A stretch of 56,987 nt of DNA. Source: an uncultured virus (IMG/VR IMGVR_UViG_3300029305_009261). Lineage: Duplodnaviria > Heunggongvirae > Uroviricota > Caudoviricetes. Numbering within the stretch: the stretch's first letter is position 1; every line of letters begins with the position of its first letter. This document shows, one piece after another, positions 1 through 56,987 of the stretch. Position numbers and translations under genes: made by a program. The notes below the pieces were generated by a model that was given only the letters and a program-made list of their open reading frames with translations, was not told the origin of the DNA and did not search any database. The stretch lies in the IMG/VR virus record IMGVR_UViG_3300029305_009261. One strand, given 5' to 3'.

Positions 1-159
1 TCAAAACGGACATATTTCCCATTCATAGACATTTCGTATCCACCCGGGCTAATATAGTCATCAGCAGTCAGAGGTCGATTAAAACGAATGCCTGCAGACA
101 TACTAAAATTAAGTTGATAACGGTTGTTCATTGGTAAAACCTCTAATTATTTTTTGAAA

Positions 160-339
160 CTACATAGATATATTGTGAACTCTAGGAAGTTCTTTGTTAT
201 TTTCTGGGTCAATTATCAGGTCCTTTTCAGAAGACCGTAAATATTCAGCCAATGTCATTTTCTTTGTATCAAAAGACATTCCTCTTCCAACAGACCCAAT
301 TACTAATATTTTTGAATAGTTTTTATTTGTTTTCTTCAT
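160..339 (-). CDS. 59-aa protein resembling a degenerate VirB4/TraE Walker-A fragment
   Basis: Hand-translated MKKTNKNYSKILVIGSVGRGMSF...LIIDPE...HNISM with GGAG RBS; below the ORF-track cutoff. Confidence 0.55.
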   Translation of the reverse strand: MKKTNKNYSKILVIGSVGRGMSFDTKKMTLAEYLRSSEKDLIIDPENNKELPRVHNISM

Positions 340-350
340 TCTTAAACTCC

Positions 351-1223
351 TTATTTCATAGTTGGTGGATTATTTTGCGCCAGTATATGGTCATGCTCTT
401 CTGCAAAAGTTTTCATTTTTTGGAACATTACTTTACTTCTAAGAAATGCTTCTAAACCAACTTCAAAACGGTTAATAAGATAAGCAATATCGTCAGCCGT
501 ATAATGAGCTTCCTCTGAAGCTTCATTTCGCATATCCGCCAATTCGTTTAGTGTATAGTTATTTACATAAAAATCTTCTAATAAAACTACAGAATTAGAG
601 TCAAGAGATAAAAGAAGTGCTTCAAAACATGTCTGGCTGAAAGCTTCTACCATAGCTTCTGTAACAGTTTCCTTTTTTTCCATAGCTTCTTTTAATTTTT
701 GTCTTAAATTTAGTTGTGGAGGAGCTATAAAAAGACCTTGAAATAATTCTGCTTTTGGGAAATCACCATAGCAAATTTTATATTGGTCACTATTTAAAAC
801 CATCTGAACGATAGGTTTTACTTGATTTTCCCAACTCAAATGACCGTTGGTACATCCGGGCATAGGAAGGTATACATTTCCGGAAATATTATTCTTTTTA
901 ATCGCTTTCTCTAATTGAAAACAACTTTGACGAATAAGATTTAAATCACTATCGTCTTTCCAATGGTGTTTTGTAGGAAAAGAAAATAAATGCACGGTTT
1001 TATTATCTATTTTTGCTTGCCCAAGATAATAAACTTGATTTCCTTTTTTAGAAACTAAAGTTCCTAAGAAAGTATCAAGACCTTCAAATTTATCTCGAAA
1101 AGTTTTTGCGATACCTGCTCCCATTACAAGAGCTCCATTTTGGCGGACCACACCATTAGTGGTGATACATAAAGCATCGCCATCTTTACAAGAGGAAAAC
1201 ATATTTTCATTTAATAATTGCAT
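351..1223 (-). CDS. Macro (ADP-ribose-binding/processing) domain protein with C-terminal extension
   Basis: ITTNG...VMGAGIAK...FPTK.HW...LPMPGCTNG.LSW motifs of phage-type macrodomains. Confidence 0.8.
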   Translation of the reverse strand: MQLLNENMFSSCKDGDALCITTNGVVRQNGALVMGAGIAKTFRDKFEGLDTFLGTLVSKKGNQVYYLGQAKIDNKTVHLFSFPTKHHWKDDSDLNLIRQSCFQLEKAIKKNNISGNVYLPMPGCTNGHLSWENQVKPIVQMVLNSDQYKICYGDFPKAELFQGLFIAPPQLNLRQKLKEAMEKKETVTEAMVEAFSQTCFEALLLSLDSNSVVLLEDFYVNNYTLNELADMRNEASEEAHYTADDIAYLINRFEVGLEAFLRSKVMFQKMKTFAEEHDHILAQNNPPTMK

Positions 1224-1297
1224 AAAAATACTCCTAAATAGTTAAAATTACATTGTTCTTGAAACATCTACTTATTATTTAATTTCTCCTGTTGAGT

Positions 1298-1558
1298 TTA
1301 CCTGTGAAAGATATTTTTATTTCTGTCTGTAGTGAAGAAATCTTCAAAATCCCACTCTTCACTATCTGGGAGCATATTTTTAATAAATTGAGTGATTTCT
1401 TCTTGTGTGTCAAAATGTTCATTGGCATATTTTACAATATTTTCAGCCGTATCAAGGAGTAACATATAGCTATAGCTATCATTATTTCTAGAATAATCTT
1501 TTTGAATATAATGAATACATTCTTCAACATCAAATGGAAAATCTCTTTTGGATAACAT
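1298..1558 (-). CDS. hypothetical protein
   Basis: ORF with GAGGA RBS in co-oriented block. Confidence 0.6.
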   Translation of the reverse strand: MLSKRDFPFDVEECIHYIQKDYSRNNDSYSYMLLLDTAENIVKYANEHFDTQEEITQFIKNMLPDSEEWDFEDFFTTDRNKNIFHR

Positions 1559-1585
1559 AATACAATCCTCTACTTTTAAAAATTC

Positions 1586-1942
1586 TTAAAACATGGTTGG
1601 AGCATTATATTGGGATTCTTTTTGTGCAGACCATTCGCAATAGGCTTCTCCATGAGAACAAAACCGTTCAATTAAACCTAGTGTAAAGGAATAAGAATAT
1701 CCAGTATGCCCACTATCTTTCATAAAATCATAAACTTGTTGGAATTTGTCTTCTGCCTCAGAAAAAAGAATTTCTTGAATTTCTAAAAGTTCTTTTATCA
1801 TTCTGGGATTTTCCAAATTCTTTGAAACAAACTCATACCAATTTGACCACTGGGATTCTGGGAAAAGCTTATAACCTTTTTCTAACCATTTTGGGATATT
1901 AAGAAGAAGGTCTTTTGAATAATTGTTTTTAAAAGTGTTCAT
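1586..1942 (-). CDS. hypothetical protein
   Basis: ORF with AAGGA RBS. Confidence 0.65.
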   Translation of the reverse strand: MNTFKNNYSKDLLLNIPKWLEKGYKLFPESQWSNWYEFVSKNLENPRMIKELLEIQEILFSEAEDKFQQVYDFMKDSGHTGYSYSFTLGLIERFCSHGEAYCEWSAQKESQYNAPTMF

Positions 1943-2108
1943 ATCTAAATTCCTTTGTTTTGAAAATACTCTTTTTATTTTTGGAAATAAAAATTTTGAT
2001 TAGGGTTACTCTATATTGTTTTTTATATTTAAGCAAATCGGAAAGCTATTTTCCTTGATTTGCCACAAAAACCATTGTATGCTATATTCATCAAATAATT
2101 TGAGGTGA

Positions 2109-2363
2109 TTGATTATGACAAATCTTGAAAGAATTAAAACGACTATATGCAATTCCATTTACTCTATGACAGAAGATAAACTATTTGAGTTTATCTCTGA
2201 ATATGAAGAGGATGAAGAGACGTATTTTCCAATTGGCACACTATTTACCTGTTCAAAATGTCATGAGTTATATGGAGATTGTGAAGCACATTATTCTGAT
2301 TCAGCTAAGTATAAAACATGTAAAAATAGATTTCATAACTATTGTAAATTGGAATGTGAATAA
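2109..2363 (+). CDS. small Cys-rich hypothetical protein (one of two plausible plus-strand genes)
   Basis: GAGGTG RBS; fills a gap between minus-strand genes; CxxC. Confidence 0.6.
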   Translation: MIMTNLERIKTTICNSIYSMTEDKLFEFISEYEEDEETYFPIGTLFTCSKCHELYGDCEAHYSDSAKYKTCKNRFHNYCKLECE

Positions 2364-2377
2364 TTTTTATATTTCCT

Positions 2378-3208
2378 TTATCGGAACATTGGCGGTGTAT
2401 ATACTTCATGTTCGTTTACGGAAGTTATGTCTATTGTTTTTGGAGGCATCTTTCCCAGAATTGGTAGACCAGATTCACATTTTGCTACAGGTTCCTGCTT
2501 AAACTGGTTTACCTTATGCATTCTGTCAATCTTTGCTTTGATTTCCATATCAGAAATTTCTCCGGTACGGATATATGGGTCTAGGTCTTTTTCATAGGAA
2601 AAACCAAAGTTATCTTCGTCACTCTTGTCAGTCAAACCATCCTTTGGGGTTTTTAAAACTAATCCCTGCGGAAGGAATGGACATGCTAAACCAATTTGTC
2701 TGACCTCAGTCACGGTATAATCCTTTAATGGAGCAAAGCTACCAAAACCATCTCCGCCATAGGTAGACCAGCCAATATAACATTCACTCAAATTACTGTT
2801 ACAGCTTGGCATTCCATTGCAGGTCTGGGCATAATAAAAAGTTTCTACCATACGAAGTCTGGCAGCTAAATTATTTTTGGCCTGTGTCGTAGGTTCAATA
2901 CCACTTTTTCTATTTTCTTCGATAATAGAATCAAACGTCGGTCCTATATTTACAATTTTGTAATCAATGCCTAAAGCCTTGACCAAGATTAAACTGCAGT
3001 CGATATCATCCTGAATGTGATTAGGCAGAAGAATTCCTTTTACTCTGTCTTTACCTAAAGCTTCAACACAAAGAGCTGCCACAATAGAGCTATCTTTCCC
3101 TCCACTAATAGCAATTACGGCATTTTTATCATTGCCATAAGTGTTAAATTTTTCTCTAATCCATTGAATAATATGAGCCTTATGTTCTCGTGCATCAAAT
3201 TCGTACAT
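2378..3208 (-). CDS. nadE: NH3-dependent NAD+ synthetase
   Basis: ISGGKDS PP-loop, NLAARLRM, SE.YIGWSTYGGD, TP.DGL..SDE motifs; start placed at the ATG after GGAGG. Confidence 0.9.
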   Translation of the reverse strand: MYEFDAREHKAHIIQWIREKFNTYGNDKNAVIAISGGKDSSIVAALCVEALGKDRVKGILLPNHIQDDIDCSLILVKALGIDYKIVNIGPTFDSIIEENRKSGIEPTTQAKNNLAARLRMVETFYYAQTCNGMPSCNSNLSECYIGWSTYGGDGFGSFAPLKDYTVTEVRQIGLACPFLPQGLVLKTPKDGLTDKSDEDNFGFSYEKDLDPYIRTGEISDMEIKAKIDRMHKVNQFKQEPVAKCESGLPILGKMPPKTIDITSVNEHEVYTPPMFR

Positions 3209-3430
3209 GATTTTAATCCTCCTTATTATCAAATGTCATTGGATTATAATTCATAATTACTACATTTGATACTGAATTTCGTGTGGCTATTTCTTGCTCA
3301 ATTTCTTTTAATTGTTCTAAGGAAGTAATCGGGTCAAGGGAGGAAATTTCTGCATTTCCATACCCCCAAATGTCTGCACTAGGAATTTGATACATAAATG
3401 ATATAAAATATTTCATATAAATTATCTCCT

Positions 3431-3688
3431 TTATCTACTAAGTGGAATATTTTCTTTTGGGTATTCTAAATCTCTAAGACATAGGTCGTTAATTGTAGCA
3501 ACAATAGATAAAAACTCTGAAATACGCAGAGTATGTAATTCTCCATCAATGGAGAGTTCTATATCGCTATATCTGAAATTTCCGTTTATCGATATAGCAA
3601 GTCCGGGTAAGGAAACAATTTCATATTCACGACCATCTATTAAATAGCCTCGCTTGCCTTTTTCGATAAATAAAGTTAAATCTTTCAT
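3431..3688 (-). CDS. hypothetical protein
   Basis: ORF with AGGAG RBS. Confidence 0.6.
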   Translation of the reverse strand: MKDLTLFIEKGKRGYLIDGREYEIVSLPGLAISINGNFRYSDIELSIDGELHTLRISEFLSIVATINDLCLRDLEYPKENIPLSR

Positions 3689-3702
3689 AAGCTTAATTCT
3701 CC

Positions 3703-4155
3703 TTATCGTGAAATAAAATTGTTTTGTACTTCTTTCTGACGTTTATCTATAACTGGAATTATGTCGACACCAATGGTAAGAGCTCTACATTCTTTCGGGC
3801 CGTAATTATATTCCGTAGCTCCATCAAAAAAGAGAGATTCTTTTACACAAAATGGGTTATCATCATCATTTTCTAGGGCTATCACAAATTCCCCAGATTC
3901 AAAGAAACCATGTGTGTCATGGATAACTTTATATCGTTGTCCATAGTGAGAAGATTCATAGTTTGATTTTAATAATTCTCGTTCTTCTTTATGTTCATAC
4001 AAATAATCCAATAATTTATTTACATCAGAATCGACAAAAAAATCAAAAAGTTCGTTAATGTCTCCGTTTTCTGACTTAATAAGGTATAGCTCTTTTAAAG
4101 CTGCTTCTGCTGAAAATTCCATATAAAAATCCTTCATCTTGTAAGTACATGACAT
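3703..4155 (-). CDS. hypothetical protein
   Basis: ORF in co-oriented block. Confidence 0.6.
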   Translation of the reverse strand: MSCTYKMKDFYMEFSAEAALKELYLIKSENGDINELFDFFVDSDVNKLLDYLYEHKEERELLKSNYESSHYGQRYKVIHDTHGFFESGEFVIALENDDDNPFCVKESLFFDGATEYNYGPKECRALTIGVDIIPVIDKRQKEVQNNFISR

Positions 4156-4721
4156 GTTTCTTTAGTATTCTCTTCTTTTAGAGATTGTTGAAAAAGTTTT
4201 CTAGCTTCTTGACCCCACTGGTATTTATGAGAAATATCTTTCAATTTTTTTACAAATAACCGTCTGGATAAATCATCGCCAGTTAAGTTTTTTGTTTTTA
4301 TCCATTGATAGCGACCATTTTCTCCCCAAATCGTATGTTTCATCAATAGTTGGGCATCTTCAGCACCATCGATATCTAACTCTCTTAATTCTTTTGTTAT
4401 AGGGAAGAACGGCTCAATGTAAGACATTTCATTTATAATTTTGTTAACAAAATAAACGTCGAACCAAAAATGAACATATTCTGTCTCTACATGCAGTTCT
4501 TCGTTTTCAGCTACGACAGGCGTTTTCAATTTTGCGTATCCTGTCAAACTTCTAAAATTACCTGAGGGATTATCGTCTAAACTAGCTGCTAAAACTGTAA
4601 CCTCATCTGTAGAAAGCTCTTGTAATAAGGAAGGGGAGATTAACTTATCTGGGTAAGTTCTATTCATGATTTTAAGAAGTAGTTGCTCAGTTTGTTCTGA
4701 ATTTGTTTTATAGTATTTCAT
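4134..4721 (-). CDS. hypothetical protein, paralog family A
   Basis: Shares LST..V.V..A.L, L.GYA and L.G.DL..RLF with 4729..5331 and 15007..15606. Confidence 0.7.
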   Translation of the reverse strand: MKYYKTNSEQTEQLLLKIMNRTYPDKLISPSLLQELSTDEVTVLAASLDDNPSGNFRSLTGYAKLKTPVVAENEELHVETEYVHFWFDVYFVNKIINEMSYIEPFFPITKELRELDIDGAEDAQLLMKHTIWGENGRYQWIKTKNLTGDDLSRRLFVKKLKDISHKYQWGQEARKLFQQSLKEENTKETCHVLTR

Positions 4722-4728
4722 ACTTACT

Positions 4729-5331
4729 TTATCTTATTGTAATTACAGTTTGTGTTTCTTTAACGTTTTCCTTTTCCCATTGTTGAAAAAGTTTTTTCAG
4801 TTGTTGGCCCCATTGTTGCTCTCTGGAAACTTTCTGGACTTGCTGAATAAATAAGCGGCAATCCAAATCATCTCCGGACAATGTGTTTGTAGGAGTATGT
4901 ATCCAAAATCCTTTGGAGCCCCAAGGGTTTCCGTCTAATAGATGTTGAGCCTTAAACCAATTTCGATACCCTACATCCGGCACACAATCTAGAATAGGAA
5001 AAGCAGCTTCTATGGATTGCATATTATTTGTGATGCGATAGGTATCATAAGAATTGCAAATTTTATAGAAAAATTTAATATAGCTGGTTTCTGCTTGTAT
5101 CTGTTCAGACGCCGAAATAATTGGATTTGCAACTTTGGCATAACCAATTAGAGTTCCTGCAGTAGATTCGTGTTTATTTCCAAGAAAAGCACAAATAACT
5201 TTTACATTCTCTGTTGAGAGTTGGTCAGTTATTGTTTTGGGTAATAAAGTGGAATAACCTTGTAATACGGTGGGGAAAAATTTTTCCGCTTCTTTTTCAT
5301 TTATTCTATAGGTATTCATTATAAAAATCAC
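4729..5331 (-). CDS. hypothetical protein, paralog family A
   Basis: Tandem paralog of 4134..4721. Confidence 0.7.
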   Translation of the reverse strand: MIFIMNTYRINEKEAEKFFPTVLQGYSTLLPKTITDQLSTENVKVICAFLGNKHESTAGTLIGYAKVANPIISASEQIQAETSYIKFFYKICNSYDTYRITNNMQSIEAAFPILDCVPDVGYRNWFKAQHLLDGNPWGSKGFWIHTPTNTLSGDDLDCRLFIQQVQKVSREQQWGQQLKKLFQQWEKENVKETQTVITIR

Positions 5332-5787
5332 TTATATTTGGAATTGCTCTGGCGGATTATGAGACCGTTTATCTGTATTGGTCTTGCTTGGATTGTCAAC
5401 AATTTTTTGATAGATTTTTTCGTAATCTGACCAAATAAATGTATCATCGTTAAAATGATTTTTAATATACTCATATATCGAAATAAACTTCTGAAGTTCT
5501 TCTTCAGATAATCGAAACACATGAGGCAGGTCTAAATATACATCAGGATATTCTTTATGCTGGCGTATATGTTCTTCAACGTCTGCACCACCTGTCCAAT
5601 AATCATAGCTGTCGACTCTGGCTAAAAGTTCTATTGTTTTAAGAAAATCAACCATATAGTTTTCTTTTGATTTTTGAAAACCAGTATAGCCCCATTTATG
5701 TTGAAGTTGAACTAATACTTCATGGAGTTCATTTTCTGGAAGTTCTGCAAGTATATTTCCAAGATGTTTTAATTCATTAGATTTCAT
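5332..5787 (-). CDS. hypothetical protein
   Basis: ORF with AAGGA RBS. Confidence 0.6.
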   Translation of the reverse strand: MKSNELKHLGNILAELPENELHEVLVQLQHKWGYTGFQKSKENYMVDFLKTIELLARVDSYDYWTGGADVEEHIRQHKEYPDVYLDLPHVFRLSEEELQKFISIYEYIKNHFNDDTFIWSDYEKIYQKIVDNPSKTNTDKRSHNPPEQFQI

Positions 5788-5854
5788 AACAAATTCCTTA
5801 ATTATAGGGTTTGTGATATAGTTTCTTTATTGATAGGTCTTCCATCAAAAGGTT

Positions 5855-6139
5855 CTACATCAATAAATTTTTCTTTTTAGGAAAGGTTTCCCATATCTCA
5901 TTCCAAAATTGGTCATCTTCATTTTGAATATAATCAAGAGCTTGTTCTTTGGAACAATTTAGCGTTTTAGTTACATAATCTACAAAATATTTTTCAAAAG
6001 AAATCCCATTTGTAAAGTCGAATTGTTTCACTATAGAAACAGGAATCTTTAATATCTTGTCATACATTATCGTTGAAATCATGGGTTGAGGGATTTCGAC
6101 AATGGCTATAGTGCCTTTATCAATAGTGGAATATAACAT
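5855..6139 (-). CDS. hypothetical protein
   Basis: ORF in co-oriented block. Confidence 0.55.
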   Translation of the reverse strand: MLYSTIDKGTIAIVEIPQPMISTIMYDKILKIPVSIVKQFDFTNGISFEKYFVDYVTKTLNCSKEQALDYIQNEDDQFWNEIWETFPKKKNLLM

Positions 6140-6179
6140 GAGAAACGCCTGCCTTTCAAAAACGGGATGTAAAAAATCT

Positions 6180-7061
6180 TCAATTACTAAAATACTGTTT
6201 CGTAGTTAGTTCTTCGGATAGCAAAGTTCTGGTCTTGTCATATGGTTCAATGATTTTCCATTCGATATGAGAATCTGCTATTCCATATCCTTCTCCAAGA
6301 CCTTGTAACCAAAAGCTGCCACGTTTATAATCCCAAGTAACTCTTGCTTGAAAACCATTACAGCCTTCTTCTACAATATCTCCAACATAGATTGGATTTC
6401 CGTATATATCTTTAAATCCAGTATTATCTCCTTCTTTTGGGGAATAAATTCTAACAGGTTCTTTTTCAATAATTTTTGTAGAGACAGCATAAACGTCATT
6501 CATAGATATAGCTTTCTCAAAGATTTCTTCATCTGTCATGTGATTTACATTATAGCCAGCTACTCGAAGACCAATTCTCGCATATTTAATATCGACAGAA
6601 AGTTCTGCTGTTTTTGTTATTGTTTTATTAGATGGTTCAATTAGAAGTTGTAATGCTTTTTCATATTTTTTTACTCGCTGATAATCTTTCTCATTGATAT
6701 GCAATAATCTGGATAAATCACTATTATGTTTTAAATCTGCAATTTTTACTTTTGTAGCAAGAGGATTTTTCTTGATTTCATGAATATAATCCATATAAGG
6801 GACTGATTTATCATGAGTAAGTAAGGAAACGGCTTCGATTACTTCTTCCGGGAAACCAAGCTCTCGTAAATCACTTAAAGTAACATCAGTATCCTCTAGA
6901 ACATCATGTAATAAAGCAACGCAGGTAGAGTATTCATCATCCATTTGCTCTGCCACATGAAGAGGGTGTAAAATATAAGGGAGATAACTTTTATCTGTTT
7001 GAGTTTCGTGAGAATTATATGCAACTTGCATTGCTTTTTGTGTTAGTTTTGTATATATCAT
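6180..7061 (-). CDS. HD-domain small alarmone hydrolase-like (RelA/SpoT HD) protein fused to a YopX-like C-terminal domain
   Basis: H..Q.DK...PYILHP..VA...ALLHDV.ED...VKIADL.HN; C-terminal TGFKD..G.PIY.GDIV. Confidence 0.8.
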   Translation of the reverse strand: MIYTKLTQKAMQVAYNSHETQTDKSYLPYILHPLHVAEQMDDEYSTCVALLHDVLEDTDVTLSDLRELGFPEEVIEAVSLLTHDKSVPYMDYIHEIKKNPLATKVKIADLKHNSDLSRLLHINEKDYQRVKKYEKALQLLIEPSNKTITKTAELSVDIKYARIGLRVAGYNVNHMTDEEIFEKAISMNDVYAVSTKIIEKEPVRIYSPKEGDNTGFKDIYGNPIYVGDIVEEGCNGFQARVTWDYKRGSFWLQGLGEGYGIADSHIEWKIIEPYDKTRTLLSEELTTKQYFSN

Positions 7062-7091
7062 AATAACTATTCCTATTGAAAATACATATTA

Positions 7092-7781
7092 TTATCGAAA
7101 AGCAATTGATTCTGTTTTGGAAGATTCTAAATATGGACGAATGACTTTCGATTCTGTATAGATATCTCGGATACCAAACCCATGACCATAATCACCTAGC
7201 CAAAAAGCATTTTTTTGTTCGTTCCAAACAACTTCTGCTTCAAATCCAGTAAAAGAATCTTCTATAATATCTCCGACACAAATAGGATGACCTTCAGTGT
7301 CGACATATCCGGTAGCAGTTCCTTTTTGATAAGAGGTCGAGAATCCTTTAGAATCAGGTTGATTTATTTTCTCAATAATATAGTCCATTTTTTGACCAAG
7401 CTCACAACCAATATCATGAAGCTGTTCTATCGCAATATCTCGTTCCCATCGCACTTGGTCATAAGCTTTTCCTTTTGACAATAAAATTTCTTGTTCAGTG
7501 AAGCTATCTTTAGTAAAATTTTTAAAAGATTTTCTAAATCTACGTGCGAGTTCTAAAAACAGTTCTGTTTCGATTTCTTGTAAAGAATAAGGCTCTTCTC
7601 GTTTAGAATAACGATTTACATAATCTAACAGCATCTCAGTGCTTATATTTGTTAATTTACCAGTTTTTCTATAATCCATAAAACCATCAAACACATCAAA
7701 TAAAGTTTCTGTTCTAATGGTAGAAAAATATCTTTCAAAATTAAAAGTCATAAGTAGCTCCTTTTTAGGTAGTAAATACAT
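7092..7781 (-). CDS. hypothetical protein with YopX-like C-terminal domain
   Basis: TGYVD.EG.PICVGDII, similar to the C-terminus of the adjacent gene. Confidence 0.65.
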   Translation of the reverse strand: MYLLPKKELLMTFNFERYFSTIRTETLFDVFDGFMDYRKTGKLTNISTEMLLDYVNRYSKREEPYSLQEIETELFLELARRFRKSFKNFTKDSFTEQEILLSKGKAYDQVRWERDIAIEQLHDIGCELGQKMDYIIEKINQPDSKGFSTSYQKGTATGYVDTEGHPICVGDIIEDSFTGFEAEVVWNEQKNAFWLGDYGHGFGIRDIYTESKVIRPYLESSKTESIAFR

Positions 7782-7795
7782 ATTGTTTTTATACT

Positions 7796-7825
7796 TATTA
7801 GCTAACTTTTGGTTTAAGTTTTAGG
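7796..7825 (-). promoter_or_regulatory. element-specific promoter-like motif, copy 1
   Basis: CCTAAAACTTAAACCAAAAGTTAGCTAATA directly after a terminator hairpin. Confidence 0.75.
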
Positions 7826-7861
7826 AATAAAAATAAAGCCCACATTGCTGTGAGCTTTTAT

Positions 7862-8401
7862 TTAATACCGTGTTTGCATGAATTGTACTTTTTCGTAATT
7901 ATTTAATATTTCAATAGCTTTTTGGATATGAGACCGTCGTAAACCTCCGTCAAAATAAGAAGATTGAACCCAATGATTTTCATATCCGTAATCTGTCCAT
8001 TGCCAGTTTTCATCATCCAAGATAACAAAATTATCAACGTCATGTTCTTTTAGCCATTGTTGAATCTCAGCACCTCTTCCTGTGCCATACTTAATTTTAA
8101 ACTCAGGCAAATCTTCTAAAGTTGTTTCTGCTATCCAATCAGGAACATCTCCTGAACATTGTGGAGGAATATAGGAAGTTTTACCAATCACTTCTATATC
8201 ATTACTAAGTAATGTTTGTAATAACATTTCATACCAGACATCATTGAGTCTCCAACTAGAACTAATTACAACTTTAGCATCGGTGCATTCACAAAGTTCT
8301 TTTATCAATTGGATTTTAGCGAGGTCAATATTATCGGTTTCTGGATTTCGATAAGAGCTATAAGTAAGTTCTCCGTCCACATCAAGAAAAACGACTTTCA
8401 T
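7862..8401 (-). CDS. HAD-superfamily hydrolase (Swiss-army-knife RNA-repair-like HAD)
   Basis: FLDVDG, VISSSWR, RG.EI..WL, FVILDD. Confidence 0.8.
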   Translation of the reverse strand: MKVVFLDVDGELTYSSYRNPETDNIDLAKIQLIKELCECTDAKVVISSSWRLNDVWYEMLLQTLLSNDIEVIGKTSYIPPQCSGDVPDWIAETTLEDLPEFKIKYGTGRGAEIQQWLKEHDVDNFVILDDENWQWTDYGYENHWVQSSYFDGGLRRSHIQKAIEILNNYEKVQFMQTRY

Positions 8402-8411
8402 TTTTAAACAC

Positions 8412-9047
8412 CTACCGTTTCAGAGTTAATGAATTTGATTTTTCCAATAGATAATGATACACTGGCGGTGGGACTAATTCTTCGATTTGGTCAAAATCAT
8501 TTTGATAAAATGCTTCTCGGATATTTGTTGCAGAAATTTGTGAAAATTTGCTATCCATTTCAATTGGAGTAAAACAGTTTTGATGTTTTAAGACAAAGGA
8601 AGAAGCTTCTGCTGTTATTGTTTTTCCGTTTCGATTTACCACTAGAATTGGGGTAGTCGCCAATAAATCTTCAATATGGAACCAACGTTCCAGCTTTTTT
8701 AAATTATCTTGTCCAATACATAAAGAAACTTTGTCATATTTAAAGAAGTTTCTAATATACTCAATTGTATTATAGGTATAGCCGTCTACAGTACCATCAA
8801 CTTCAATCGAAGCTACGTAAAATTTACGGTCTGCATCAATAAGAGATAAGCTCTTTTTTAGTAATTGGCAGCGTTCTTCTCCAGTTAGAAATACAGTTCC
8901 TTTTAACTTTTTATAAGAGTATCGGTCAGTACTTGGCACATACCAAATATCTGCTTCTGGATATTTTTCATGTAATGTAAGCCCCATAGCAATATGAGCT
9001 TCTGTTACCGGGTTAAATGTTCCGGGGATAATAATTGCTGTTCTCAT
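8412..9047 (-). CDS. nadD: nicotinate/nicotinamide-nucleotide adenylyltransferase
   Basis: GTFNPVTEAH, YTYNT, IGQDN...W, ISATNIR, VPPPV motifs. Confidence 0.85.
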   Translation of the reverse strand: MRTAIIIPGTFNPVTEAHIAMGLTLHEKYPEADIWYVPSTDRYSYKKLKGTVFLTGEERCQLLKKSLSLIDADRKFYVASIEVDGTVDGYTYNTIEYIRNFFKYDKVSLCIGQDNLKKLERWFHIEDLLATTPILVVNRNGKTITAEASSFVLKHQNCFTPIEMDSKFSQISATNIREAFYQNDFDQIEELVPPPVYHYLLEKSNSLTLKR

Positions 9048-9408
9048 TAACTAACTCCTTTTCTTCGCTCAATAAAGAATAAATGTTTGATAAAGTTGTT
9101 TTATCTAGACCATGAATCTTTTTAATAAATAGTCTGATGAGATGCTTTTCTTTCTCTGAAAACGAGCTTATATCAATCAAACCCCCAGAAATTGCATCAT
9201 TAAAACATTCTTCGAATTCTTCTAAATTATCTTCAAGCTTGTAAGCTTCGATTATTTGTTGTTTCCAGTGTTTTGGTGGTTTAGAGTCTCCGTGTTCTAC
9301 TCGTGATAAAAATGCAGAAGATACATTAAGTCGTTGAGCCATATCTGAAAGCTTTTCATTTTCATCAATTCTTAATTTTCTGCAAAATTTTCCGAATTCC
9401 GTAAGCAT
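9013..9408 (-). CDS. XRE-family HTH regulator
   Basis: MLTEFGK..RKLR...DMA..L.VSSAFLS.VE.G. Confidence 0.8.
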   Translation of the reverse strand: MLTEFGKFCRKLRIDENEKLSDMAQRLNVSSAFLSRVEHGDSKPPKHWKQQIIEAYKLEDNLEEFEECFNDAISGGLIDISSFSEKEKHLIRLFIKKIHGLDKTTLSNIYSLLSEEKELVNENSNYYPRNI

Positions 9409-9423
9409 AGAACATCTCCTTTC

Positions 9424-9930
9424 TTAAAGAGTATGACTAAAGTTATCGAACATTATTTTTATCGGGTCTTTAAAGTATTGCGGTTCTGGGTATAAGGCCA
9501 TATAGATTTCGCGTTCTTTTTCAGATAAAGACCTTATAAATTTACCAAAAGCCATTCCATAGTCTTCTCCACGCCCCATTCTCCAGCCCATGGTTCCTCG
9601 TGGATATAAAGGAAATACTATCCAAGGAGGTAAAACAGCTTTTAATTCAGGGATGTTATTTTTCATTATGAAAGAACAAGTTTTTTCTGCATATTCTTCT
9701 AATACTTTTAGATATTTAGAAATTGTTTCAATAACATCTTCTGGCAAATTCCAATTTTCTTCATTTAGAGCAAATTCTGCTGGGTTTTTTAATGGAAGAT
9801 GATGTGCCCACGAGAATAAATAATCACTATGTTGTATTTTCTCATTGATACAAAATTTTTGGATATAGTCAGATTTTGCAATTAAATCTTGAATTTCAAA
9901 AGGGGTATAATAATTATGGAATAATATCAT
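9424..9930 (-). CDS. hypothetical protein with PPW..GWRMG.GE.Y domain
   Basis: Motif PPWIVFP...GWRMGRGEDY; paralog of 9960..10433. Confidence 0.65.
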   Translation of the reverse strand: MILFHNYYTPFEIQDLIAKSDYIQKFCINEKIQHSDYLFSWAHHLPLKNPAEFALNEENWNLPEDVIETISKYLKVLEEYAEKTCSFIMKNNIPELKAVLPPWIVFPLYPRGTMGWRMGRGEDYGMAFGKFIRSLSEKEREIYMALYPEPQYFKDPIKIMFDNFSHTL

Positions 9931-9959
9931 GTCAAGTGCTCCTTACCTTTCTATATAGT

Positions 9960-10433
9960 TCATTCAAAATATTCTGGGATTGGATAAAGTTTTTGATAAT
10001 TATTTAACTCTTTTTCAGAAAGGGATTTTAAAAATTTTTGATAAGCTTTAAAATAAAACTCTCCTTTACCTTGATTCCAATATATTTCGTCTTTAGGAAA
10101 TAAAGGAAATACTATCCATGGTGGCAAGACCTGCTTTAAAAGAGGAAGTTTATCATCAATAACAATATCCGATGAAATTGTTCCGGCATATTGGTCTAAT
10201 TCTCTCCAATAAAAACATATTTTTCTGCTTTCTTTTGTTGTTAAATCCCAATTGTTTGGCTCTAAAATACTTCCATTTTTATCTTTTAGCGGGAGGTGAT
10301 GACACCATTTAAATAATGTCGCCGAATAAATTTCTTTTTCATTAACACAAAAACTTTGAATATAATGGGATTTATCAACAAGGTCTTTGATATTAAAGGA
10401 ATAAGAGTCCTTTTTAAGGTTCTTTTTAAACAT
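9960..10433 (-). CDS. paralog of 9424..9930
   Basis: Shared YIQ.FC.NEK, HHLPLK, PPWIVFPL. Confidence 0.65.
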   Translation of the reverse strand: MFKKNLKKDSYSFNIKDLVDKSHYIQSFCVNEKEIYSATLFKWCHHLPLKDKNGSILEPNNWDLTTKESRKICFYWRELDQYAGTISSDIVIDDKLPLLKQVLPPWIVFPLFPKDEIYWNQGKGEFYFKAYQKFLKSLSEKELNNYQKLYPIPEYFE

Positions 10434-10451
10434 CAGAGCATCCTTTCTCTT

Positions 10452-10877
10452 TTACAATGAATTTGCCATAATAGCTCTAGCTGTATACATACAAAAATTT
10501 CCGCTAAAATATTTATTTAATACCTGCAGAAACAAATCTTCTTTTGACACCAAATAAAATAGGGTCATACAGGATTGTAGTTTTAAATTATCCGGATAGC
10601 CAAATAAATGTTCCACATCTATTATCGGAGAATCTAATACAGCTTTTGTGATTTCTCTAAGGTTTGAGCCAAGAACAGGGTCAGTCATATAGGCGAGAGC
10701 TTCTTCTTTATTATGAATGGCATAATATTGTGCAGTACCGGAGAAGCCCAGACCATACATCTGTGGAAAAATAAACCACATCCAATGACCTTTTTTCTGC
10801 CCTGCTTTTATTTCAGATAATGCAGAAATATATGTAAATTCTTGAGCAGAATGAAATTTATGTAAAAAGTCATTCAC
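10452..10877 (-). CDS. DUF1810 family protein
   Basis: HWMWFIFPQ..GLG.S, PD..KL.SCMTLF. Confidence 0.85.
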   Translation of the reverse strand: MNDFLHKFHSAQEFTYISALSEIKAGQKKGHWMWFIFPQMYGLGFSGTAQYYAIHNKEEALAYMTDPVLGSNLREITKAVLDSPIIDVEHLFGYPDNLKLQSCMTLFYLVSKEDLFLQVLNKYFSGNFCMYTARAIMANSL

Positions 10878-10881
10878 ATTA

Positions 10882-11520
10882 TCACTCTCCTTTATCTAAA
10901 AGATTTGCTTTTAAAAAAGCATTATGTGGGCAGATAGATTGACAAAGGTCACACATAGGAAGTGTTGATAAAGGTTTCTGTCCTTTTTCCACATATGTGC
11001 ATAAACACTTTAATCCATCCACTTGATACGGAGTTAAACATTGAGAAGGACAAGATTGTAAACATAGGTCACAATCACCACAAGGGTTGTAGTCAGTTAG
11101 AGGCGAATCATATTGTTCTGGGATATAATCTGTAAGAACACAGGCAAAACGTAAATAAGTCCCATAGGTAGGATTGATAATTAAAGAGTTTTTACCAAAA
11201 ACACCAATACCAGATAATACACAAGCATTTTTAATACTAATACCCACAGTTACTTTCGCTTGAAATCCTTGTTGCTTTAATTCTGCTGCCAACTCTTTTG
11301 CTTTATCTCTTGCTAGTTTATAACTAGGAAAATCATCACCAAGAATTCCTTTTTTGACAACATCCATTTCTGGAGTAACAGGAGCTCCTATAACAAAAAC
11401 AGTTCGAGCTTCTTTTAAAATAGAAGAACATTTTTTTCCGGCTTCATATTTTTTTACGGGACAGTTTATATCAATTAGGTCCAAATCTGAAGCTTTACAT
11501 GTTCTAATAATAAAATCCAT
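10882..11520 (-). CDS. epoxyqueuosine reductase (QueG)-like 4Fe-4S protein
   Basis: G.FGKN.L.INP.YG, CGDC.LC...CP, CD.CQ..CP.N. Confidence 0.7.
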   Translation of the reverse strand: MDFIIRTCKASDLDLIDINCPVKKYEAGKKCSSILKEARTVFVIGAPVTPEMDVVKKGILGDDFPSYKLARDKAKELAAELKQQGFQAKVTVGISIKNACVLSGIGVFGKNSLIINPTYGTYLRFACVLTDYIPEQYDSPLTDYNPCGDCDLCLQSCPSQCLTPYQVDGLKCLCTYVEKGQKPLSTLPMCDLCQSICPHNAFLKANLLDKGE

Positions 11521-11541
11521 TATACTCCCCCCTAAAAATGG

Positions 11542-11823
11542 TTATATGTCTTTTCGTGATTTTATATATTCGTTGAAATTCGCAAGTTTTTCTTCCGAAA
11601 GAAACATTTCTACAAGTCCACAGGTAGGGCAAACTGTAGTACTAAGGCTACATTGCCAGTCTGGTTCGTCACTTGCAGAAATGTTTAACTTTTTTCTTAG
11701 CTTAGTTTGTGCCTTGGTAACTACTAATCTTGGTCCATATGCAATACCTCCGGTAATATCGGATGTGGCGTATATTTTATCAGATTCAATCATCTGCGTA
11801 TTACAATTTCTACAAAGTCTCAT
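11542..11823 (-). CDS. zinc-ribbon protein
   Basis: CRNC...CPTCG. Confidence 0.6.
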   Translation of the reverse strand: MRLCRNCNTQMIESDKIYATSDITGGIAYGPRLVVTKAQTKLRKKLNISASDEPDWQCSLSTTVCPTCGLVEMFLSEEKLANFNEYIKSRKDI

Positions 11824-11854
11824 AAAAAACTCCTTTCTAGAATAAGAGATTGGA

Positions 11855-12316
11855 TTATTTTACAACAGAAGAAATTCCACGAATCCAAGAGGGTTCATAT
11901 TCATTCATTAACCAACCAACACCTTTACTGTGATGGTCATCAAACCAGTGCCAGATTTCCTCTCTATGAGTTCCCTTATTCCATCCTTGCCAGTCAACAT
12001 CTAAACAATCGTTCTCATCTGTAGGGACATCTTCGAGTTCTTCCCAAAGTTTTTCAATTCGAGAGTCAGAAATATCGGACTTTATCTCGATGTTTCGACG
12101 GGTAAGTTCAAGTTGATATAACTCTACACGATTTTCTGATTTTGCTTCTAAATCACGAGAATAGCTTGTACCTACTTGAAAACAATGATAAGCATCTGCT
12201 TTGAATTTTGTATAGAGGATATATAAATATGCCGTTGAAATATTCTGAACGTCAAAATCTTTCTGACTCATAGCCTTATTAAAATCTTCTATAGGGCATT
12301 CTTTATAATCTAACAT
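11855..12316 (-). CDS. phage-type hypothetical protein
   Basis: LW.EL.DVP...GT.REEIWHWFD motif. Confidence 0.6.
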   Translation of the reverse strand: MLDYKECPIEDFNKAMSQKDFDVQNISTAYLYILYTKFKADAYHCFQVGTSYSRDLEAKSENRVELYQLELTRRNIEIKSDISDSRIEKLWEELEDVPTDENDCLDVDWQGWNKGTHREEIWHWFDDHHSKGVGWLMNEYEPSWIRGISSVVK

Positions 12317-12363
12317 AAAGTTCTCTCTTTGTCGTAAATTCTTATTTTATTATATACTTTCTT

Positions 12364-13188
12364 TTATTTTAAATAGTGAGTAAAATCAACTTTTCCTAAG
12401 GTTTCGCTTAAATCTTGTTCTGGGAAAAGCTCTTCAGGAGTTCGGAGCCACTCACCAATCTGACAAAATACGTCTCCGAGAGACCCTTGAATAAATAAAT
12501 CTTCTTCGCCTAGTTTAATATCGAGTTTATCCCGATTGATTACGACAAGATGTTTCCCTTGAAAATTATTGATAAAACTGGCAGCAGGCCATACTGTAAG
12601 AGAAGTACCACCAATAATTAGCATATCGGCTTCTTCAATCGCTTGTGTAGCATTATCTACGGCTTTTTTCGGTAGCTGCTCTCCATATAAAGTGACGTCT
12701 GGTCTGATTTGACCACCACATTCACATTTGGGAATTTTCTCTTTTGTAGTAAATAAAAAGTCTGGATGATATTCCATAGTGCATTTATTACAGTAACATC
12801 TCTGTGTGGTTCCATGGATTTCATAAACATTCTTACTGCCAGCTTTTTGATGTAAACCGTCAATATTTTGAGTAACAATGGCTTTTACTTTTCCAAGGTG
12901 TTCTAATTCTGCCAAAACTTTATGAGTAATATTTGGCTCAAAATTTCTGGTGTCCATCTTTTGGCGATAAAACTCATAGAACACTTTTGGATGATAGTAT
13001 AGACAATCACGACTTAACAGATATTCTGGTTGATAACCAGAAAAATTTACATCATGTTGGTTATAAAGTCCATCTTTGCTTCGGAAATCAGGAATCCCAC
13101 TTTCTGTAGATACTCCTGCACCGCCAAAGAAAACAATATTTTTGGATTCTTTTATGTAGCCTATAAGCTTGTTAATCTTATCTTGCAT
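12364..13188 (-). CDS. cobB: Sir2/CobB-family NAD-dependent deacylase
   Basis: GGAGVSTESGIPDFR, TQNIDGLH, EIHG, Zn CxxC/CxC, GTSL.V.PA. Confidence 0.9.
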   Translation of the reverse strand: MQDKINKLIGYIKESKNIVFFGGAGVSTESGIPDFRSKDGLYNQHDVNFSGYQPEYLLSRDCLYYHPKVFYEFYRQKMDTRNFEPNITHKVLAELEHLGKVKAIVTQNIDGLHQKAGSKNVYEIHGTTQRCYCNKCTMEYHPDFLFTTKEKIPKCECGGQIRPDVTLYGEQLPKKAVDNATQAIEEADMLIIGGTSLTVWPAASFINNFQGKHLVVINRDKLDIKLGEEDLFIQGSLGDVFCQIGEWLRTPEELFPEQDLSETLGKVDFTHYLK

Positions 13189-13215
13189 ATATAAACTCCT
13201 TTCAGGGATATAAGC

Positions 13216-13653
13216 TTATCTGGATTGAGGGGTAGTAGGTGGAAGATACTCATCCTCATGGAGAACAAAAGCTTTTTGTAATCTCTCCTCAAGTTTTAAT
13301 AAAAGCTGTTCTCTTTGTGATTTTACTTCTTCTACCCATCCATCATCGTTTTCTTTGATATACTGTAATGTTGTTATTGCTGCAGGAAGATATTCAAGAA
13401 GAGGCGTGTCAGAAAGATTTTGAAACCATTCTTCATTGTCTTCATAACAGCCTAAAATAGATTCATCAATTCCATTGATTGAGATATCTACTATTGCAAC
13501 CGCAAGTAGTTTTTCATCAATACCATTACAAGTCTCTATATTGGCGTTAAGATATTTTGTAAAAGTGTCTAACAAATTCGGACTATACATAAATTCGTCC
13601 AAAATATCTAATGCGCTGTCATTTTCTAATACTTCAAAACTCCAAGCACCCAT
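13216..13653 (-). CDS. DUF4259-like protein
   Basis: N-terminal MGAW....ENDSALD. Confidence 0.65.
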   Translation of the reverse strand: MGAWSFEVLENDSALDILDEFMYSPNLLDTFTKYLNANIETCNGIDEKLLAVAIVDISINGIDESILGCYEDNEEWFQNLSDTPLLEYLPAAITTLQYIKENDDGWVEEVKSQREQLLLKLEERLQKAFVLHEDEYLPPTTPQSR

Positions 13654-13666
13654 AAAAAGCTCCTTT

Positions 13667-14818
13667 CTAAATTAGTGGAAATTGCTGATTATTTGTAAGA
13701 ATATCTTCTTGTAACTCATGGGTTACGGGTTTTAAAGGATGTTCAGGTAATCTTCTTCCTACAAACGGGATATTTTTTAATTGTTCTGCTTTATTACTCA
13801 TTACAACACATCCATGACCAATTAAGTTAATTGCATAAAAATCTTCATGAGGAGATGGATAATTGTTTTTTATTGCCGTCATGACTTCTTCAACTTCTTC
13901 CAAACCTCCACAAGGAACCATCTGTTCTGTAAATGGAGCTCCATCTATATAGACATGAGCATGAATCATATAATTGATTTCCGGAAGTCTTGCATAAAGT
14001 TGTAATTGAATTGGTGTATCTACAGATGGTTTGTTTGGTCCACTATAGAATACGGAGCCATCATAATTAAGCTTTGTAGGAACAAAGTTATCTTTGTCAA
14101 TATAACGTTTATCTACATTCCTACGGCTCACATAAATAACACCATTGTCTGACCGAAAAGACGGGAAACCTCGTTCACAACGGGTTCTGTTTTCTTCACG
14201 AAAACTAGAGTTGCCAAGAAAACGAGTTACACCTTCTTCCGGATGGATTAGATGATGAAATATTTCGGCATAATCTTTTACAACGTTAAAAAACTCTACA
14301 TTGTTTGGAATAGTTACTGGAATATCTATAGCAGTACAACCTTTTCTTGTAATAGTTTTTAAATATTCTGTACGGGAAGCCATTGCTTCTGCTAATTCCT
14401 TTATATCAAATCCGTCATACCAAGCATTACCAAGAGGGTCAAATAACATCATTTTATATTGGTCCCCTACTTTAGAAAACTCTACACAAAGGTTAGATTT
14501 TGTTTGGAGAGCCCGGTTGATGAGTTCTTGAAAAGTGTACTGGTTATCGTTATTACGCTTGCTGGTAATTAACATAACTTTAGGATTCACAGATTTTACA
14601 TCTCTTAGTTTTGGCTTATCATTTGGAATGTTTGGACACCAAAATACAGCATCATAATTTTTTGTGGATTCTAAGAGGTTTTCAATATTGGGATAATATC
14701 CACCATTATATACAGTCACTTTATGTTCTTTAGGAATAGCTAAAGCAATTTTATTGATAAGAGAAGATGGTCTACCTCCATTGTCATCAAAATTACCGCC
14801 TACAATTAAAAAATTCAT
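13667..14818 (-). CDS. protein with C-terminal class II aldolase/adducin-like domain
   Basis: GNSS.R, KPSVD, H.H (IHAH), GHG. Confidence 0.65.
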   Translation of the reverse strand: MNFLIVGGNFDDNGGRPSSLINKIALAIPKEHKVTVYNGGYYPNIENLLESTKNYDAVFWCPNIPNDKPKLRDVKSVNPKVMLITSKRNNDNQYTFQELINRALQTKSNLCVEFSKVGDQYKMMLFDPLGNAWYDGFDIKELAEAMASRTEYLKTITRKGCTAIDIPVTIPNNVEFFNVVKDYAEIFHHLIHPEEGVTRFLGNSSFREENRTRCERGFPSFRSDNGVIYVSRRNVDKRYIDKDNFVPTKLNYDGSVFYSGPNKPSVDTPIQLQLYARLPEINYMIHAHVYIDGAPFTEQMVPCGGLEEVEEVMTAIKNNYPSPHEDFYAINLIGHGCVVMSNKAEQLKNIPFVGRRLPEHPLKPVTHELQEDILTNNQQFPLI

Positions 14819-15006
14819 GATATTCTCTCCTTAATCGTCAAAGTAATCTCCAGAGTCATAATAATCTCCATAGTCTAATGGCCCACAAATTTTGCGGTCA
14901 ATATAGCATAAAACAATAGTACCAACTACCAATAAAAAACCTTTCATATAAAAACTCCTTTCTATATACGAAGAAACTCTGTAACAGCAATGACTTTTTT
15001 CATACT

Positions 15007-15606
15007 CTATCGAGATAAATTTTGTATTCTTCCTTGAACTAAGCCAGCAAAGTCTTCTTCCAGAGAAATCTTTTTTACGTTTTCAATAAATAGTCGGCAG
15101 GTTAAGTCATTTCCTGACAACTCTTCTGTTCTGTTATTTTCATCAAATCCTAATAGTCCCCATGGGCAGAATTCTTTCAACTGAGATTCAACACGTTCTT
15201 GTTCTTTCATATACTTTTCAAATTCTTTTAATGGAAGTTTTTGTGCTGTTTCAACAATGGGATAATCGTATACAGGAGAAACGGTTCTCATATTTTCCGG
15301 TTCTAAATATGGAGCATTTACGCAATAGGAAAAGCTAATCATATTTGTTTTAATATGAATTTGTTCGCCTTTATTATAGAAATCTTCGCCTTCATATACG
15401 ATTGGTTCTTTTAAAACGGCATAACCAATCAAATTACCGTAAATTGCAGCAAGTTCTATATTTCCTAAATAGGCAGCGATTACGGTAATTTTATCAGTGG
15501 ATAATTTTTGAAGATATTCTGAAGAAAGAGTCAATGCAACAGAATCATCAAATATGCGTTCTCGAAGTTCTTTAGAAACATTATTGTCTGATTTATAGCA
15601 TTTCAT
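15007..15606 (-). CDS. hypothetical protein, paralog family A
   Basis: LSTDKITVIAAYL, LIGYA, LSGNDLTCRLFI. Confidence 0.7.
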   Translation of the reverse strand: MKCYKSDNNVSKELRERIFDDSVALTLSSEYLQKLSTDKITVIAAYLGNIELAAIYGNLIGYAVLKEPIVYEGEDFYNKGEQIHIKTNMISFSYCVNAPYLEPENMRTVSPVYDYPIVETAQKLPLKEFEKYMKEQERVESQLKEFCPWGLLGFDENNRTEELSGNDLTCRLFIENVKKISLEEDFAGLVQGRIQNLSR

Positions 15607-15618
15607 AAAACTGTCTCC

Positions 15619-16098
15619 TTATCTTGATAAAGCCTGAATCGAAGAACACTCTTCTATTCGGTCTTTTCCTTTAAAAATAAGTTCATCTACTCGAATGATA
15701 TAAGCTTTTCTAGCATTTTGGTCACAATGCTCGTCAGTTTCATCAATACAATGCTGTAATGGGAAATTCACTAAGTCTTCGATAGTTTCAATGGAATCAC
15801 AATACTCTTGTATTTCTTCCTCTTGACGTTCTTCGTAAGCCTTCCAAGCTTCTTTTGGAGAAGAGTATAAATTCTGTATGTATACGTCGCCTTCAATGTA
15901 GATAAAAAAAGGAGTGACATCATCATCTTTTGAATGATAAAACATCTTTTCAACTTTAACAGAAATATCATAAATTTTTAAAATCCGAGCTTTGATAACA
16001 CAATCGGAACTATAATCATAATAATATACAAATTTTCCGACAGATAGATTGTCTTTGGTAAGTGGTTGAGTCATAAAATAAACTCCTTTTTTTTTCAT
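15619..16098 (-). CDS. hypothetical protein, paralog family B
   Basis: YC..I.T.EDL.NFPL.HCI shared with 21065..21520. Confidence 0.65.
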   Translation of the reverse strand: MKKKGVYFMTQPLTKDNLSVGKFVYYYDYSSDCVIKARILKIYDISVKVEKMFYHSKDDDVTPFFIYIEGDVYIQNLYSSPKEAWKAYEERQEEEIQEYCDSIETIEDLVNFPLQHCIDETDEHCDQNARKAYIIRVDELIFKGKDRIEECSSIQALSR

Positions 16099-16102
16099 GA
16101 GA

Positions 16103-16747
16103 TTACTTTGTCATACTTTGAGAATAAGTTTTTTCTGTATTGATATTTAGTTCCTGTAAAATTAAATCTGGAGATTTTTTATAGGAAATATGTTTCCATT
16201 CTTCTTTCGTAAGAAAAATGTTTGTATGATGCCAATCGATTAAATCTATTCCACCATATTCCTCTAAATCTCCATTTATGGTAAATCCAAAACGACATAG
16301 TACTTTTTTAGGGAAATAGCCATTAACTTCAATTGCAAGACCAATATCATCATAATCGGAATAAACCACTTCATAACTAGGTTCTGATGGCTTTGAGGAA
16401 GCTTTAGACTGTTTTGAAGAATTTTCGATTGAAATGTTCCGGTGAGCTAACTCTTTTTCAATATCGGCTTTTTCTTCATAGAGGATTGTACATTTGTGTG
16501 CAGAAATGTGCCAGTCAGACAATTCTCCTTCAATTTCTTCTAAACGACGTAACAATTTCTCTTTTGGTACTGAGTAAAGTTTGGAACTCATAACGGTAGA
16601 TGTTTTTGAGTTTTCTTTTGCTTTACTGGATATTACTTTGTTTAATGCAGAAATTGCAACACTGACTGCAGTATATTCGTTACCTACGAGAACATCCTTT
16701 GTGGATAACAGACGTTCTAATATTTGTTTAGATTCTTGCTCTGTCAT
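16103..16747 (-). CDS. hypothetical protein
   Basis: ORF with AGGAG RBS. Confidence 0.6.
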   Translation of the reverse strand: MTEQESKQILERLLSTKDVLVGNEYTAVSVAISALNKVISSKAKENSKTSTVMSSKLYSVPKEKLLRRLEEIEGELSDWHISAHKCTILYEEKADIEKELAHRNISIENSSKQSKASSKPSEPSYEVVYSDYDDIGLAIEVNGYFPKKVLCRFGFTINGDLEEYGGIDLIDWHHTNIFLTKEEWKHISYKKSPDLILQELNINTEKTYSQSMTK

Positions 16748-16759
16748 TATAGGGACTCC

Positions 16760-17056
16760 TTACCTAATAAGTGCATGAGTTTTGTGAGAAAAGTCTTTAT
16801 GTTCTTCTGAAGAATTCTTTTTGTTTAATGGAGAAACTTTTTTAAAAATTCGGTGCTCTTTAAAATTCTTTTGGATTTCTTCTATAGTCCACCATGCATT
16901 TTTACCAAAGTCTCTATCACATTCATTGTGAGTCATTGGGTCAATATAAGTAACACTATACTGTTCTTTTTGTGTGGTACTAATATCAACGATAACTGCC
17001 AATGCTGGCTTTCCTTTCACTTTAAATATATCTCCAATATGATATAAGGTATTCAT
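16760..17056 (-). CDS. hypothetical protein
   Basis: ORF with AGGAG RBS. Confidence 0.6.
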   Translation of the reverse strand: MNTLYHIGDIFKVKGKPALAVIVDISTTQKEQYSVTYIDPMTHNECDRDFGKNAWWTIEEIQKNFKEHRIFKKVSPLNKKNSSEEHKDFSHKTHALIR

Positions 17057-17162
17057 TTTTAAAAGGCTCCTTATTTTGTATTTGCTTGTGGTTGATATGG
17101 CAAGATAGAATAATACCTCTTATCGTAAATTGATGGTGTTTAACATTTTTATGCTCTATGCT

Positions 17163-17474
17163 TTATCCTATATCCAAAATCTTTTTGCGGTCTTCACGTA
17201 AGTTCTTAATAATTTCCATATAGAAGTCTATTTCTGAATCGATATATTGAAGAAATAATTCTTTTGCTTTTGCTCCATCAGGCTCTTTTAGATATAATAC
17301 ACCAAGATTGTTTACATGTCCGATGTCATCATTAGAGATAATTTTGTTATAGCCATAATATTGACTTTCTACTTCAAAAGTACCTTCATGTAGGCTTGCT
17401 TCTATTTCAACCCCCATAATGGTTGGAAAATTAGACATTGCGTGATAATTATAAACATATTCATATAATTTCAT
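17163..17474 (-). CDS. hypothetical protein (related to N-terminus of 17481..18011)
   Basis: MKLY..., EP...KAKE shared. Confidence 0.6.
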   Translation of the reverse strand: MKLYEYVYNYHAMSNFPTIMGVEIEASLHEGTFEVESQYYGYNKIISNDDIGHVNNLGVLYLKEPDGAKAKELFLQYIDSEIDFYMEIIKNLREDRKKILDIG

Positions 17475-17480
17475 AAGTTT

Positions 17481-18011
17481 TTACCTTCCTAATGTAGGAC
17501 TTGTGCAGTATTTTTGGTAATATTCATAAGCCTCTTCTTCCGGCATCTGAGCTAAAACATCATCTAAAGCGCTCTTCATTTCTTCGTCTGTGGCAAAATC
17601 TAAATCATGGTCCAGAATATCCACCATGGCATCTGCACCTGCAAAGAAAACATTTTTCTTTAGTTCTTCATACATTTCTTCTGTCATAAGAGGTTCTGTT
17701 TTCGAAGAAAAAGATAACCTTGCTAATACTTGACAGTCTTTTTCTAATTCAAGGACAGATTTCCGTCTTGCATCGAGTTTCTTTTTAAGAGCTTCTAATA
17801 TAATCTCTTTTGCTTTTTCATAATTAGGTTCCAATAAAAATACGGTGGTACCATAATCAGAGAAGATTTTATTAACAGAGTCTTTTGCTATGCGTCGTTT
17901 GCCAAAAGCACCTTCGAATTCATAGATTTTTGGCTTTTCAACAGCATCACGTTCTGTCATAGTAATTGGGTTTTTATCACCCTTGAAATAGTCAAATTGA
18001 TATAATTTCAT
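17481..18011 (-). CDS. hypothetical protein
   Basis: Start moved to the ATG after AAGGA. Confidence 0.6.
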   Translation of the reverse strand: MKLYQFDYFKGDKNPITMTERDAVEKPKIYEFEGAFGKRRIAKDSVNKIFSDYGTTVFLLEPNYEKAKEIILEALKKKLDARRKSVLELEKDCQVLARLSFSSKTEPLMTEEMYEELKKNVFFAGADAMVDILDHDLDFATDEEMKSALDDVLAQMPEEEAYEYYQKYCTSPTLGR

Positions 18012-18043
18012 AGATAACATCCTTTTATTGAAAACACTTATAT

Positions 18044-18475
18044 TTATCGTGATATGTTTTGTGGAGCCGGATGAATTTCTGGAGATTCTTCTTCCCAAAA
18101 TCTCATATCCGGTTGAATTTCACCAGAAGAAATCATTTCAAATAGTTGAGTATAGTTTTTCCTAACTTCATCAATTTGCTTCATCATATTTTCCATATAA
18201 TTAGAAAAAGCAACCTTTGCCCCACTATATAACACTTGTCTTGCTATTGTATCATTTCTCTCAAAAGAATAATAAGTTCTTTGATTTGAAACTGCCGGAT
18301 TATCAATAAGCGATGTTTCTACTTTAAGATGCGTATCTATTTCAGCAAATGTTTTTCCGTCTTGTTTTACAACATTGGTAATTCTTTTTTTTCTAATATG
18401 GAATTCATTTGGATAAGCAGAATATTCATATACTGTTTTTCCAATAAGGGGATGATTATCAAGGTTAAAAACCAT
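18044..18475 (-). CDS. hypothetical protein
   Basis: ORF in co-oriented block. Confidence 0.6.
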   Translation of the reverse strand: MVFNLDNHPLIGKTVYEYSAYPNEFHIRKKRITNVVKQDGKTFAEIDTHLKVETSLIDNPAVSNQRTYYSFERNDTIARQVLYSGAKVAFSNYMENMMKQIDEVRKNYTQLFEMISSGEIQPDMRFWEEESPEIHPAPQNISR

Positions 18476-18501
18476 AAATTTAAGCGCCTTTCTAGTTGCA
18501 A

Positions 18502-18969
18502 TTACCTTTTATATAATTGATATTTTTTGCTAATTTGATGAGCAATTTCATCCGGCAATGGCTTAAACCAAATGCCAACAGTTGTGGTCCCATCTTCATT
18601 TTCTGGAATAAGCTCTGTTAAACAGTTGTCATTGATGATTCCAAAGTCAATATTTTCAGTCAGTCCCAATGATTCTGCAATAGTTTTTGCTTTTAAAAGA
18701 TGAGTCTTATTTTTAGCCTCACAGATTGTTTTAACAAAAGAACCCTGTAAATACTGTTCAAATTCTTCTTTATCAAGTTTTAAGAATGCTTTGTAATAAT
18801 TTGCATCTACCGGAAGCATTGCAGTTGTAAAGTCATTGACAAAACCTATAGCTGTTCTTTGAATCATTCTGGTCCAATATCCTTCTGCACAATGAGCCAC
18901 CATAGCTGCGAGCTTTCCTGCGGATAAATTAAGGTCTTTACGAATTATAAAAACACGACGAAAACTCAT
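18502..18969 (-). CDS. peptidyl-tRNA hydrolase type 2 (Pth2)
   Basis: IRKDL.LS.GKLAA..AH, K.I, I.D...TE, T.VG..P, L.LY. Confidence 0.8.
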   Translation of the reverse strand: MSFRRVFIIRKDLNLSAGKLAAMVAHCAEGYWTRMIQRTAIGFVNDFTTAMLPVDANYYKAFLKLDKEEFEQYLQGSFVKTICEAKNKTHLLKAKTIAESLGLTENIDFGIINDNCLTELIPENEDGTTTVGIWFKPLPDEIAHQISKKYQLYKR

Positions 18970-18985
18970 TTACTCTTACCTCTGT

Positions 18986-19495
18986 TTAATGTTGCATTGC
19001 TTGTTTAGGGAGCTGAGAACAGTGTTCGTACTGTTGTGTCTCTTCTACCCATTCTGACCATTGAATTCCATTTCTTGTTCTGAATGGATATTTATCAAAT
19101 CTTCCAGTCTCCAGATAGGTATGAATACAAGAAATATCTAATTCTAATAGTTCTTCCTGTTTATGGATAAGACTTATTGATTTTTCTGGAGCAAATTCAT
19201 AATTTCTTACAGAAGCTTCACTAATATTACAAGCTCCATAAAAGTCATGGATAAAATCCAAGACATCTACGTTTGCTAATTTTTCATCAGTTTTCTCAAT
19301 ATCCGGAAGTTTGTTTTCACGAATATCTTTAATTAAATGATAAAAAGTTTCTGCAAACTCATATACCAATTTAAAATAGCCTGTTCCGTATTTCATGTTT
19401 TCTTCGTAGCCTCTACGAAAAGGATTTTCTTTAATTAAGTCATGAAGTTCTTGAAGCTTTGTTTTGTATTCAGAAATAGTGTTGTAATGACTCAT
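18986..19495 (-). CDS. hypothetical protein
   Basis: ORF with AGGAG RBS. Confidence 0.6.
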   Translation of the reverse strand: MSHYNTISEYKTKLQELHDLIKENPFRRGYEENMKYGTGYFKLVYEFAETFYHLIKDIRENKLPDIEKTDEKLANVDVLDFIHDFYGACNISEASVRNYEFAPEKSISLIHKQEELLELDISCIHTYLETGRFDKYPFRTRNGIQWSEWVEETQQYEHCSQLPKQAMQH

Positions 19496-19505
19496 AAGAA
19501 TCTCC

Positions 19506-19982
19506 TTATCTGTAAAGAGTATAGTTTTCTACTTGTGCTTTTTGTGGAGTTCCGTCTTTGATAATTTTGATTGCTTTACTTTTCCAAATCATGGGTTCTT
19601 TTCCATCTCGGACAAGTAAGCCATCTTCATCTGTTGCAGATTGATTTATTTCCTCTATAACTTTATCAACGTCATAAGCAATTGGCATTTCAACAATTTC
19701 TTGTCTTATTTTATCGACTCTGCAGTTGTATTGATAATCTTGAGAATTCATACAGTTAATATATCCTAATTCATCCAGAAGTTTTAATACATCTGCTTTG
19801 CTTATCAGGTCTGTAGGCATAAGATTAATGTTCTCCTCTTCTAAAAGTTCTTTACGATATTCTTCTTCACAATATTTTGCATATTCTTCTTCATAAGCTA
19901 GTTGTTGCCGATATTCTTCTAGTTCCATTTGAACAGCAAATTCATATTCTTCATCTGAATAGAAATCACATCTACTTACCAT
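19506..19982 (-). CDS. phage-type hypothetical protein
   Basis: DLISK...P.AYDVDKV motif common in Clostridia phage small genes. Confidence 0.6.
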   Translation of the reverse strand: MVSRCDFYSDEEYEFAVQMELEEYRQQLAYEEEYAKYCEEEYRKELLEEENINLMPTDLISKADVLKLLDELGYINCMNSQDYQYNCRVDKIRQEIVEMPIAYDVDKVIEEINQSATDEDGLLVRDGKEPMIWKSKAIKIIKDGTPQKAQVENYTLYR

Positions 19983-20009
19983 AATAAAACATCCTTATTT
20001 CGAAAATAC

Positions 20010-20684
20010 TTATTTTTGTAAAGGAATATTTGCATATTTAGAATGCTGTAACGCTTCTTCTTCATCAAAAAACAAATCTATTCCAAGGCGAGACGCGAGA
20101 TAGTCTCCGCCACGAAATTCTTTGTCTCCGTCGATTTCAATGACTACTTGTGGAGTTCCCTTATAAATTTTATCGTCTGAATCAAAAAAATCACTCCAAT
20201 AAGCCCCTTCAAACCGCACTCCGGTAATGGTATGAGTTTCCATCTTCCAACTTGGATTAGCCCAATAAATAGGACGGCCAATCATTGCCTTTAATAAAGG
20301 TATTTGTACCCGGATTGCATTAACCTTCTCTTCTTCTAATTTTTCATTTGCTTTTTCTAAAACTACAATTCGATTTGCAGCTCCGGAAATAAGACTTTTT
20401 GTATTATTATTTAAAATTGATAAAGAAGAGAGGTCCTTTAATTTTTCTACCAATCCTTTTGGTCTTAAGGATTCTGCTTCTGCAGATTCGTATTTTTCTA
20501 ATTTTTTAAGCCAATTAACTAGCTGAGAAAATTCATCAGCCATTTTTTGAGCATCTTCTGCACCACTTGTAATCGTTGATTTTGGGTCTCCATAGTCTTT
20601 AAAACCACGGAAAGCTTTTGCCAGATTATCTTTTTCACTAGATAATTGTTCATATTTTTGAATTGCTTCAGTCAAAGAATACAT
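20010..20684 (-). CDS. hypothetical protein
   Basis: ORF with AAGGA RBS. Confidence 0.6.
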   Translation of the reverse strand: MYSLTEAIQKYEQLSSEKDNLAKAFRGFKDYGDPKSTITSGAEDAQKMADEFSQLVNWLKKLEKYESAEAESLRPKGLVEKLKDLSSLSILNNNTKSLISGAANRIVVLEKANEKLEEEKVNAIRVQIPLLKAMIGRPIYWANPSWKMETHTITGVRFEGAYWSDFFDSDDKIYKGTPQVVIEIDGDKEFRGGDYLASRLGIDLFFDEEEALQHSKYANIPLQK

Positions 20685-20702
20685 AAGATAATTCCTTTCT
20701 TT

Positions 20703-21038
20703 TTAATAAAATTTAGGGCTTTCCCAAGGTCGAACTCTTTTCGTACCTTTGGAGGTTTTTATATATTTTGTGGTTGGTTCTAATTCTTCTTTAAAGAAAT
20801 TATGAAATACGTCTTTTTTTTCTATATCAGAGAACATAAGTTTTAATTCTTCTGCTCTTTCAGCCATTTGTTCATCAAAAGTTTTGATATTAAAAATAGC
20901 AGAATCATAAACTTCATAGAGATTTTCTCCAATTTTTTTACAATAGATTTCATTCCAAAGAACTACCCAAGTCCCAATAGAGATTTCTTCATCTGGGATG
21001 GAAGGAAAGTTTAATTCCATAACACAAGTCGGATTCAT
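20703..21038 (-). CDS. hypothetical protein
   Basis: ORF with AGGAG RBS. Confidence 0.6.
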   Translation of the reverse strand: MNPTCVMELNFPSIPDEEISIGTWVVLWNEIYCKKIGENLYEVYDSAIFNIKTFDEQMAERAEELKLMFSDIEKKDVFHNFFKEELEPTTKYIKTSKGTKRVRPWESPKFY

Positions 21039-21064
21039 TCTAGGGCTCCTTATAATAAAAGTAT

Positions 21065-21520
21065 TTATCTAGTCATCATAGTAGGGATACTTGATGTATT
21101 TTTGGTATCATAAAAATTACAATCAAAATATAATTCTTTTGCCCTTAATTCATATGCCTTTCTAGCTTCCCAATTTGTATATTCTTCACCGCTAATGCAG
21201 TGAGATAACGGGAAGTTAATTAAATCTTCTAATGTCTTTATTTCTTCACAATATTTCTGGATGAGTTCATTTTCTTTTTTCTCTACAATTTCGTAAGCAA
21301 GTTTTGCAGTAGAGAACATGTCTTTAAATCTTGCTCCACCTTCTCCATAACTTTTAGCAATTTGCTTTCCATCTCTATCTACATGAGAGATACAATTTAT
21401 TCTACATCCATCTTCACATATTTGTGAAATAGTTCCTTTTATAATGTTTCCACTCCATGTCTCTTGGAAGTAGACAATTTCTCCTATGTTTACATTTGCA
21501 ATTGTGTATTGTTTACTCAT
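21065..21520 (-). CDS. hypothetical protein, paralog family B
   Basis: Paralog of 15619..16098; start at the ATG after AGGAG. Confidence 0.65.
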   Translation of the reverse strand: MSKQYTIANVNIGEIVYFQETWSGNIIKGTISQICEDGCRINCISHVDRDGKQIAKSYGEGGARFKDMFSTAKLAYEIVEKKENELIQKYCEEIKTLEDLINFPLSHCISGEEYTNWEARKAYELRAKELYFDCNFYDTKNTSSIPTMMTR

Positions 21521-21560
21521 AGTAAAGCTAATCTCCTTAAAAAAATGTAATAGATACATA

Positions 21561-21590
21561 TATTAGCTATAAAATGGTTTAAGGTTTCGG
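21561..21590 (-). promoter_or_regulatory. element-specific promoter-like motif, copy 2
   Basis: CCGAAACCTTAAACCATTTTATAGCTAATA after terminator at ~21600-21632. Confidence 0.8.
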
Positions 21591-21639
21591 ACAAAAAAAA
21601 ATAACACTAATCCGGAAGAAAAGTGTTATTTTTGTAGGG

Positions 21640-22755
21640 TTATTTCACAATCCAAGCAAATGGTAATCTCCACGAAGAGTTAGCATAATAGAAGGTAACG
21701 CTATTCATCAAGAATTCATCTTCATAATACATACAGGAAGAACTTCCACCATCTAAATTTGCAGCATTAACTGCACCATATTCAGCCATAACGTTAATAA
21801 GGTCAGAAGCAGAAGCTCCTAAATGTCCGGAAGTACCACGACCATCTGTTACTAACAATAACAAAGCTCCATCAGCTCTTTGACCAATTGCGGTTCGTGG
21901 GTTTAAACCACTGCCCATACCTTTCATTTCTCTTTGTTCTCCATTGATAATAAGCTGGACAAAATGATTATTTTTATCAGAAGTTTCTTCTTGGAAGCAA
22001 CAAGCGTCTCTAATCTTATGCTCTTTAATAAATGCTTCACATTCATCTTTGCTCATTTTAGACACATTTTGAATAACTAAAATATTATCTTCAGTCAATC
22101 CAATTAAAACAAGTCCTGAATAACTCTGAGGTTTATTCATAAGGATTTCTCCATTACTTACTACGACTCCACAAGGTCTGCCACCAGAATTACCAGAAGA
22201 CTCATAAAGCCCTGCATTGACTCCAGCAATTGCTCCATTATCTTTAACAAGGGAATCTAAGGTATCTCCTTTATCTTTCCATGGGTAGATAGTTGCAAGG
22301 CTGACTCTGGAAGGGTCTTTAATTATCATCATTGTTCCGAAAAAAGTTCTTCCGGCGATTTCAATAATCTCAATTTCTTCTGTAGACTCTTCTTCTGCAC
22401 TTTTCTCGGTATTGTTAATTATAGTATTTCCATCGGATGTCTGACTGGTCTTTCCGCTGGATTTATTACTGGAAGCTGCCACAACAATTAAAGAAGTGTT
22501 TACTTCGTCATTAAACTTTTCCATAGAGTTGGAGTTCACAACTTCTTGAATTTCCTCCGGAGTAAGGAAAATAGAAGCTAAAAATTTTAACTGGCCTGTC
22601 TCTAAAATGGTAGTTACAAAAACTTTTTTTGCCGAAGTTGATGGTCCATGACAAAAAGCATTGATAGTAAGACATAAAGTAACGACAACCATTGCAAGAA
22701 ATGTAAATAAAACAAGGCTACAACGGCCAATAATGGTTAATACAGAAGATTTCAT
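21640..22755 (-). CDS. membrane-anchored phosphodiester glycosidase (NAGPA/DUF2233) family protein
   Basis: N-terminal TM; PRTAIGQ, DGRG, A.NLDGGSS. Confidence 0.85.
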   Translation of the reverse strand: MKSSVLTIIGRCSLVLFTFLAMVVVTLCLTINAFCHGPSTSAKKVFVTTILETGQLKFLASIFLTPEEIQEVVNSNSMEKFNDEVNTSLIVVAASSNKSSGKTSQTSDGNTIINNTEKSAEEESTEEIEIIEIAGRTFFGTMMIIKDPSRVSLATIYPWKDKGDTLDSLVKDNGAIAGVNAGLYESSGNSGGRPCGVVVSNGEILMNKPQSYSGLVLIGLTEDNILVIQNVSKMSKDECEAFIKEHKIRDACCFQEETSDKNNHFVQLIINGEQREMKGMGSGLNPRTAIGQRADGALLLLVTDGRGTSGHLGASASDLINVMAEYGAVNAANLDGGSSSCMYYEDEFLMNSVTFYYANSSWRLPFAWIVK

Positions 22756-23303
22756 AAAGTTTTCTTCCTTTCTAAAAAAGTTTTTATAATTACATCGAAA
22801 TATTTCTTCACGAAATAATAGCTTATCCATGCAGTAATTACTCCTAATATGCAAGACATTAAAACATCTGTCGGGAAATGGACAAACAGATATAATCTGG
22901 AAAAAGAAATTAAAATTGCAATAAAAATTGCAAAGATACCCTCTTTTTTATGCCAAAGCCAAATAGCTATTGCTGAAGTAATACTGGCATAAGTATGTCC
23001 AGACGGGAAAGAATAGTCGTGAGGATTCTTGATGAGTAGCAAAACATTGGTATCAATCCAACATGGTCTATCTCTCATAATAACATTTTTTAAGATAAGG
23101 TTTCCGAAAAGGACCATAATGAATAAAGAAATAGCCATAGTTAAACCACATTTACGATATTTCTTTGTAACCAGAAACGCTATAGCTAACAAAATCCAAA
23201 TAAGTCCAGCATCTCCCAATGTGGTTATAAATATCATAATTTTATCCAAAATAGGTGTATGTAATCTTTGCAAAAGGTATAAAAAATCAAATTCCCAACT
23301 CAT
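22752..23303 (-). CDS. PAP2-family membrane phosphatase
   Basis: K....R.RP, SFPSGH, SRLYL.VH..TDV. Confidence 0.9.
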   Translation of the reverse strand: MSWEFDFLYLLQRLHTPILDKIMIFITTLGDAGLIWILLAIAFLVTKKYRKCGLTMAISLFIMVLFGNLILKNVIMRDRPCWIDTNVLLLIKNPHDYSFPSGHTYASITSAIAIWLWHKKEGIFAIFIAILISFSRLYLFVHFPTDVLMSCILGVITAWISYYFVKKYFDVIIKTFLERKKTL

Positions 23304-23306
23304 ATT

Positions 23307-24425
23307 TTATACCTCTTCATAGTTAGATTTTACATTTTTCATAAATTCAGTAAGTTCTTTTGAATTCTTTTTAAAAACCCATTCTTTCTGGATTCCAAAC
23401 GAGATAAAGAATAATGTAGTGTCTACAGCTAACTTTATTATTGTTTTACCAAATGTGCCTGTAGGAAGAAGTGTAGACAAAACAGCAACAAGTCCTGCAG
23501 AAGCGATTAGCTGAATAATGCAAAGAGCATAATATCTAAAAAATGAGGTTTTATTCTTAGACTGGAACACAATTTTTTGATTTACAAAGTAGTTTACTAA
23601 AGAAGAGCATATTCTTGCCAGTATAGTTGCTGCAACTATATTTTCTGAAGTTTTAGAAAGACCATAATTCTCTAACAAAGAGAGTGTAACATAAAAAAGT
23701 CCTAAATCTATAATTGCAGAAAGTCCAGAACTAAAGCTATATTTGAAAATAATTTTGTAGATTTTCCAACTATCTTTCAATGGATGAAAATGAGAAGATG
23801 CATTGTCGTCAAGATAAATTGTTTCAATCTTCTGTTCGGTCCAAGGGATGTTTTGAGTTTTCATCTCCAATAACATATTGGTTTCGTACTCAAAACGCTC
23901 TCCTTTCATTTCTATCATCGCTGGTAAAAACTTTGCAGGAATCGCTCTAAGTCCAGTTTGGGTATCTGAGATTTTGATTCCACATAGAGCTCGAAAAGCA
24001 AATTTTGTAATGTTGTTACCATATTTACTTTTAAACGGTACTTGTGGTTCACTAAAATCTCGACAACCAAGAACTACGCTGTCTGTATTTAACATTTTTT
24101 GACCACAGGCATAAATATCGTCTGGTCCATGCTGACCATCACCATCTACGGTAATAACTCCGATACATTCTTCTGCATCCAAACAATATAAAAATGCAGT
24201 TTTTAAAGCTCGTCCTTTGCCTTTGTTCACATTGTGGGTTAATACAGTACAGCCTTTCTCTAAAGCATATTGAAATGGCTGCAAATGAGCGTCATCACTT
24301 CCGTCATCTACAACTATGAGATTAGAAAATCCTTTATCGAGGATACCATCTAAAGTTTTGATGAATTTTTCATCTGGATTTAGAGAAGGGATAATAATCG
24401 TAATATCTTCAACACGATGTTTCAT
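23307..24425 (-). CDS. GT2 glycosyltransferase fused to GtrA flippase domain
   Basis: VVDDGS, GKGRA, D.DGQH, DTQTGLR, C-terminal 4-TM segment. Confidence 0.9.
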   Translation of the reverse strand: MKHRVEDITIIIPSLNPDEKFIKTLDGILDKGFSNLIVVDDGSDDAHLQPFQYALEKGCTVLTHNVNKGKGRALKTAFLYCLDAEECIGVITVDGDGQHGPDDIYACGQKMLNTDSVVLGCRDFSEPQVPFKSKYGNNITKFAFRALCGIKISDTQTGLRAIPAKFLPAMIEMKGERFEYETNMLLEMKTQNIPWTEQKIETIYLDDNASSHFHPLKDSWKIYKIIFKYSFSSGLSAIIDLGLFYVTLSLLENYGLSKTSENIVAATILARICSSLVNYFVNQKIVFQSKNKTSFFRYYALCIIQLIASAGLVAVLSTLLPTGTFGKTIIKLAVDTTLFFISFGIQKEWVFKKNSKELTEFMKNVKSNYEEV

Positions 24426-24520
24426 AATAATTTTTCAACCTTTCTTGTTCTTATGTGGGATAAAATATTGGGTGGAGTGGGCATTGTCAATTATACAAAA
24501 CAACACCCTACCCATTTTAT

Positions 24521-26041
24521 TTAACGAGAAACGATTTCTTGAATGTCAAGAATTAGCCATTTCGGATTTTCTGTGCTATTATCTTTGTAAAAATAAAAAG
24601 TACTATTCATTGGGTCATCTACCCATACATTTTTTTTATATAAATACATATGTTTTACAAAAGAAATATCACAAGAAAATAATTCATCACTGTATTGAAC
24701 AAAGTTAAAAACTTTTTCATCAGTGAAATAATTGTCGGAAGTACGATGCGCACTAGTAAAGGTAATGTCAACTCCAGTAGCCCATTTATATGCAACATTA
24801 TACATATAAGAATCCTTGATTAAATAATTCTTAATTGTATTAAATCCATTATTTCCACCAGAGAGGTCGTCTGTCATAAATAAGCTCCATGTTTTTGCAA
24901 CATCTAAGACATCAACTTCCATATCAATAGAAACAGGAAGGTCTGAGAGATAAGATTGTTCAGTTATTTCAATTCGATTGTTTGTAAAAGAACAATCAAC
25001 TAAATTTCCTAGATTATCATAAATAGTAATTTTAGGAACAATTAAACTATTCTCAAAGACATATTCATTTTGCATTGGCATAGTGGCATATTCTTTACAA
25101 TACTGATATTTCTGAATTTCTGTTTGTCTTTCTAAAAAATTATTTGGATTATTATCATCAATAAACAGTTCGAAATTGTTAGGAATAGAAACTTCATAGG
25201 TATTCGCATAGATATCTTCCACACCAGTATAAGTCATGCTATGTTTATAGCTATCCACAATCTGTAAAGAATCTTTTGCGGTAATAATGGTATAGGTGAT
25301 ATTATCTTTATTTTCAACACCAGATAAAACAATGTCGTTTAGTTGTAGCTGATAGCTCTTTGGTAAAGACAAATGATAGGTGTGAATAACCGGAGTGACA
25401 TGATTTTCAGTAATATCAAAAGCTGCTTTACAACCGTAGGCATCATAAATTTCGAATTCTGGTTCGTGATATAAAGTAGGTAATTGATAAAAATCTGTAT
25501 CGTCATTAACTTTAGTAGGGGTAAGTTCTTGATTATTTACTAAAACCTTGAATCCGGTAGGAACATCTACTGTATAGTCATAAGTAGTTATGGTCATAAG
25601 AGGAATAAAAGATTTTATTTGCCAATCCACAACTTTTAAAATCGCTAGTTTCTTTTCTTCTCTAACACTTTCTAATTCAAGAAGAGCTATTGGGTCCCCA
25701 TCAGCGAAAATTTGATATATCTGACCAGTTTCGCTAAAGGTTCCTGTTTTTACTTTGTATGTAAATTCAGAAACAGAAGACAAATATTTTTGATAATCTT
25801 CATAAACAGTTATTTTTTTATCGTAAGCAGCTTGTTCGATTTCTGGGAAAGTCAGAATAGTATCTAAACAATTATTTTTTACGGCATCTTGAAGTTTCAA
25901 TAGCTGTTGTTCTACTATCTGTTCTGGTTGAGCCAATTCATATTCGGTAAGAGTATTATTAACATGATAAAGAGCAATACCACTAAGCATTACAAGAATC
26001 CCAAAGAAGCAAAGATATAGCTTCCAAAACATATGCTTCAT
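24521..26041 (-). CDS. membrane-anchored extracytoplasmic hypothetical protein
   Basis: N-terminal TM, 506 aa. Confidence 0.7.
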   Translation of the reverse strand: MKHMFWKLYLCFFGILVMLSGIALYHVNNTLTEYELAQPEQIVEQQLLKLQDAVKNNCLDTILTFPEIEQAAYDKKITVYEDYQKYLSSVSEFTYKVKTGTFSETGQIYQIFADGDPIALLELESVREEKKLAILKVVDWQIKSFIPLMTITTYDYTVDVPTGFKVLVNNQELTPTKVNDDTDFYQLPTLYHEPEFEIYDAYGCKAAFDITENHVTPVIHTYHLSLPKSYQLQLNDIVLSGVENKDNITYTIITAKDSLQIVDSYKHSMTYTGVEDIYANTYEVSIPNNFELFIDDNNPNNFLERQTEIQKYQYCKEYATMPMQNEYVFENSLIVPKITIYDNLGNLVDCSFTNNRIEITEQSYLSDLPVSIDMEVDVLDVAKTWSLFMTDDLSGGNNGFNTIKNYLIKDSYMYNVAYKWATGVDITFTSAHRTSDNYFTDEKVFNFVQYSDELFSCDISFVKHMYLYKKNVWVDDPMNSTFYFYKDNSTENPKWLILDIQEIVSR

Positions 26042-26058
26042 AATTTAAAATATCCTTT

Positions 26059-26457
26059 CTATTTGATTGTTTTTGCAAACGCTAAAACTTCTGGTTTCCA
26101 AAACAAATTGCCATTTGAAGTTTTTATATATGGAGTAATTTGATTTTGTTTGATATAATTATTTAATTGCTGTCTAGTTCTGCTTAAAATTGAACAGACC
26201 TCTTCTGTAGTGAGAATATTTTGTTTAATAACAGAGGACATATCTTCCGTTTGACTAATTTCTGCAATTTTCTGAAAAGACTCGATTGTTACTGGTTCTG
26301 TAACAATATGATGGATTTTATCTAAAATAATAGTGTTATCTATTGCTTTTTGAGTCCATTCAGCATAGTCGTTTAAAAGCCATGTCTGAAGAGCTTGTAA
26401 AATTTCTAGTTCTACTTGTTCTTCGTGAATACAGGTTAGAATCTCTGTAATAGTCAT
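26059..26457 (-). CDS. protein with C-terminal HTH (MerR/excisionase-like)
   Basis: LTT.EV..IL..TRQ.L...IK. Confidence 0.65.
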   Translation of the reverse strand: MTITEILTCIHEEQVELEILQALQTWLLNDYAEWTQKAIDNTIILDKIHHIVTEPVTIESFQKIAEISQTEDMSSVIKQNILTTEEVCSILSRTRQQLNNYIKQNQITPYIKTSNGNLFWKPEVLAFAKTIK

Positions 26458-27155
26458 GGGGCATTAACTCCTTCTAGTGTAAGTTTTCCTTGATAAAGGG
26501 CATCGGTATTTTTAAAATAAGCCCAAAATTTTGTACCATAATCATAATGCCACCATTCACTTGGTAAATTCGTAAATCCAGCATTTATCATGGTCCAATA
26601 CAGTAATCTTCGATTATTTCTGACGGTTTCATTCTTGGTATATTCTTCAAAATGGTTTGTCCACGCTTTATTGGAAAAATCATCGAACAAAGTTCCCATA
26701 TCCAGTTCTTTTCCATCTGGTCCAATAATGGTTAAATCAATAGAACCTCCAGTATTATGTAACGACGGATTACAGACATCCAATGATGGCTTACTAACAA
26801 AAAAAGCCGTTCTTTTGTCTATTTCCAATTCGTCAGTTAATCCAGTATTTTCTATAACCTGTTTTCGATACTTATCCCAAAGCGACTGTTGGACACTAAT
26901 TTGTCGATATGCATCATAAATTTTGAATCGATATCCAACAGGAAGAGATTGTTCCGCTTTTTTTAGATGTTTTATAACGGATTCTCTTGCATAACAATCT
27001 TTATATGCTCCGGGAAGGCCTTGAAGATAATATTGAGATTCACAAAGAAAACCAGCTTCTGTTAAAGAAAGAATTTTTTCATTCACATTATTTATTGTAT
27101 ATTGTTTGATACTGGGAAATTCAATAGTAGGAATCTTGGAAGTTATATCTATCAT
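26454..27155 (-). CDS. D-Ala-D-Ala dipeptidase (M15D, VanX/DdpX-like)
   Basis: IYDAYR, S.H.TGG.IDLT, DMGT.FD, EWWH. Confidence 0.85.
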   Translation of the reverse strand: MIDITSKIPTIEFPSIKQYTINNVNEKILSLTEAGFLCESQYYLQGLPGAYKDCYARESVIKHLKKAEQSLPVGYRFKIYDAYRQISVQQSLWDKYRKQVIENTGLTDELEIDKRTAFFVSKPSLDVCNPSLHNTGGSIDLTIIGPDGKELDMGTLFDDFSNKAWTNHFEEYTKNETVRNNRRLLYWTMINAGFTNLPSEWWHYDYGTKFWAYFKNTDALYQGKLTLEGVNAP

Positions 27156-27530
27156 CTAAACTCTCCTTATCATAATTGGAGGTGTTTTTTGTTCTTCCAA
27201 TTCTTCTGTTAATCGCATATTTTCTTTTTCATAATAACGGATTCGAGCATCATGGCTTTCTAATAAAACAGCATAATTATGCTGAGCGACATGGAGTAAA
27301 TGGATTAAGTCTTCTTTGCTCATGCTTCGTAAAGTATTATCAGAATACATAGTATCTTTTCCGAGAACGCATTTTCTATGGCTTTGAATCAAACCTACCT
27401 TATCTACTTCGATTTGATGCTCTAAAGCTTCTGTTGCAACATCAATCGCTTCTCTTAAATAGATACTCATCGCATTATTATCTTTCGGTTTTGCTCTTTG
27501 AAGGAATGTAATAGCTTCTTGTTTTTCCAT
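27156..27530 (-). CDS. phage-type hypothetical protein
   Basis: ORF with AGGAG RBS. Confidence 0.6.
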   Translation of the reverse strand: MEKQEAITFLQRAKPKDNNAMSIYLREAIDVATEALEHQIEVDKVGLIQSHRKCVLGKDTMYSDNTLRSMSKEDLIHLLHVAQHNYAVLLESHDARIRYYEKENMRLTEELEEQKTPPIMIRRV

Positions 27531-27545
27531 AAATGTCTCCTATTT

Positions 27546-27734
27546 TTACTTTGTGGCTTCTACTTTTTCAAATCTTCCGCAATGACATAACCCCGGAGTT
27601 GTCTGTTCTTTAAATTCTTTACACATACATTTTGTATCTTCATTTTTTACAATAGTACATGGGCAGTAACCATTATTTTGGTCTACAAGTTTTTTTACTT
27701 CTGGATTAACTTCTACAATTTTCATCATTTTCAA
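27546..27734 (-). CDS. ferredoxin-thioredoxin reductase catalytic-subunit-like protein
   Basis: GYCPC...CMC...CHCG. Confidence 0.75.
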   Translation of the reverse strand: MKMMKIVEVNPEVKKLVDQNNGYCPCTIVKNEDTKCMCKEFKEQTTPGLCHCGRFEKVEATK

Positions 27735-27980
27735 ATATTTCCTTTCTTAATTTTCCGCAATATGGGCAATACCGAAACTTATAAGCAATATGTGTGTCTG
27801 ATAAATATAGACAGTTTTTATATACACGTTTGTTATCTTCTATTCTCCATTGCCAAACGCAATACATTGTGGTGTCATCTAAGGATTCAGAAACAAAGTC
27901 CATAAAAAACTTCCTCCTATGATTTACAAGGTGTCCAAAAATAAACAGCACTGGAAAAGTGTTTTACACCATATTACAAG

Positions 27981-28010
27981 TATTAGCTATAATTTGGTTT
28001 AAGTTCTCGG
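27981..28010 (-). promoter_or_regulatory. element-specific promoter-like motif, copy 3
   Basis: CCGAGAACTTAAACCAAATTATAGCTAATA after terminator at ~28018-28047. Confidence 0.8.
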
Positions 28011-28083
28011 AAAAACAAAAAAGTAGGTGTTTTTAATACCTACTTTTGTCACGAAATCTAATTTATTTATTTTTGTGAAAAAA

Positions 28084-28440
28084 TCAAGCTAGACTATCAA
28101 TAAGTACCTCTCCATCTACTAGTTTTAACTCTCCTAAGGTATGTTTTTTAATAGTTTTTGAAAATGGTTTTCGGGTATAAATTTCTACAATAGCATATCC
28201 ATTAGGATTGCCTGAGAATACAAGCTCTTTCGCATACGCTATAGCGAGTTTTTTCTTAGGAAAGTCTACTGATACCGTCATCCATGCATCTGTATAGTCA
28301 ATTTTGTCTTCTGGAGTCATTGGTCTACCAAGCCCTAATTCATTCTCATTTTTTATGTGGGTAGGATGACCTTTTTGAAGAATAAGAGCCAGTTCGTCAT
28401 CAGTAAAATAATGTCTTCCAGAGGTTTTATAAAATTTCAT
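28084..28440 (-). CDS. hypothetical protein
   Basis: GGAGG RBS. Confidence 0.6.
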   Translation of the reverse strand: MKFYKTSGRHYFTDDELALILQKGHPTHIKNENELGLGRPMTPEDKIDYTDAWMTVSVDFPKKKLAIAYAKELVFSGNPNGYAIVEIYTRKPFSKTIKKHTLGELKLVDGEVLIDSLA

Positions 28441-28443
28441 AAA

Positions 28444-28959
28444 TTACTCCTCCAATTGTGGGCGAAGAAAATATCTTGTCATTCCAGTTCCCATGCAACC
28501 GATAGGGAAGGTATGTAGCGAACAATTAGGAATTGTTTTGCTTTGATACTTTCTCGGGACTTTTCTGCGCATAGGCAGATGATGAGTTTTTAACCAGTTA
28601 TTTGTTTCGTACCTATGTTGTAAAGATTCATAACAAAGAGTTTCGTCAGGAGAACCATCTATAATTCTTCTTCTGTCATATACGTAACCATGTTCTTTTA
28701 TGTATTGACGAATAAATTCTTTATATTCTGGCTCGGTATATTCAGAAGAATCTCCTTCAAAATGAATAAGCACTAATCCATAAACAGGCTCATTGATACA
28801 GATTTCTTTTCCTTCTTCTTGACAGTATCGTTCTAAATAAACCTGTTGATAAGGGGTATTTTCTAAGTATTTAGAGATATAATTAGCAATTCTTCTAGTT
28901 CTTTTCATGACTTCAGAAGAAATAAATGTATCGGTAAGAATATTATAATAAAAATCCAT
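28444..28959 (-). CDS. phage-type hypothetical protein
   Basis: NNWLK.H.LPMRR motif. Confidence 0.6.
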   Translation of the reverse strand: MDFYYNILTDTFISSEVMKRTRRIANYISKYLENTPYQQVYLERYCQEEGKEICINEPVYGLVLIHFEGDSSEYTEPEYKEFIRQYIKEHGYVYDRRRIIDGSPDETLCYESLQHRYETNNWLKTHHLPMRRKVPRKYQSKTIPNCSLHTFPIGCMGTGMTRYFLRPQLEE

Positions 28960-29006
28960 AAGTATCTCCTTTCTTGCTGGGAAAATATAAGGTTATACGA
29001 GTTTCT

Positions 29007-29987
29007 TTATCGAAGATAAGGAATTGCCCCATCTTTATCTCCAAACAAATAAGCTAACTGTGCAAAGGGTTCTGGATTCATATAAAGTCGTTCACACCAA
29101 ACATGATTTTTTGAAGGATTTAATATATAAAAGCAATCGGCATTATATAATAATCGGTCAATATGTTCTGAAGAAATAGTAGCAGGAATGATTCCTGTAC
29201 AAACAATATTTCTCATCCTTGCTCTACGCCAAAAATCAGAAATATACCTATTGCTATTCGTTAAATCAGGGTGGAATAAGGTATCTGCATCACAAAAATA
29301 TATCCAAGTTCGTTGTGAGCTTTTAGAGATAGCTGCTTTAATATATTCTAACACCGGAAAAAGGAATGTATTGGTATTGTGAAATTGTGCAATATTAAAT
29401 ACGATAAATCTGTTCTCTAAATCAATATTAGCTGGACCATGAAAAATAGAGGTTGTTTCTAATAAGTGAACAAGGACAGAAAAATCTGCTTCGGATTCTT
29501 TTAGGTTTAGTAAAAGAGCTTCAATAGTTGGATGGTCGGAATCTTCATATAAAAGAGAAATAATTCTATAAAGCTCAGACTTCATTTGAGCAGTTATTTC
29601 TGCATTTGAGGAGACAATCGATTCTTGAATAGTTATTAAAAGGTCTGTTTTTTCTCCTTTTAACTGGTCTAAAGAAAAAGATTTATCAAAATAATCATGA
29701 GAATGGTTATTACAAAACAAATCTAAACTAATGTTAGAATATGAATTGATATTGATTAGCTGGCCTTCCAACTGGTTAATAGTGACTCTAGAAAAATCAG
29801 CATTATTATAAAAGGTATCAATTATAATAACTCTATCTTCTGTATTTTTAAGGATATGTGAAATTTCACTTTCCATAAGAAATGGTTTTGATTCTCCTTG
29901 ATTGCCAATGAGGAATCCATGTCGATTGGTTAAACTAGAGTCTTTTTGTCTTATTGTAAAAAGTTGAGATAATGGCGTAATATTCAT
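29007..29987 (-). CDS. degenerate VirB4/TraE-like ATPase domain protein
   Basis: N.HGFLIG..G..K, VIIID, TWIYF.DA, FW.RAR....CTG follow Firmicutes TraE, but Walker A/B are altered. Confidence 0.65.
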   Translation of the reverse strand: MNITPLSQLFTIRQKDSSLTNRHGFLIGNQGESKPFLMESEISHILKNTEDRVIIIDTFYNNADFSRVTINQLEGQLININSYSNISLDLFCNNHSHDYFDKSFSLDQLKGEKTDLLITIQESIVSSNAEITAQMKSELYRIISLLYEDSDHPTIEALLLNLKESEADFSVLVHLLETTSIFHGPANIDLENRFIVFNIAQFHNTNTFLFPVLEYIKAAISKSSQRTWIYFCDADTLFHPDLTNSNRYISDFWRRARMRNIVCTGIIPATISSEHIDRLLYNADCFYILNPSKNHVWCERLYMNPEPFAQLAYLFGDKDGAIPYLR

Positions 29988-30421
29988 AAAAAATCCTTTC
30001 TTTTGTGTTCTAAAAAGACTGTTTTTCCAATATCGTCGAATGAGAAATATAATGGTTTGTCCCAAGTTTTGCCATGAGCAAACAGCATAGCAGTATATTT
30101 CTTAGTCCAAACACCTTTCTTATTCTGTGTTATAGATAAGTTAGTTATCTGATAAGGAACAATAGGGCTATGTTCATCATAAGAATGGCGTTTAGCATAC
30201 ACCATGTCTCCGATTTTACATGGAAGCTGAATTATAAGGTCATTTTCTTCTTTATCCTCATATTTTGCCACTTTTTCCAATAATAAACGGTTATGATGAG
30301 GAGACATTTCGCATGGTTCTAGTGCTAACTCATTATTTTCATGGTCGATAAACCATATCATTCCTTCGAGCCCGACACCTCGTTTTGTTAATCGTTTCAT
30401 CCATTTACCTCCATAATACAA
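29984..30421 (-). CDS. phage-type hypothetical protein
   Basis: M.RLT, L..YED.EE...LPCK.GD.VY, IGKTVFL. Confidence 0.65.
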   Translation of the reverse strand: MYYGGKWMKRLTKRGVGLEGMIWFIDHENNELALEPCEMSPHHNRLLLEKVAKYEDKEENDLIIQLPCKIGDMVYAKRHSYDEHSPIVPYQITNLSITQNKKGVWTKKYTAMLFAHGKTWDKPLYFSFDDIGKTVFLEHKRKDFL

Positions 30422-30918
30422 TAAGCTTCATCATCAATATAATATAGCTTCTGCTTCTGCATATTCGGAAAAATATCCTTAAAAGTTTTATCTGTATCAA
30501 GGAAATCGGTTTCTGCATCAATAAAACCAAGCCCTTTACACTCAGGTTTTAACATCCGAATATATCCGCCTGCGTCTTTGAACTCTTCAAAGGTATAAAG
30601 CTTTATGATATTGCCTTCTACCCAGTCTTTCAGATATTTTCCGTGTTCACCTTCGACAACCTCAAATTTTTCGTTTTCGAAAATGGCAATTTCCGGACCT
30701 TTGATGTCGTCTATTAACAGGAAACGATAGCCAAATGTACTATCTTTCATAGCGTCTCCTTCTGAATTATGTAAAAATGGTGATGGGATATTAATTTCAT
30801 AATCTTCTCCATCAGTTCCGGAAAACATTCCGCACATAACATATCTATACATCTTCATGGTAATATATCCTCCTAAATTTGCTCCCAAGGAAATGGCGTT
30901 CCTGTTTTTACATGCCAA
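30397..30918 (-). CDS. hypothetical protein
   Basis: ORF in co-oriented block; true start probably downstream of the track start. Confidence 0.55.
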   Translation of the reverse strand: MACKNRNAISLGANLGGYITMKMYRYVMCGMFSGTDGEDYEINIPSPFLHNSEGDAMKDSTFGYRFLLIDDIKGPEIAIFENEKFEVVEGEHGKYLKDWVEGNIIKLYTFEEFKDAGGYIRMLKPECKGLGFIDAETDFLDTDKTFKDIFPNMQKQKLYYIDDEAYCIMEVNG

Positions 30919-31117
30919 ACCGTTGCCATGATACCAACAATGATAAAGATTGCGAAAAAAGCAATTGGCGCAAATTCTTTAAATTCTTCCCAGTACATAC
31001 GCCATTTGTTTTCATAAATACTATTACATTCTTTTTCACTATTTGCTCCGCATATATCGGGAGATAAAAAGCATTTTTTGCACTTTTTCTGATTGCAATG
31101 CATAAATAATGACCTCC

Positions 31118-31579
31118 TTATTCTTCTAATAATGCTTGTCCACATCTTGGACATCTATCTACGGGTTCCCATGACAAATCCGGTTCTTCTCCAAGAAATT
31201 CACCACAAGTCGGACAATAAGTATAGGATTCATGACCTTGGCCTCTCCACACAATCTGTTTTGGTGGATTTTGACGAATTTTTTCGTAAGTGGGTTCCTT
31301 CTTTTTTTCCAATTCAACCAAAGCAGCTTCAGCATCTTCTTGGGATGAATAATGTTTACTTTTATCAAATTCAGAAAACTTAATAATGCTTTCTGTAACA
31401 GATAAAGTATTAGCAGGACACACATCACAATCTCCGCCGCAAGCTTTTCGGTTTGGACAATCACTGTCAATAAGGAAAACTTTACGGTAAAGTAAACCTT
31501 GTTTTATTAAAGAAGTAATTTCATCATAGAGAACAATCATCTTATTCACTTCTTCTGGTTTTAAAGCTTTTATATTCAT
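31118..31579 (-). CDS. phage-type zinc-ribbon protein
   Basis: PK...CPTCG...CPRCGQAL. Confidence 0.65.
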   Translation of the reverse strand: MNIKALKPEEVNKMIVLYDEITSLIKQGLLYRKVFLIDSDCPNRKACGGDCDVCPANTLSVTESIIKFSEFDKSKHYSSQEDAEAALVELEKKKEPTYEKIRQNPPKQIVWRGQGHESYTYCPTCGEFLGEEPDLSWEPVDRCPRCGQALLEE

Positions 31580-31789
31580 AAAAGACTCCTTTCTGTAGCC
31601 AACTTATTTTATATAGGTATGTCTGCCAACTTTATCTACGCCTCGAATTCGATAGCAACGGTGGCTATATCCGGCTTGTTTCACTTCTAATTCGAAAGCC
31701 AATTCGTTCTATTCTTCTTTTGTTATGTCAGAAATAGACATCCATGCATTCATTCTTTATAGTTCTCTATTATAATATAATAAAAAGGA

Positions 31790-32227
31790 TTATACATTCC
31801 AGTCGATTGGTTCGTCAAAAGTATTGATTCCACCAAGTCCTCGGAAACAATGGTCGTTTAAGTTTCCAAAATTCATTTTCAGAATTATATTCCCGCATTT
31901 TTTACACACATAAGTATTAAGTGGAATGTTTCCACTTTCTGAATAGTCACTAGCACTCATTCCTTCTTCTTTATGGACCGATAAAAAAGTCTCTCTATCA
32001 TTTCCGTGATAATTATAGTAAGAAATTCTGACATTTTTGAAAAATTGATTTCCTTGACACAATGGACATTTCATATTTTGGTTACATTCTGTCTGACGAC
32101 CCTTCACCATATTTTTAGTTTCTTCACATCTTTTTTCATAAGCCATATTGCTTTCTTCTAGCTGTCTTTTGAAATTTTCTTTTTCTTGTGTTCTGGTTTT
32201 AATGTGGTTTCTAATTTTATCAAACAT
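31790..32227 (-). CDS. zinc-ribbon protein
   Basis: CPLC...CKKCG. Confidence 0.6.
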   Translation of the reverse strand: MFDKIRNHIKTRTQEKENFKRQLEESNMAYEKRCEETKNMVKGRQTECNQNMKCPLCQGNQFFKNVRISYYNYHGNDRETFLSVHKEEGMSASDYSESGNIPLNTYVCKKCGNIILKMNFGNLNDHCFRGLGGINTFDEPIDWNV

Positions 32228-32285
32228 CTTACAGTTCCTCCAGTATCTTTATATATTAGTTGTGTTAAATTTTATCTTGTTCCTT

Positions 32286-32834
32286 TCAACGCGAGTTCAT
32301 CTTGAGTGGCTGTGGTAAATAGCTCTGTGCAAAAGCATCGGCTTCCTCATAGGTATCGAATTTTAAATTATCGTCTTTTCTTAACTGGACACCATCAATA
32401 AATACATACCAATGAGTACCAAATGGAAACTGCTCAATCTTTATCCGGTCTTCCTTCATAACAGGGAATTCAAATTCTTTCTTATATACGAACTGCTCTG
32501 TTTCTTTTGGCTCCCAGTTCCAACCCATCTTTTTATTGATATAGATAGCACCGTGTTCGTTCAAAGCCTGATACTGTGCTTTTCTCACATCATACACAAT
32601 ATCATCATGAGTTTCTTCATAGGTTGTGCCTTTTTTACGAGACATTCCGATTAAGGCTTGAAATGGGTCACAATGAGACATTCCTCTACCAAACTCTTTT
32701 GTTTCCTTAATGGAGTCAAGAGCCTGTTTCATACGAGGATTAAATACATTATCCCAGTAACATAACAACTGTTCTAATGTAGTTATCTTACAGTACCATT
32801 CATGGTCTGGAGTACAGATAAATGTATAATTCAT
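32286..32834 (-). CDS. hypothetical protein
   Basis: AGGAG RBS. Confidence 0.6.
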   Translation of the reverse strand: MNYTFICTPDHEWYCKITTLEQLLCYWDNVFNPRMKQALDSIKETKEFGRGMSHCDPFQALIGMSRKKGTTYEETHDDIVYDVRKAQYQALNEHGAIYINKKMGWNWEPKETEQFVYKKEFEFPVMKEDRIKIEQFPFGTHWYVFIDGVQLRKDDNLKFDTYEEADAFAQSYLPQPLKMNSR

Positions 32835-33619
32835 GACAAAACCTCTCCTTTATAAAGTGTGTCTGGATTACAAGCTTTTTGCTGTACATATTCCATTGTT
32901 ATTGAATTCACAATTATCTTTACCCCCATAAGGAGGCTCACATTCTTTGTTTATACAAAGGCTTTCTTTTGTTAATTTTGCAGACATATTATATCTTCTT
33001 CCTCCGCCACAATATGTTATTTCTACAATTCCTCTTCTCTTTAATGCATTCATAGTATCTGTTCTAATAAATTTATTAGTGCCATACGCCTTCCATCTAT
33101 TCCAATATTGAGATTCCCATAAATAGAATTCTTCTTGTTTTAAAAGTTCTATAGCTTCTTTCATCCGATTTGATAATTTCTTTTTCATGTTATGTCTCCT
33201 TAGTTTTTTGAGCTCAGATATATTTCGCTTTTTTCTTCATCAATAGTCATTTTATAATGATTGATGTCAATTTTTTCTGCATCTATTAAAGTACCATCAA
33301 GATATACAGTATATCCGGAATTAAGTGCTTTTTCATATATGTTTTTATTGAATTCAGCAATATCTGTTTTGGCTGCCTGTGGGAAAAAGAAGAGCGTAAC
33401 CACAAAAGCAAAACCGCACAAAGCAACAATAATACAAGCAAGTGGATGCATTTCTTCGTACTTTACTCTACACTTGTGATTTGCGATTATAACAATAAGC
33501 ATTACAATGGCACAAACCAACATAATAAATAAAGCCAATATCATATTTTTAGAATCTGCAAATGTCATCATAACTATAAGCTCCTTTGTTTTTTTATTTT
33601 AGCTAATATCTTTTTAGTA

Positions 33620-33898
33620 TTATATCTTCTCAGCTTTACCTAATTTTCTTCCGCATTCCGGACAAAATTTAATTGGAATCTGGATAGTTCCGGTAGTACC
33701 TTCTCCGAAATAGTCCTTACAGGTTAATCTTAAGATTGGAGTAGTTGTCTGATAATCCAGAATTTCACCCTCCCATTCATCAGTGTCTAAAACATTTCCT
33801 GTCAAATCTGTGCCAAATGGTAAATTGTTATGATAAGGAAGTTTTGGCTGGTCCCAACCAAATTTAACATCCTGTCTTCTTTCACAATACATACACAT
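33620..33898 (-). CDS. phage-type zinc-ribbon protein
   Basis: MCMYC...FCPECGRKL. Confidence 0.65.
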   Translation of the reverse strand: MCMYCERRQDVKFGWDQPKLPYHNNLPFGTDLTGNVLDTDEWEGEILDYQTTTPILRLTCKDYFGEGTTGTIQIPIKFCPECGRKLGKAEKI

Positions 33899-33992
33899 GA
33901 TTTTATCTCTCCTTTTGGTTATTTTTTTAAAAGCTGAAGGGAGTATTATTTATTAGTAGTCATTTATAATAAATATAAATTGAACCCTCACC

Positions 33993-34022
33993 TATTAGCT
34001 AAAAAATGGTTTAAGTTGTCGG
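33993..34022 (-). promoter_or_regulatory. element-specific promoter-like motif, copy 4
   Basis: CCGACAACTTAAACCATTTTTTAGCTAATA after a terminator. Confidence 0.8.
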
Positions 34023-34583
34023 CAAATTAAAAAAAGGCGGTTAGAATAACCACCTTTATTTGGAAAGGATATTACATACATCCTCCGGAAAGTTCCTCGG
34101 AAATGATTTCCATGGCACGTTCTACATCAATCATGGAGTCACCACAGACCTCTTCTGATTCCATCCACATCTTCTTATGAACTCTATCTTCATCAAAGGC
34201 TACTGACTGGCTATTTATAACCTTAATCACTTCTTTGTGATGTTTTGAAATCACTTGTTTTAATACATCTGCATATTCTTTTGGTAACGTGATTTGATAA
34301 TTTGGCTGAGTATTTAAAGCCTCGATTAAAGTGTCTGCATTGATAATTTTTTTCATAGATTAAACTCTCCTTTATCGTCTAAAGTTACTTTCTGCTCATT
34401 TTTGTAAGAACCATCTGCTCGTTTACGAATAATATTTGCCTTCATCTGGTCGCCTTGTTCTTCGTAAGCTTCGATAATAAAGTTGACATATGCATCAAAT
34501 TTCTTATCATCATGTTCATAATGAGCAGAGATTAAATTTCCAATAGTGGTAGCGTTAATTGCTTTCATAAGGTATTCCTTTTC

Positions 34584-35198
34584 TTACTTCGTATCTGTTT
34601 TAGAAGTAGTTGTTATGATTTTCTCAATTGTGTCGTCAAAAATAGTAAAATCAAATTTATCTTCAACGACAAATGGTAAATACCGTACAGAGAAAGTATT
34701 GTTATTAAAACTATAATGGAATCCTGCTTCTGGCCATTCAGTTAAAAGCTTTGTATCGGATGGAAGGAAAAGTCTTAAGGAACCATCGGAATAATAACAC
34801 TGCATGTCCGGATATTTGATAAAAGTTTCTTCTAATTCTTCTCCACTTTTTACAAAACAATAATAGTTATAAAAATCTTGATACTTCGATTTTGTTACAA
34901 AACCTTTTTGCTCATAATAATACTCTATAAATACTTGAGCTTTGTAATAAATGAAAATGCCATAAAGCATTAAAAATAGTATTAGGGTTACACATATAAT
35001 TCCTATAACCGGATGAAACAAAATAATTTTTTTAGTCCCTGTTAAAAAAATTACAAAAAGAAGAATTTCGTAGATAAAGAAAAATAATGTAGGGAGTATA
35101 AATATATTTCTGTCTACGTTTTTATTTATTCGAACTTTCACATCTTCACAAAACATTTTTAACTCTTCTGAGGTATATTTAGACTTAATAATTTGCAT
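34584..35198 (-). CDS. 2-TM membrane protein, paralog family C
   Basis: M.IIKSKYTSEEL and DF.I.D shared with 35201..35809. Confidence 0.65.
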   Translation of the reverse strand: MQIIKSKYTSEELKMFCEDVKVRINKNVDRNIFILPTLFFFIYEILLFVIFLTGTKKIILFHPVIGIICVTLILFLMLYGIFIYYKAQVFIEYYYEQKGFVTKSKYQDFYNYYCFVKSGEELEETFIKYPDMQCYYSDGSLRLFLPSDTKLLTEWPEAGFHYSFNNNTFSVRYLPFVVEDKFDFTIFDDTIEKIITTTSKTDTK

Positions 35199-35200
35199 AA

Positions 35201-35809
35201 TTATCTTTCCTTTCTATCTTGGATTTTTGCTAACCGTTTTTCTATTTCACTATCATAAATAGAAAAATCCAAAGTTTTCGGTTCTGGCACTACTTTATTT
35301 AGAGCGTGGTCAAAAATATCAATTTTAGCGTCTCCATACTGTTCTAATATTCCCGTATTCGGATTCTTTGCTAAGAAATATAAGGATTGACTGTCTACTG
35401 CAGGTTGCAGGTCTATTGATTTAGACTGAGCAGCCTGTACTAATTCTCCACATTCAATCAAACGAATATAGCTATAAATTCCGTCTAAAGGGCTTTCTGA
35501 CTGAACACCTTTATTTTTGTAATATTTTATAATAGCTGTAAAAATTTTATTTCGCGTAAAAACGAGTATAACTCCAATTAAAATCGAAAGAAATCCAATG
35601 ATTTTCACAGCTAGATATTCTTTTATAAAATTGTGTTCGAAAAGTAACGTATATAAAACAAAAGTAACCGGGATGACAAAACACGTAACACCTAGATGAA
35701 AAAGAAACCCGTCAAGACTCATCTCCAATCCATATCGGGTTTTGGAAGACTCTTTTTCGTAAAGAGAATATAATTCTTCTGAAGTGTACTTTGATTTAAT
35801 AATTTTCAT
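35201..35809 (-). CDS. 2-TM membrane protein, paralog family C
   Basis: Tandem paralog. Confidence 0.65.
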   Translation of the reverse strand: MKIIKSKYTSEELYSLYEKESSKTRYGLEMSLDGFLFHLGVTCFVIPVTFVLYTLLFEHNFIKEYLAVKIIGFLSILIGVILVFTRNKIFTAIIKYYKNKGVQSESPLDGIYSYIRLIECGELVQAAQSKSIDLQPAVDSQSLYFLAKNPNTGILEQYGDAKIDIFDHALNKVVPEPKTLDFSIYDSEIEKRLAKIQDRKER

Positions 35810-36191
35810 ATTTCCTCCTTCTATAATCTAACTTCATGTCATTTTTTAATAAAATTTATTTAAATATGTCTTCAAATATGATTTGAGCAATATTAATCCA
35901 GTCATTTTTTAACCCGATTATATTGATTACTATCAAAGCTGTCGTTGTTATTATTGATTGGATACCAAAAAGATATAGTCCCGGATGAGGGTTCATTTCG
36001 TAGTGTAAAGTGGAGGTAGCATCTAAAATAAGAAGTAAGCCTGTAGTAAAAAGATAAACAGCTCCAAATCCTATAAAATAAATTGGGAATATTAAAACAT
36101 GTAAAGCAATTTGGGCTATATCAAGGGTTAGTGTCATAATAAATATTATAAAGAAGTATAAGACTAGCATTGTGTTTCTCCTTTCTAATTT

Positions 36192-36620
36192 TTAATAAAA
36201 CCTTACTAACGCCTTGCCTTCTACTACGATATCTCCCTCAGAAACATATACTTCCTGAATAAGACCATCGACAGGAGAAAGAATTTCCATTTCCATCTTG
36301 CAAGATTCTACAATAAATAACACATCTCCCTTTTTCACATTAGAACCAGAACTTACAAGAACTTTGATGACTTTACCAGTTAAAAAAGAAGTAAGCTCTT
36401 TGTCAGAGGAAGTCTTTTTCTTTTGTTTTTCTTTCTTTGATTTATTTCCTTTATTTTCAAGTGTCTGTAAAGTCAGAATATCTGCTATAATCTTTCCTCC
36501 AAAAAATCCGCCGACTACGGAAAATACTTGAGAAGAAGCGTCCGTCAAAAGAGTCAATAACAATACGAGGATAAGGAAAGTAATGATATTTTCGATAAAA
36601 CGTTTTGTGGATGTGCTCAT
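36192..36620 (-). CDS. membrane-anchored biotin/lipoyl-attachment domain protein
   Basis: G.V....V..G..V..GD....ESCKMEMEI.SP..G....V.EGD.V. Confidence 0.75.
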   Translation of the reverse strand: MSTSTKRFIENIITFLILVLLLTLLTDASSQVFSVVGGFFGGKIIADILTLQTLENKGNKSKKEKQKKKTSSDKELTSFLTGKVIKVLVSSGSNVKKGDVLFIVESCKMEMEILSPVDGLIQEVYVSEGDIVVEGKALVRFY

Positions 36621-36984
36621 AATAAATTCTCCTTTTTTATGATAAGTATCGAATATCTCCTAATGGAGTTTTTTCTCCTGCTTTACAAAGATATACAGAG
36701 TCGGAATATGGGTCAAAATAAAGAACTGGCTTTTCATCCATTTTGTCGTATTTCTTCTTCAGCTCTTCAATTTCTTTACTCTGATAGGTTTGAAGGTCTG
36801 ATATTTCTTTCTGAGGAATATCAGTGTTTGATTCTAAATCCCACATAATAAAAAGACATTTATAAAGCACCCAGATTGCAAAACCAAAAAGAGAAAATAA
36901 AATCAGTTTTGCAGATATTGACAACAAAGTTAATTCATCTACTGCTGAAAATAATATGATGAACATAAGAATTTCTCCTTTCAG

Positions 36985-37728
36985 TTATAACAATGTGATG
37001 GCAGCAACGACTTCTCGGTATTCTGTAGATTCTTTCTTACTGCCCCATTTTGTCATTGTTTTATTTAATCCTTCATTATATGGATGGACAGTTAAGTAGG
37101 TACAATATGGAATTTTGACACCACCTAAAGAAAGATGTGCTAAGCCTTCATGACAAGCTAACATATCATGTTGGCATTTTCCGGCTCTTACATGATACTT
37201 AGCAAAAAGCTTTTTACTTTTTGTATCATTCCAAAGGTCTGTTTCTGTATTTCTTTCACTATGACATACATTCTTACCAATAAGAATAATTTTTCCAATT
37301 TGCTGTTCTGTACTTCTCAGAACCTTATCTGTAGCTTGAACATCACAGTTGAAATTAAAAGTACGTACAGTTTCTTTTCCACTAAACTTTTTAAGTTGAT
37401 GTTTTGGAGACACAATATTTGTACCTACAAAACCTCCGTTCATAACTAAAACCTCAATAGATTTATCTTCAATGTAACGAGCAACTTCTGTTAGAGCTCC
37501 GCCAATAAAAACATATTTAGCATGTTCCGGGATTTCGGTACAAATAGTAATTCCAAGCTTTTCAAGCATTTTCATGCGCTCTTTTCCCTGTTCTGTTTCT
37601 GGCAATGGGTCTAAAACAACACACCGTAAAACGCCTTTATTATGTAAATATTCTGCAGCCACAACGTCATCGACATCTGCATCGAGTTCTGCAACATAAA
37701 TTACTTCTTTTTCTAACTGATTACTCAT
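36985..37728 (-). CDS. nucleoside hydrolase-like protein
   Basis: ELDADVDD, GG.LT, MNGG, FNF..D, HD motifs of the IU-nucleoside-hydrolase fold. Confidence 0.6.
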   Translation of the reverse strand: MSNQLEKEVIYVAELDADVDDVVAAEYLHNKGVLRCVVLDPLPETEQGKERMKMLEKLGITICTEIPEHAKYVFIGGALTEVARYIEDKSIEVLVMNGGFVGTNIVSPKHQLKKFSGKETVRTFNFNCDVQATDKVLRSTEQQIGKIILIGKNVCHSERNTETDLWNDTKSKKLFAKYHVRAGKCQHDMLACHEGLAHLSLGGVKIPYCTYLTVHPYNEGLNKTMTKWGSKKESTEYREVVAAITLL

Positions 37729-37762
37729 AGTTTATTATCCTCCTATCACGACAATATTTTTT

Positions 37763-38137
37763 TTAGTTGATAAACATGACACTGTGCTTGCTCCAACTAT
37801 TTATTTCAGCAATTGTGCTTTTGGAAGCTTTTTTGTTCACTGATGATTTCTTGCGAGATAACTTCCAGAGGTCTTTACTTTCGTCATAGTAATAATGTAG
37901 TGAAGCTATCCAATTAAATCTTTCAGTAATAATTATTTGTAGCCACGGTACATTTTTGTTAGAATCTGGAGAATAATAAAATCCGTTAATTCTAACACCA
38001 GTGCATACAAAAGATATTGCTGCATGTGGGGTAGTCGTGCATTCTAATGTAGTGAGTGTAGATTTATCAACGTCCACACTGGAATTTATCACAGCTTGAA
38101 GTAAGTCTTTTGTATTTATTTTGGGCTTGTAGAACAT
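37763..38137 (-). CDS. hypothetical protein
   Basis: AAGGA RBS. Confidence 0.55.
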   Translation of the reverse strand: MFYKPKINTKDLLQAVINSSVDVDKSTLTTLECTTTPHAAISFVCTGVRINGFYYSPDSNKNVPWLQIIITERFNWIASLHYYYDESKDLWKLSRKKSSVNKKASKSTIAEINSWSKHSVMFIN

Positions 38138-38176
38138 AGTGTCTATCCTTTCTGAGAAAGATAATTATGTCGTCTC

Positions 38177-39720
38177 GTGAAGCCTCACACGACTGAAGTC
38201 GCGTACTTCCGCCTGCTTTAAGTAGGCAGACTACATTTCTACTATACAGCAAAAACTCAGAAACCATGGTCTATACAGACCACAGTACCGCATTTAAGCT
38301 AATTAATGTAGATAACGTTGAGGTGCTTCTCTTAGAGCATTGAGGGACTTTTGCCTCAATGTCCAACCTTTTCCTTTCGGTTAAGGATTTTAAGATTTCT
38401 CTGATGAAGTATCTGGCTCCTATGTTATAAGAAGCCGATAAATCACAATTATAGATTTTATCAGTAGTAAAACGACAGATGGAATAATTACCACCTATGT
38501 TTCGTTCTACAAAGCCACTACCATCAAAGGCAAGCTTTGATGTATTCCACGCACAGATGTGGTTTACATGCATACCCATATGGTGTACTTTATCAGTAAC
38601 GATTGCTTGTACTTCTTTGCAACGCCAAAGATGTAATCTTTGTTTCTTAGAACCTTTCTTTTTACCAGACTTATCTAAGTGTTCAAACACAACAGTATCA
38701 GCATTATAATAAGCAGCTACATCCGCTATAGATTGAGCTGTTTTCACTGATATGTCGTGGTTAATACCCTTGGCTCTAGCCCACAGTCTAGGCATGTGTT
38801 TTACCCCATGTTGCTGTGCTTTCTTTATCCTGTTAACTGCATGGTTCAGAGAGTATTGTTCTTTATTAAGACGACAAAAATGTCTGCCTAAGATAGTGCC
38901 ATCTGATTTCATGACAGTAACGGTTGCCGGGTTATTTATCCCTAAATCTACAGCAACAATGGTCTGGTTAAATATGTCAGTATCAGAAAGATTTACACTC
39001 TCTTCAAAAGGAAAGTCCAAAAACCACTCCTTACCTCTCTTTTGAAGTGTAGGAGCACATTTCTTTCTGTTACTACAGCGTTTGTTTATGTAATCAACAT
39101 CAGATTTACGCAAGGCTATGGTTACCCAATCCCATGTATTTCTAACAAAGACTTTTACTTCTGCTTGATAAGTATCCAATTGGTTATACATGTTATCTCT
39201 GTATAGTGTTGGATAAATAAATCCAGCTTTAGGTAACGATGGTTCTTTACCAACAGGATTTAACTTCCAGTTTTTTAGGTTAGAATGATAACTGGATACT
39301 TTGCCTATAGCTTCCTGTATGACTGCTCTTCTGAGATAACTAGGAAACTTATAAAACTTACTGTTAAAGTCATACTTTGGGTTTGGATTTTTCTTGGTCT
39401 GATGAATTAGTTTTTCTACGTAGTTTACACGTTCTTTGGATAACTCTACAGCTTCGATATCTTCCCATTCCTTTAAACAGACATCAATGAGGTAATCTAC
39501 AGCATTACGATAGATGGCTACGGTTTGTTTAAAGATATGGTTATAATGTTTGATTTTTACTTTATAAGTAGTCATTATCTTCATGGTGGTGTACCTCCTT
39601 TCTGTTTGATTTGGGAATAGATTTAACCAGTATGGTTATGGTAAAAATGATAGGATTTTTGGTCTTTTTACGAGAGATTTATACCACACCTAACTGATGA
39701 CTAAAGTCACGAGAGTGCGG
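38177..39720 (-). mobile_element. non-autonomous IS200/IS605-family (tnpB-only) element
   Basis: Subterminal hairpins GTGACTTTAGTCA and CGCGACTTCAGTCGTG; right end ...GGCTTCAC; no tnpA; inserted in the last codons of 39679..40080. Confidence 0.75.
38271..39584 (-). CDS. tnpB: RNA-guided endonuclease TnpB
   Basis: RuvC motifs VAVDLG, VFEHL, NCDLSASYNI. Confidence 0.85.
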   Translation of the reverse strand: MKIMTTYKVKIKHYNHIFKQTVAIYRNAVDYLIDVCLKEWEDIEAVELSKERVNYVEKLIHQTKKNPNPKYDFNSKFYKFPSYLRRAVIQEAIGKVSSYHSNLKNWKLNPVGKEPSLPKAGFIYPTLYRDNMYNQLDTYQAEVKVFVRNTWDWVTIALRKSDVDYINKRCSNRKKCAPTLQKRGKEWFLDFPFEESVNLSDTDIFNQTIVAVDLGINNPATVTVMKSDGTILGRHFCRLNKEQYSLNHAVNRIKKAQQHGVKHMPRLWARAKGINHDISVKTAQSIADVAAYYNADTVVFEHLDKSGKKKGSKKQRLHLWRCKEVQAIVTDKVHHMGMHVNHICAWNTSKLAFDGSGFVERNIGGNYSICRFTTDKIYNCDLSASYNIGARYFIREILKSLTERKRLDIEAKVPQCSKRSTSTLSTLISLNAVLWSV

Positions 39721-40080
39721 TGTCGTCTCTTCAAAGATAATAATTTCGTATTTTAAATCTTGAGTTAAGAGAGTAGCTGGAAGAACACCGTCAATTACCA
39801 ACTGTTTTATCTTGTCAAGTATATATGGTTCATACATATCCACTGTTTTTTTGCCAATTTTTACAGTTGGAAAATCATATTCGTCGCCATCGGCTAAAAC
39901 ATGCCCTAAGTATAGGTAACTGCCATCCATAGGGTCATCAAAAAATTGAATATAACCCTTTCGCTGATTGTTAGTCATGTTTTCTCCTTCTTTGGTCCAT
40001 TTCCAGTCTTCATATTTATCTGTTCGAAAAGGCGTTAAATCACAACCTGCAATAACGTAATAATTTCGATTCATACTCAT
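39679..40080 (-). CDS. hypothetical protein, C-terminus altered by the IS insertion
   Basis: Removing the IS restores ...IIFEETT-stop. Confidence 0.6.
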   Translation of the reverse strand: MSMNRNYYVIAGCDLTPFRTDKYEDWKWTKEGENMTNNQRKGYIQFFDDPMDGSYLYLGHVLADGDEYDFPTVKIGKKTVDMYEPYILDKIKQLVIDGVLPATLLTQDLKYEIIIFEETTPHSRDFSHQLGVV

Positions 40081-40155
40081 AAATGCTTACCTCTTTTTAT
40101 CCAATCATGACCGCTTTTTAATACTTATTTATAGTAACTGATATTGTTTTCTACT

Positions 40156-40185
40156 TATTAGCTAGAATTTGGTTTAAGTTAGCGG
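40156..40185 (-). promoter_or_regulatory. element-specific promoter-like motif, copy 5
   Basis: CCGCTAACTTAAACCAAATTCTAGCTAATA after a terminator. Confidence 0.8.
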
Positions 40186-40242
40186 TAAAATAAAAAGAGG
40201 TGGTTTAAATGTTCCACCTCTGAATTATCTTGTATCAAATAT

Positions 40243-41013
40243 TTAATTTATTTGAATGGGTTTGTTGTCATTTTTTAAATAGTTGATGCCATCGATATAA
40301 GCGTATGGCAATTCGCTTCCCCACTGGGTACTATACAAGCCGACTGAAGCAAAATTGTGGATTTCAACCAAAGCTGTTCCTTTATCACCGACCATAACAT
40401 CAATGGTGTAACTTTTTAACCACTTTTCATTCAATGTAATTAAATTCACTGCTATTTGAAGAAGATGCATATCCGGCTGGTATAATGGGCTACCATTATA
40501 AAGACCGATGTTTTCGATTTTACCGTTTATAACATAAACCCGATACTCTGCTTTATAATTAAACAAACTGCTAACTTGAAACAGGTGGTCTTTGTTTAAT
40601 GAAAGTGTTGTATCATATTTATTTTTTGGTGTATATTCAAAAGCCTTTTTTACATCCCAATGGTTTACGTTTAAAATTGATGCAAAATTTTTTAAACCAG
40701 AAACATCTTTTAAGAAAAATTCTCCTTGCTCTGGGATTTCTGTCCATGGAACAATTCGATAGTCTCGTTTTAAAAACTCCTCGGTTCTAAGATAAATAGG
40801 AATCTCTATTGGATTCTCGTGGAGTCCTAAAGCTTTCTCCACAAACCGGATATCGCCCACAGGAATCTGATTATCTTCTATTTTTCCGGTAAGACTATCA
40901 GCAGTAATTGTTTGATATGTATGAATATATTTAGAACGTTTGAGTTCATCAATCAAGAATTGTTCTTCTAACTCTAGTCCTTTTGCATTTGTTTGGATTA
41001 AGAAATCTGCCAT
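40243..41013 (-). CDS. ATP-grasp domain protein (DUF4343/R2K-like)
   Basis: PVG.I.FV, FLKR, F.K....K.F, EYRV.V, YTIDV, VE.H...S.GLY. Confidence 0.7.
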   Translation of the reverse strand: MADFLIQTNAKGLELEEQFLIDELKRSKYIHTYQTITADSLTGKIEDNQIPVGDIRFVEKALGLHENPIEIPIYLRTEEFLKRDYRIVPWTEIPEQGEFFLKDVSGLKNFASILNVNHWDVKKAFEYTPKNKYDTTLSLNKDHLFQVSSLFNYKAEYRVYVINGKIENIGLYNGSPLYQPDMHLLQIAVNLITLNEKWLKSYTIDVMVGDKGTALVEIHNFASVGLYSTQWGSELPYAYIDGINYLKNDNKPIQIN

Positions 41014-41092
41014 AATAACTACTCCTCATCTTCATAGAGATAGCTGATATAATAATTTAACATAAATTCTCTTAAAGTTATAACAGCCCTTT

Positions 41093-41497
41093 CTACATCA
41101 TAGTTCGTTCCGGATGACAATCATCATATTTTTGTAGCAACAAGTCTTCTTGATAATAGTCATTACGAGCTAATAATTCTAACATTGAGTTTCTCTGGTC
41201 ATCATTATTGGCCTTTTCCAAATGAAGAACCATAAATTCTTTTTGAGAATCAGATAATAATTGAATGCGAGATGAAAAACCTTCTGTTACTCTGAAACGA
41301 AATGATGCACCTCTTGATGTGAACGAAACCCATCCGGAATCAAACAAAAAATCTTCATAAGTAAGACGGTTTTTATATTGAAATGTTTTGTTCGGATAAT
41401 ACTCGGAAACTAACTTTTTTGCAGTGTCAAGATGTTCCCAAGATTCACATTCAATAAAAGTTCCATCCGGAGATAAAAATCCACATAAACTTTTCAT
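41093..41497 (-). CDS. hypothetical protein
   Basis: GFLSPDG.F..C...EH motif. Confidence 0.6.
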   Translation of the reverse strand: MKSLCGFLSPDGTFIECESWEHLDTAKKLVSEYYPNKTFQYKNRLTYEDFLFDSGWVSFTSRGASFRFRVTEGFSSRIQLLSDSQKEFMVLHLEKANNDDQRNSMLELLARNDYYQEDLLLQKYDDCHPERTMM

Positions 41498-41514
41498 ATA
41501 AATCTCCTTTATAT

Positions 41515-41883
41515 TTATAAAGCTTTAGATACAGCTTCAATAATTTTATCTTCAGCAAATGGTTTTACAATAAAATTCATGGCTCCATGCTGTAATGCGT
41601 CTAAAACCATAGACTGTTGTCCCATAGCCGTACACATAATTACTTTAGCATTTGGAGCAATCTTTTTAAGCTCTTTTAGGGCTTCTAAACCGTCCATTTC
41701 TGGCATGGTGATATCAAGAGTAATAAGGTCGGGAGAATGCTCCTTATACATTTCAAGCATTTCTCGTCCATTATTAGCTTCAATTACTTCATGACCAAGT
41801 TTAGTCACAGCATTTTTAATTACCATTCTCATAAATGCTGCATCATCTGTTACAAGTATTTTTGCCATTATATTTACCTCCAT
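41515..41883 (-). CDS. cheY: chemotaxis response regulator CheY
   Basis: VTDDAAFMR, LDITMPEMDG, CTAMGQQ, FIVKPF (Firmicutes CheY signature). Confidence 0.9.
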   Translation of the reverse strand: MEVNIMAKILVTDDAAFMRMVIKNAVTKLGHEVIEANNGREMLEMYKEHSPDLITLDITMPEMDGLEALKELKKIAPNAKVIMCTAMGQQSMVLDALQHGAMNFIVKPFAEDKIIEAVSKAL

Positions 41884-41901
41884 ATGTGGCGCTGTTTTTG
41901 T

Positions 41902-42423
41902 TTAAATTGGATTTCCATGTGATAGCATGTATTCGCAACAAGAATTTAAGTATTCTCCAAATTCTTTCATTTTTGTTTTAGTTAGACGGAATCGATATCC
42001 AATATCTGAGGCATTCCAAAGAAAAATTTCATACCATTCTCTTCTACAATGGTGGATTACCCAAGATACGCCATCACCACATGGAAGAATTTCATTATCT
42101 AAAAACTTAATTTTATAATCAGTTCCATCATGGTTAATAGTAATACTCTTTTTCCCTTCCATAAGATATTTAATATAACAGGAAACTTCTCCTATTTCAG
42201 AACATTCATCACAATAGCTATCAAAAAGTTCTTCAGAGAATCCATCATCTTTCCAAAGTTTAAAAATCCGATAATGATAATAAACCTTATAGACATCATT
42301 CCAGTCTTTTGGAGGGTTGGCTCCAAAGCTATGACAGGAGGACTGTCTTGGATAAAAACGAAAAATGATTTTTTCGTCTTCGTCTTCGAAAATAATAAAA
42401 TCTATATGGCGTTGTTTATACAT
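41902..42423 (-). CDS. hypothetical protein
   Basis: AGGAG RBS. Confidence 0.6.
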   Translation of the reverse strand: MYKQRHIDFIIFEDEDEKIIFRFYPRQSSCHSFGANPPKDWNDVYKVYYHYRIFKLWKDDGFSEELFDSYCDECSEIGEVSCYIKYLMEGKKSITINHDGTDYKIKFLDNEILPCGDGVSWVIHHCRREWYEIFLWNASDIGYRFRLTKTKMKEFGEYLNSCCEYMLSHGNPI

Positions 42424-42435
42424 AAAGATATCTCC

Positions 42436-42750
42436 TTACCATAAATAATGTTTGGTTTGTTCATAGAATTCTTCATCAAAAAATGACCGTTCCAGTCGTT
42501 CCTTATTACAGTATTCATTTTCTATAAGAGCATTGATTGCTTCTATATTCTTTTCATAAAAATTCATACCAAAGGTATTGATACAATATTGTTTTACGAT
42601 ATCTTGAGCCTCATACAAATCAACGGTTTCAGATAGCTCTGTTGTCATTTTCGTAAGAGTTTGAACCAATTCCAGATTTCCATGGAATTGAAGATATTTA
42701 TTCATTAGAGAGGAGTAAGTTATGTATTCCGGGTCGACAAAATAGTTCAT
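42436..42750 (-). CDS. hypothetical protein, paralog family D
   Basis: DLY.AQ...FG...YE.N.EA.N.L.EN.Y shared with 51753..52097. Confidence 0.65.
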   Translation of the reverse strand: MNYFVDPEYITYSSLMNKYLQFHGNLELVQTLTKMTTELSETVDLYEAQDIVKQYCINTFGMNFYEKNIEAINALIENEYCNKERLERSFFDEEFYEQTKHYLW

Positions 42751-42772
42751 AAATGAATCACACCTCTTTTCT

Positions 42773-43249
42773 TTATTTCAAAACTTGTCGCAAATATTTT
42801 GTATGACTATTTTTGATAAAATCATCTATCAATGTGCTTTCATGACGGGTGGCAGCAAAAGCTAAAACGGTTTTTGTTGGTTTGTTTTCTCGGTTATAGC
42901 TATCTACTGGAATATATTTAATTTTATGAGTAAGTAAGTAGTCACAAAGTTCCGTGATACTATCCTCATGATTGCACGTAAGGATATTGGTATAAGTAGC
43001 TTCTTTTTGTAATCTATCATTTGCAAGCATTGCTATATAAGTTCCTACACCGGAGCAAACACTAATAATAATGATAGTAGTAAATGAATCATCAGATGCT
43101 ACAGATTGAATTACCATATAAAATAAAAACTGACTCACGATTACCAACAAACTAGTTGCAAGTTTTTTGTTTTTATATACTAAAATATTTTTTGCAGTTC
43201 CGATAATATTATCGAAAATTTTAATAAGTCCTAATAAAATAAGTTCCAT
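42773..43249 (-). CDS. DUF5698/DUF2179-like membrane protein
   Basis: KI.DN...T.K, G.GTY, 3 TMs. Confidence 0.6.
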   Translation of the reverse strand: MELILLGLIKIFDNIIGTAKNILVYKNKKLATSLLVIVSQFLFYMVIQSVASDDSFTTIIIISVCSGVGTYIAMLANDRLQKEATYTNILTCNHEDSITELCDYLLTHKIKYIPVDSYNRENKPTKTVLAFAATRHESTLIDDFIKNSHTKYLRQVLK

Positions 43250-43477
43250 AAGCTATTCCTTTATCCGTATCATGGATTGAAGCTCTTTTAGGTTCATAGA
43301 AGCTAATCCACCTACTTCTGTTTTAATATAGAGATAAGTTCCATTATGACCACTTCCAAAATCATCAATAGTACCAATAATAGCAGGCAATCCAACACAT
43401 TGAACTTTTACTTTGTCGCCTAGAAAAAAGTAAACATGATTGAATAATAAACGTCTTTTTGCTAGTGTTAACATGCT

Positions 43478-43831
43478 TTATTCTCCTTTAGAGCCATATA
43501 ATGTTCGTTCACAGCTTTGATACTCTGGAGTATTTTGGATGTCTTCAAAAACCGAATTATAAACATTTCTCATTTTATGTAAAATAGACTTCTGATAGGT
43601 TGGAATATATAAATTATCAATGTCTTTATGAGAAACTATATAACATCCTTTTTTCTTATTACAAGAAGAATGAGTATAGCCTTTGTTTACTCGACTCCGG
43701 ATAAATGATGTCATCTTTTCACAAAATAAGACATCATAACAATATTCTGGAGCCATTTTAGGAAAAATATGTTCAATTGTTTTTTGACCTTTAATTGGTT
43801 TCCCACAAATAATACAAATATTGGATTTCAA
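43478..43831 (-). CDS. HNH-like protein
   Basis: CxxCG...TIEH.FP...N....H..CN..KG. Confidence 0.65.
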   Translation of the reverse strand: MKSNICIICGKPIKGQKTIEHIFPKMAPEYCYDVLFCEKMTSFIRSRVNKGYTHSSCNKKKGCYIVSHKDIDNLYIPTYQKSILHKMRNVYNSVFEDIQNTPEYQSCERTLYGSKGE

Positions 43832-43884
43832 AAAAATATCCCTGCCTTTCTTTTTTACAATAGATAGTATTTTTTACTATCATT

Positions 43885-43914
43885 TATTAGCTATCTTTTG
43901 GTTTAAGCTTTCGG
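43885..43914 (-). promoter_or_regulatory. element-specific promoter-like motif, copy 6
   Basis: CCGAAAGCTTAAACCAAAAGATAGCTAATA. Confidence 0.8.
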
Positions 43915-44105
43915 AATATTTTTTTATATAGACTTTTAAGAAATAAAGAATATTTAAAAAAGTTTTTAGTATTTTTTTTATATTAGTATAATGTAAAAGT
44001 TTGACATGAAAATTTGTTCGATTTTGTCAAAATTCTGTATTGTTGCTGTGGACAAATAGAATTTTTCTTTTTATAATAACAATAAGAAAAAAGGAGGAAG
44101 TTTTC

Positions 44106-44795
44106 ATGAATAAATTACAAAAATATGAACTATTGCATGGAACACTATATACATATGGAGGGGCTTTAAAAGAAAAAGAAATTCCAATACCAGAAGAAAT
44201 TGATTGTGTGGAAGATATTTGTATTTATGCGAAAGAACAACAGCTTTCTCTATATTACTGGCCTCAGGAAGATATTTTAGGATATATGGAAGAATGCTAT
44301 GTTACTAGAATTGCAGAAAGATATAATCTTACATTAAATCCAGAACCATTTTTTGAATATGTAAATGGAGAAAAAATTGTTCCGTTTCCTGAAAAATTAA
44401 CTCCACCTCCGGTAGAAGAATCAATTGCTGTACATACGATTCGGTTAGACAAAGATAATGAATTATTTTGTATTGGAAGTAAAAGCGCTATTGAAAAGCT
44501 TCAGAGTCGGAAGAAAAGAGATTTCATTTCTTTAGTAATTTTTCTTACGAAACATAATATTTATTGTGGAATACAATGTACTAATTCAAAAAATTTAATT
44601 CAAATTCCAGAAGTATCTATGGATACACTATATGGAAATGGCTTAATTGTAGACGAACAGTTATTTGTAGAGGCTATGATACTCTCTGATTTAGAAAAAT
44701 CATACAAAGGGTTAGATATTTTACAAATGACAAAAGAAGAATTAGATGAATTGGTTAAAAATACATGGTGGAATACTAAATTTAAAATAAAATAA
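44106..44795 (+). CDS. hypothetical protein (plus strand)
   Basis: AGGAGG RBS before ATG 44106; bidirectional terminator at ~44804-44858. Confidence 0.7.
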   Translation: MNKLQKYELLHGTLYTYGGALKEKEIPIPEEIDCVEDICIYAKEQQLSLYYWPQEDILGYMEECYVTRIAERYNLTLNPEPFFEYVNGEKIVPFPEKLTPPPVEESIAVHTIRLDKDNELFCIGSKSAIEKLQSRKKRDFISLVIFLTKHNIYCGIQCTNSKNLIQIPEVSMDTLYGNGLIVDEQLFVEAMILSDLEKSYKGLDILQMTKEELDELVKNTWWNTKFKIK

Positions 44796-44858
44796 TCATG
44801 ACAAATAAAAAACACTTGCCACAATTTCTAAAAACGGAACAGGACAAGTGTTTTATTT

Positions 44859-45254
44859 TTAATATTTTTTAAACATATAATAAACGTCGTTTTTACATAC
44901 CCAATAGACTTCTTCTCCAATTCTATAAGAATAATTTCTTCCTAAATAAGCATCCATACTTGAAAATGTATATTCTGAATCTTTAAGTTTTACAGTAGAA
45001 GAATCAATTAGCTTTGTAATTGTTGAAACACCACATTTTTGAGGCTTAAAAAGTGTTTCTATAATGATACTAAAACTAGCGAACTGGAAAGCACATGCAA
45101 TAAATCCTAAAAGGACTTCTATAAAAATAGGGATATTAACACAATGTAATAAAAACAAAGCAAGTAAAGAAGCACAGAGAACTAAAAACGTATTTTTCAG
45201 TTTATGTTGAATAAATAATTTATATGTTTTGTGATTGGTAATAATTTGTAACAT
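44859..45254 (-). CDS. 2-TM membrane protein
   Basis: AGGAG RBS. Confidence 0.6.
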   Translation of the reverse strand: MLQIITNHKTYKLFIQHKLKNTFLVLCASLLALFLLHCVNIPIFIEVLLGFIACAFQFASFSIIIETLFKPQKCGVSTITKLIDSSTVKLKDSEYTFSSMDAYLGRNYSYRIGEEVYWVCKNDVYYMFKKY

Positions 45255-45296
45255 AAAAAGAACTCCTTAATAACAATTTTATAGATTACTACTACC

Positions 45297-45326
45297 TATT
45301 AGCTTATTTTTGGTTTAAGGTTTCGG
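45297..45326 (-). promoter_or_regulatory. element-specific promoter-like motif, copy 7
   Basis: CCGAAACCTTAAACCAAAAATAAGCTAATA. Confidence 0.8.
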
Positions 45327-45342
45327 CTTTTCATATTGATAG

Positions 45343-45414
45343 TGTCCCGTGAAGGAATCGAACCCTCATCAAAGCGTTAGAAGCGCCTTGTACTATCCAT
45401 TATACTAACGGGAC
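45343..45414 (-). tRNA. tRNA-Arg(UCU)
   Basis: Cloverleaf; anticodon loop CTTCTAA. Confidence 0.9.
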
Positions 45415-45418
45415 ATAG

Positions 45419-45492
45419 AGACAATGGTGGGATTCGAACCCACGAATGCCGGAGTTGCAGTCCGGAGCGTTAAACCACTTCGCCACATTGTC
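45419..45492 (-). tRNA. tRNA-Cys(GCA)
   Basis: Loop CTGCAAC. Confidence 0.9.
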
Positions 45493-45512
45493 ATATTCCA
45501 TAATAGGGGGAG

Positions 45513-45585
45513 CGGCCCTTACCGGACTTGAACCGATACCAATGGAGTCAAAGTCCATTGCACTAACCAGTTATGCTAAAGGGCT
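45513..45585 (-). tRNA. tRNA-Gln(UUG)
   Basis: Loop CTTTGAC. Confidence 0.9.
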
Positions 45586-45590
45586 ATAAG

Positions 45591-45662
45591 CAGACGAGGA
45601 CAGATTTGAACTGTCGACTGAACTTTCAGAGAGTCCTGTGTTACCAATTACACCACTCGCCT
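45591..45662 (-). tRNA. tRNA-Gln(CUG)
   Basis: Loop CTCTGAA. Confidence 0.85.
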
Positions 45663-45666
45663 ATAG

Positions 45667-45739
45667 AGCTGATGACGAGATTCGAACTCGTATATCCCGG
45701 TTTTGCAGACCGGAGCCTTTCCGTATTGGCTACATCAGC
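45667..45739 (-). tRNA. tRNA-Cys(GCA)
   Basis: Loop CTGCAAA. Confidence 0.9.
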
Positions 45740-45743
45740 ATAG

Positions 45744-45828
45744 CGTTTGCGGAGGGATTCGAACCCTCGGTGCTGTTACACACACTTCCTTAGCAGGGAA
45801 GTACCATAAACCACTCGGACACGCAAAC
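45744..45828 (-). tRNA. tRNA-Ser(GCU)
   Basis: Loop CTGCTAA, long variable arm. Confidence 0.9.
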
Positions 45829-45865
45829 ATATATATATATAAAGTTATTGTTATATAGCAATAAA

Positions 45866-45952
45866 CGCTTACGACAGGATTCGAACCTGTGAGGCTTTAT
45901 AGGCCCACCTGATTTCCAATCAGGCTCCTTAATCCATCTCGGTCACGTAAGC
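45866..45952 (-). tRNA. tRNA-Ser(GGA)
   Basis: Loop TTGGAAA, long variable arm. Confidence 0.9.
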
Positions 45953-45958
45953 ATATAG

Positions 45959-46045
45959 CGGTACATATAGGACTCGAACCTATAAAGCTTTTTACGGCTA
46001 TGCCAGTTTTCGAGGCTGGTGCCTTTCCAGTTAGGCTAATGTACC
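45959..46045 (-). tRNA. tRNA-Ser(CGA)
   Basis: Loop CTCGAAA, long variable arm. Confidence 0.85.
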
Positions 46046-46052
46046 AAATAAG

Positions 46053-46192
46053 CGATAGATTAGGGATTCGAACCCCAATGCCGATACGAGCCGACTATAA
46101 CGGACGCCTTTTTACTCCTACGGAGCAACCAATCTCCGTTGTCTTAAACTACGGTTTTCGGGACCGATGCAATACCATTCTGCCAACCTACC
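46053..46192 (-). tRNA. 140-nt Ser(CGA)-like tRNA with ~73-nt variable region
   Basis: Acceptor GGTAGGT/ATCTATC-G, D arm, loop CCCGAAA, T arm TGGGG-TTCGAAT-CCCTA. Confidence 0.65.
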
Positions 46193-46202
46193 ATTTTTCA
46201 CA

Positions 46203-46247
46203 TAAAAAATAGAGCTATCATAAGATTATACCTCTTACAATAGCTCC
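46203..46247 (-). terminator. intrinsic terminator (putative attenuator) before the Ser/Cys/Gln/Arg cluster
   Basis: GAGCTATTGTAAGA-loop-TCTTATGATAGCTC followed by TATTTTTT. Confidence 0.75.
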
Positions 46248-46299
46248 GTATAAAAACGAGAAATATTGCTAATACAACAAAACGTTAGTAGTTTTGTTG

Positions 46300-46428
46300 T
46301 CAAGAATAATATAAACATATGATTATAGATTTTTTGTATTTAGTTGCACGGCAAATAGAGTCACTCTGAGAAGACTGACTTTGACATCTACACTGTGAAC
46401 TTCTTGAAATTATAATCATAGTTTTCAT
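46300..46428 (-). CDS. putative leader peptide rich in Ser/Gln/Cys/Arg
   Basis: AAAGGA RBS; MKTMIIISRSSQCRCQSQSSQSDSICRATKYKKSIIICLYYS. Confidence 0.7.
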   Translation of the reverse strand: MKTMIIISRSSQCRCQSQSSQSDSICRATKYKKSIIICLYYS

Positions 46429-46452
46429 TGTTTTAGTTTCCTTTCTTTAGCA

Positions 46453-46884
46453 TTATATTGATAATTCGATATTTTCTTTATTTTTTATGTTTTCGTGTAG
46501 TTCTGCTAAGGATTTTGGGACACCTTTTATAGTCCATTCTTCTGGTAAAAACCGAAGAAAAACTTCTGCAAGTTCTTGCTCTTCGTAAAGACAATTATAG
46601 GAATTTACGTCGAGATAATTTGGAGTAGAATCCTCATAATCCACATAATCATCCATATCAGGAAAAACATTTCGGATAAAATAGTCTTTGTCTTTTATTG
46701 GAGTGTAAAAACTAAACTCAAAATAAAGACCATTATACCTTACTTCTATTTCATAAAAGTCATTTTCATACTCTTTTTGTTTTTCTTTGTTATTCTTAAA
46801 AATTTCATACCATACAGATTTTTCTGTTTTGTGTAAGAGGATAATTTCTTTTCTTGAACGCAAATGATTTATTAAAGTTTCCAA
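46453..46884 (-). CDS. hypothetical protein
   Basis: AGGAGG RBS, TTG start. Confidence 0.65.
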   Translation of the reverse strand: METLINHLRSRKEIILLHKTEKSVWYEIFKNNKEKQKEYENDFYEIEVRYNGLYFEFSFYTPIKDKDYFIRNVFPDMDDYVDYEDSTPNYLDVNSYNCLYEEQELAEVFLRFLPEEWTIKGVPKSLAELHENIKNKENIELSI

Positions 46885-46956
46885 TTAAGTTTCTCCTCCT
46901 AATAGTGTTTTTCTGTCATAGTTATGATAAAATTAAAGTTTTGCAATAATCTTAAG

Positions 46957-47034
46957 TACCCCTTGCAGGAGTCGAACCTGCAGAAAGAACTGCGGTTCTG
47001 AGCCGCAGGTGTATGCCATTTCCACCAAAGGGGC
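46957..47034 (-). tRNA. tRNA-Leu(CAG), short variable arm
   Basis: Loop CTCAGAA. Confidence 0.85.
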
Positions 47035-47038
47035 ATAA

Positions 47039-47125
47039 TCTCCCGACTGGGACTTGAACCCAGAGGTTTGTGGTTGCCCGTCCTGCGTCCTTAGCGCAGC
47101 GCCTATGCCATTCGGCTACCGGGAG
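47039..47125 (-). tRNA. tRNA-Leu(AAG)
   Basis: Stem CTGCG/CGCAG, loop CTAAGGA. Confidence 0.85.
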
Positions 47126-47129
47126 AAAA

Positions 47130-47211
47130 TACACATGACGAGATTTGAACTCGTATGGATTGCTCCCATAGGGTTTGAGCCTACTACGTCTGCCAGTTCC
47201 GTCACATGTGC
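47130..47211 (-). tRNA. tRNA-Leu(CAA)
   Basis: Loop CTCAAAC. Confidence 0.9.
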
Positions 47212-47212
47212 G

Positions 47213-47300
47213 TACACCCAGAGGGGGTCGAACCCTCACCCTACTTTAATTTCGGAACGGAGCTTAAATCCGTCGTGTCTTCCTGTTCCACCATGGGTGC
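47213..47300 (-). tRNA. tRNA-Leu(UAA)
   Basis: Loop TTTAAGC. Confidence 0.9.
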
Positions 47301-47354
47301 ATATTTTGTTTTATTAAGTTGTCTAAGGTTACATAATCGTAAGAGTCGCAACAT
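47241..47354 (-). CDS. putative Leu leader peptide reading into tRNA-Leu(UAA)
   Basis: MLRLLRLCNLRQL... with AAAGGACGGGTG upstream. Confidence 0.65.
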   Translation of the reverse strand: MLRLLRLCNLRQLNKTKYAPMVEQEDTTDLSSVPKLK

Positions 47355-47384
47355 ATTTTGCACCCGTCCTTTCTTATTTTTTTT

Positions 47385-47933
47385 TTATTGTTGTTGTTGT
47401 ACTAATTCTACAAAATTATATGGAATGATATAAATATAGTCAACTTGTGTAACTCCTAGTATTTGTACTTTATTGTCTTCGATTGGGAGTTTACAAGTAG
47501 AAATCATCATAACTTCTTCGCCTAATGGAACATTGAGTAATAATTTACTTCCATTACTAGTAGTTCTTCTTTGACCATCCCATTCATAAACGATATGTAA
47601 TCGTTCACTTTCTCCATGTCTTTTTAAAAGAGCTACATCAATAAGTTTTACCGGATATATTTCTTCTTGATTGTTTTGTAACACCTCTAACCATCGCATA
47701 TATTCATTTTTCTTACAAATTTTCGATGGGAAATAGATAAAAGTAATCCCTATAATAATGGAAATTATAATAGTTCCTACTAATTCAGAAGGGGTTGTTA
47801 TTGCACTTCCTATTGCAAGGATAATACCTAATAAACCAAGGCCACGAAAGACATTCATAATAAACTTTATAATTTTGGCTTCTTGTTTTTTTGACTGAAT
47901 CATCAACTTACGTTCTTCCGGATTAAGTTTCAT
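47385..47933 (-). CDS. 2-TM membrane protein
   Basis: AGGAG RBS. Confidence 0.65.
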   Translation of the reverse strand: MKLNPEERKLMIQSKKQEAKIIKFIMNVFRGLGLLGIILAIGSAITTPSELVGTIIISIIIGITFIYFPSKICKKNEYMRWLEVLQNNQEEIYPVKLIDVALLKRHGESERLHIVYEWDGQRRTTSNGSKLLLNVPLGEEVMMISTCKLPIEDNKVQILGVTQVDYIYIIPYNFVELVQQQQ

Positions 47934-47954
47934 GAAATTTTGACAGGCTCCTTT

Positions 47955-48482
47955 CTAAGAAGAAAACTTCTTTTTATCATTCTTTGTTTTTTCTTTTAAT
48001 CGAATAATATTAAAAAACGAAACAGCTAATATCATTATGTCAAAAAATGATGACACATATAATCCAATAGAAAAATCATGAATAAACCAAAGTATCATAT
48101 TAAAACATATTACATATCGTAACGATTGTGCTGATTTCAATATATAAGAACAAGTCGTATATATAACACCAGCTAATATAGGTAAGATACCGATAAATCC
48201 ATTTTTATTAAGAGATAGTCCTAGAACAACCAAAATTACGGCAAATAAGCCATTAATAATTGGTGTGTTCTTATTTTTTGCGGTTAAATAATTTCGAAAT
48301 CCGGCAATTGCATTAGAAACTGCTGCTGAATAACCACCAATAAATAGACATGCAATGAAGTTAAACAAACAGTCGCAAATTTGGACTAATAACATTTTGT
48401 CTTTCTTTTTTGCAAAGGTGCTATACGCTAAAAACGAACAACCAATAGCCGAAAAAATATTTGCTAATATTACCACAGACAA
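47955..48482 (-). CDS. YgjV-like inner membrane protein
   Basis: Multi-TM; K...L..Q, GGYSA...N....RN, W..HD. Confidence 0.7.
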   Translation of the reverse strand: MSVVILANIFSAIGCSFLAYSTFAKKKDKMLLVQICDCLFNFIACLFIGGYSAAVSNAIAGFRNYLTAKNKNTPIINGLFAVILVVLGLSLNKNGFIGILPILAGVIYTTCSYILKSAQSLRYVICFNMILWFIHDFSIGLYVSSFFDIMILAVSFFNIIRLKEKTKNDKKKFSS

Positions 48483-48508
48483 TCTCCTTGTATTTATTTA
48501 TCGGTGAA

Positions 48509-48589
48509 AGGCAGGACTAGGAGTCGAACCTAGTATCTCAACGGGTTATGAGCCCGGAATGGTTTATGTATCCGTTCCACTCTCCTGCA
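48509..48589 (-). tRNA. initiator-type tRNA-Met(CAU) with enlarged D loop
   Basis: GGG/CCC anticodon stem, loop CTCATAA, 1-72 mismatch. Confidence 0.7.
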
Positions 48590-48591
48590 AG

Positions 48592-48664
48592 TACCAGAAA
48601 ACAGGTTTGAACTGTTGACATTGGTCATATGAGGACCATGCTCTACCAACTGAGCTATTCTGGT
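48592..48664 (-). tRNA. tRNA-Met/Ile2(CAU)
   Basis: Loop CTCATAT. Confidence 0.85.
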
Positions 48665-48726
48665 ATAAAAACCGGTAATGACTATGCCAAAACCGGGGGT
48701 TGTATCTACTCGTGGTAGTACAAGTG

Positions 48727-48797
48727 AGCCGATAATAGGAATCGAACCTACATCAACTGTTTACGACACAGCCGCCCTACCGTTGGGCTATATCGGC
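48727..48797 (-). tRNA. tRNA-Thr(CGU)
   Basis: Loop GTCGTAA. Confidence 0.85.
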
Positions 48798-48829
48798 AAA
48801 TATCCATATTAAAGTAGTATGGAGATATT

Positions 48830-49174
48830 TTAAAATTGATATAACATAACCTCAAAAACTATCATACTACCAAAAAGAATAGATAAAAGTATTCCGAGTT
48901 TATAAATATTATATATTATCGGATTAAACATTTCAGAGGGGTTATTTTTCTTGATAAAAACCCTCTTTCTGGTGCGCAAGCACTTCCCTGCGACAGTATT
49001 GCGATACGTCGTATTATTATATTTATATACAAATGTTGTATTATACAAACCTTTAGTGGTATTTGGTCCATACATAAGATGTTGTATTCCAGTATGTTGA
49101 AAACAATCGGCAATTACGCCTACATGGGTTTTGCGAATGCTAATTATCTGTTTTAAAAAGAAAATCAACATCAC
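48830..49174 (-). CDS. membrane protein
   Basis: ORF between tRNAs; start uncertain. Confidence 0.55.
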   Translation of the reverse strand: MMLIFFLKQIISIRKTHVGVIADCFQHTGIQHLMYGPNTTKGLYNTTFVYKYNNTTYRNTVAGKCLRTRKRVFIKKNNPSEMFNPIIYNIYKLGILLSILFGSMIVFEVMLYQF

Positions 49175-49244
49175 TATGCAAACAACAAAAGTTAAAATAT
49201 ACTCGAATATAAACCAACCTCTCTTTATGAAAATTTGTTGTTAA

Positions 49245-49316
49245 AGCCTCATGTGTGAATCGAACACACGATAACTGGGTTACAAATCCAGCGCACTACC
49301 ACTGTGCTAATGAGGC
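49245..49316 (-). tRNA. tRNA-Thr(UGU)
   Basis: Loop TTTGTAA. Confidence 0.9.
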
Positions 49317-49319
49317 AAA

Positions 49320-49601
49320 TTATTTCTTTTTTGTATTTTTTATAAACATAATAAAGAAGAATATAGTTAAAGCAAATGGAATTCCAACAAACATTATTGT
49401 TAAAACTATAGCCCCGGGAGTTAAAAGAACAGCAAGAACCTGTCCAAACTCATCTACAGGGGAGAGTAAATTTTTAACCACGTTAATGGTCATTGGGATG
49501 AATTCTTTTCCAAGAGATATCGTTGTAATACCCAAAAATAAGCTAACAACAAAATAACAAAATGTCTTAATATTGGATTTATTATCTTTGTCAGAATTCA
49601 C
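49320..49601 (-). CDS. small membrane protein
   Basis: AGGAG RBS, GTG start. Confidence 0.6.
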   Translation of the reverse strand: MNSDKDNKSNIKTFCYFVVSLFLGITTISLGKEFIPMTINVVKNLLSPVDEFGQVLAVLLTPGAIVLTIMFVGIPFALTIFFFIMFIKNTKKK

Positions 49602-49632
49602 AATTTATTCTCCTTATACTTATGTTATTAAA

Positions 49633-49704
49633 TACCGCTAAAAAGAATCGAACTTTCATCCTCTGGTTCGTAGCCAGATACTCTATCCATTAAGCTATAG
49701 CGGT
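49633..49704 (-). tRNA. tRNA-Arg(ACG)
   Basis: Loop CTACGAA. Confidence 0.9.
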
Positions 49705-49823
49705 AAAGCATGGGTGTTAGGACTTGAACCCAAAACTCTGAGGTTGGAGCTCAGCATGTTGCCAATTACACCACACCCACATATTGTTTTATGAGGTTTA
49801 GTCCATCGCCATCGTTTTGTCAT
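49695..49823 (-). CDS. putative Trp/Arg/Thr leader peptide reading through tRNA-Trp
   Basis: AAAGGAG RBS; MTKRWRWTKPHKT... Confidence 0.65.
   Translation of the reverse strand: MTKRWRWTKPHKTICGCGVIGNMLSSNLRVLGSSPNTHALPL
49709..49780 (-). tRNA. tRNA-Trp(CCA)
   Basis: Loop CTCCAAC. Confidence 0.9.
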
Positions 49824-49968
49824 AGTAGTTATCTCCTTTCTTCTTGAATTGTTTTAACAATTTACAACTGCCACAATGATTTCTGTTTTTGCAGAACCAA
49901 CAATTATCCGTATCCAACCAAAACCATCTTGGTGGTTGTGGTCGTTGTTTTCTTTTTGCTTTTCCCAT
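49798..49968 (-). CDS. small basic Cys-rich protein
   Basis: MGKAKRK...CWFC...CGSC with AAGGA RBS. Confidence 0.6.
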   Translation of the reverse strand: MGKAKRKQRPQPPRWFWLDTDNCWFCKNRNHCGSCKLLKQFKKKGDNYYDKTMAMD

Positions 49969-49997
49969 ATTGACATTCCTTTTTATATTATAGCCAG

Positions 49998-50071
49998 TAC
50001 GCCCGGTCAGATTCGAACTGACAATCACTGCTTATAAGGCCAGCCGCAACGTACCACATCACCTCGGGCGC
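49998..50071 (-). tRNA. atypical tRNA-Ile(UAU)
   Basis: Perfect acceptor and T arm, loop CTTATAA, irregular D arm and bulged anticodon stem. Confidence 0.7.
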
Positions 50072-50110
50072 TTATTTTATAAGAACCTCTGGTATTCGTA
50101 TTCGTTTCAT
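50072..50110 (-). CDS. putative Ile(AUA) leader peptide
   Basis: AGGAG RBS; MKRIRIPEVLIK, all three Ile codons ATA; stop codon abuts the tRNA 5' end. Confidence 0.7.
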   Translation of the reverse strand: MKRIRIPEVLIK

Positions 50111-50265
50111 ACTTTATCTCCTATTTATTATCGGTTTTTATTTTTCTTTGGACATTCGCATTTGCTATAATAATCGCATTTGGAACATTTGCATTTCTTA
50201 CACCAGTATGAAATTATTTTTCCAATAATACAATGTTTTAACAAGTGAATGTCTCCTTAGTTTTT

Positions 50266-50493
50266 TTAGTATTTTCCCCATGTTAAAGAATTAAAATGGG
50301 AAGTTGTTAGCTTTTTATAATCACAGTCTTTAAGTAAGATATCATTATGCCTACGGATTTGACGATTGTATAATTTCTTACAACGTCGATTGCCTTCTTT
50401 CACTTCTCCTTGTAAAGTAGTTGCATTTTTCTTACTTTTTTGCCAGTTATGTCTTTTGGTGTGAGCATTCCCGGAAAAAGGTTTTTGTTGCAT
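50266..50493 (-). CDS. small basic protein
   Basis: AGGAGG RBS. Confidence 0.6.
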   Translation of the reverse strand: MQQKPFSGNAHTKRHNWQKSKKNATTLQGEVKEGNRRCKKLYNRQIRRHNDILLKDCDYKKLTTSHFNSLTWGKY

Positions 50494-50520
50494 AAAACTA
50501 CCTCCTAAAAACTGTTTTAG

Positions 50521-50593
50521 TTGGGACTGACGGATTTGAACCGACGACCACCTCCGTATCAGAGAGGCACTCTACCAACTGAGTTAAATCCCA
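50521..50593 (-). tRNA. tRNA-Ile(GAU)
   Basis: Loop CTGATAC. Confidence 0.9.
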
Positions 50594-50597
50594 ATAA

Positions 50598-50671
50598 AGC
50601 ATCATACCGGATTCGAACCGGCGTCATTCCTCTTCGGCAAAGAGGTGCCATAGCCATTAGGCGAATGATGC
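50598..50671 (-). tRNA. tRNA-Gly(GCC)
   Basis: Loop TTGCCGA. Confidence 0.9.
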
Positions 50672-50677
50672 ATAATA

Positions 50678-50749
50678 AGCGGATAAAGGGAATCGAACCC
50701 TCATCTTCAGAGTGGAAGTCTGATATCATAGCCGTTAGACCATACCCGC
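50678..50749 (-). tRNA. tRNA-Gly(UCC)
   Basis: Loop CTTCCAC. Confidence 0.9.
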
Positions 50750-50900
50750 ATAAGTAATAACACATGAAATAGTATATAATTTCTTGAAGTGCCTTAGTCC
50801 TGCTTGGAAGGTCCCAAGATGTCCAGTGGACATCTGTTATGGGAGGACCGAAGTGGTAACGCAGACGGCGTGTTATCCGCTGACACTACACATGCATATT

Positions 50901-51045
50901 ATATCGCTAACCTTATAATGACGGATAATTTCACATGCGTATGCGAACCTTCAGAGCCGTCCTAGCCTACGCTGTTCTTTTGTCCGTTATTCAGCCCTGC
51001 AGTGCCTTACGGTGGCATAGGTTGTCTTGCTTCGGTTAGCAATAT
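50901..51045 (-). ncRNA. unidentified structured RNA
   Basis: GC-richer, ORF-free; ends pair (ATATTGCTAACC/GGTTAGCGATAT) with G-U only on the minus strand. Confidence 0.5.
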
Positions 51046-51048
51046 AAA

Positions 51049-51123
51049 TGATTCCAGTGGGACTTGAACCCAACATTTTAGCCTTGAAAGGGCTACGTCC
51101 TGACCGATTTAGACGATGGAACC
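51049..51123 (-). tRNA. tRNA-Glu(UUC)
   Basis: Loop CTTTCAA. Confidence 0.9.
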
Positions 51124-51127
51124 GCAA

Positions 51128-51200
51128 TAGTCTCTACGGGAATTGAACCCAGTATTTACTCCTTGAGAGGGAGTCGTCATAACCATTCGACCAAGAGACC
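51128..51200 (-). tRNA. tRNA-Glu(CUC)
   Basis: Loop CTCTCAA. Confidence 0.9.
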
Positions 51201-51203
51201 ATA

Positions 51204-51692
51204 TTATGATTTCTTAACAACAATATCTCGAAGATATCCACAAGATTTTACATAGGTTTTTACATAAGAAAAACCACAATTTAATAATGCAGATTTTGAT
51301 GCAAAATTTTCTGGATGGACAGTGGCTAAAAGAATATCATAACTCGGGCATTCTTTAAGTGCAAAATTGATAAGTTTTTTCGCAATTCCTTGGTTTCTAT
51401 ATTCGGGAAGTACCATTAAACGTCCAAGTTCAACAACTTTTTCATTGTTAAGTTCTAATTGTTTTGCACTTTCTTCAAATTCATGTGGATGAAAGAATAA
51501 ACCTACTGCGCCAATTAAATAATTATCTTTGAATATGCCATAAAAATGTGTCCATTCTATATCAAAGAAATGTTGTTTTGAAATAGAGTCTATAGGAAGC
51601 CAATATTCTTTATTTGATAAAGAGCTCTCTATTTTTTGAATTAGTAAATCCAATTGGGCTTTGTCAGATAAAAATATTGGTCTAATTTCCAT
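51204..51692 (-). CDS. GNAT N-acetyltransferase
   Basis: V.PEYRNQGIA, V.P.N.AS......GF. Confidence 0.85.
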   Translation of the reverse strand: MEIRPIFLSDKAQLDLLIQKIESSLSNKEYWLPIDSISKQHFFDIEWTHFYGIFKDNYLIGAVGLFFHPHEFEESAKQLELNNEKVVELGRLMVLPEYRNQGIAKKLINFALKECPSYDILLATVHPENFASKSALLNCGFSYVKTYVKSCGYLRDIVVKKS

Positions 51693-51752
51693 AAATCACT
51701 CCTGATTATTTTATATGAGAACGCTTCCGTATGATGACAGACGATAGGTGTT

Positions 51753-52097
51753 TTAATACAATGCAGTACTATGCTCATAATTATAAAGCTCTTTTGCATC
51801 ATAAAATGGTTGTTCTTTACGCAAAGCATTTGCATAACTATTTTCTACAAGGAAGTTTACTGCTTCTGCATTTTCTTCATACCATGTTTCTCCAAAAGCA
51901 TCTTTTACTTTTTTGATAAGACATTCCTGTGCTTGATACAAATCTATTTGATTCTCAATAGCGTCTATAACCTCACGAATAATGAATTTTATTGCTTTCG
52001 AGCTACCCTTAATTTCGAATCTGGCATTTAATGCACTTTCGTATTTTACTGGGTTAGGAACTTCATCAAATGATGTAAGCATAGCATTCAACCTCAC
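51753..52097 (-). CDS. hypothetical protein, paralog family D
   Basis: Paralog of 42436..42750. Confidence 0.65.
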   Translation of the reverse strand: MRLNAMLTSFDEVPNPVKYESALNARFEIKGSSKAIKFIIREVIDAIENQIDLYQAQECLIKKVKDAFGETWYEENAEAVNFLVENSYANALRKEQPFYDAKELYNYEHSTALY

Positions 52098-52127
52098 TTA
52101 ATATAGAAATTGTTTTAATTACATCAA

Positions 52128-52388
52128 CAGGAAACTTTTTCATAAACTCTTCCAAAGTTGCAGTTTGGTGTTCTTGATACTTTTTTTGCTGTATGTTTCC
52201 CAAATAATGTTTTTTTTATTTTTATCATATCAACCGGAAACGAATTTACAATATCAGATTAGCAGTCTGGTTGTTAATTAAGTTGCTGTATGTTTCCAAG
52301 ATATATAAGTTTTTTACATACACATGAAGCGATTATACTTGGCAGTTTAAAAGACTGTTGTTTAATAGATTGCTGTTTGCTTCACATA
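52128..52388 (-). ncRNA. three tandem ACAGCAA-motif RNAs carrying anticodon-stem-loop mimics (Cys, Ser, Lys)
   Basis: Each has a closing stem, ACAGCAA and a hairpin with a 7-nt loop CTGCAAC / CTGCTAA / CTTTTAA. Confidence 0.65.
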
Positions 52389-52394
52389 TGTAAG

Positions 52395-52469
52395 TCGGAA
52401 TGACACGACTCGAACGTGCAATGTCTCGGTCCCAAGCCGAGCGGATTAGCCAAATTATCCTACATCCCG
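52395..52469 (-). tRNA. tRNA-Pro(UGG)
   Basis: Loop CTTGGGA. Confidence 0.9.
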
Positions 52470-52475
52470 AAATGA

Positions 52476-52547
52476 TGCTTGTATTGAGATTCGAACTCAA
52501 ATCAGTCAGATTAAGAGTCTGCTATTTTACCATTAAACTACACAAGC
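52476..52547 (-). tRNA. tRNA-Lys(CUU)
   Basis: Loop CTCTTAA. Confidence 0.9.
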
Positions 52548-52551
52548 GTAG

Positions 52552-52624
52552 TGCGCCATTTGGGGCTCGAACCCAAGACCTATCGGTTAAAAGCCGATTA
52601 CTCTACCAACTGAGTTAATGACGC
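52552..52624 (-). tRNA. tRNA-Lys(UUU)
   Basis: Loop CTTTTAA. Confidence 0.9.
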
Positions 52625-52628
52625 TTAT

Positions 52629-52664
52629 TTACTTAGGTTTTCGTGTTTTACGTTTTCGTTTCAT
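52629..52664 (-). CDS. putative Lys/Pro leader peptide
   Basis: AAAAGGA RBS; MKRKRKTRKPK, stop 4 nt before tRNA-Lys. Confidence 0.65.
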   Translation of the reverse strand: MKRKRKTRKPK

Positions 52665-52679
52665 AATAATTCTTCCTTT

Positions 52680-52943
52680 TTAATTGTTTTTCTTATGATA
52701 TATAAATACCAAAACAGCAAATGTTGTATTCAATATCATATCTACGATTGCTCCAATATAGAGAATTAACTCTTGATTTGTTGTAAATAAATAAATTACC
52801 CAACAAAAGATTCCAATCAATGATAAAATAGTTGAGCCAAGGCTATAATCAGAGCTTGATTTTGTTTTTATAAGTTTGATTATTTTTGGAAAATATTCCA
52901 TGTAAACAATAATGCAATATGTAATATAAAACAGCTTTCCCAT
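52680..52943 (-). CDS. PQ-loop/SemiSWEET-like small membrane protein
   Basis: FPKIIK..KTKSS.D.S, W..Y, 3 TMs. Confidence 0.7.
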   Translation of the reverse strand: MGKLFYITYCIIVYMEYFPKIIKLIKTKSSSDYSLGSTILSLIGIFCWVIYLFTTNQELILYIGAIVDMILNTTFAVLVFIYHKKNN

Positions 52944-52962
52944 ATAAGCTCCTGATAACTAT

Positions 52963-53481
52963 TTAATTTTTACCTCTAATTGCTATGTTTAAGTTTAATA
53001 AAGGGCTACCATCTGTCTGAAATAATGGGACGCAGATATTAGCTGCATACTGTCTGGACATAACGACATTTCCTCTTGCAACTGTTGGTGGAGTAATGTC
53101 AATCAATCGGTTCTGTATACTAAAAATAGTTGCTGCATTTCCCATAATCATATTTCCCAATTCGGAAATTGCACTCATTGCCATTTCAGTTAATTCCGGA
53201 ATTTCAAAGCCCATCATCATTTTACTGGCAAGTAGTTTTGCACTCTCCTCATTGATTTCTAAAATAACTTGACCTTCTAGTTGTCCGGTAACTCCAAGCA
53301 TTATCAAAACTGCATTGTCGGTAAAAGAAGTGTCTTTGATACAAGGTTTTCCAACTTTAGATTTAATCTGACTGACAGTTTCAATGATATTCATTGCTGC
53401 AGTTAAAAATGGGTTGATGGTATTTACGTCTACAACAGAAGTCTGTGACTTCTGATTGTCATGGATACTCGACTGTGGCAT
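52963..53481 (-). CDS. cheX: chemotaxis phosphatase CheX
   Basis: INPF, GVTG...G, SA.SELGNMI.GNA, DITPP. Confidence 0.9.
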   Translation of the reverse strand: MPQSSIHDNQKSQTSVVDVNTINPFLTAAMNIIETVSQIKSKVGKPCIKDTSFTDNAVLIMLGVTGQLEGQVILEINEESAKLLASKMMMGFEIPELTEMAMSAISELGNMIMGNAATIFSIQNRLIDITPPTVARGNVVMSRQYAANICVPLFQTDGSPLLNLNIAIRGKN

Positions 53482-53558
53482 GTAAATTCTCCATTTCTTC
53501 TGTATTTTATTTTGTAGGGTAAATGATTCTTGTGCCTGTAAGAATACTTTATCCTAAG

Positions 53559-53633
53559 CGACTCTAACGGGATTCGAACCCGTGGTCTCCGGCGTGACAG
53601 ACCGGCGCTTTAAGCCAGCTAAGCTATAGAGCC
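53559..53633 (-). tRNA. tRNA-Asp(GUC)
   Basis: Loop CTGTCAC. Confidence 0.9.
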
Positions 53634-53751
53634 ATATATAGGGAGTTGACGGGACTCCCCGGCACCTTATGTTGTCATCATTAGGTGTGTAATAAATAAG
53701 CGTCTGGTAAGTGTCCTGTGTTGTCGTACTACAACTTATTTTTTACAAAAA

Positions 53752-53833
53752 TCCGTGAGGTTGGACTCGAACCAACGATGTTTCTTTGTGGGGGTTTTAC
53801 AGACCCTTGTCTTCGCCGCTAGACTACTCACGG
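53752..53833 (-). tRNA. tRNA-Tyr(GUA)
   Basis: Loop CTGTAAA; C1-G72. Confidence 0.9.
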
Positions 53834-53872
53834 TCAATTAAAATCATTTACTTTGCTTTTGTTGAAAACAAA

Positions 53873-53957
53873 TCCGTGGAGTAGGACTTGAACCTACAAG
53901 AGCCGAAGCCATCGATTTTACAGACCGAACCGCTACCAGTTACGGGACTATCCACGG
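53873..53957 (-). tRNA. tRNA-Tyr(GUA)
   Basis: Loop CTGTAAA; C1-G72. Confidence 0.9.
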
Positions 53958-53999
53958 GAATTTCTTTTCGTAATAATAATAATAATAATCAGAATCCAT
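53940..53999 (-). CDS. putative Tyr/Asp leader peptide overlapping the tRNA-Tyr 5' end
   Basis: AAAGGAG RBS; MDSDYYYYYYEKKFPWIVP. Confidence 0.75.
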   Translation of the reverse strand: MDSDYYYYYYEKKFPWIVP

Positions 54000-54048
54000 A
54001 ATATTTATCTCCTTTGTTTATTTTTTTGTAGTTCATTAAGAACTTAAT

Positions 54049-54118
54049 GTGACCTAAGAGAATCGAACTCTTGAGAACGGAGCCACAATCCGCCGTTTTA
54101 CCACTAAACTAAAGCCAC
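54049..54118 (-). tRNA. tRNA-His(GUG)
   Basis: Loop TTGTGGC; G-1:C73. Confidence 0.9.
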
Positions 54119-54120
54119 AG

Positions 54121-54193
54121 TGCAGGATGAGAGGTTCGAACTCCCGACTTCCAACTTGTAAAGATGACACTCTCCCGGCTGAGTTAATCCTGC
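54121..54193 (-). tRNA. tRNA-Val(UAC)
   Basis: Loop TTTACAA; weak anticodon stem. Confidence 0.8.
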
Positions 54194-54308
54194 ATTCTTA
54201 AGCACCTTAAACTTAATACGCTATATATTAACCCTCTTTATAGATAAGGTGACGAGAGTTATACAGTTCTAGGAGATAACCTTATCATTTATCATCCTAA
54301 GGTTTTAG

Positions 54309-54380
54309 TGGACACGATGGGATTCGAACCCAATCTTTCTTCTTGCAAGGAAGACGCTTTCCCAGTTAAGCTATCGGCCC
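54309..54380 (-). tRNA. tRNA-Ala(UGC)
   Basis: Loop CTTGCAA; G3-U70. Confidence 0.9.
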
Positions 54381-54384
54381 ATAG

Positions 54385-54457
54385 TAGGAATTGGAAGGAA
54401 TCGAACCCTCGTCTCCTGTCTCCACGACAGGCGCTATATCCATTAAGCTACAACCCT
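54385..54457 (-). tRNA. atypical tRNA-like gene (undetermined anticodon)
   Basis: Normal D and T arms; anticodon hairpin CCTGTC-GTGGA-GACAGG lacks U33; bulged acceptor. Confidence 0.6.
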
Positions 54458-54471
54458 ATAGATTTTTTTGA

Positions 54472-54647
54472 TGCGGATATTGAGGATTCGAACACTCGAA
54501 GACATTTCATAAAACAACATTGTCTGTCCATAGACTCCGGATTTTCTATGTTAGATATTGTTGTAGTTATTAACAATACCAAACGCTGTTTTCCTACTAC
54601 TGTCAGCTACTCACCGTAGCCTGCTTTGGCCGCTTGCATATCACCGC
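54472..54647 (-). ncRNA. 176-nt tRNA-like RNA with ~100-nt insertion in the variable region
   Basis: GCGG/CCGC-A acceptor, class II-type D arm, GGCTAC-GGTGA-GTAGCT hairpin, GTTCGAATC T loop. Confidence 0.6.
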
Positions 54648-54694
54648 TTATTATATTATCACAAGTAATGAACAAGGCATCACCTGTAATAAAA

Positions 54695-54774
54695 TGCCTC
54701 GTGTTCGAGTCGAACGAACTTCTCTGGATTTTCAGTCCAGCGCATGTATTAATTACCGAATCTGCTTACGAGGC
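54695..54774 (-). tRNA. tRNA-Phe(GAA), enlarged D loop
   Basis: Loop CTGAAAA. Confidence 0.85.
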
Positions 54775-54824
54775 TTGGTAAAGTCTGTTTCTTCTGCTTT
54801 ACCAAAACTAAATCGTTTCTTCAT
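54753..54824 (-). CDS. putative Phe leader peptide overlapping the tRNA-Phe 5' end
   Basis: AAAGGA RBS; MKKRFSFGKAEETDFTKPRKQIR. Confidence 0.6.
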   Translation of the reverse strand: MKKRFSFGKAEETDFTKPRKQIR

Positions 54825-55103
54825 TTTTCAAAGTTCCTTTCCAGTTAAAATTAAAAAGCTGTAACTATACGATTATCTTCATAAAAGAATTCATATTGGC
54901 TTTTTGTTTGTTTGACATTTAAAAGTTTTCCACGAAAGGAATATCTTTTTCCATTTTGAGAATATTTGAAGCCAATATTTTCATTTTTTATCATAGAAAA
55001 ATTTAACTTCATAATGATATCCTCCATATAATTATTTTTATCTCTTATCTCCTGCTTAAATTAGGGGTGCCTGTTCCATAGAAACAGGAGATTTTTGATA
55101 AAG

Positions 55104-55143
55104 CGCTGCGAGTTGGGCTCGAACCAACAACCTACCGGTTAAC
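55104..55143 (-). pseudogene. 3' half of a tRNA-Asn starting at the anticodon
   Basis: GTTAACCGGTAGGTTGTTGGTTCGAGCCCAACTCGCAGCG; no matching 5' half found. Confidence 0.7.
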
Positions 55144-55828
55144 CTATGGTTGATTGGGTTATTTCTGTGTTTATAATAGTTTCTTGAGTTATCAAGCCTT
55201 CATGGATTTCTCTATGACAGTTTGCACAAACACAAATACATTTGTCTAATTCTACCTTTAACCGTTCCCATGATTTTGTAGTTCCAGCATGAGAAAAACC
55301 AAAGTCTTTTTCTTCTGGGTCTTTATGATGGAATTCAAGAGCCCCTATGCATTTATTATATCCACAAAGAAGGCATTTGCCACCTTTGTATTCTACAGCC
55401 ATTTCCTTCAACTTTCTGCGTCTCTTAGTAACGCTTTTAACGTTTCTTGCTCGACGCTTTTGCAATCTATAGCTATCTGTTGTTTTGTGAGGGCTCCAAT
55501 ATAAATTAGAAGCAGACAAGTTGTCTGGATTTTCATCTACAAATAAAACAAAGGGTAGATTTTTAGGATTTTCTAAAAAATTTTCTGCAACAGCCCTATG
55601 TAATATGATGCTTTTGCGTTGTCGTCTTTTGCCAAGGCTAACGTGAAAAACATAATAAGATGTTCCCCTATTTTCCGAAGCATTGATTTTATATGTTTTT
55701 AAAATTTTCTTAGAGTTTTTTCTTCTAATGTGGCCTAAATTACTAATTTCGTAATTTTCGTAAATATTATTTTGATATATTAAAGGTTTCCATTCTTCTT
55801 GAAAATCAATAATACCATTCATCTCCAA
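55139..55828 (-). CDS. NUMOD4/HNH homing-endonuclease-like protein
   Basis: EEWK...YEISN.G.IR, HR.VA..F; C-terminal C..CGY...LEFHH.DP..K...CANCHREIH. Confidence 0.85.
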   Translation of the reverse strand: MEMNGIIDFQEEWKPLIYQNNIYENYEISNLGHIRRKNSKKILKTYKINASENRGTSYYVFHVSLGKRRQRKSIILHRAVAENFLENPKNLPFVLFVDENPDNLSASNLYWSPHKTTDSYRLQKRRARNVKSVTKRRRKLKEMAVEYKGGKCLLCGYNKCIGALEFHHKDPEEKDFGFSHAGTTKSWERLKVELDKCICVCANCHREIHEGLITQETIINTEITQSTIG

Positions 55829-55868
55829 TCATTTTGTCTTTAGTCGATGGGTGGTGCCTACACCCAAA

Positions 55869-55939
55869 CGGGCCGGGAAAGAGTTGAACTTTCCTATCCA
55901 GCTTAACAGGCTGGCGTTCTACCGATGAACTACCGGTCC
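55869..55939 (-). tRNA. tRNA-Asn(GUU)
   Basis: Loop CTGTTAA. Confidence 0.9.
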
Positions 55940-55983
55940 AAAACATTGTAATATCGAGCTACGAATCCATATTTTTATGTAAT

Positions 55984-56059
55984 AAAAAATCGCCTATTAT
56001 CAGCAACCACAAAGAAAATTTTCTCTATCCTTGTTGGTTATTTGCTGTTATAGACGATT
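55984..56059 (-). terminator. long hairpin plus U-tract upstream of the first tRNA (putative attenuator)
   Basis: AATCGTCTAT...ATAGGCGATT-TTTT with internal CAGCAA/TTGCTG pairing. Confidence 0.55.
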
Positions 56060-56128
56060 GCAATTTACCTATGTATAAAAGGCATTCTATGATGTTTTTT
56101 ATAGTACTTGTGCCTGTAAGCATCTATT

Positions 56129-56308
56129 TCAACATCGTAACAATCGTCTTTCGAGTGTTTGTTCTAACCCTCTATGTTCTTCTGTAATGACGGAATTATC
56201 CCAATAACAATCGAGACTAGGGGCATAAGGGCGAACGAAACTAAACATATTAAAATTATATGTTTTCGCTGCAGCCTGATTCTGTTTTGCCACTAATGAC
56301 TTCATCAT
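56129..56308 (-). CDS. 59-aa first ORF of the tRNA operon (putative master leader)
   Basis: AAAGGA RBS; MMKSLVAKQNQAAAKTYNFNMFSFV...; uses all 20 amino acids. Confidence 0.55.
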   Translation of the reverse strand: MMKSLVAKQNQAAAKTYNFNMFSFVRPYAPSLDCYWDNSVITEEHRGLEQTLERRLLRC

Positions 56309-56355
56309 GGTTTTTAATTCCTTTCATTTTATTTGTAAGTTTTTTATCTTACACT

Positions 56356-56385
56356 TATTAGCTACTTTTTGGTTTAAGTTCTCGG
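56356..56385 (-). promoter_or_regulatory. element-specific promoter-like motif, copy 8 (head of tRNA operon)
   Basis: CCGAGAACTTAAACCAAAAAGTAGCTAATA. Confidence 0.8.
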
Positions 56386-56414
56386 TAAATTCTTACCGAA
56401 GTGTTTTAAATAAA

Positions 56415-56530
56415 TAAAAAAAGAAAGTTTCTGATTTTCCGCTGACCATTTTCCCCTAAAATCATCCCCCGACGCTTTTAGAAAAACATTACATATAGGT
56501 CAGACGAAAGACAGGCACTTCCTTCATCTA
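56415..56530 (-). ncRNA. putative sigmaA-driven small RNA with an AGUGCCUG-loop hairpin
   Basis: Follows a strong promoter; AGATGAAGGA-AGTGCCTG-TCTTTCGTCT hairpin, second CTGACC/GGTCAG stem, U-rich end. Confidence 0.55.
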
Positions 56531-56535
56531 CAGGT

Positions 56536-56564
56536 AGTATATCACACTTTAAAAAGAATGTCAA
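56536..56564 (-). promoter_or_regulatory. sigmaA promoter
   Basis: TTGACA-17 bp-TATACT with extended TG and A/T-rich UP element. Confidence 0.8.
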
Positions 56565-56641
56565 CACTTTTTTTAAAATTTTTTTTTATTTTTTTAAAGA
56601 TTTTTTTGCTATAATAGTTGGTCACAATCCAATCCAAAAAA

Positions 56642-56716
56642 AATGGGTTACGAATGGGTTATTTTAAATAATTAACCCAATAAAAAATCAAGGGCTTTAT
56701 CCCTAAAACCCTTGAC
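56642..56716. repeat. putative attachment-site arm repeats and inverted repeat just 3' of rpmF
   Basis: AATGGGTTA x2 direct (56642, 56653), inverted TAACCCA, and TCAAGGG/CCCTTGA hairpin. Confidence 0.55.
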
Positions 56717-56736
56717 TTTACTGACTTTGCTGTTAA

Positions 56737-56919
56737 TTACTCAGCTGCAATAACTTCCTTCTTGTTGTAAGAACCGCAAGCCTTACATACTCTGTGTGGC
56801 ATCATTAATTCGCCGCACTTGCTGCACTTTACAAGGTTTGGAGCAGTCATTTTCCAGTTAGCTCTACGACTGTCTCTTCTTGCCTTGGAAGTCTTATTCT
56901 TCGGACAAATAGCTCCCAT
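56737..56919 (-). CDS. rpmF: 50S ribosomal protein L32
   Basis: PK.KTSKARRD.RRA...CxxCG....PHRVCxxCG.Y. Confidence 0.97.
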   Translation of the reverse strand: MGAICPKNKTSKARRDSRRANWKMTAPNLVKCSKCGELMMPHRVCKACGSYNKKEVIAAE

Positions 56920-56921
56920 GA

Positions 56922-56987
56922 TTACACCTCCTTAACGTTGTTAAAAATATCTCGGATAACAGACATTCTTGGATCTGGCTCTGTACG
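56922..56987 (-). CDS. 3' end of YceD/DUF177 protein (partial)
   Basis: ...EPDPRMSVIRDIFNNVKEV* directly upstream of rpmF, the usual synteny. Confidence 0.75.
   Translation of the reverse strand, partial: RTEPDPRMSVIRDIFNNVKEV

Follow-up and report, generated by a model that had tools for sequence, protein, structure and literature searches.

An arginine-ended C-terminal motif shared by unrelated accessory proteins of a probable large gut phage, and its possible role as a docking tag

Gene content of the locus

The window (the whole stretch of 56,987 nucleotides analysed here, about 57 kb) encodes 35 tRNAs, a NUMOD4/HNH homing endonuclease, and NAD+, ADP-ribose and RNA-repair enzymes, and phage-family matches were found among its proteins. 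Because of these tRNAs, the endonuclease and the enzymes, the window is read as an accessory stretch in the genome of a large, uncultured phage of the animal gut with many tRNAs, the phage identity being very likely. Phage structural genes are absent from the window, and we therefore infer both this identity and the virion loading considered below.

ORFs on the minus strand between 160 and 21559 were collected as a greedy, non-overlapping set with a length of at least 50 aa, which gave 40 ORFs. This 21-kb block codes for soluble proteins, which are mostly acidic and in many cases are counter-defence or metabolic enzymes (a DarG-like Macro protein, NadE, NadD, a relative of SpoT-like HD hydrolases, PTH2). 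The proteins described in the following paragraphs of this section are all encoded on the minus strand.

The Arg-ended proteins with an assigned family are: the NH3-dependent NAD+ synthetase NadE (2378..3232; Pfam PF02540, E=7e-39), ending ...YTPPMFR after a predicted disordered extension; a NadD-type nicotinate/nicotinamide nucleotide adenylyltransferase (8412..9047), ending ...NSLTLKR a few residues past the fold; a DUF4259 protein (13216..13653; domain at 2–108 of 145 residues) with a C-terminal extension ending ...PPTTPQSR; a PTH2-type peptidyl-tRNA hydrolase (18502..18969), ending ...YQLYKR at the fold edge; and a 158-aa acidic protein (19506..19982; phrog_20593), ending ...ENYTLYR. No family was found for an 86-aa acidic protein (1298..1558; ...NKNIFHR), for an 85-aa protein (3431..3688; ...ENIPLSR), for a 150-aa acidic protein (3703..4155; ...QNNFISR), or for proteins of 98 aa (16760..17056; ...KTHALIR), 205 aa (17481..18098; ...TSPTLGR) and 143 aa (18044..18475; ...APQNISR).

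BLASTP among the Arg-ended proteins gave only three paralogue links. One group is a three-copy family of 195 aa (4134..4721; ...TCHVLTR), 200 aa (P0192, 4729..5331; ...QTVITIR) and 199 aa (P0193, 15007..15606; shorter linker, ...RIQNLSR); the confident model of P0192 matched no known fold, and its last five residues are coil. The other group comprises proteins of 159 aa (15619..16098; ...SSIQALSR) and 164 aa (21065..21559; ...SSIPTMMTR). After this grouping, about 14 independent families are represented among the 17 Arg-ended proteins. The last of these, a 229-aa protein (7092..7781; ...ESIAFR), has a YopX-like C-terminal region in common with its paralogue at 6180–7061, which ends YFSN and not in Arg.

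Variants of the tail occur on further proteins. Lys replaces Arg in a protein with a DarG-like Macro domain (residues 1–154) and a 135-aa C-terminal half (351..1223; ...NNPPTMK), in a 214-aa protein (16103..16747; ...YSQSMTK) and in a 224-aa protein (20010..20684; ...ANIPLQK). A CobB/Sir2 deacylase (12364..13188), ending ...FTHYLK, is a doubtful member. A 59-aa P-loop-like fragment (160..339) carries a Met variant, ...VHNISM, comparable to the foreign endings ...PPITM and ...PLTM, and a 118-aa protein (1586..1942) ends ...NAPTMF. Possible members outside the span are a very acidic 506-aa protein (24521..26041; ...QEIVSR), a 352-aa protein (29007..30065; ...GAIPYLR) and a 182-aa protein (32286..32834; ...LKMNSR). 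A sub-block at 9013..12316 (HTH regulator, two paralogues, DUF1810, QueG-like Fe-S protein, Zn-ribbon protein, 153-aa protein) is tail-less, and the tail is thus not a property of every gene in the span. Tails are also scarce in the membrane/envelope gene block that adjoins the tailed block, and they are absent from GT2, PAP2, CheY and CheX, as an earlier note on this DNA had stated.

Enrichment of terminal arginine

The last residue was Arg in 17 and Lys in 5 of the 40 ORFs. The counts of that note (about 40 ORFs, 17 Arg, 5 Lys) were thereby reproduced exactly, and each tail that it listed was found as written. Relative to the background of Arg in these proteins (3.5% of residues), the number of Arg ends corresponds to a binomial p of 8.1e-15. 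The pattern hydrophobic-x-R stood at the extreme C terminus of 15/40 ORFs, compared with 1.27% per internal position, and the –3 residue was hydrophobic in 18 of the 22 proteins ending in Arg or Lys (background 35%). Arg ends were counted in the following controls: the remainder of the window (4/67 ORFs; Fisher p=7e-6 against 160–21559), antisense ORFs of the same DNA (2/38), same-strand out-of-frame ORFs (2/32) and six other phage-like loci (10/172). Across these four sets the rate was 5–6%. The gene array at 21.6–44 kb, which is equally compact, has few Arg ends (4/67). The Arg-ended tail is a real signal, selected at the protein level.

Form, placement and conservation of the motif

The motif has the form hydrophobic-[S/T/x]-[R>K,M]-COOH after a P-, Q-, T- and N-rich flexible linker, and it is present on about half of the block's proteins. 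Position –3 is hydrophobic, position –2 is small or variable (Ser and Thr being commonest), and the last residue is long-chained (Arg, less often Lys or Met). It is a lineage-specific C-terminal short linear motif with a free carboxylate on the last residue. None of the 22 bearers has a predicted transmembrane segment, and 19/22 are net acidic. Their last 20 residues carry on average +2.9/–3.0 charges, with a net charge of at least +3 in 1/22.

The motif is added onto otherwise complete folds, is kept in paralogues and recurs on homologues in other elements. The alignment of NadE revealed a 23-residue C-terminal extension, absent from homologues of 80% (P0002) and 62% identity, and residues 255–284 of its model fall below pLDDT 50, giving a predicted disordered extension of 30 residues with the tail at its end; two NadE relatives have a different extension, ending DDLQK. 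Relatives of the Macro protein lack its C-terminal half, and P0195, a foreign protein about 50% identical to that encoded at 4134, ends before the linker and tail. Within the two paralogue groups, identity is 30–36% and the linkers contain indels, with every member ending hydrophobic-x-R. Of the foreign homologues from a profile search, 27 were read at their ends; two of these end P/Q-V-F-S-R (...PVFSR, ...QVFSR) and four P-x-hydrophobic-T-M or P-L-T-M (...PPITM, ...PLTM), the Met-ended forms representing only about two lineages; the motif is missing from the other 21/27. PTH2 and NadD end at or near the fold edge and not on a linker, and an appended tail was rejected for PTH2, the fold of which runs to about 2–6 residues from the end. 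The proposal that the tails of NadE, NadD and Sir2 extend past the conserved fold is thus borne out for NadE, plausible for Sir2 (about 30 residues past the CobB model, but Lys-ended) and holds for NadD only to the extent of a few residues.

Protein-level versus DNA-level origin

The terminal Arg residues are encoded by four codons from two codon boxes (AGA 7, CGA 5, AGG 4, CGG 1), and codons also vary for Ser at –2 (AGT, TCA, TCT, TCC) and for the –3 residue (CTT, TTA, CTG, ATT, ATA, ATG). Repeated DNA was looked for at the gene junctions of the tailed block, and none was found. A nucleotide motif at stop/RBS junctions, named earlier as a possible source of the enrichment, does not account for it: GGAG lies within 0–3 nt after the stop in only 5/17 Arg-ended ORFs, and the four ORFs elsewhere in the window with GGAG at the stop have E, N, W and S as their last residues. 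With varying codons, no junction repeat and GGAG in 5/17 only, the tail is taken to be a signal of the protein and not of the DNA; the view that a protein-level feature is common to unrelated proteins holds.

Chance, a gene-calling error or a DNA-level artefact (repeat, RBS overlap, composition) is therefore regarded as already refuted by the enrichment, the controls and the junction data, and its probability is negligible; it could draw on a mild bias to purine-ending codons, but the antisense and out-of-frame counts oppose it and stop positions are independent of start-codon choice. The bias itself is real: a purine occupies the third position in every one of the 17 terminal Arg codons, CGT/CGC being used in 0/17 as compared with 26% of internal Arg codons (chance about 0.006), so some nucleotide or termination-context effect exists besides the protein signal. 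A basic last residue promotes termination, and a polar or charged end makes a protein more stable. Both facts, together with the purine-ending codons and a following TAA in 14/17, fit an ending without a binding partner that tunes translation termination or caps the C terminus with a stabilising charge in one highly expressed operon. This explanation is nevertheless improbable: it leaves the hydrophobic –3 residue, the P/Q/T-rich linker and the extensions of 23–30 residues unexplained, the equally compact array has few such ends, and homologues include Met-ended variants.

Proposed function

On balance, the soluble accessory proteins probably carry the tail as a C-terminal docking (address) tag, which a single common partner encoded outside the window would read. 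The last three residues would plug into a pocket of this reader, by which unrelated proteins would be given one destination or fate; no gene within the window indicates a candidate for it.

The earlier note had favoured cargo of a type IV secretion system (T4SS) delivered during conjugation and had mentioned a shared degron or packaging tag as the alternative, and it is towards this alternative that the evidence points. VirB/D4-type T4SS signals carry multiple Arg. The tails resemble these and Dot/Icm signals in being C-terminal, unstructured and borne by unrelated proteins, and in T4SS signals a hydrophobic residue can lie close to the C-terminal end (PMC4431377, citing work on RalF). However, the tail region here is not net basic, the element is phage-like, and no match to T4SS, coupling-protein or relaxase families was found among 87 window proteins (Pfam, PHROGs) or 30 (NCBIfam). 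The sole exception, the 59-aa P-loop fragment, matched AAA_10/VirB4 models (E=1e-3 to 1e-4) at 18–20 bits, whereas their cut-offs are 27.5 and 590 bits. In 72,556 plasmids, no match was found to a protein from the largest tailed family. A translocation signal on conjugative-element cargo is accordingly very unlikely. Tethering to an AAA+ unfoldase/protease (host ClpX/ClpC or phage-encoded), as a degron or in the manner of the SspB adaptor, is our second guess, though a rather unlikely one. In SspB, a folded domain is followed by a flexible linker and then by a short peptide at the C terminus that contains hydrophobic residues and ends in a basic one; the XB-type tail of SspB has a long linker and depends on the free C-terminal end. 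The tails share this architecture of domain, linker and hydrophobic/basic peptide, as do degron C-termini, and in the NadE model the tail is exposed and disordered. Unlike SspB, a single adaptor, the bearers here are many and unrelated, the sequence is different, no unfoldase is assigned, and family scans found no AAA+ or protease genes in the window. We know of no ClpX, ClpA or Lon signal that matches the motif, and it is not evident what a phage would gain by degrading the enzymes with which it makes NAD+. Tubulin tyrosine ligase and RimK act on protein C-termini, and a protein-modifying ligase might likewise use the exposed alpha-carboxylate as its substrate, one example being the R2K clade family 2 ATP-grasp encoded in the window (R2K.2, 40243–41013; Pfam PF18299, E=5e-13). 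The tails modified by known C-terminal ligases are acidic, however, the R2K.2 gene lies 19 kb from the tailed block, and nothing links it to the tail. R2K.2 enzymes are described as predicted peptide ligases with 'elusive' 'target proteins' in PMC4431377, and we give this explanation as little credence as the secretion signal.

As regards the fate conferred by the docking tag, our first guess, a tentative one, is loading into the phage particle; ready-made counter-defence enzymes would then enter the next cell along with the DNA. The T4 capsid targeting sequence (CTS) works by this logic, as do the C-terminal targeting peptides of encapsulins. The T4 CTS is N-terminal and removed by the prohead protease. 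It counts against virion loading that the known capsid-targeting sequences of phages sit at the N terminus and are cleaved off; moreover, enzymes such as NadE and NadD have to act in bulk, which speaks against their delivery as a few copies per particle. The CTS is a short peptide common to diverse, fast-changing counter-defence proteins (internal proteins, Alt), to which it gives one destination (PMC3012670). Short sequence alone is likewise common to the proteins here, whereas the tail lies at the C terminus, where it ends the protein, and differs in sequence, and its packaging is conjectural. Family 1 encapsulin cargo is loaded via short C-terminal peptides that dock enzymes inside an HK97-fold shell (PMC8346489). 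The likeness covers a short C-terminal peptide after a flexible linker, a hydrophobic core with a basic residue, and unrelated enzymes. The published consensus of these targeting peptides is SDGSLGIGSLKRS; by contrast, GSL occurs in 0/22 tails here, the types of residue follow one another in a different order, and the window has no shell gene. The peroxisomal signal PTS1 is an extreme C-terminal tripeptide, [SAC][KRH][LM]-COOH, by which one receptor serves many unrelated soluble enzymes. Its small, basic and hydrophobic residues at a flexible end are paralleled here, but the residue order is reversed, 0/40 ORFs match PTS1 and the system is eukaryotic, so the analogy is of logic only.

The head of a giant phage is reported to hold >40 MDa of ejection proteins (PMC7411985). 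If virion loading is true, the phage would bring pre-made counter-defence enzymes into its next host cell.

ORF endings and their controls

Open reading frames (ORFs) were collected as a non-overlapping set of at least 50 aa, in which the longest were kept first and any ORF that overlapped a kept one by more than 60 nt was dropped. Within the block at 160-21559, 17 of the 40 minus-strand ORFs end in Arg and five in Lys; the counts of the earlier note were thereby reproduced exactly. Arg makes up 3.5% of residues, and the binomial probability of so many Arg endings is 8.1e-15. The full terminal pattern, hydrophobic-x-R, is carried by 15 of the 40 ORFs, as compared with 1.27% per internal position, and 18 of the 22 R/K-ended proteins have a hydrophobic residue at position -3, against a background of 35%. 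Positions -12 to -4 show a roughly 2.2-fold excess of Pro, Gln and Thr and a deficit of Gly, Asp, Phe and Met.

Four control sets were scored in the same terms. Arg was terminal in 4/67 ORFs lying elsewhere in the window (Fisher p = 7e-6). Some members of this set, located between the tRNA genes, are probably not real genes, and the overlap filter removed from it, for example, the PAP2 ORF at 22752-23303. The corresponding figures were 2/38 for antisense ORFs, 2/32 for out-of-frame ORFs on the same strand, and 10/172 for ORFs of six other phage-like loci. The enrichment of the tail is real and statistically secure, and an artefact is hardly conceivable.

The tailed block contains one sub-block that is free of Arg tails (9013-13188). 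Its genes encode an HTH regulator, two paralogues of 48% identity, a DUF1810 protein, a QueG-like 4Fe-4S protein, a Zn-ribbon protein, a 153-aa protein and a CobB/Sir2 deacylase. The sub-block may have been acquired on its own, as a separate module.

Relatedness of the bearers and position of the tail on their folds

BLASTP comparison of the Arg-ended proteins linked only the ORFs starting at 4134, 4729 and 15007 (the three-copy family) and those starting at 15619 and 21065 (the two-copy family); it also tied the ORF at 7092 to the tail-less one at 6180 through a common C-terminal domain. By this measure the Arg-ended proteins are mostly unrelated and fall into about 14 independent families, among them the clearly different folds of NadE, NadD, PTH2 and DUF4259. 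Membrane segments are predicted for none of the 22 R/K-ended proteins, 19 of which are net acidic.

The clearest case of an added tail is NadE, the closest relatives of which (80%, 62% and lower identity) stop at the last helix of the fold; in the alignment the window protein continues for 23 residues beyond their end and finishes ...YTPPMFR. In the model calculated from that alignment, residues 255-284 have a pLDDT below 50 and no secondary structure. Two distant NadE relatives (P0043 and P0046) carry a different extension that ends DDLQK. The domain of the DUF4259 protein occupies residues 2-108 of 145. The earlier proposal that the tails of NadE, NadD and Sir2 extend past the fold holds fully for the first of these; Sir2 runs about 30 residues past the CobB model but ends in Lys, and the NadD models already extend to about residue 202-205 of 211, leaving only a few residues. 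For PTH2, too, the fold alignment reaches to within a few residues of the C-terminus; in NadD and PTH2 the natural terminus would have been modified slightly at most. The Macro protein (351-1223) consists of a DarG-like domain fused to a 135-aa helical C-terminal half. The 70 relatives found in databases are all single-domain proteins of 159-250 aa and lack this half.

Recurrence of the tail in homologues

The members of the three-copy family share 32-34% identity and all end in hydrophobic-x-R, one copy being without about 13 linker residues. The two-copy family (36% identity) differs by a linker indel of eight residues, and its members end ALSR and MMTR. A profile of the three-copy family was searched against 1.84 billion representatives and found 30 proteins, 29 of which were examined (a 48-aa fragment was left out): two are the window's own and 27 are foreign. 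Among the latter, P0194 (...TAPVFSR) and P0206 (...QAQVFSR) end in Arg, and P0202 (...APPITM), P0205 (...IPPMTM), P0209 and P0212 (both ...ERPLTM) end in Met. The motif is absent from the other 21 of the 27, which have Lys/Glu-rich or other endings, and P0195, the closest relative of the protein starting at 4134, ends short of linker and tail. Presence of the tail thus varies within a single family. The foreign Met endings echo the ...HNISM, ...PPTMK and ...APTMF of the window, and the motif is best written hydrophobic-[S/T/x]-[R>K,M]-COOH; the extension to Met is tentative, because the Met forms stem from only about two lineages. The contigs that carry the foreign tailed homologues are 966-3015 bp long and so bring no genome context.

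The profile of the two-copy family matched only the window's own two proteins. The three-copy family has about 28 metagenome relatives (P0194-P0221 among the homologues) with a conserved LSGDDLxCRLFI block, and matched no Pfam or PHROG family. Its 200-aa member (4729-5331) was modelled with a pLDDT of 91 as a beta-sheet flanked by helices, with a long C-terminal helix; no convincing match to this fold was obtained (best Foldseek E 0.06, VIA Z (PDB) 5.0, Atlas scores of at most 0.84).

Protein and nucleotide components of the signal

The terminal Arg is encoded by AGA (seven), CGA (five), AGG (four) and CGG (one), Ser at -2 by AGT, TCA, TCT or TCC, and the residue at -3 by six different codons. 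A repeat search of positions 1-22000 returned only weak two- and three-copy families and, at the stop junctions, nothing beyond an RBS-like similarity. GGAG lies within 0-3 nt of the stop in 5 of the 17 Arg-ended ORFs; the four ORFs outside the block with GGAG in this position end in E, N, W and S. A nucleotide motif at stop/RBS junctions, which the earlier note had named as a possible cause of the enrichment, therefore does not account for the tail. All 17 terminal Arg codons have a purine in the third position, CGT and CGC being absent (0/17), although these two make up 56 of the 219 internal Arg codons of the block. Taken together, codon usage favours a protein-level signal with a small nucleotide component, that is, with some termination-context or nucleotide preference overlaid on it. 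An effect on termination or stability that involves no binding partner is improbable. SsrA tagging, which rare Arg codons preceding stops can trigger, was also considered and set aside; AGA, which leads among the terminal codons, is also the most frequent Arg codon here.

Gene content of the window and searches for related elements

The window (56,987 bases, about 32% G+C) is coded almost wholly on the minus strand and carries 35 tRNA genes at 45.3-55.9 kb (45342-55940), with small ORFs and a NUMOD4/HNH endonuclease among them. The array covers most amino acids; it holds a tRNA-Ile with anticodon TAT and one odd call, a tRNA-Tyr with anticodon ATA (46052-46134), and its two Arg tRNAs (TCT and ACG) read AGA and CGA, the commonest terminal Arg codons. 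Families were assigned with Pfam and PHROGs for 87 window proteins and with NCBIfam for 30. NAD and ADP-ribose metabolism is represented by the DarG-like Macro domain, NadE, a NadD-type adenylyltransferase and the CobB/Sir2 deacylase, and RNA and translation by PTH2, an R2K.2 ATP-grasp protein and an RNA-repair domain of the HAD 'Swiss Army Knife' type. The same annotation found an HD hydrolase that is SpoT-like and joined to a YopX-like region, as well as the QueG-like Fe-S protein and DUF1810, TnpB-like, CheY, CheX, GT2/GtrA, PAP2, NAGPA and M15 peptidase proteins. The R2K.2 protein (40243-41013), the HAD domain (7862-8401) and PTH2 (18502-18969) share one phage with the tRNA array and look like a kit for repair or modification of the translation apparatus. 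The weak OrfB_IS605/TnpB match falls on a very basic 437-aa protein (38271-39584, net +28), which may be a TnpB-like nuclease inside a phage.

Jumbo-phage counter-defence equipment, as described in a comparative review (PMC7824862), includes tRNAs and genes for NAD+ synthesis, Macro, SIR2 and RNA repair. The inventory of the window matches this list, and the window is very probably the accessory region of a huge uncultured phage. We infer this identity from gene content, since the structural genes are absent from the window: no capsid, encapsulin, terminase, T4SS, coupling-protein or relaxase family was matched in its 57 kb (87 proteins with Pfam and PHROGs, 30 with NCBIfam). The ribosome-binding sites are strong GGAG motifs, which suggests a Firmicute as host. 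The DNA of the window is present in seven sequencing runs, all of them feces metagenomes and none an RNA run, and contigs as long as 130,796 bp contain its exact proteins as well.

Relatives with genome context were sought in several collections, and the scans of viral, metagenome and genome contigs yielded none. The viral contigs held nothing related to the NadE protein, an exact window 40-mer, P0194 or P0202; a degenerate pattern of the family motif gave two loci there, which were rejected as chance matches by composition and ORF endings. A metagenome scan returned three loci with only distant Macro-domain relatives (45%, 45% and 40% identity), and the ORF endings of metagenome loci L005 and L007 showed no tail enrichment. 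The 12 loci from a pattern scan of genome contigs were likewise discarded, tblastn finding a family member in none. The phage collection gave no match to window positions 1-21600, the 200-aa family protein or a 158-aa protein, and only single tRNAs for the tRNA region; among plasmids, the 200-aa protein found no counterpart. Tail enrichment was also missing from four uncultured 'Bacteriophage sp.' contigs with NadE proteins of 40-51% identity. A different terminal array was observed in the uncultured 'Bacteriophage sp.' MT835544.1 (L001:7903-13318), in which eight tandem paralogous ORFs of about 67-101 aa end C-x-C-x-S-L-L (e.g., ...NECFCSSLL, ...KECFCESLL) and a ninth (590-835) ends ICKSLL; it looks like a CaaX-like Cys-rich C-terminus on small proteins.

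Comparison with known terminal signals and interpretation

The tail is a selected add-on to the proteins that carry it. In its logic it resembles the T4 capsid targeting sequence (CTS), the encapsulin targeting peptides, the SspB XB tail and PTS1, in that many cargoes would share a single short terminal peptide and a single reader, but it belongs to none of them. The T4 CTS is an N-terminal leader that is removed by the prohead protease, whereas the window tail stands at the opposite end, with the stop codon directly after it. PTS1 has the consensus [SAC][KRH][LM]-COOH, which is matched by 0/40 ORFs; the window tail has the PTS1 residue classes in reverse order. The encapsulin Family 1 peptides share the build of the tail, being C-terminal and placed after a flexible linker, as in the disordered NadE residues 255-284 and the linkers with their 2.2-fold excess of Pro, Gln and Thr. 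Their consensus, given in a section of PMC8346489 as SDGSLGIGSLKRS, contains GSL, which is found in none of the 22 window tails (last 15 residues), and no HK97-fold shell gene is adjacent, no capsid or encapsulin family having been matched in the window. Word searches of open-access papers and preprints found no description of a hydrophobic-x-Arg C-terminal tag in phages. By analogy with these systems, the tail would be a shared terminal address peptide.

A short exposed peptide at the free end of a flexible linker, common to many unrelated soluble proteins, argues for a docking motif, and we think it probable that the tail is a tag read by a single partner, although the reader's side is inferred. 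As to the purpose of docking, loading into the phage particle is tentatively favoured: HK97-fold encapsulin shells load cargo by short C-terminal peptides after flexible linkers (PMC8346489, in part), the heads of giant phages can contain more than 40 MDa of ejection proteins according to a passage of PMC7411985, and the bearers are largely counter-defence enzymes that would gain from arriving in the cell ready-made. Against this, the T4 signal is N-terminal and cleaved, NadE-type enzymes seem to require bulk expression, and the window has no structural gene. Use of the tail as an AAA+ tether or degron ranks after loading and is rather unlikely; its architecture would be SspB-like, but no unfoldase gene is present in the window.

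The proposal of the earlier note that the tails mark T4SS cargo of a conjugative element proved wrong in its particulars and is very improbable. Signals of the VirB/D4 type are net positive, with several Arg in the C-terminal 20-30 residues, whereas the last 20 residues of the window tails average +2.9/-3.0, reach a net charge of at least +3 in only 1/22 cases and hold 0-2 Arg per tail; no T4SS, coupling-protein or relaxase family was matched among the proteins scanned from the 57-kb window. The only match is a P-loop similarity of 18-20 bits on a 59-aa ORF (160-339, with a P-loop-like GSVGRGMS and weak similarity to VirB4/AAA_10 ATPases), which is far too short for a VirB4-type ATPase and was probably the source of the idea. 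Equally remote is an action of the R2K.2 ATP-grasp protein (40243-41013) on the free carboxylate of the tail: R2K.2 enzymes are described in part of PMC4431377 as predicted protein-targeting peptide ligases with unknown targets. A complex prediction of the window's R2K.2 protein with an 85-aa tailed protein, ATP and Mg, run without controls, gave no answer (score 0.00). Mimicry of the FtsZ C-terminal peptide was considered as well, for the resemblance of the tail to D-I-P-x-F-L-R, but set aside, as were binding to the sliding clamp, docking on the prohead protease as a product-like ligand, and phosphorylation or ADP-ribosylation of the terminal Arg.

If loading into the particle is followed to its end, the window would represent, doubtful as this picture still is, a clade of large gut phages that package twenty or more unrelated counter-defence enzymes by a three-residue address, hydrophobic-[S/T]-[R/K/M]-COOH, on a flexible linker. 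Such an address would play the part of PTS1 in prokaryotic viruses, or be a T4 CTS moved to the C-terminus; the tailed enzymes, with activities for removal of ADP-ribose, resynthesis of NAD+ and hydrolysis of alarmones and peptidyl-tRNA, would be loaded into the particle and enter with the DNA, ahead of any phage gene expression. A transplantable three-residue tag by which any soluble protein could be directed to a place defined by the phage would be of use in engineering, as T4 CTS and encapsulin peptides already are, and the free-carboxylate tail peptide would be a simple handle with which its reading machinery could be isolated. For the phage itself, an address label would mark a whole set of proteins, mostly of unknown function, as having one destination or fate.

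Follow-up and report, generated by a model that had tools for sequence, protein, structure and literature searches.

Phage tRNAs are described as a known counter-measure to tRNA-cleaving defences. No published account of codon-matched leaders in front of tRNAs was found in the literature searched, and a first-pass annotation's claim that such logic had not been described for tRNA arrays holds within that literature. A comparable unit is present in phage phiCbK, which belongs to an independent lineage. There, a leader (MSKTYRQFVRQIQVVRNIR...) is followed by a terminator and then by a Phe-Val-Ile-Ile-Val-Gln-Gln tRNA block; 10 of its 31 codons are cognate to this block as against 3 for the other block, and it contains a segment able to pair with a terminator arm. 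The window analysed here, a 56,987-nt stretch of DNA from an uncultured virus, adds a variant in which the leader abuts the tRNA. That is, whereas phiCbK places leader and terminator before its tRNAs, six abutting leaders of the window are terminator-free. The leaders originate from a giant gut phage, and the host is likely a low-GC gut organism that uses Shine-Dalgarno (SD) sequences.

Seven leaders and the tRNAs behind them

Codon-matched mini-ORFs do occur in front of seven tRNA groups (Table 1). Their coordinates and translations were reproduced, all on the minus strand, and every mini-ORF has the ribosome-binding site attributed to it (AAGGAG, AGGAG or AAGGA, 7-14 nt 5′ of the ATG), the SD and an in-frame ATG being present in 7/7 leaders. 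The candidate pool, defined as ORFs of at most 60 aa with an SD match of at least 5 nt on the leader strand between 44.8 and 57 kb, held just 19 members in total, so the leaders were not cherry-picked from many.

The downstream tRNAs, called with ARAGORN and Rfam, were largely as claimed, apart from tRNA-Phe and one of the serine tRNAs. The former is non-canonical: it was not called by ARAGORN, and its Rfam match is partial (54766-54703, 30.2 bits). The supposed fourth tRNA-Ser (46192-46053) turned out to be a 140-nt tRNA-like gene with an insertion of ~53 nt and an ambiguous identity. Nine other tRNA groups of the window have no leader (Asn; Pro-Ala; Val-His; Asp; Glu-Glu; Gly-Gly-Ile; Thr; Thr; Met), including those of Glu, Gly and Ile(GAU), for which this absence had already been noted. 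These leaderless groups count against the sensor reading proposed below.

Table 1. Leaders, tRNA groups and associated elements in the window
Element	Position	Strand	Basis and remarks
F leader, MKKRFSFGKAEETDFTKPRKQIR-stop	54753..54824	-	Translation (starts MKKRFSFGK...); SD AAGGA; stop TAA inside D-loop of tRNA-Phe
Hairpin within F leader, stem TTGGTAAAG/CTTTACCAA	54775..54805	-	Predicted; adjoins tRNA-Phe base 1
tRNA-Phe(GAA), non-canonical, D-loop enlarged	54695..54774	-	Manual parse; partial Rfam match
Y leader, MDSDYYYYYYEKKFPWIVP-stop	53940..53999	-	Translation; SD
tRNA-Tyr(GUA) x2, tRNA-Asp(GUC)	53558..53957	-	ARAGORN, Rfam; first tRNA-Tyr scores just 29 bits in Rfam
K leader, MKRKRKTRKPK-stop	52629..52664	-	Translation; SD; stop 4 nt 5′ of tRNA-Lys
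tRNA-Lys(UUU), tRNA-Lys(CUU), tRNA-Pro(UGG)	52394..52624	-	ARAGORN, Rfam
I leader, MKRIRIPEVLIK-stop	50072..50110	-	Translation; SD; stop adjoins tRNA base 1
tRNA-Ile(UAU), anticodon stem weak	49997..50071	-	ARAGORN; Rfam 31 bits
W leader, MTKRWRWTKPHKT...	49695..49823	-	Translation; SD, within 3′ end of preceding 56-aa zinc-ribbon gene; runs through tRNA-Trp into tRNA-Arg
tRNA-Trp(CCA), tRNA-Arg(ACG)	49632..49780	-	ARAGORN, Rfam
Sigma-70-like promoter, near-consensus TTGACT-17-TATAAT	47415..47443	-	Consensus match only, 11/12 matches; ~60 nt 5′ of L leader
L leader, MLRLLRLCNLRQL...	47241..47354	-	Translation; runs 58 nt into tRNA-Leu(UAA); alternative GTG start at 47363
tRNA-Leu(UAA), (CAA), (AAG), (CAG)	46956..47300	-	ARAGORN, Rfam
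S/Q/C/R leader (S leader), 42 codons	46300..46428	-	Translation; stretch of 20 residues with 18 S, Q, C or R
Intrinsic-terminator-like hairpin, 15 bp plus T-run	46211..46247	-	Between S leader and tRNA block
Long tRNA-like gene (46192-46053), then Ser(CGA), Ser(GGA), Ser(GCU), Cys, Gln(CUG), Gln(UUG), Cys, Arg(UCU)	45342..46192	-	ARAGORN, Rfam

The proposed enrichment of leader codons for the tRNAs lying behind them proved to be frame-specific and supported by permutation. Across the seven leaders, 47 of 120 in-frame codons are cognate (49 of 120 if the ambiguous tRNA is taken as Ser-UGA), compared with 8/115 and 6/114 in the other two frames. Of the 5040 permuted pairings of leaders and tRNA groups in the window (mean 13.0), the actual one scores highest, without ties, and this is also the case when the six abutting leaders are taken alone (29/79 cognate, 720 permutations). 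Binomial P-values for individual leaders range from 4e-2 (F) to 5e-8 (S), with 0.01 for W. Of the 41 codons in the S leader, 18-20 match tRNAs of the block behind it, and the S/Q/C/R core has a P-value of 3e-13. The match extends to synonymous codons: all three Ile codons of the I leader, which precedes tRNA-Ile(UAU), are ATA, a codon that accounts for 23% of the Ile codons of window genes, and two of the three Arg codons of the S leader, located before tRNA-Arg(UCU), are AGA.

CGA codons and conservation in a distant phage

Five of the leaders share the pattern M-(K)-R(CGA)-X-R(CGA)-X, X standing for the putatively sensed codon, while the Y and S leaders have runs in its place. CGA accounts for 9 of the 11 Arg codons in these five leaders as against 21% in window genes (P = 2.9e-5), and the sensor codon stands directly after CGA in 9/9 cases, a count reached by 0 of 100,000 within-leader codon-order shuffles. 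For inhibitory codon pairs in yeast, one study describes slower elongation, partial rescue by extra tRNA and an empty A site (bioRxiv 10.1101/755652). By analogy with that system, which is yeast and not bacterial, a CGA codon (I:A wobble) in the P site could make decoding of the next codon unusually sensitive to the concentration of its tRNA. The CGA-X pair would then be a sensitised sensor of tRNA-X.

The sole relative found was a distant 332-kb phage (IMGVR_UViG_3300011005_000632 in IMG/VR; hereafter G001), in which tblastn matched only 3 of the 93 window ORFs; its genes include those for a CCA-adding enzyme and a Pnk-RNA ligase fusion. Diverged forms of the F, Y and K leaders recur in it, before Phe, Tyr-Tyr-Asp and Lys, with about 72% identity over leader plus tRNA. 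The F leader homologue, MKRFSTGKESDFTKPRQLNR, lies ahead of a normal tRNA-Phe(GAA) homologous to the non-canonical tRNA of the window (blastn, 72% identity over 137 nt); that of the Y leader, MEGEYYYYYRNMRR, is followed by Tyr, Tyr and Asp; and that of the K leader, MKRKRKVRKQTYTCL, uses the same codons as in the window (CGA AAA CGT AAA ... CGA AAA). CGA is again over-represented, with 4 of 5 Arg codons in the G001 leaders and 7% in G001 genes (P = 1.1e-4). Because the G001 leaders are placed between tRNAs, they are not leftovers of protein genes. The hairpin of the F leader also keeps its GGTAAAG/CTTTACC stem, with loops of 7 and 13 nt and z-scores of -1.7 and -2.4. Between the two phages, peptide conservation is limited to the sensor part. 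The secondary matches claimed for the window, Asp in the Y leader and Pro in the K leader, are present there but are not conserved, being replaced in G001 by Glu and Gln, respectively. Only the match to the first tRNA is thus retained, which fits control of the first tRNA. Nothing similar was found in five other tRNA-bearing phage stretches, consisting of four arrays and one short gut-phage stretch (PBC2, LR745206, T5, Goe3 and MT835556).

Possible modes of action

We consider, with a probability of roughly 0.55, that each mini-ORF is translated into a leader peptide acting in cis, as a gauge of decoding speed at cognate codons that is relayed to the output of the adjacent tRNA. The leader-feedback idea of the first-pass annotation is borne out as far as codon match, RBS, conservation and geometry are concerned, and its remaining steps are offered as a proposal. 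As had been stated, the F, Y, W and L leaders run into the first tRNA, whereas K stops 4 nt and I 0 nt before it. Counted from base 1 of the tRNA, the stop codons of the window leaders begin at +20 (F), +16 (Y), -7 (K), -3 (I), +84 (W) and +58 (L); the three G001 leaders have theirs at +20, +9 and +8. With stops between -7 and +84 (6/6 in the window, 3/3 in G001), a terminating ribosome would cover the RNase P site, and occlusion of the tRNA 5′ end by ribosomes is the most likely candidate for the output step. When tRNA-X is plentiful, repeated initiation would bring ribosomes onto or into the acceptor and D region of the tRNA, and tRNA folding and RNase P cleavage would be delayed. When tRNA-X is scarce, a ribosome would stall at codons 4-7, the start site would also be covered and traffic would halt, so that the downstream tRNA could fold and be released.

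Several points weigh on this output step. To our knowledge, gating of RNase P by ribosomes is without precedent, and since tRNA folding and cleavage are fast, occlusion may be too short-lived to matter. A ribosome stalled at a late sensor codon (AAG at codon 11 of K, ATA at codon 11 of I) would itself sit over the 5′ end of the tRNA. Moreover, occlusion would control the first tRNA only, which is at odds with the codons for later cluster tRNAs in the L, S and W leaders.

All seven leaders could instead be classical transcription attenuators, in which stalling flips an antiterminator/terminator switch and the terminators of the abutting units are cryptic, e.g. formed by the stems of the first tRNA. 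The one terminator that had been claimed was indeed found behind the S leader (15-bp hairpin plus T-run), and the phiCbK units, with a plausible 1:2, 2:3, 3:4 arrangement, are a further argument for attenuation, as are U-rich tracts located 3′ of the first tRNA-Tyr and tRNA-Phe of the window. These tracts, however, are not conserved in G001. No terminator follows the six abutting leaders, whose stop positions leave no space for one, and the leader RNA is essentially unstructured in five of the six, F being the sole structured leader among all seven. Even for the S leader no antiterminator was found: the terminator arms pair at -20.1 kcal/mol, compared with -9.5 kcal/mol for the best alternative pairing (2:3), the leader:2 pairing is no better than in shuffled sequences, and the hairpin persists under every ribosome mask tried. 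Attenuation as a rule for all seven is unlikely. Under the leader-feedback model, the S leader with its terminator would probably act at the level of transcription, as in leader-plus-terminator units like that of phiCbK.

Improbable, in our estimation, is a stall-dependent stabilisation of RNA, in which a parked ribosome would shield the leader-tRNA precursor from 5′-to-3′ decay or endonucleolytic cleavage, so that more precursor is matured when the tRNA is scarce. This would resemble the ermC-type stalled-ribosome or strong-SD stabilisers of Firmicutes. The strong SD sites, the unstructured leader RNA and the likely host are compatible with it, and its action on whole clusters would fit the later-tRNA codons of the L, S and W leaders. 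Folded tRNAs are intrinsically stable, however, and the placement of stops at the tRNA 5′ end would be left unexplained.

Even less probable is that the mini-ORFs are not tRNA regulators at all and that the codon match is a side effect, the ORFs being minigenes like lambda bar, functional basic peptides or ribosome-keepers on spacer RNA. The lambda bar minigenes tie up particular tRNAs as peptidyl-tRNA, but they have 2-3 codons as against 11-42 in the leaders, and there is no evident gain from sequestering a tRNA beside its own supply gene. Short length, strong SD sites and basic N-termini would suit such roles, and CGN codons beside the start are reported to reduce expression (PMC2034473). 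A peptide function would not predict, though, that in seven units X always corresponds to the amino acid carried by the tRNA that follows, nor that only the sensor part is conserved in G001. Chance, or low complexity of AT-rich spacer, is scarcely credible: AT-rich DNA often contains (TAT)n and A-rich runs (87 of 88 matches to a Tyr-run pattern in IMG/VR have no tRNA-Tyr downstream) and the F and W enrichments are weak individually, but the permutation, frame and codon-order controls, the conservation of three leaders and the in-frame SD and ATG of all seven contradict it.

If the leader-feedback reading is correct, the system would provide homeostasis, in which the phage steps up the tRNAs that it encodes once supply falls behind codon demand or cleavage of host tRNAs.

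Codon-matched leaders in the tRNA array

The first-pass annotation had proposed that codon-matched leaders located before tRNA groups sense tRNA depletion, and all seven of its minus-strand mini-ORFs were recovered with the same translations, each preceded by a ribosome-binding (SD) motif (AAGGAG, AGGAG or AAGGA, 7-14 nt 5′ of the ATG). These leaders, which are 11-42 codons long, are named after the codons that they would sense: F, Y, K, I, W, L and S, the latter being rich in Ser, Gln, Cys and Arg codons. The geometry originally described was also confirmed. That is, the F, Y, W and L leaders enter the first tRNA, the K leader stops 4 nt before tRNA-Lys, and the I leader stops directly at tRNA-Ile(UAU), while the S leader is followed by a terminator made up of a 15-bp hairpin and a T-run (see table for coordinates).

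Counting the codons before the tRNA start with standard wobble rules, 47 of the 120 leader codons are cognate to the leader's own downstream cluster (49/120 if an ambiguous 140-nt tRNA-like gene is taken as Ser-UGA), which upholds the enrichment initially claimed. The true assignment of leaders to clusters was the single best of the 5040 permuted pairings (mean 13.0, sd 7.3), and the six leaders abutting a tRNA (all except S) were, on their own, likewise the single best of 720 pairings, with 29/79 cognate codons. When the other two frames were read as a control, cognate codons dropped to 8/115 and 6/114. Relative to the codon usage of the window, binomial P values for individual leaders ranged from 0.04 (F) and 0.01 (W) down to 5e-8 (S), and the core of the S leader (18/20) gave P = 3e-13. 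Only 19 ORFs of up to 60 aa with an SD match of at least 5 nt are present on the minus strand of the 12-kb region, those that are not leaders being mostly inside genes or tRNAs, indicating that the leaders were not picked from a large pool. No comparable ORF was found in the window before the Asn, Pro-Ala, Val-His, Asp, Glu-Glu, Gly-Gly-Ile, either Thr, or Met groups, in agreement with the lack of leaders for Glu, Gly and Ile(GAU) reported earlier.

The 57-kb window has a G+C content of ~33% and carries nearly all of its genes on the minus strand, with phage-like functions as well as auxiliary ones (NAD synthase, Sir2, an R2K ATP-grasp protein, a glycosyltransferase, an HNH endonuclease and ribosomal protein L32). 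ARAGORN identified 35 tRNA genes and Rfam 36, the latter adding a partial tRNA and extending one gene to 140 nt. Two of the tRNA identities proposed at first could be retained only in part. The tRNA-Phe behind the F leader was not called by ARAGORN, but can be parsed manually from the sequence, with a GAA anticodon and an oversized D-loop that contains the F-leader stop codon. Similarly, a tRNA-like gene does exist where a fourth tRNA-Ser had been assigned, but it is 140 nt long with an insertion of ~53 nt, and its identity is ambiguous. This gene, for which ARAGORN proposed an anticodon-loop intron, and four others in a distantly related phage (see below) are 114-140 nt long and match the whole tRNA model with insertions of 40-65 nt, and could be intron-containing or otherwise expanded tRNAs.

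Other features of the array region deserve mention in their own right. Two long inter-tRNA gaps (Glu-Gly and Phe-Pro) have no Rfam match; given their folding scores they may represent stable non-coding RNAs, similar to those annotated as 'stable RNAs' among the tRNAs of T5. The HNH/NUMOD4 homing-endonuclease gene is followed by a piece of sequence similar to the 3′ half of a tRNA (T-arm GGTTCGAGCCC), suggesting that the endonuclease was inserted within a tRNA gene or next to one, as is the case in the tRNA regions of T5 and T4. The phage-borne L32 gene lies just upstream of the array, and a promoter-like site close to consensus, with an extended -10 element, was also noted. Between tRNA-Ile(UAU) and the W leader is encoded a 56-aa CxxC...CxxC zinc-ribbon protein that is Trp-rich (3 W, including RWFW), and the W-leader ribosome-binding site is located in the 3′ end of this gene. 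Finally, cellular-type genes are dispersed in the array, their products being a YgjV inner-membrane protein, a PQ-loop/SWEET-like half-transporter, a CheX/CheC-like phosphatase and a GNAT acetyltransferase.

Coordinates of features in the window, in the distantly related phage G001 and in Caulobacter phage phiCbK
Feature	Sequence	Position (strand)	Details
tRNA genes (ARAGORN)	window	45342-55940 (-)	minus strand without exception
Partial tRNA (Rfam)	window	54766-54703
tRNA-Phe (manual parse)	window	54774-54695
140-nt tRNA-like gene	window	46192-46053 (-)
Other long tRNA-like genes	G001	155554-155667, 155839-155961, 157167-157301, 171081-171196
S-unit terminator	window	46247-46211
Glu-Gly inter-tRNA gap	window	50750-51048 (-)	299 nt, 44% GC, folding z -2.75 vs dinucleotide shuffles
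Phe-Pro inter-tRNA gap	window	54458-54694 (-)	237 nt, folding z -3.16 vs dinucleotide shuffles
HNH/NUMOD4 gene	window	55828-55139 (-)	directly after tRNA-Asn (region 55100-55940)
Ribosomal protein L32 gene	window	56737-56919 (-)	Pfam E = 3e-26
Promoter-like site, extended -10	window	56564-56536
Zinc-ribbon protein gene	window	49798-49968 (-)
Cellular-type genes	window	47955-48482, 52680-52943, 52963-53481, 51204-51692 (-)
First common non-tRNA stretch	window / G001	54467-54501 / 160093-160127	97% over 35 nt
Second common non-tRNA stretch	window / G001	48517-48588 / 144464-144529	82% over 72 nt
Polynucleotide kinase-RNA ligase fusion gene	G001	193817-195304	PHROG RNA ligase E = 3e-126, kinase E = 1e-18
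CCA-adding enzyme gene	G001	319272-320648	E = 7e-69
tRNA region with terminators	phiCbK (JX100813)	46500-53500
Unannotated mini-ORF before terminator	phiCbK (JX100813)	~51341-51439

CGA-X pairs and a distant relative

Five of the leaders are built to a common pattern, M-(K)-R-X-R-X, where X stands for the sensed codon. The Arg codon in these five leaders is CGA in 9 of 11 cases, as compared to 21% of the Arg codons in 61 window ORFs (P = 2.9e-5), and the codon immediately following CGA (ATA, AAA, TGG, CTC, TTA or TTT) is in all nine cases cognate to the downstream tRNA. When codon order was shuffled within the leaders, none of 100,000 shuffles reached nine such CGA-X adjacencies. In the accessible text of Tesina et al. 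(bioRxiv 10.1101/755652), inhibitory codon pairs of yeast are described as slowing elongation, being rescued in part by more tRNA, and leaving empty A sites. From these pairs we infer that CGA-X could be a device by which the dwell time of the ribosome at X reports the concentration of tRNA-X. The likeness to the yeast CGA-NNN pairs of that preprint, as far as its accessible text goes, is that a wobble-read 5′ codon slows down decoding of the codon behind it, which comes to depend on the concentration of tRNA; the difference is that those pairs act on eukaryotic ribosomes and are a cause of stalling, whereas what is envisaged here is a regulatory role in a sensor of bacteria or phages.

No close relatives of the window could be detected in the phage collection, IMG/VR or the protein collection. 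The only megablast match of positions 45000-56987 to phages was a 57-nt tRNA-Lys of Bacillus phage PBC2, and a distant blastn search with 53550-54850 returned 112 records, each a single-tRNA match covering at most 7%. No relatives were found in IMG/VR through the CheX-like protein, a 182-aa window protein or L32. That 182-aa protein occurs on 16 contigs, and searches for protein homologues of it and of the W-leader ORF gave self-matches only. Window DNA is present in several animal-faeces metagenome runs, in two of which diverged contigs span the I and W leaders; contigs over 49365-50327 differ from the window at 7-30 positions.

One distant relative was obtained, however, by scanning IMG/VR for an SD followed by ATG and five Tyr codons: of 88 stretches, one was followed by a tRNA-Tyr. 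It belongs to a complete phage of 331,944 bp with terminal repeats (IMGVR_UViG_3300011005_000632, hereafter G001), whose array contains 48 Rfam tRNA matches. Behind its Y mini-ORF, MEGEYYYYYRNMRR, come tRNA-Tyr, tRNA-Tyr and tRNA-Asp in the same order as in the window. G001 also encodes a homologue of the F leader, MKRFSTGKESDFTKPRQLNR, before tRNA-Phe(GAA), and one of the K leader, MKRKRKVRKQTYTCL, before tRNA-Lys(UUU), both with AAGGAG 9 nt upstream. Only 3 of the 93 window ORFs have a tblastn match anywhere in G001; the two phages are thus distant, yet the leaders persist, with ~72% identity over leader plus tRNA. What has been kept are the Tyr run, the CGA-AAA-CGT-AAA-NNN-CGA-AAA string and CGA-TTT; what has diverged is the peptide outside the sensor, including the secondary matches (Asp to Glu in the Tyr leader, Pro to Gln in the Lys leader). 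CGA makes up four of the five leader Arg codons in G001, compared with 7% in G001 genes (P = 1.1e-4). Furthermore, the G001 leaders lie between tRNAs, in the orders Asn-[F]-Phe-[Y]-Tyr-Tyr-Asp and Lys-[K]-Lys, and therefore cannot be remnants of protein genes. G001 is an evolutionary replicate of the window leaders. ARAGORN found neither tRNA-Trp nor tRNA-Ile(UAU) in G001, and no W, I, L or S leaders were found in its array. G001 also carries a tRNA repair and maintenance kit, consisting of a polynucleotide kinase-RNA ligase fusion and a CCA-adding enzyme. With a 621-aa G001 protein as query, the only locus found in IMG/VR was G001 itself. Two non-tRNA stretches are common to both phages, the first of which resembles the T-arm and 3′ acceptor half of a tRNA.

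Pattern searches yielded no further abutting leaders. An SD followed by ATG AAA CGA NNN CGA occurred in 103 IMG/VR stretches, none with a tRNA within 600 nt, and the K-leader pattern in two, namely G001 and a chance match without tRNA. A Tyr run with CTGTAAA was present in at least 117 metagenome contig stretches, with a tRNA-Tyr in none among the matches listed, and the F-hairpin pattern was found in 90 stretches of GTDB genomes, none beside a tRNA. One and the same script, run on five further tRNA regions, detected no codon-matched leaders in those of PBC2 (19 tRNAs), the 635-kb huge phage LR745206 (31 tRNAs), T5 (23 tRNAs), Goe3 (5 tRNAs) or the gut phage fragment MT835556 (6 tRNAs).

Possible outputs of the leaders

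Only one of the seven leaders (S) is separated from its tRNAs by an intrinsic terminator. This hairpin (-20.1 kcal/mol) formed in every fold, with a ribosome mask on either the sensor codons or the stop codon. No antiterminator for the S leader emerged from masked folds and pairing tests, the best 2:3 pairing being -9.5 vs -20.1 kcal/mol for the terminator, and the leader:2 pairing (-4.6) was weaker than the shuffle mean (-7.4). In addition, a promoter-like site overlaps the S-unit hairpin.

A comparable layout exists in Caulobacter phage phiCbK, where rho-independent terminators are annotated directly before tRNA blocks and behind codon-matched mini-ORFs, one of them annotated (gp083) and another not. 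An ORF beginning with MSKTYRQFVRQIQVVRNIR precedes the Phe-Val-Ile-Ile-Val-Gln-Gln block and has 10 of 31 codons cognate to this block, as opposed to 3 for the other block. A segment of this leader, GGGCGGGCC, is able to pair with the 5′ arm of the terminator and is a plausible antiterminator. The mini-ORF gp083 is rich in S, L, P and K; 23 of its 45 codons are cognate to its own block vs 1 for the other, and a terminator stands between gp083 and this block (Pro-Pro-Lys-Lys-Leu-Leu-Leu-(Ala)-Ser-Ser). Thus, the general idea holds in an unrelated cultured phage, in the classical leader-plus-terminator layout. As in the window, a tRNA block stands behind a mini-ORF spelled in the block's codons, and the window S leader with its terminator has the same layout. 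However, the alternative pairing between leader segment and terminator arm that is evident in phiCbK is not seen in the S unit, and the six other window units have no terminator.

These six units are essentially unstructured except for F (5/6), whose hairpin GGTAAAG/CTTTACC ends at tRNA base 1 and has the same stem with different loops in the window and G001. Measured from tRNA base 1, the stop codons begin at +20, +16, -7, -3, +84 and +58 (window) and at +20, +9 and +8 (G001). Given this position in all nine abutting units, a terminating ribosome must sit over both the RNase P site and the acceptor strand at the 5′ end. A stall at the early sensor codons 2-7, on the other hand, would place the ribosome over the start site and leave the RNase P site free. 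Together, the stop position and the predicted early-stall position favour the occlusion idea of the first-pass annotation, namely that ribosome traffic over the tRNA 5′ end would delay maturation and that an upstream stall would stop this traffic. Nevertheless, tRNA folding is fast, the sensor codons occur late in the K and I leaders, and the L, S and W leaders contain codons for later tRNAs, all of which speak against occlusion. It is also possible that stalling stabilizes a leader-tRNA precursor, or that the abutting units undergo cryptic termination, the terminator of the S unit being the only intrinsic one recognized between a leader and its tRNAs. As a general model, misfolding of the tRNA through pairing with the leader can be dismissed, since the acceptor stem was kept in five of six MFE folds and lost only in W.

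The most far-reaching reading, with a rough probability of 0.3, is that traffic on codon-matched leaders would gate the folding and RNase P maturation of the abutted tRNA without a terminator, CGA-X pairs would serve as concentration-sensitive sensors, and replacement tRNAs would be supplied on demand, as part of a widespread and unpublished class of phage sensors. In a giant phage, such release might set in once a tRNA species runs short, be it through the AT-rich codon load of the phage or through a host anticodon nuclease.

Comparison with known sensors

The attenuators of amino-acid operons and pheST (trpL, hisL, pheL, thrL, leuL, ilvL, pheM) consist of a short SD-led ORF rich in the monitored codons, the signal being the speed of the ribosome on these codons, and thrL starts with MKRISTT. 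The window leaders resemble trpL/hisL-type attenuators in having their own ribosome-binding site, an enrichment in monitored codons and an MK(R)-like start. They differ in that the controlled genes are tRNAs rather than biosynthetic or aminoacyl-tRNA synthetase genes, that neither terminator nor antiterminator is present in six of the seven units, whose ends lie on the tRNA or within it, and that the sensor is built from CGA-X pairs and not from runs alone. With T-box riboswitches they have in common that the state of a specific tRNA would be sensed via a codon-like specifier and the same amino-acid system controlled. However, a T-box binds the tRNA without translation, whereas each of the window elements has an SD, an ATG and a stop codon in frame, and an Rfam scan of 44000-56987 at E <= 1 found no T-box or other cis-regulatory family, only tRNAs and two weak unrelated matches. 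Minigenes of the lambda bar type are ORFs of 2-3 codons with toxicity arising from peptidyl-tRNA drop-off, and are thus shorter than the window ORFs.

Mycobacterial short ORFs with Cys codons reportedly respond to cleavage of tRNA-Cys by VapC4 (work attributed to Barth et al. 2021). Judging from the accessible part of a preprint on these Cys attenuators (bioRxiv 10.1101/834739), the similarity is that loss of one tRNA species, including by a tRNase, changes expression in cis; the difference is that the mycobacterial ORFs act on bacterial cysteine and stress genes, whereas the candidate targets here are phage replacement tRNAs. Classical attenuation together with these Cys-codon small ORFs is the closest published logic within the sources accessible to us. 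No account of leader peptides controlling tRNA genes, or of leader-plus-terminator units in phages, was found in the full-text literature accessible outside subscription journals, and a term search of the accessible text of an eLife paper on phage tRNAs and anticodon nucleases found no leader-peptide control of tRNA genes. We regard the leaders as a variation on an established principle, with ribosome-mediated sensing applied to tRNA genes, here in a mostly terminator-free, tRNA-abutting form with CGA-X sensor pairs.

The purpose of phage tRNA arrays is debated, the alternatives presented in the accessible text of PMC10264068 being codon compensation and escape from tRNA-cleaving defences. Codon-reading leaders would show that phages monitor decoding for each tRNA species and adjust their own tRNA supply accordingly, and the units are small (~40-130 nt plus one tRNA) and hence directly testable. 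A simple rule for recognizing comparable sensors in other genomes would follow from the CGA-X grammar. With the tRNA-abutting form, ribosome-mediated sensing would gain a new output, the maturation of RNA instead of termination.

What the first reader, a model, noticed from the sequence alone, without database searches (positions are those of the whole stretch)
47330..54824. Leaders share a (K)-R(CGA)-X-R-X template with swappable sensor codons
Seen: ATG AAA CGA ATA CGA ATA (Ile), ATG AAA CGA AAA CGT AAA (Lys), ATG ACA AAA CGA TGG CGA TGG (Trp), ATG AAG AAA CGA TTT AGT TTT (Phe), ATG TTG CGA CTC TTA CGA TTA (Leu). A CGA codon directly precedes the cognate codon in all five. Known: CGA is decoded slowly via I34:A wobble. 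Inference: a reusable sensor module in which a slow P-site CGA sharpens stalling at the next codon and only X is reprogrammed.
Basis: partly seen in the sequence, partly recalled or inferred. Interest (0 to 1): 0.75.

Follow-up and report, generated by a model that had tools for sequence, protein, structure and literature searches.

The report
Shared CGA template in tRNA leaders
A large gut phage puts tiny translated leader genes in front of several of its tRNA genes, each rich in the codon that tRNA reads and built on one shared Lys-Arg(CGA) template; the same template stands before tRNA-Lys genes of other phages, which points to an undescribed way of sensing tRNA supply.

Summary
On the minus strand, five Shine-Dalgarno-led mini-ORFs start 39-54 nt 5' of tRNA-Leu, Trp, Ile(UAU), Lys and Phe (ATG at 47354, 49823, 50110, 52664, 54824). 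In each, CGA directly precedes the first cognate codon. A sixth leader (Tyr, MDSDYYYYYY) has no Arg. Six of 9 SD-led mini-ORFs next to tRNAs hold 2 or more cognate codons, and 0 of 20,000 anticodon shuffles reach that. Nine of 10 Arg codons in the leaders are CGA, against 20% in the phage's long ORFs and 5% in Lachnospira, the likely host genus. There, 7 of 9 Arg codons not fixed by the search pattern are CGA (background 7-14%), while Lys codons switch between AAA and AAG. So the refutation test ("CGA not conserved in homologues") fails for the Lys leader. No terminator hairpin lies between any leader and its tRNA. I read these as tRNA-supply sensors derived from a Lys-leader family, with CGA selected at codon level. 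Its kinetic role is plausible from yeast and Salmonella data but untested here. Reuse of the template for other amino acids was seen only in this window.

The parts
52629..52664 (-). Lys leader mini-ORF MKRKRKTRKPK*. CGA at 52658-52656 and 52643-52641, CGT at 52652-52650. The stop ends 4 nt before tRNA-Lys(UUU). AGGA at 52677-52674.
   Evidence: It belongs to a family found in six IMG/VR contigs.
52394..52624 (-). tRNA-Lys(UUU), tRNA-Lys(CUU) and tRNA-Pro(UGG), directly 3' of the Lys leader.
   Evidence: ARAGORN; Rfam. The leader holds AAA x5, AAG x1 and CCT x1.
50072..50110 (-). Ile leader MKRIRIPEVLIK*. CGA at 50104-50102 and 50098-50096, ATA x3. The stop codon abuts base 1 of tRNA-Ile(UAU). 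GGAG at 50121-50118.
49997..50071 (-). tRNA-Ile(UAU), which reads ATA.
   Evidence: Rfam 31.3 bits.
49781..49823 (-). Trp leader MTKRWRWTKPHKTI..., which reads on through tRNA-Trp to 49695. CGA at 49814-49812 and 49808-49806. GGAG at 49836-49833. It overlaps the 3' end of a Cys-rich ORF in another frame.
   Evidence: In contigs of runs X8 and X9 the second TGG is CGG (49805 A>G on the plus strand).
49632..49780 (-). tRNA-Trp(CCA), followed by tRNA-Arg(ACG), the tRNA that reads CGA after A34-to-I editing (general knowledge).
47301..47354 (-). Leu leader MLRLLRLCNLRQLNKTKY..., which reads on into tRNA-Leu(UAA) to 47241. CGA at 47348-47346 and 47339-47337. Leu codons are TTG, CTC, TTA, TTA, CTT, CTT.
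46956..47300 (-). Four tRNA-Leu genes (UAA, CAA, AAG, CAG).
47415..47443 (-). Promoter-like site TTGACT-17-TATAAT (11 of 12), about 60 nt 5' of the Leu leader ATG.
   Evidence: This is a consensus match only.
54775..54824 (-). Phe leader MKKRFSFGKAEETDFTK..., whose ORF ends at 54753 inside tRNA-Phe. CGA at 54815-54813, TTT x3. AGGA at 54837-54834.
54695..54774 (-). tRNA-Phe(GAA) with an enlarged D-loop, not called by ARAGORN.
   Evidence: Rfam tRNA 54703-54766, 30.2 bits, anticodon loop CUGAAAA. The cloverleaf-like fold gives the ends.
53958..53999 (-). Tyr leader MDSDYYYYYYEKKF..., whose ORF ends at 53940 inside tRNA-Tyr. It has the same SD type (GGAGATAA) but no Arg or CGA, so it is the exception to the template.
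53873..53957 (-). tRNA-Tyr(GUA), directly 3' of the Tyr leader.

Best explanation
These are real, translated leader mini-ORFs of phage tRNA genes. Each sits 31-54 nt 5' of a tRNA gene and is loaded with the codon(s) that this tRNA reads. Ribosome speed on the leader therefore reports the supply of that charged tRNA in the infected cell. Five of the six leaders in the window are variants of one template, M-(x)-K-R(CGA)-X-(R/S)-X. That template descends from a Lys-tRNA leader family (ATG AAA CGA AAR nnn AAA nnn CGA AAR) found in other large phages. In this phage the Lys sensor codons have been replaced by Ile, Trp, Phe or Leu codons. CGA is kept at the codon level, not merely as 'Arg'. The most likely reason is kinetic. 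CGA is rare in the host, is read only through an I34:A wobble, and is slow. It either waits in the A site or, once in the P site, disturbs decoding of the next codon, which makes the pause at the sensor codon longer and more dependent on tRNA supply. The output is not a terminator switch. The leader ends at or inside the tRNA, so I infer that a ribosome running to the end invades the 5' half of the nascent tRNA. A ribosome held at codons 4-9 would instead leave the tRNA free to fold and be cut out, or would shield the precursor 5' end from decay. The result would be more phage tRNA when the cognate tRNA is short. Shown here: the anatomy, the cognate-codon match, the CGA bias, the conservation of the Lys leader, and the absence of attenuator hairpins. 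Inferred: translation itself, stalling, the role of CGA, and the effect on tRNA output.
For: Cognate match: 6 of 9 SD-led mini-ORFs next to tRNAs have 2-6 cognate codons, and 0 of 20,000 anticodon shuffles reach this. Control: in 2.36 Mb of bacterial loci with 40 tRNAs, 0 of 6 such mini-ORFs have 2 or more. CGA bias: 9 of 10 leader Arg codons are CGA, against 20.1% (91 of 453) in 72 long ORFs, where AGA is 45.5%. A preference for A-rich sequence would predict AGA, which is absent from codons 2-9. Host rarity: CGA is 90 of 1,719 Arg codons (5.2%) in long ORFs of 8 Lachnospira loci. The phage's CheX is closest, at 53-54% identity, to Lachnospira. Twelve of these hold a tRNA, and 6 of the 12 are MKRK... 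mini-ORFs ending at tRNA-Lys (binomial 3e-5 at an assumed 6% Lys share). In them codon 8 is CGA and codon 9 is AAA or AAG in 4 of 6, as in the window. Seven of 9 unforced Arg codons are CGA against a background of 7-14% (4 of 6 if related contigs are counted once, P 0.0045). Codons 4 and 9 vary AAA/AAG, and codons 5 and 7 are free. The seven tRNA-Lys genes themselves are diverged, with 17 of 19 stem pairs showing compensatory changes, and no conserved structure involves the leader. Four of 7 leaders have a canonical SD and 2 overlap the stop of an upstream ORF (ATGA). No terminator-like site lies between any leader and its tRNA, and the leaders fold no better than shuffles. Literature: CGA-CGA is a slow pair in the Salmonella hisL reporter (PMC11805395, passages). 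A P-site CGA I:A pair distorts the A-site mRNA in yeast (bioRxiv 10.1101/755652, passages).
Against: No expression, ribosome or RNA-end data exist for this element, so translation and stalling are inferred. The Tyr leader works (if it works) without Arg. The second Arg position is CGT in the Lys leaders of the window and L386, CGG in L385, and Ser AGT in the Phe leader. Codon 3 = CGA in the IMG/VR family was forced by my pattern, so only later codons count. In contigs of two runs that hold relatives, the second Trp codon of the Trp leader is CGG. No change is listed in the CGA codons there, but that table is truncated (106 rows not shown). The strict SD + ATG AAA CGA nnn CGA template lay next to no tRNA in 107 IMG/VR matches. 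The five other phage loci (116 tRNAs) show no cognate leader except Lys. T5 and six other GenBank phage loci show none. The slow decoding of CGA is documented in yeast and Salmonella, not in Clostridia or in phage-infected cells that carry extra tRNA-Arg(ACG). The proposed output (tRNA folding, processing or stability) has no direct support.
Confidence: 0.4

Rival explanations
1. The template is shared by descent only. The leaders are paralogues of the Lys leader. Arg is needed as a basic residue (efficient M-K-R start, or a role of the short basic peptide or nascent chain). CGA is simply the inherited codon, or the only Arg codon that is A-ending and not AGR, and it has no kinetic role.
For: The Ile and Lys leaders differ at 3 bases in 6 codons, and the Lys and Trp leaders share a T-(R)-K-P-x-K tail. 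The Tyr leader needs no Arg. CGT or CGG occurs at codon 5. Reuse of the template is confined to this phage.
Against: CGA is kept at unforced positions in contigs whose flanks, free codons and tRNA stems have diverged, while the Lys codons flip AAA/AAG. Seven of 9 Arg codons are CGA against a 7-14% background. The N-termini of ordinary genes in the window use AGA 7, CGT 3, CGA 2, CGC 1.
Confidence: 0.25
2. CGA is itself a sensor codon. The leaders report two inputs: the cognate tRNA and tRNA-Arg(ICG), which the phage supplies with its own tRNA-Arg(ACG) gene.
For: The Trp leader alternates CGA and TGG and precedes tRNA-Trp followed by tRNA-Arg(ACG). tRNA-Arg(ACG) is present in 4 of the 5 fetched stretches of Lys-leader phages. 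CGA is 5% of Arg codons in Lachnospira but 20% in the phage.
Against: tRNA-Arg(ACG) is not downstream of the Ile, Lys, Phe or Leu leaders. In the other phages it lies 0.9-2.8 kb from tRNA-Lys.
Confidence: 0.12
3. The conserved ACGAAA repeats are an RNA or DNA motif (a protein or nuclease site, or a promoter element), not codons.
For: CGAAAR recurs 2-3 times, and in L384 and L386 also in the end of the upstream ORF.
Against: Conservation has a period of three with synonymous AAA/AAG changes. An SD or ATGA coupling is present. The X part changes with the anticodon of the tRNA downstream. The distance to the tRNA varies (31-40 nt) while the spacing inside the ORF is fixed.
Confidence: 0.07
4. Chance: A-rich spacers happen to contain these short ORFs.
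For: The spacers are A-rich. When all 131 ATG/GTG/TTG mini-ORFs are scored the excess is modest (14 against 6.3 expected; 24 of 2,000 shuffles reach it).
Against: (see above).
Confidence: 0.03

Closest known systems
Leader peptides of ribosome-mediated transcription attenuators (trpL, hisL, pheL, leuL, thrL; pheM of pheST). Names are recalled; the principle is as in the abstracts of PMC1183508 and PMC3082878 seen in the listing.
   Same: A short SD-led ORF with clustered codons cognate to what the downstream genes supply. The ribosome's speed on them is the signal.
   Different: The genes downstream are tRNA genes. No terminator/antiterminator hairpins or U-run are present. The sensor codons start at codon 2-5. 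The ORF abuts or runs into the tRNA. No Rfam leader family matches.
Inhibitory CGA codon pairs: yeast CGA-CGA and CGA-CCG (bioRxiv 10.1101/755652, passages), and CGA-CGA as a slow pair in the Salmonella hisL 'speedometer' (PMC11805395, passages).
   Same: A CGA read through I:A wobble sits directly 5' of the codon whose decoding is to be slowed. In the Salmonella case this happens inside a leader peptide.
   Different: Here CGA is paired with Lys, Ile, Trp, Phe or Leu codons, not CGA or CCG. The element is natural and conserved, not an engineered reporter. No kinetic data exist for these pairs or for this host.
T-box riboswitches (recalled).
   Same: They sense the state of one specific tRNA in cis and control translation-related genes.
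   Different: T-boxes bind uncharged tRNA directly by RNA structure, without a ribosome. No T-box or other structured family matches.
Drug-dependent arrest leaders of erm and cat genes, the +X+ (R/K-X-R/K) arrest motif, and stabilisation of ermC mRNA by a stalled ribosome (all recalled, from no call).
   Same: Very short leaders, R-X-R strings (RIR, RKR, RWR), and an output that can be RNA stability or access rather than termination.
   Different: No drug is involved here as far as can be told, and the variable residue tracks the downstream tRNA.
Phage tRNA arrays as counter-defence against tRNA-cleaving immunity (PMC10264068, PMC11464382, PMC11555353; listings and starts of abstracts only), and the T5 tRNA region.
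   Same: Large phage tRNA arrays interspersed with small ORFs, HNH endonucleases and stable RNAs (T5). tRNA-Lys and tRNA-Tyr are among the tRNAs those titles and abstracts concern.
   Different: None of those listings mentions leader ORFs. T5 shows no cognate-codon leader.

Membership tests
Ribosome-mediated transcription attenuator (trp/his/leu type) | Short translated ORF with its own ribosome-binding site | tested here: met
   AGGA or GGAG 7-12 nt before the ATG in all six leaders. Translation itself is not shown.
Ribosome-mediated transcription attenuator (trp/his/leu type) | Cluster of regulatory codons cognate to the regulated product | tested here: met
   2-6 cognate codons per leader; 0 of 20,000 anticodon shuffles reach the observed count.
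Ribosome-mediated transcription attenuator (trp/his/leu type) | Alternative antiterminator/terminator hairpins with a U-run between the leader and the regulated gene | tested here: not met
   None of the 16 terminator-like sites lies between a leader and its tRNA. The leader regions are unstructured, with z-scores from -0.09 to +0.53; the Phe stretch scores -1.84, and in its predicted fold the longest helices are the arms of tRNA-Phe, with two short hairpins upstream in the leader. There are 0-4 nt, or an overlap, between ORF and tRNA.
Ribosome-mediated transcription attenuator (trp/his/leu type) | Regulated genes are amino-acid biosynthesis or aaRS genes | tested here: not met
   tRNA genes follow directly.
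Rfam leader and riboswitch families (His/Leu/Thr/Trp leaders, T-box) | Match to the covariance model | tested here: not met
   Window 44000-56987 at E<=0.1 gave only tRNA matches and one spurious snoRNA match.
CGA inhibitory codon pair | CGA decoded by tRNA-Arg(ICG) through I:A wobble | tested here: inconclusive
   The phage encodes tRNA-Arg(ACG). The host's tRNA set and the A34-to-I editing were not examined.
CGA inhibitory codon pair | Slower decoding of the codon 3' of CGA | not testable with these tools
   Needs kinetics, toeprinting or ribosome profiling.
Phage tRNA-Lys leader family (defined here) | ATG AAA CGA AAR nnn AAA nnn CGA AAR, starting 31-40 nt 5' of tRNA-Lys | tested here: met
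   The window's Lys leader fits at all constrained codons. L382, L383, L384 and L386 fit fully, and L385 and L354 fit in part.

The most novel reading that the evidence does not exclude
Phage tRNA genes are under ribosome-mediated feedback control. Leader peptides read the infected cell's supply of one charged tRNA, for example after host anticodon nucleases have cut tRNA-Lys or tRNA-Tyr. They raise output of the phage's replacement tRNA by deciding whether the nascent tRNA next to them can fold and be processed. A CGA-X codon pair is a portable stall amplifier that lets the same cassette be re-aimed at any amino acid by changing X.
Probability: 0.2. Interest if true: 0.9.

Novelty: new variant of a known kind. 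Interest (0 to 1): 0.78.

Why it matters
Why phages carry tRNA arrays, and how those arrays are controlled, is an open question. Seven full-text searches listed no paper that describes leader peptides in front of tRNA genes. If these mini-ORFs sense tRNA supply, they would be a new class of leader-peptide control. The regulated product would be the very tRNA being sensed, and there would be no terminator switch. That would tie in with recent work on phage tRNAs that replace host tRNAs cut by defence nucleases. The conserved CGA-Lys pairs would also be the first natural, conserved use of a CGA codon pair as a tuning element in bacteria. The cassette is small enough (about 40 nt) to test directly and to reuse as a codon-specific sensor.

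Tried and rejected
Close relatives of the window were not found in several searches.
- IMG/VR gave none with the exact Ile-leader string (2 chance hits without tRNAs).
- It gave none with the CheX or 182-aa proteins, or with two tRNA-derived strings.
- GTDB genomes gave none.
- GenBank phages matched only inside tRNAs, or gave one 27%-identity protein hit.

Protein searches with ORFs that overlap leaders (the 42-aa Trp-leader ORF and the antisense 75-aa ORF over the Leu leader) found nothing beyond the window itself.

Sequencing runs: no RNA holder is listed. Laying contigs of four runs gave only fragments, and the difference table was truncated, so conservation of CGA in close relatives could not be read off.

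Classical attenuation was rejected because there are no hairpins. An Rfam family was rejected.

Other genomes:
- T5's tRNA region holds small ORFs but no cognate leader. An 'MKRFRIP' ORF there is the T-arm of tRNA-Trp read in frame.
- Six further GenBank phage loci have no Lys leader.
- In 401 Clostridia genomes, a Lys-leader pattern with free Arg codons matched 4 times, against 7 matches for the reversed control pattern. None lies within 1.5 kb of a tRNA.

The notes of earlier sessions were closed.

Full report
SETTING

The window has 33% G+C, and nearly all long ORFs lie on the minus strand. Pfam finds NAD synthase, Sir2, an R2K ATP-grasp, a GNAT, a SemiSWEET-like protein, YgjV, CheX, a NUMOD4/HNH endonuclease and ribosomal protein L32. 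No whole genome is held for it.

ARAGORN tRNA genes, all on the minus strand, between 45342 and 55940. Rfam adds a tRNA at 54703-54766, whose anticodon loop CUGAAAA makes it tRNA-Phe.

The CheX gene has about 40 relatives at 57-95% identity on unnamed metagenome contigs. Below that come CheX proteins of Lachnospira at about 52-55%. The best genome hits are Lachnospira at 53-54%. The six best holders among sequencing runs are faecal metagenomes.

I read this as a large phage, or a similar mobile element, of a Lachnospiraceae host. That reading is an inference.

THE OBSERVATION

| Leader | ATG at | Peptide and end | tRNA(s) downstream |
|---|---|---|---|
| Leu | 47354 | MLRLLRLCNLRQLNKTKY, then reads into the tRNA | four tRNA-Leu |
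| Trp | 49823 | MTKRWRWTKPHKTI, then reads through the tRNA | tRNA-Trp, then tRNA-Arg(ACG) |
| Ile | 50110 | MKRIRIPEVLIK*, stop abuts the tRNA | tRNA-Ile(UAU) |
| Lys | 52664 | MKRKRKTRKPK*, stop 4 nt before the tRNA | tRNA-Lys(UUU), Lys(CUU), Pro(UGG) |
| Phe | 54824 | MKKRFSFGKAEETDFTK, then reads into the tRNA | tRNA-Phe |

Each leader has AGGA or GGAG 7-12 nt before the ATG, and each starts 39-54 nt before the tRNA.

It has the same GGAGATAA ribosome-binding site as the Ile and Trp leaders but no Arg.

IS IT MORE THAN CHANCE?

- **Cognate codons.** Of 9 SD-led ATG mini-ORFs that start within 100 nt 5' of the 36 tRNAs, 6 hold 2-6 codons read by the tRNA just downstream. With anticodons shuffled among the tRNAs the mean is 0.70 and the maximum 5. 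None of 20,000 shuffles reaches 6.
- **Looser count.** Scoring all 131 ATG/GTG/TTG mini-ORFs gives a weaker excess: 14 against 6.3 expected, and 24 of 2,000 shuffles reach it.
- **Bacterial control.** In 160 bacterial loci (2.36 Mb, 40 tRNAs) fetched for other reasons, 0 of 6 such mini-ORFs have 2 or more cognate codons.
- **Tandem CGA-X-CGN-X.** It occurs 5 times on the minus strand and never on the plus strand, against 0.36 expected. Three of the five are leaders.
- **CGA share.** Nine of the 10 Arg codons in codons 2-9 of the leaders are CGA. In 72 long ORFs CGA is 91 of 453 Arg codons (20.1%) and AGA is 45.5%. At codons 2-6 of those ORFs the counts are AGA 7, CGT 3, CGA 2, CGC 1 (binomial 4e-6, Fisher 6e-4).

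A taste for A-rich sequence would predict AGA, which is absent from codons 2-9 of the leaders. If the second CGA of each pair is a copy of the first, the independent count is five leaders, all with CGA.

NO CLASSICAL ATTENUATOR

None of the 16 terminator-like sites lies between a leader and its tRNA. The leader stretches fold no better than shuffles (z from -0.09 to +0.53). The Phe stretch scores -1.84; in its predicted fold the longest helices are the arms of tRNA-Phe, with two short hairpins upstream in the leader. There is no room for a hairpin in any case, since the ORFs end 0-4 nt before the tRNA or inside it. Rfam finds no leader or T-box family. A promoter-like site (11 of 12) lies about 60 nt 5' of the Leu leader.

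HOMOLOGUES

Close relatives of this phage are not in IMG/VR, GTDB genomes or GenBank phages.

Contigs of four sequencing runs laid on the region gave fragments only.
- In two runs (X8, X9) the second TGG of the Trp leader is CGG (49805 A>G on the plus strand). In X9 the ACA codon is ATA.
- No change is listed in the CGA codons, but 106 rows of that table are not shown, so this is weak.
- One X9 contig matches from tRNA-Trp through the Ile leader and stops at its ATG (50111).
- Another X9 contig replaces the stretch that holds the Tyr leader and both tRNA-Tyr genes with 165 other letters.
- A further X9 contig matches tRNA-Leu(UAA) but not its flanks.

None has a tRNA within 300 nt, and only 3 have equal X codons, as chance predicts.

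A second scan fixed only ATGAAACGA and a T-loop (GTTCRANNC) 68-98 nt downstream. Twelve hold a tRNA, and six of those twelve are mini-ORFs that run up to tRNA-Lys:
- L307/L382: MKRKTKVRKRY, on a complete 310-kb contig
- L317/L383: MKRKSKVRKRNM
- L330/L384: MKRKHKPRKL
- L360/L386: MKRKRKSRKI
- L349/L385: MKRKRIYK*
- L354: MKRKQMRSSST

Together with the window, the codon table reads as follows.

| Codon | Content in the 7 leaders |
|---|---|
| 4 | AAA 4, AAG 3 |
| 5 | free (six different codons) |
| 6 | AAA 5 of 7 |
| 7 | free |
| 8 | CGA 5 of 7 |
| 9 | AAA 4, AAG 1 |

Of the 9 Arg codons in the six IMG/VR leaders that my pattern did not fix, 7 are CGA, one is CGT, one is CGG and none is AGA. 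CGA is only 7-14% of Arg codons in long ORFs of those loci. The binomial is 3e-5. Counting related contigs once gives 4 of 6 and P 0.0045.

Further features of this family:
- The tRNA-Lys genes are themselves diverged: 17 of 19 stem pairs show compensatory changes. The consensus fold is the cloverleaf alone, with nothing in the leader.
- Four of the 7 leaders have a canonical SD, two overlap the stop of an upstream ORF as ATGA, and one has neither.
- The distance to the tRNA varies while the spacing inside the ORF is fixed. This fits codons rather than a promoter.

So the Lys leader is a conserved, phage-borne element, and CGA-AAR pairs are its conserved core. Codon 3 cannot be counted, because the pattern fixed it.

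LIMITS OF THE "SWAPPABLE" CLAIM

In the five larger stretches fetched from those phages (116 tRNAs), no mini-ORF except the Lys one, and overlapping frames of it, carries 2 or more cognate codons in a convincing setting. T5's tRNA region and six further GenBank phage loci have none. A Lys-leader pattern with free Arg codons matched 4 times in 401 Clostridia genomes, against 7 for the reversed control, and never near a tRNA.

Re-aiming of the template at Ile, Trp, Phe and Leu is therefore seen only in this window. There the case rests on near-identity: the Ile and Lys leaders differ at 3 bases in their first 6 codons, and the Lys and Trp leaders share a T-(R)-K-P-x-K tail.

HOW IT MOST LIKELY WORKS

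The following is shown: the anatomy, the codon match, the CGA bias and its conservation, and the absence of hairpins.

The following is inferred.
- Ribosomes translate the leaders, and their speed on the sensor codons reflects the supply of the cognate charged tRNA.
- CGA is rare in the likely host genus. It is 5.2% of Arg codons in 8 Lachnospira loci, against 20% in the phage, which brings its own tRNA-Arg(ACG).
- In a Salmonella hisL reporter a CGA-CGA pair behaves as slow (PMC11805395, passages).
- In yeast a P-site CGA, read by an I:A pair, shifts the mRNA and disturbs the A site (bioRxiv 10.1101/755652, passages).
- A kinetic role for CGA just before each sensor codon is therefore reasonable. 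It remains untested, and I cannot tell an A-site wait from a P-site effect.

For the output I propose the following, from the geometry and from recalled ribosome footprint sizes. A ribosome that reaches the end of the leader unfolds the 5' half of the adjacent tRNA. A ribosome held at codons 4-9 leaves the tRNA free to fold and be cut out, or shields the precursor's 5' end. The latter would resemble what stalled ribosomes do for ermC mRNA in Bacillus (recalled). Either way, shortage of the cognate tRNA would raise output of the phage's own copy.

COMPARISON AND NOVELTY

The element works like the leader peptides of amino-acid operons, but it fails two of their defining features: there is no terminator switch, and the genes downstream are tRNAs. 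It is not a T-box.

Seven full-text searches listed no paper on leader ORFs before tRNA genes. Papers on phage tRNAs as counter-defence were seen only as listings and starts of abstracts.

I rate it a new variant of a known kind.

Noticed in passing
window 53940-53999 (-): Tyr leader MDSDYYYYYYEKKFPWIVP*: six consecutive Tyr codons, 42 nt before tRNA-Tyr(GUA). It is the clearest leader of the array and the only one without Arg. In a contig of run X9 this stretch, together with both tRNA-Tyr genes, is replaced by 165 other letters.
   Followed up: partly
window 50750-51048 (-): A 299-nt stretch of about 47% G+C between tRNA-Glu and tRNA-Gly, with no long ORF. It folds at -83.3 kcal/mol (z -2.1; 4 of 200 shuffles fold as well) and has no Rfam match at E<=5. 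It may be a stable RNA like those annotated in T5's tRNA region.
   Followed up: partly
window 54458-54660 (-): A tRNA-like 3' half (T-arm and acceptor end, just 5' of tRNA-Pro), with a possible 5' half about 130-190 nt upstream. Neither ARAGORN nor Rfam calls it. It may be an intron-bearing or split tRNA. The stretch is conserved in a contig of run X8 (6 differences in 232 nt).
   Followed up: no
window 46053-46192 (-) and 48503-48590 (-): The first is an Rfam tRNA match spread over 140 nt (37.4 bits), which ARAGORN calls tRNA-Tyr(AUA) at 46052-46134. It is probably a tRNA with an insertion. The second looks by eye like a tRNA with a CAT anticodon loop and a long insertion, but no tool called it.
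   Followed up: no
window 56536-56919 (-): A ribosomal protein L32 gene (Pfam E 3e-26) is followed by a hairpin and T-run that I read by eye as a terminator and then by the best promoter-like site of the region (TTGACA-17-TATACT, with TG), at the upstream end of the tRNA array. This is either a phage-borne rpmF or the edge of host DNA.
   Followed up: no
window 49798-49970 (-) and about 50113-50229 (-): Small Cys-rich ORFs (CxxC pairs, zinc-ribbon-like) stand directly before the Trp and Ile leaders. The first overlaps the Trp leader by 26 nt in another frame. T5 has a similar Cys-rich ORF before its tRNA-Cys.
   Followed up: no
window 52963-53481 (-): A CheX/CheC-like gene sits inside the tRNA array. 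It is 57-95% identical to about 40 unnamed metagenome proteins and about 52-55% identical to Lachnospira CheX, so it looks like a host-derived chemotaxis phosphatase carried by a phage lineage.
   Followed up: partly
window 55090-55140 and 55139-55828 (-): A NUMOD4/HNH endonuclease ORF lies between tRNA-Asn and a tRNA-like 3' fragment (T-arm GGTTCGAGCCC). This may be a homing endonuclease that has disrupted or flanks a tRNA gene.
   Followed up: no
L384 9750-9824; L384 and L386, upstream of the Lys leader: In L384 ARAGORN calls a CTA-anticodon (amber-reading) tRNA in the array. In both L384 and L386 the Lys leader's ATG overlaps the TGA stop of a small upstream ORF ending ...KRRK*, which itself ends with CGA AAA.
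   Followed up: no

What the first reader, a model, noticed from the sequence alone, without database searches (positions are those of the whole stretch)
53513..56564. SigmaA-driven RNA whose loop is complementary to four conserved hairpin loops in the tRNA operon
Seen: four minus-strand hairpins with different stems expose the same loop, ACAGGCAC at 53532-53539, 55067-55074 and 56110-56117 and TAGGCAC at 55854-55860. Three lie just 3' of a tRNA and before a CDS; one follows the first leader ORF. A near-consensus sigmaA promoter (56536-56564) starts an RNA whose first hairpin has loop AGUGCCUG, the complement of CAGGCAC. Inference: loop-loop kissing, in trans or long-range in cis, that could silence, antiterminate or direct processing of the tRNA operon while the element is integrated.
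Basis: partly seen in the sequence, partly recalled or inferred. Interest (0 to 1): 0.8.

Follow-up and report, generated by a model that had tools for sequence, protein, structure and literature searches.

The report
Complementary hairpin loops in tRNA operon
At the start of a large tRNA gene cluster in a phage-like element from animal gut, five RNA hairpins display the same eight-letter word or its exact complement at their tips, which suggests, but does not prove, that the operon's leader RNA can dock onto the junctions between tRNAs and genes.

Summary
The observation mostly holds. ACAGGCAC occurs 5 times in the window (0.57 expected), 4 of them within 3 kb. On the minus strand it forms the whole 8-nt loop of two clean hairpins (56105-56122, 53526-53545). 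A 7-nt variant, UAGGCAC, is the loop of a third (55848-55866). The fourth copy (55067-55074) sits in the loose tip of a longer stem, not in a neat loop. An 11/12 sigma-70-type promoter (56564-56536) starts an RNA whose 5'-terminal 11-bp hairpin has the loop AGUGCCUG, the exact complement. One GC-rich loop complementary to three others never arose in 2000 shuffles.

Corrections:
- Two "different" stems share a 14-nt core.
- There is no canonical terminator, so a discrete ~115-nt RNA is unproven.
- From about 112 nt the leader is predicted to refold into a rod that buries the loop.
- Nothing shows that the element is integrated.

No homologue of the region could be retrieved and no RNA run is listed, so covariation and expression remain untested. 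Best reading (about 0.35): RNA-level junction hairpins whose shared loop pairs with the leader hairpin. Rivals are a protein-recognised loop, a DNA-level motif, or no function.

The parts
56675..56735 (-). Intrinsic terminator of rpmF (long GC-rich hairpin followed by a U-run). It insulates the tRNA operon from upstream transcription.
   Evidence: Fold -22.7 kcal/mol, z -6.59, 0 of 200 shuffles as good. The rpmF product matches Pfam Ribosomal_L32p at 3.4e-26.
56536..56564 (-). Sigma-70/sigmaA-type promoter, TTGACA-17-TATACT, with an upstream TG. An A/T-rich tract precedes it.
   Evidence: 11 of 12 matches, top hit of the scan. Best of 21 minus-strand candidates in the whole window. The A/T tract is read directly from the sequence.
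56501..56530 (-). Hairpin E: an 11-bp stem (3 G-U pairs) at the predicted 5' end of the transcript. Its 8-nt loop AGUGCCUG is at 56512-56519.
   Evidence: -11.8 kcal/mol, z -3.21, 3 of 200 shuffles as good. Loop unpaired probability is 0.92 while the nascent RNA is 90 nt or shorter. The transcription start is inferred from the -10 box, not measured.
56414..56531 (-). Leader 'rod': an alternative fold that pairs both arms of E with downstream segments. It ends in a U-rich tract continuing to about 56408. It could be a weak terminator/attenuator or an RNase III substrate.
   Evidence: 132-nt fold -40.5 kcal/mol, z -4.60, 0 of 200 shuffles as good. Unpaired probability of GUGCCUG is 0.29 from 112 nt onwards. 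The terminator scan finds no canonical terminator here. No Rfam family matches.
56129..56308 (-). 59-aa ORF (the 'leader ORF') with an AAAGGA Shine-Dalgarno-like sequence upstream. No known family.
   Evidence: ORF list. 0 Pfam families. Its conservation was not tested.
56105..56122 (-). Hairpin A: ugcuu-ACAGGCAC-aagua, 6 nt after the stop codon of the 59-aa ORF. The loop is at 56110-56117.
   Evidence: Loop unpaired probability 0.99. The local fold is not significant on its own (z -1.49).
55868..55940 (-). Intact tRNA-Asn(GUU).
   Evidence: ARAGORN. Rfam tRNA 62.2 bits.
55848..55866 (-). Hairpin B: ugggug-UAGGCAC-caccca, 1-2 nt after the tRNA-Asn 3' end and just upstream of the HNH ORF. The loop is at 55854-55860.
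   Evidence: Unpaired probability 0.69-0.88. z is only -1.37. It is unchanged in a ~98.6% identical contig from a bovine-gut run, which is uninformative.
55139..55828 (-). NUMOD4/HNH homing-endonuclease-like ORF. It lies between the intact tRNA-Asn and a tRNA-Asn remnant.
   Evidence: Pfam NUMOD4. 11 PHROG families, 9 of them HNH endonuclease families; best 4.9e-30.
55104..55143 (-). 3' remnant of a second tRNA-Asn, running from the anticodon GUU to the acceptor 3' strand.
   Evidence: Contigs of other organisms align to 55112-55143 and then continue upstream with a tRNA 5' half (loose-end consensus in 3 runs). The T-arm and acceptor are read directly. ARAGORN and Rfam do not call it.
55047..55092 (-). 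Stem-loop C: a 10-bp outer stem with a 26-nt, partly structured tip containing ACAGGCAC (55067-55074). It lies about 30 nt after the tRNA remnant.
   Evidence: -15 kcal/mol; z -3.01 and -2.14. Unpaired probability of the motif 0.79, with AGG at about 0.45.
53558..53633 (-). tRNA-Asp(GUC).
   Evidence: 67.7 bits.
53515..53556 (-). Hairpin D. The core is 53526-53545, auucuu-ACAGGCAC-aagaau, with the loop at 53532-53539. Outer pairs extend it so that it starts 1-2 nt after tRNA-Asp. It lies about 45 nt upstream of the CheX-like ORF.
   Evidence: -8.7 kcal/mol, z -3.42, 1 of 200 shuffles as good. Unpaired probability 0.82-1.00.
52963..53481 (-). CheX/CheC-like ORF downstream of hairpin D. It was used as the anchor for the homologue hunts.
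   Evidence: Pfam CheX 1.3e-14. 604 relatives, the top ones 95-60% identical; the Lachnospira CheX named in the list are 52-54% identical.

Best explanation
These are RNA-level elements of one long sigmaA-type-driven transcript that carries tRNAs and small genes. The transcript belongs to a large, 33% GC, phage-like element.

Shown:
- A strong promoter sits behind the rpmF terminator.
- A stem-loop (E) lies at the predicted 5' end of the transcript.
- Stem-loops begin 1-2 nt after tRNA-Asn (B) and after tRNA-Asp (D, counting its extended stem).
- Another lies about 30 nt after a tRNA-Asn remnant (C), and another 6 nt after the first small ORF (A).
- All five present ACAGGCAC/UAGGCAC, or in E the exact complement, at their tips.

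Inferred, step 1. The stems act as terminal protective or processing hairpins. E would cap the primary 5' end. B and D would cap the 5' ends left when the tRNAs are cut out. This matters in Firmicutes, where a 5'-to-3' exonuclease attacks open 5' ends.

Inferred, step 2. The shared GC-rich loop is a recognition code, and its partner is the leader hairpin. E's loop (A+GUGCCUG) can form a 7-8 bp kissing helix with the loops of A, C and D (A+CAGGCAC), and a 6-7 bp helix with B. Pairing could occur in cis along the transcript, or in trans after processing.

Inferred, step 3. The leader is a two-state device. E forms first with an open loop. Later the whole leader can refold into a rod that hides the loop and ends in a U-run. 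Docking of a junction loop onto E would then hold the leader in the open, read-through or processing-competent state, and absence of docking would favour the rod.

The outcome (stability, cleavage by a double-strand-specific RNase at the kissing helix, or read-through) is not known.
For: - Motif repetition: 5 exact 8-mers against 0.57 expected, and 0 of 100 shuffles reach 5. Four of them lie within 2,987 bp.
- Apical placement: A, D and E have the motif as the entire 8-nt loop, and B as a 7-nt loop.
- Complementarity is confined to the loops. The stems of E, A/D and B are unrelated.
- Hub statistic: 0 of 2000 shuffles. A GC-rich complementary loop pair arises in 15 of 1000 shuffles.
- Loop duplex energies are -10.3 to -14.1 kcal/mol, and target loops have unpaired probability 0.69-1.00.
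- E is open (0.92) in nascent RNA up to 90 nt.
- The rpmF terminator and the 11/12 promoter make this an independent transcription unit.
- Hairpin positions are 1-2 nt after tRNA 3' ends.
- Precedents from papers: RNAIII loop-loop pairing cleaved by RNase III (PMC3861533, passages); a 5'/3'-UTR interaction modulating RNase Y on B. subtilis hbs mRNA (PMC5737220, abstract); 5' stem-loop stabilisers (reference list and one passage of PMC3997798).
Against: - All evidence comes from a single sequence. No relative of the region was obtained, so there is no covariation and not even conservation.
- No RNA data exist, and the transcription start is inferred.
- The thermodynamically favoured full leader buries the loop (0.29 unpaired).
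- No canonical terminator defines a discrete sRNA.
- Hairpins A and B are not individually more stable than shuffles (z -1.49 and -1.37).
- C is not a clean loop.
- Only 2 of 18 tRNA junctions in the array carry the motif, so it is not a general feature of processing in this operon.
- A and D share 14 nt and could be a simple duplication.
- The same data fit a DNA-level motif read in either orientation.
- The finding was selected by eye from a very large scan, so the region-level p-values overstate the significance.
Confidence: 0.35

Rival explanations
1. The junction hairpins are binding or cleavage sites for a protein, such as an RNA-binding regulator, an antiterminator of the boxB/N or NusG-paralogue kind, or a ribonuclease. 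The protein would read AGGCAC at the 3' side of an apical loop. The complement in the leader hairpin would be unrelated, or would act as a built-in competitor that masks the sites.
For: - The loop is conserved on unrelated stems, with AGGCAC always abutting the 3' stem arm.
- The sites lie downstream of a strong promoter in a roughly 56-kb one-strand gene block.
- Loop accessibility is high.
- Most of the window's proteins have no known family (59 of 88 have no Pfam hit), which leaves room for an unknown factor.
Against: - It does not explain why the 5'-terminal hairpin carries the exact complement in a loop of the same size. Chance estimates for that are 15 of 1000 for one GC-rich pair and 0 of 2000 for the hub.
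- No candidate RNA-binding protein was identified.
- No Rfam protein-binding motif matched.
Confidence: 0.22
2. The 8-bp word is a DNA-level signal read in either orientation. It could be an operator-like site for a regulator just downstream of the start site with extra copies in the operon. It could also be a hairpin or cruciform site for a strand-specific DNA enzyme, or a footprint of recombination or homing events around the HNH gene and the tRNA-Asn remnant.
For: - One copy is inverted relative to the others, which is natural for a DNA word.
- E lies at about +12 to +19 of the promoter.
- B and C flank the HNH ORF and both read AGGCACC.
- The T4 tRNA cluster carries the homing endonuclease SegB (PMC2330249, listing and start of abstract only).
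Against: - A duplex-DNA site does not need variable flanking inverted repeats, yet 4 of 5 local copies are exact apical loops and the fifth lies in a stem tip.
- Placement 1-2 nt after tRNA 3' ends fits RNA processing better.
- No recombinase, HUH enzyme or matching regulator was identified near the sites.
- No strand-switching joints were seen at E or A in the laid contigs (contigs only, so this is weak).
- The 14-mer core is not a spread phage element: 0 of 119 IMG/VR hits lie next to a tRNA, and 92 of 119 have only the built-in 3-bp stem.
Confidence: 0.18
3. There is no shared function. A and D are a small duplication, B and C are partial look-alikes, E is a coincidence, and the hairpins are ordinary local structure in an AT-rich intergenic sequence.
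For: - A and D share 14 nt.
- B has only 6-7 of 8 letters, and C is not a clean loop.
- z-scores for A and B are not significant.
- AT-rich complementary loop pairs are common in shuffles: 594 of 1000 have at least one.
- The feature was picked by eye from a very large scan, so some p<0.001 events are expected.
Against: - 8-mer excess: 5 against 0.57 expected.
- The GC-rich hub never arose in 2000 shuffles.
- The motif coincides exactly with the loop in three hairpins with different outer stems.
- The copies cluster within 3 kb directly behind the operon promoter.
Confidence: 0.2

Closest known systems
Loop-loop (kissing) regulation by a multi-target RNA in Firmicutes: S. aureus RNAIII with the coa and rot mRNAs, cleaved by RNase III
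   Same: One RNA uses an apical hairpin loop to pair with apical loops of several target RNAs. The kissing helix itself can be the substrate of a double-strand-specific RNase (PMC3861533, passages read).
   Different: - RNAIII loops are C-rich and target ribosome-binding sites. Here the targets lie 20-55 nt upstream of start codons, at tRNA/mRNA junctions.
- Here the 'regulator' is the 5' end of the same operon transcript.
- No expression or binding data exist for this locus.
Countertranscript-driven transcription attenuation (pT181, pIP501, pAMbeta1) and the ColE1 RNA I/RNA II and R1 CopA/CopT kissing complexes (recalled, not looked up; a general description of kissing initiation was seen in PMC3861533)
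   Same: Complementary 6-8-nt loops make the first contact. In the attenuation systems, that contact decides between two alternative leader folds, one of which terminates transcription.
   Different: - Those RNAs are cis-encoded antisense pairs, so complementarity extends through the stems. Here it stops at the loop (8 nt).
- Here the partners are encoded kilobases apart on the same strand.
- The leader's U-run structure is not a canonical terminator.
5'-terminal stem-loop mRNA stabilisers and 5'/3'-UTR pairing in B. subtilis (aprE and ermC leaders; hbs mRNA)
   Same: - A hairpin at the very 5' end, or at a processed 5' end, protects against 5'-dependent decay.
- hbs uses a 14-bp 5'/3'-UTR interaction to modulate RNase Y (PMC5737220, abstract; PMC3997798, reference list and one passage).
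- E and A bracket the first small cistron in the same way.
   Different: Known stabilisers need no particular loop sequence. Here the loop word is the conserved part, and it is shared by several junctions.
Lambda nut boxB / N-type antitermination hairpins (recalled)
   Same: Short hairpins with a fixed loop lie downstream of an early promoter at the head of a very long one-strand gene block.
   Different: boxB copies keep both stem and loop and are bound by a known protein. No such protein is identified here, and a complementary copy has no place in that scheme.
[quoted passage not shown]
   Same: - The array has 35 ARAGORN tRNAs plus a tRNA-Phe called only by Rfam, and covers all 20 amino acids.
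- It has embedded small ORFs and an HNH endonuclease gene.
- It has its own promoter.
- L-arrays are linked to HNH and RNA-processing genes and are specially regulated (PMC8421152, abstract and section 22). T4 SegB sits in the T4 tRNA cluster (PMC2330249, listing and start of abstract).
   Different: The reported Anabaena control is by 9-nt direct DNA repeats over the -10 box and the start site, not by hairpin loops. No loop network has been described in the papers I saw.

Membership tests
Trans- or cis-acting kissing-loop regulatory RNA | Complementary sequences exposed in the apical loops of both partners | tested here: met
   E's loop is AGUGCCUG. The loops of A and D are ACAGGCAC and B's is UAGGCAC. 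C holds the motif in a loose tip. Loop duplexes are -10.3 to -14.1 kcal/mol.
Trans- or cis-acting kissing-loop regulatory RNA | Both loops accessible in the folded RNAs | tested here: inconclusive
   Targets have unpaired probability 0.69-1.00. E has 0.90-0.92 in short nascent RNA but 0.25-0.29 once the whole leader is present. These are predictions only.
Trans- or cis-acting kissing-loop regulatory RNA | A discrete transcript: a promoter and a defined 3' end | tested here: inconclusive
   The promoter scores 11 of 12. There is no canonical terminator, only a 118-nt rod with a weak A-U/G-U base followed by a U-run.
Trans- or cis-acting kissing-loop regulatory RNA | Conservation or compensatory covariation of the two loops in relatives | not testable with these tools
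   No homologous locus was retrieved. The only other copies seen are at least 97% identical.
Trans- or cis-acting kissing-loop regulatory RNA | Expression and physical pairing | not testable with these tools
   This needs RNA end mapping and binding assays, which are outside these tools.
5'-terminal stem-loop mRNA stabiliser (Firmicutes) | A stable hairpin within a few nt of the RNA 5' end | tested here: inconclusive
   E starts 0-1 nt from the start site inferred from the -10 box. B starts 1-2 nt after a tRNA 3' end, and so does D counting its extended stem. The actual 5' ends are not measured.
Any described RNA family (Rfam 15) | A covariance-model match at or near the gathering score | tested here: not met
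   Only tRNA passes the threshold. The best leader hit is a 26.7-bit match to a Giardia snoRNA model whose gathering score is 100.
Intrinsic terminator / attenuator | A GC-rich stem immediately followed by a U-run | tested here: not met
   The scan finds none on the minus strand in 56400-56540. The U-run is preceded by a stem base with 2 G-C pairs in 9 (my reading of the fold).
Repeated palindromic DNA element (REP/MITE-like) | Whole-element similarity including the stems, with many dispersed copies | tested here: not met
   Stems differ apart from the 14 nt shared by A and D. The copies are confined to 3 kb.
Invertible DNA segment (inverted repeats E and A) | Both orientations present in sequence data, and a recombinase nearby | tested here: not met
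   No strand-changing joints appear in 4 laid runs, and one contig spans 55112-56740 in the reference orientation. No recombinase domain occurs among the 88 ORFs. The data are contigs only, so this is a weak test.

The most novel reading that the evidence does not exclude
The leader is a self-sensing RNA switch for a phage tRNA operon. Its 5' hairpin (loop A+GUGCCUG) is an anti-rod, read-through element. It is held open by kissing with the identical loops (A+CAGGCAC) that cap the fragments released when tRNAs are excised from earlier copies of the same transcript. Operon output would then feed back on its own leader, and the same contacts would mark the junctions for cleavage or protection. 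This would be a one-to-many loop-loop network encoded entirely within one polycistron, with no antisense gene.
Probability: 0.1. Interest if true: 0.8.

Novelty: new variant of a known kind. Interest (0 to 1): 0.45.

Why it matters
Large phages and mobile elements carry whole tRNA sets, but little is known about how such mixed tRNA/mRNA transcripts are controlled, cut and stabilised. A short loop code shared by the leader and the tRNA-gene junctions would be a compact, purely RNA-based way to coordinate these steps. It would extend kissing-loop regulation, known from plasmid copy control and staphylococcal RNAIII, to long-range contacts inside a single operon transcript. It would also provide a searchable signature (complementary GC-rich apical loops in AT-rich tRNA arrays) for finding similar control in other elements. 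If the loops turn out to be a protein or DNA signal instead, they still mark an unknown regulator of a tRNA array.

Tried and rejected
**Known RNA families.** Rfam at gathering thresholds and at E up to 5 found only tRNAs.

**Homologue hunts. All failed to give a related locus.**
- blastn of 53300-56987 against phage records hit only rpmF-like bacterial-type contigs (77.9% identity) and unrelated HNH genes. The rpmF contigs carry no tRNA and no leader.
- The L32 and CheX proteins found no confirmed relative in IMG/VR.
- A 20-mer of hairpin E had 0 hits in IMG/VR.
- A 19-mer of the tRNA-Asn T-arm gave 1 chance hit inside a coding region.
All 80 kept loci are 50-55% identical bacterial CheX without tRNA arrays.
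- A clade-specific degenerate CheX pattern gave 15 stretches in GTDB genome contigs. None of the 15 encodes a CheX relative, and the 5 Firmicute-like loci checked have no tRNAs.
- tblastn against phages and plasmids: CheX had no phage match. The 506-aa ORF matched one record at 26.7%. Among plasmids, only Lachnospira eligens CheX matched, at 51.3%.
- The leader and hairpin A DNA searched in 401 sampled genomes of a Lachnospiraceae MAG's family gave 10 weak hits, all to the AT-rich middle of the query (positions 103-293). None covered E or A. The result is "not found in those searched".

**Other checks.**
It is not a widespread element.
- Sequencing runs: 10 DNA holders, all animal faeces or gut, and no RNA holder listed.
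- Laying 4 runs gave identical or at least 97% identical contigs, with no informative change in any hairpin and no strand-switch joint. Parts without cover carry no meaning.
- The host-side enrichment test on 80 bacterial loci was uninformative, because the loci are redundant copies of one region.
- No whole genome is held for the window, and earlier findings were not open.

**Readings considered and dropped.**
- tRNA-like arms: the loop letters do not fit T- or anticodon-loop rules.
- CsrA site: that needs GGA, and here it is GGC.
- phi29 pRNA and Y-RNA-like RNAs: no Rfam hit.
- Invertible segment: no support.

Full report
**Setting**

The window is 33% GC. All substantial ORFs lie on the minus strand.

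ARAGORN finds 35 tRNA genes between 45342 and 55940, all on the minus strand. Rfam adds a tRNA-Phe-like gene at 54703-54766. The array therefore covers all 20 amino acids.

Of 88 ORFs scanned, 59 have no Pfam family. The rest are auxiliary functions:
- NAD synthase, a cytidylyltransferase-like protein and Sir2
- PTH2
- the HAD domain of 'Swiss Army Knife' RNA-repair proteins
- an R2K ATP-grasp protein
- an OrfB_IS605-like protein
- GNAT, a SemiSWEET-like protein, CheX and a receiver domain
- a NUMOD4/HNH endonuclease

Only 5 of 30 ORFs hit a PHROG family. No capsid or terminase gene lies in the window. I read it as part of a very large phage or a similar mobile element. That is an inference.

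The nearest named relatives of its CheX are Lachnospira proteins at about 52% identity. The DNA is held by runs from animal faeces and gut.

The right end carries the tail of a gene and rpmF (L32). They are 77.9% identical in DNA to a contig whose rpmF is followed by ordinary bacterial genes and no tRNAs. Whether the window's rpmF belongs to a host chromosome or to the element cannot be told, because the window ends there.

**The transcription unit**

rpmF ends in a strong terminator (-22.7 kcal/mol, z -6.59). After an A/T-rich tract comes TTGACA-17-TATACT with an upstream TG. It scores 11 of 12 and is the best promoter-like site on the minus strand of the whole window. The start site is inferred to lie about 7 nt after the -10 box, near 56530.

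**The hairpins**

A direct enumeration of stems of at least 5 pairs and folding give five structures.

| Site | Coordinates | Structure | Position |
|---|---|---|---|
| E | 56501-56530 | 11-bp stem, loop AGUGCCUG; -11.8 kcal/mol, z -3.21 | predicted 5' end of the transcript |
| A | 56105-56122 | ugcuu-ACAGGCAC-aagua | 6 nt after the stop of a 59-aa ORF |
| B | 55848-55866 | ugggug-UAGGCAC-caccca | 1-2 nt after tRNA-Asn |
| D | 53526-53545 | auucuu-ACAGGCAC-aagaau | 12 nt after tRNA-Asp; outer pairs start 1-2 nt after the tRNA (-8.7 kcal/mol, z -3.42) |
| C | 55067-55074 (motif) | GG/CC only around the motif; it sits in the 26-nt, partly paired tip of a 10-bp stem (55047-55092) | about 30 nt after a tRNA-Asn remnant |

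A and D share 14 nt (CUUACAGGCACAAG), so 'different stems' is only partly true. The stems of E, B and A/D are unrelated. The complementarity between E and A/D is exactly 8 nt (GUGCCUGU against ACAGGCAC), with 7 nt inside E's loop. Both loops have the form 5'-A plus seven pairing bases.

**Is it more than chance?**

- The 8-mer occurs 5 times on both strands against 0.57 expected, and 0 of 100 shuffles reach 5. Four copies lie within 2,987 bp. The fifth (23455) is inside a coding region and has no hairpin.
- My own shuffles correct for choosing the word after the fact. Four hairpin loops sharing any GC-rich 6-mer or its complement within 3.1 kb were reached by 0 of 150 window shuffles; 12 reached 3.
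- One loop complementary to three others through a 6-mer with at least 4 G/C was reached by 0 of 2000 region shuffles. Without the GC filter, 109 of 2000 reach it.
- Complementary 7-nt loop pairs of any composition are common: 594 of 1000 shuffles have at least one. Only 15 of 1000 have a pair with at least 5 G/C.

The feature is non-random at the level of this region. It was, however, picked by eye from a very large scan, so these figures overstate its significance.

**The motif is not a general feature of the array**

I examined 18 junctions where a tRNA is followed by at least 25 nt before the next tRNA. Only the tRNA-Asn and tRNA-Asp junctions carry the motif hairpin. All copies lie in the first 3 kb behind the promoter.

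**The leader**

RNAs of up to 90 nt from the inferred start fold as hairpin E, with the loop open (unpaired probability 0.92). From 112 nt on, the favoured fold is a long rod in which both arms of E pair with downstream segments, and the CUG of the loop pairs with a CAG. The unpaired probability drops to 0.29.

The 132-nt fold is -40.5 kcal/mol with z -4.60. The rod ends in a U-run. However, the stem next to the U-run has only 2 G-C pairs in 9 (my reading of the fold), and the terminator scan finds nothing canonical there. A discrete ~115-nt RNA is therefore possible, through weak termination or by cutting of the rod, but it is not shown.

The target loops are predicted to be open in all contexts tried: A 0.99, B 0.69-0.88, C 0.79, D 0.82-1.00. 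The loop duplexes are worth -10.3 to -14.1 kcal/mol.

**What it most likely is**

The positions of E, B and D fit terminal protective hairpins. E lies at the primary 5' end. B and D lie at the 5' ends that would be left when CCA-less tRNAs are excised. The enzymes involved (RNase Z and RNase P) are my inference from established knowledge. Such 5' stem-loops stabilise mRNAs in Bacillus and E. coli. I saw the relevant works in the reference list, and one passage, of PMC3997798.

That role does not need a particular loop, yet the loop is what is conserved. The one hypothesis that explains both the shared loop and its exact complement in the leader's loop is RNA-RNA loop-loop pairing. Precedents exist in Firmicutes:
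- RNAIII pairs by loop-loop contacts with coa and rot mRNAs, and RNase III cuts at the kissing helix (PMC3861533, passages).
- B. subtilis hbs mRNA uses a 5'/3'-UTR interaction to modulate RNase Y (PMC5737220, abstract). E and A bracket the first small cistron in just that way.

I commit to this reading at about 0.35, with the two-state leader as a gate.

**Rivals**

1. A protein or RNase reads AGGCAC in the loop (0.22). This explains the targets but not E.
2. A DNA-level word is read in either orientation (0.18). As a precedent, short DNA repeats over the -10 box and the start site control the Anabaena tRNA L-array, and such arrays are linked to HNH genes (PMC8421152, section 22). This reading does not explain why the word is always at a hairpin tip.
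3. No function (0.20).

**Comparative and expression tests**

These would decide the matter, and they failed for lack of data.

CheX relatives at 60-95% identity exist in Logan, ENA and JGI assemblies. None of their DNA could be reached through the following:
- IMG/VR
- GTDB genome contigs
- phage and plasmid records
- 401 sampled Lachnospiraceae-family genomes

Laid contigs from four runs are the same element at 97% identity or more. They show no change in any hairpin, which is uninformative.

**Comparison with what is known**

Mechanistically the closest systems are:
- kissing-loop regulators (RNAIII; the plasmid countertranscripts and ColE1/R1, which I recall and did not look up)
- 5'-terminal stabiliser hairpins
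- 5'/3'-UTR pairing

The feature is not a member of any described RNA family. It is not a REP/MITE-like repeat. It does not contain a canonical attenuator.

If the loop-loop reading is right, it is a new variant of a known kind: same-strand, kilobase-range, one-to-many loop pairing inside a tRNA/mRNA polycistron. My two full-text searches on phage kissing loops and on tRNA arrays listed nothing of the sort. That is a limited search, not proof that it is absent from print.

**Verdict**

The feature is a real, non-random sequence and structure pattern. Interest is moderate (0.45).

Noticed in passing
window 55101-55940: An intact but unusual tRNA-Asn(GUU) (55868-55940; T-loop UUCAACU) is followed by a NUMOD4/HNH endonuclease ORF (55139-55828). 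Next comes the 3' part of a second, bacterial-type tRNA-Asn that starts at its anticodon (about 55143-55104). Contigs of other organisms align to 55112-55143 and then continue with a tRNA 5' half. This looks like a homing-endonuclease cassette that replaced or split a tRNA gene, as with SegB in the T4 tRNA cluster.
   Followed up: partly
window 54458-54702: A 245-nt gap between tRNA-Phe and tRNA-Pro has no ORF of note. It has a T-arm-like 3' end (GUUCGAAUC) and a sequence resembling the motif (UUACAGGUGA) just after tRNA-Phe. There is no Rfam hit, and ARAGORN finds nothing even with introns allowed. It is possibly a degenerate or unusual structured RNA.
   Followed up: partly
window 46052-46192: Rfam's tRNA model spans 140 nt here (37.4 bits). 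ARAGORN by default calls an 83-nt tRNA-Tyr(AUA). With introns allowed it calls a tRNA-Arg(CCG) with a 53-nt intron. This may be an intron-containing or rearranged tRNA.
   Followed up: partly
window 54703-54779: ARAGORN misses a tRNA-Phe(GAA)-like gene with an odd D-arm. Rfam finds it at 30.2 bits, covering model positions 9-63. It overlaps the end of a 23-codon ORF. With it, the array covers all 20 amino acids.
   Followed up: no
window 56737-56987: rpmF (L32) and the end of the upstream gene are 77.9% identical in DNA to a gut contig whose rpmF neighbourhood looks bacterial. Either the element carries a recently captured ribosomal-protein gene pair, or the window's last 300 bp are host chromosome.
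   Followed up: partly
window 2378-13188 and 18502-18969: This cluster of auxiliary genes is typical of very large phages. It includes NAD synthase, a cytidylyltransferase-like (NMNAT-type) protein, Sir2, an HD phosphohydrolase, the HAD domain of 'Swiss Army Knife' RNA-repair proteins, and PTH2 peptidyl-tRNA hydrolase. It suggests NAD+ salvage and tRNA/RNA repair functions alongside the tRNA array.
   Followed up: no
window 38271-39584: A 437-aa ORF has a weak OrfB_IS605 (TnpB-like) match (E 3e-4, below the Pfam cut-off). No PHROG family matches.
   Followed up: no
window 52963-53481; proteins P0001-P0044: The CheX-like protein has a graded series of relatives at 95-51% identity. They are known only from Logan, ENA and JGI assemblies and are distinct from bacterial Lachnospira CheX at about 52%. 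The window's copy has a 12-residue N-terminal extension compared with them. A receiver-domain gene lies at 41515-41883. Chemotaxis-type signalling genes on a phage-like element are unusual.
   Followed up: partly
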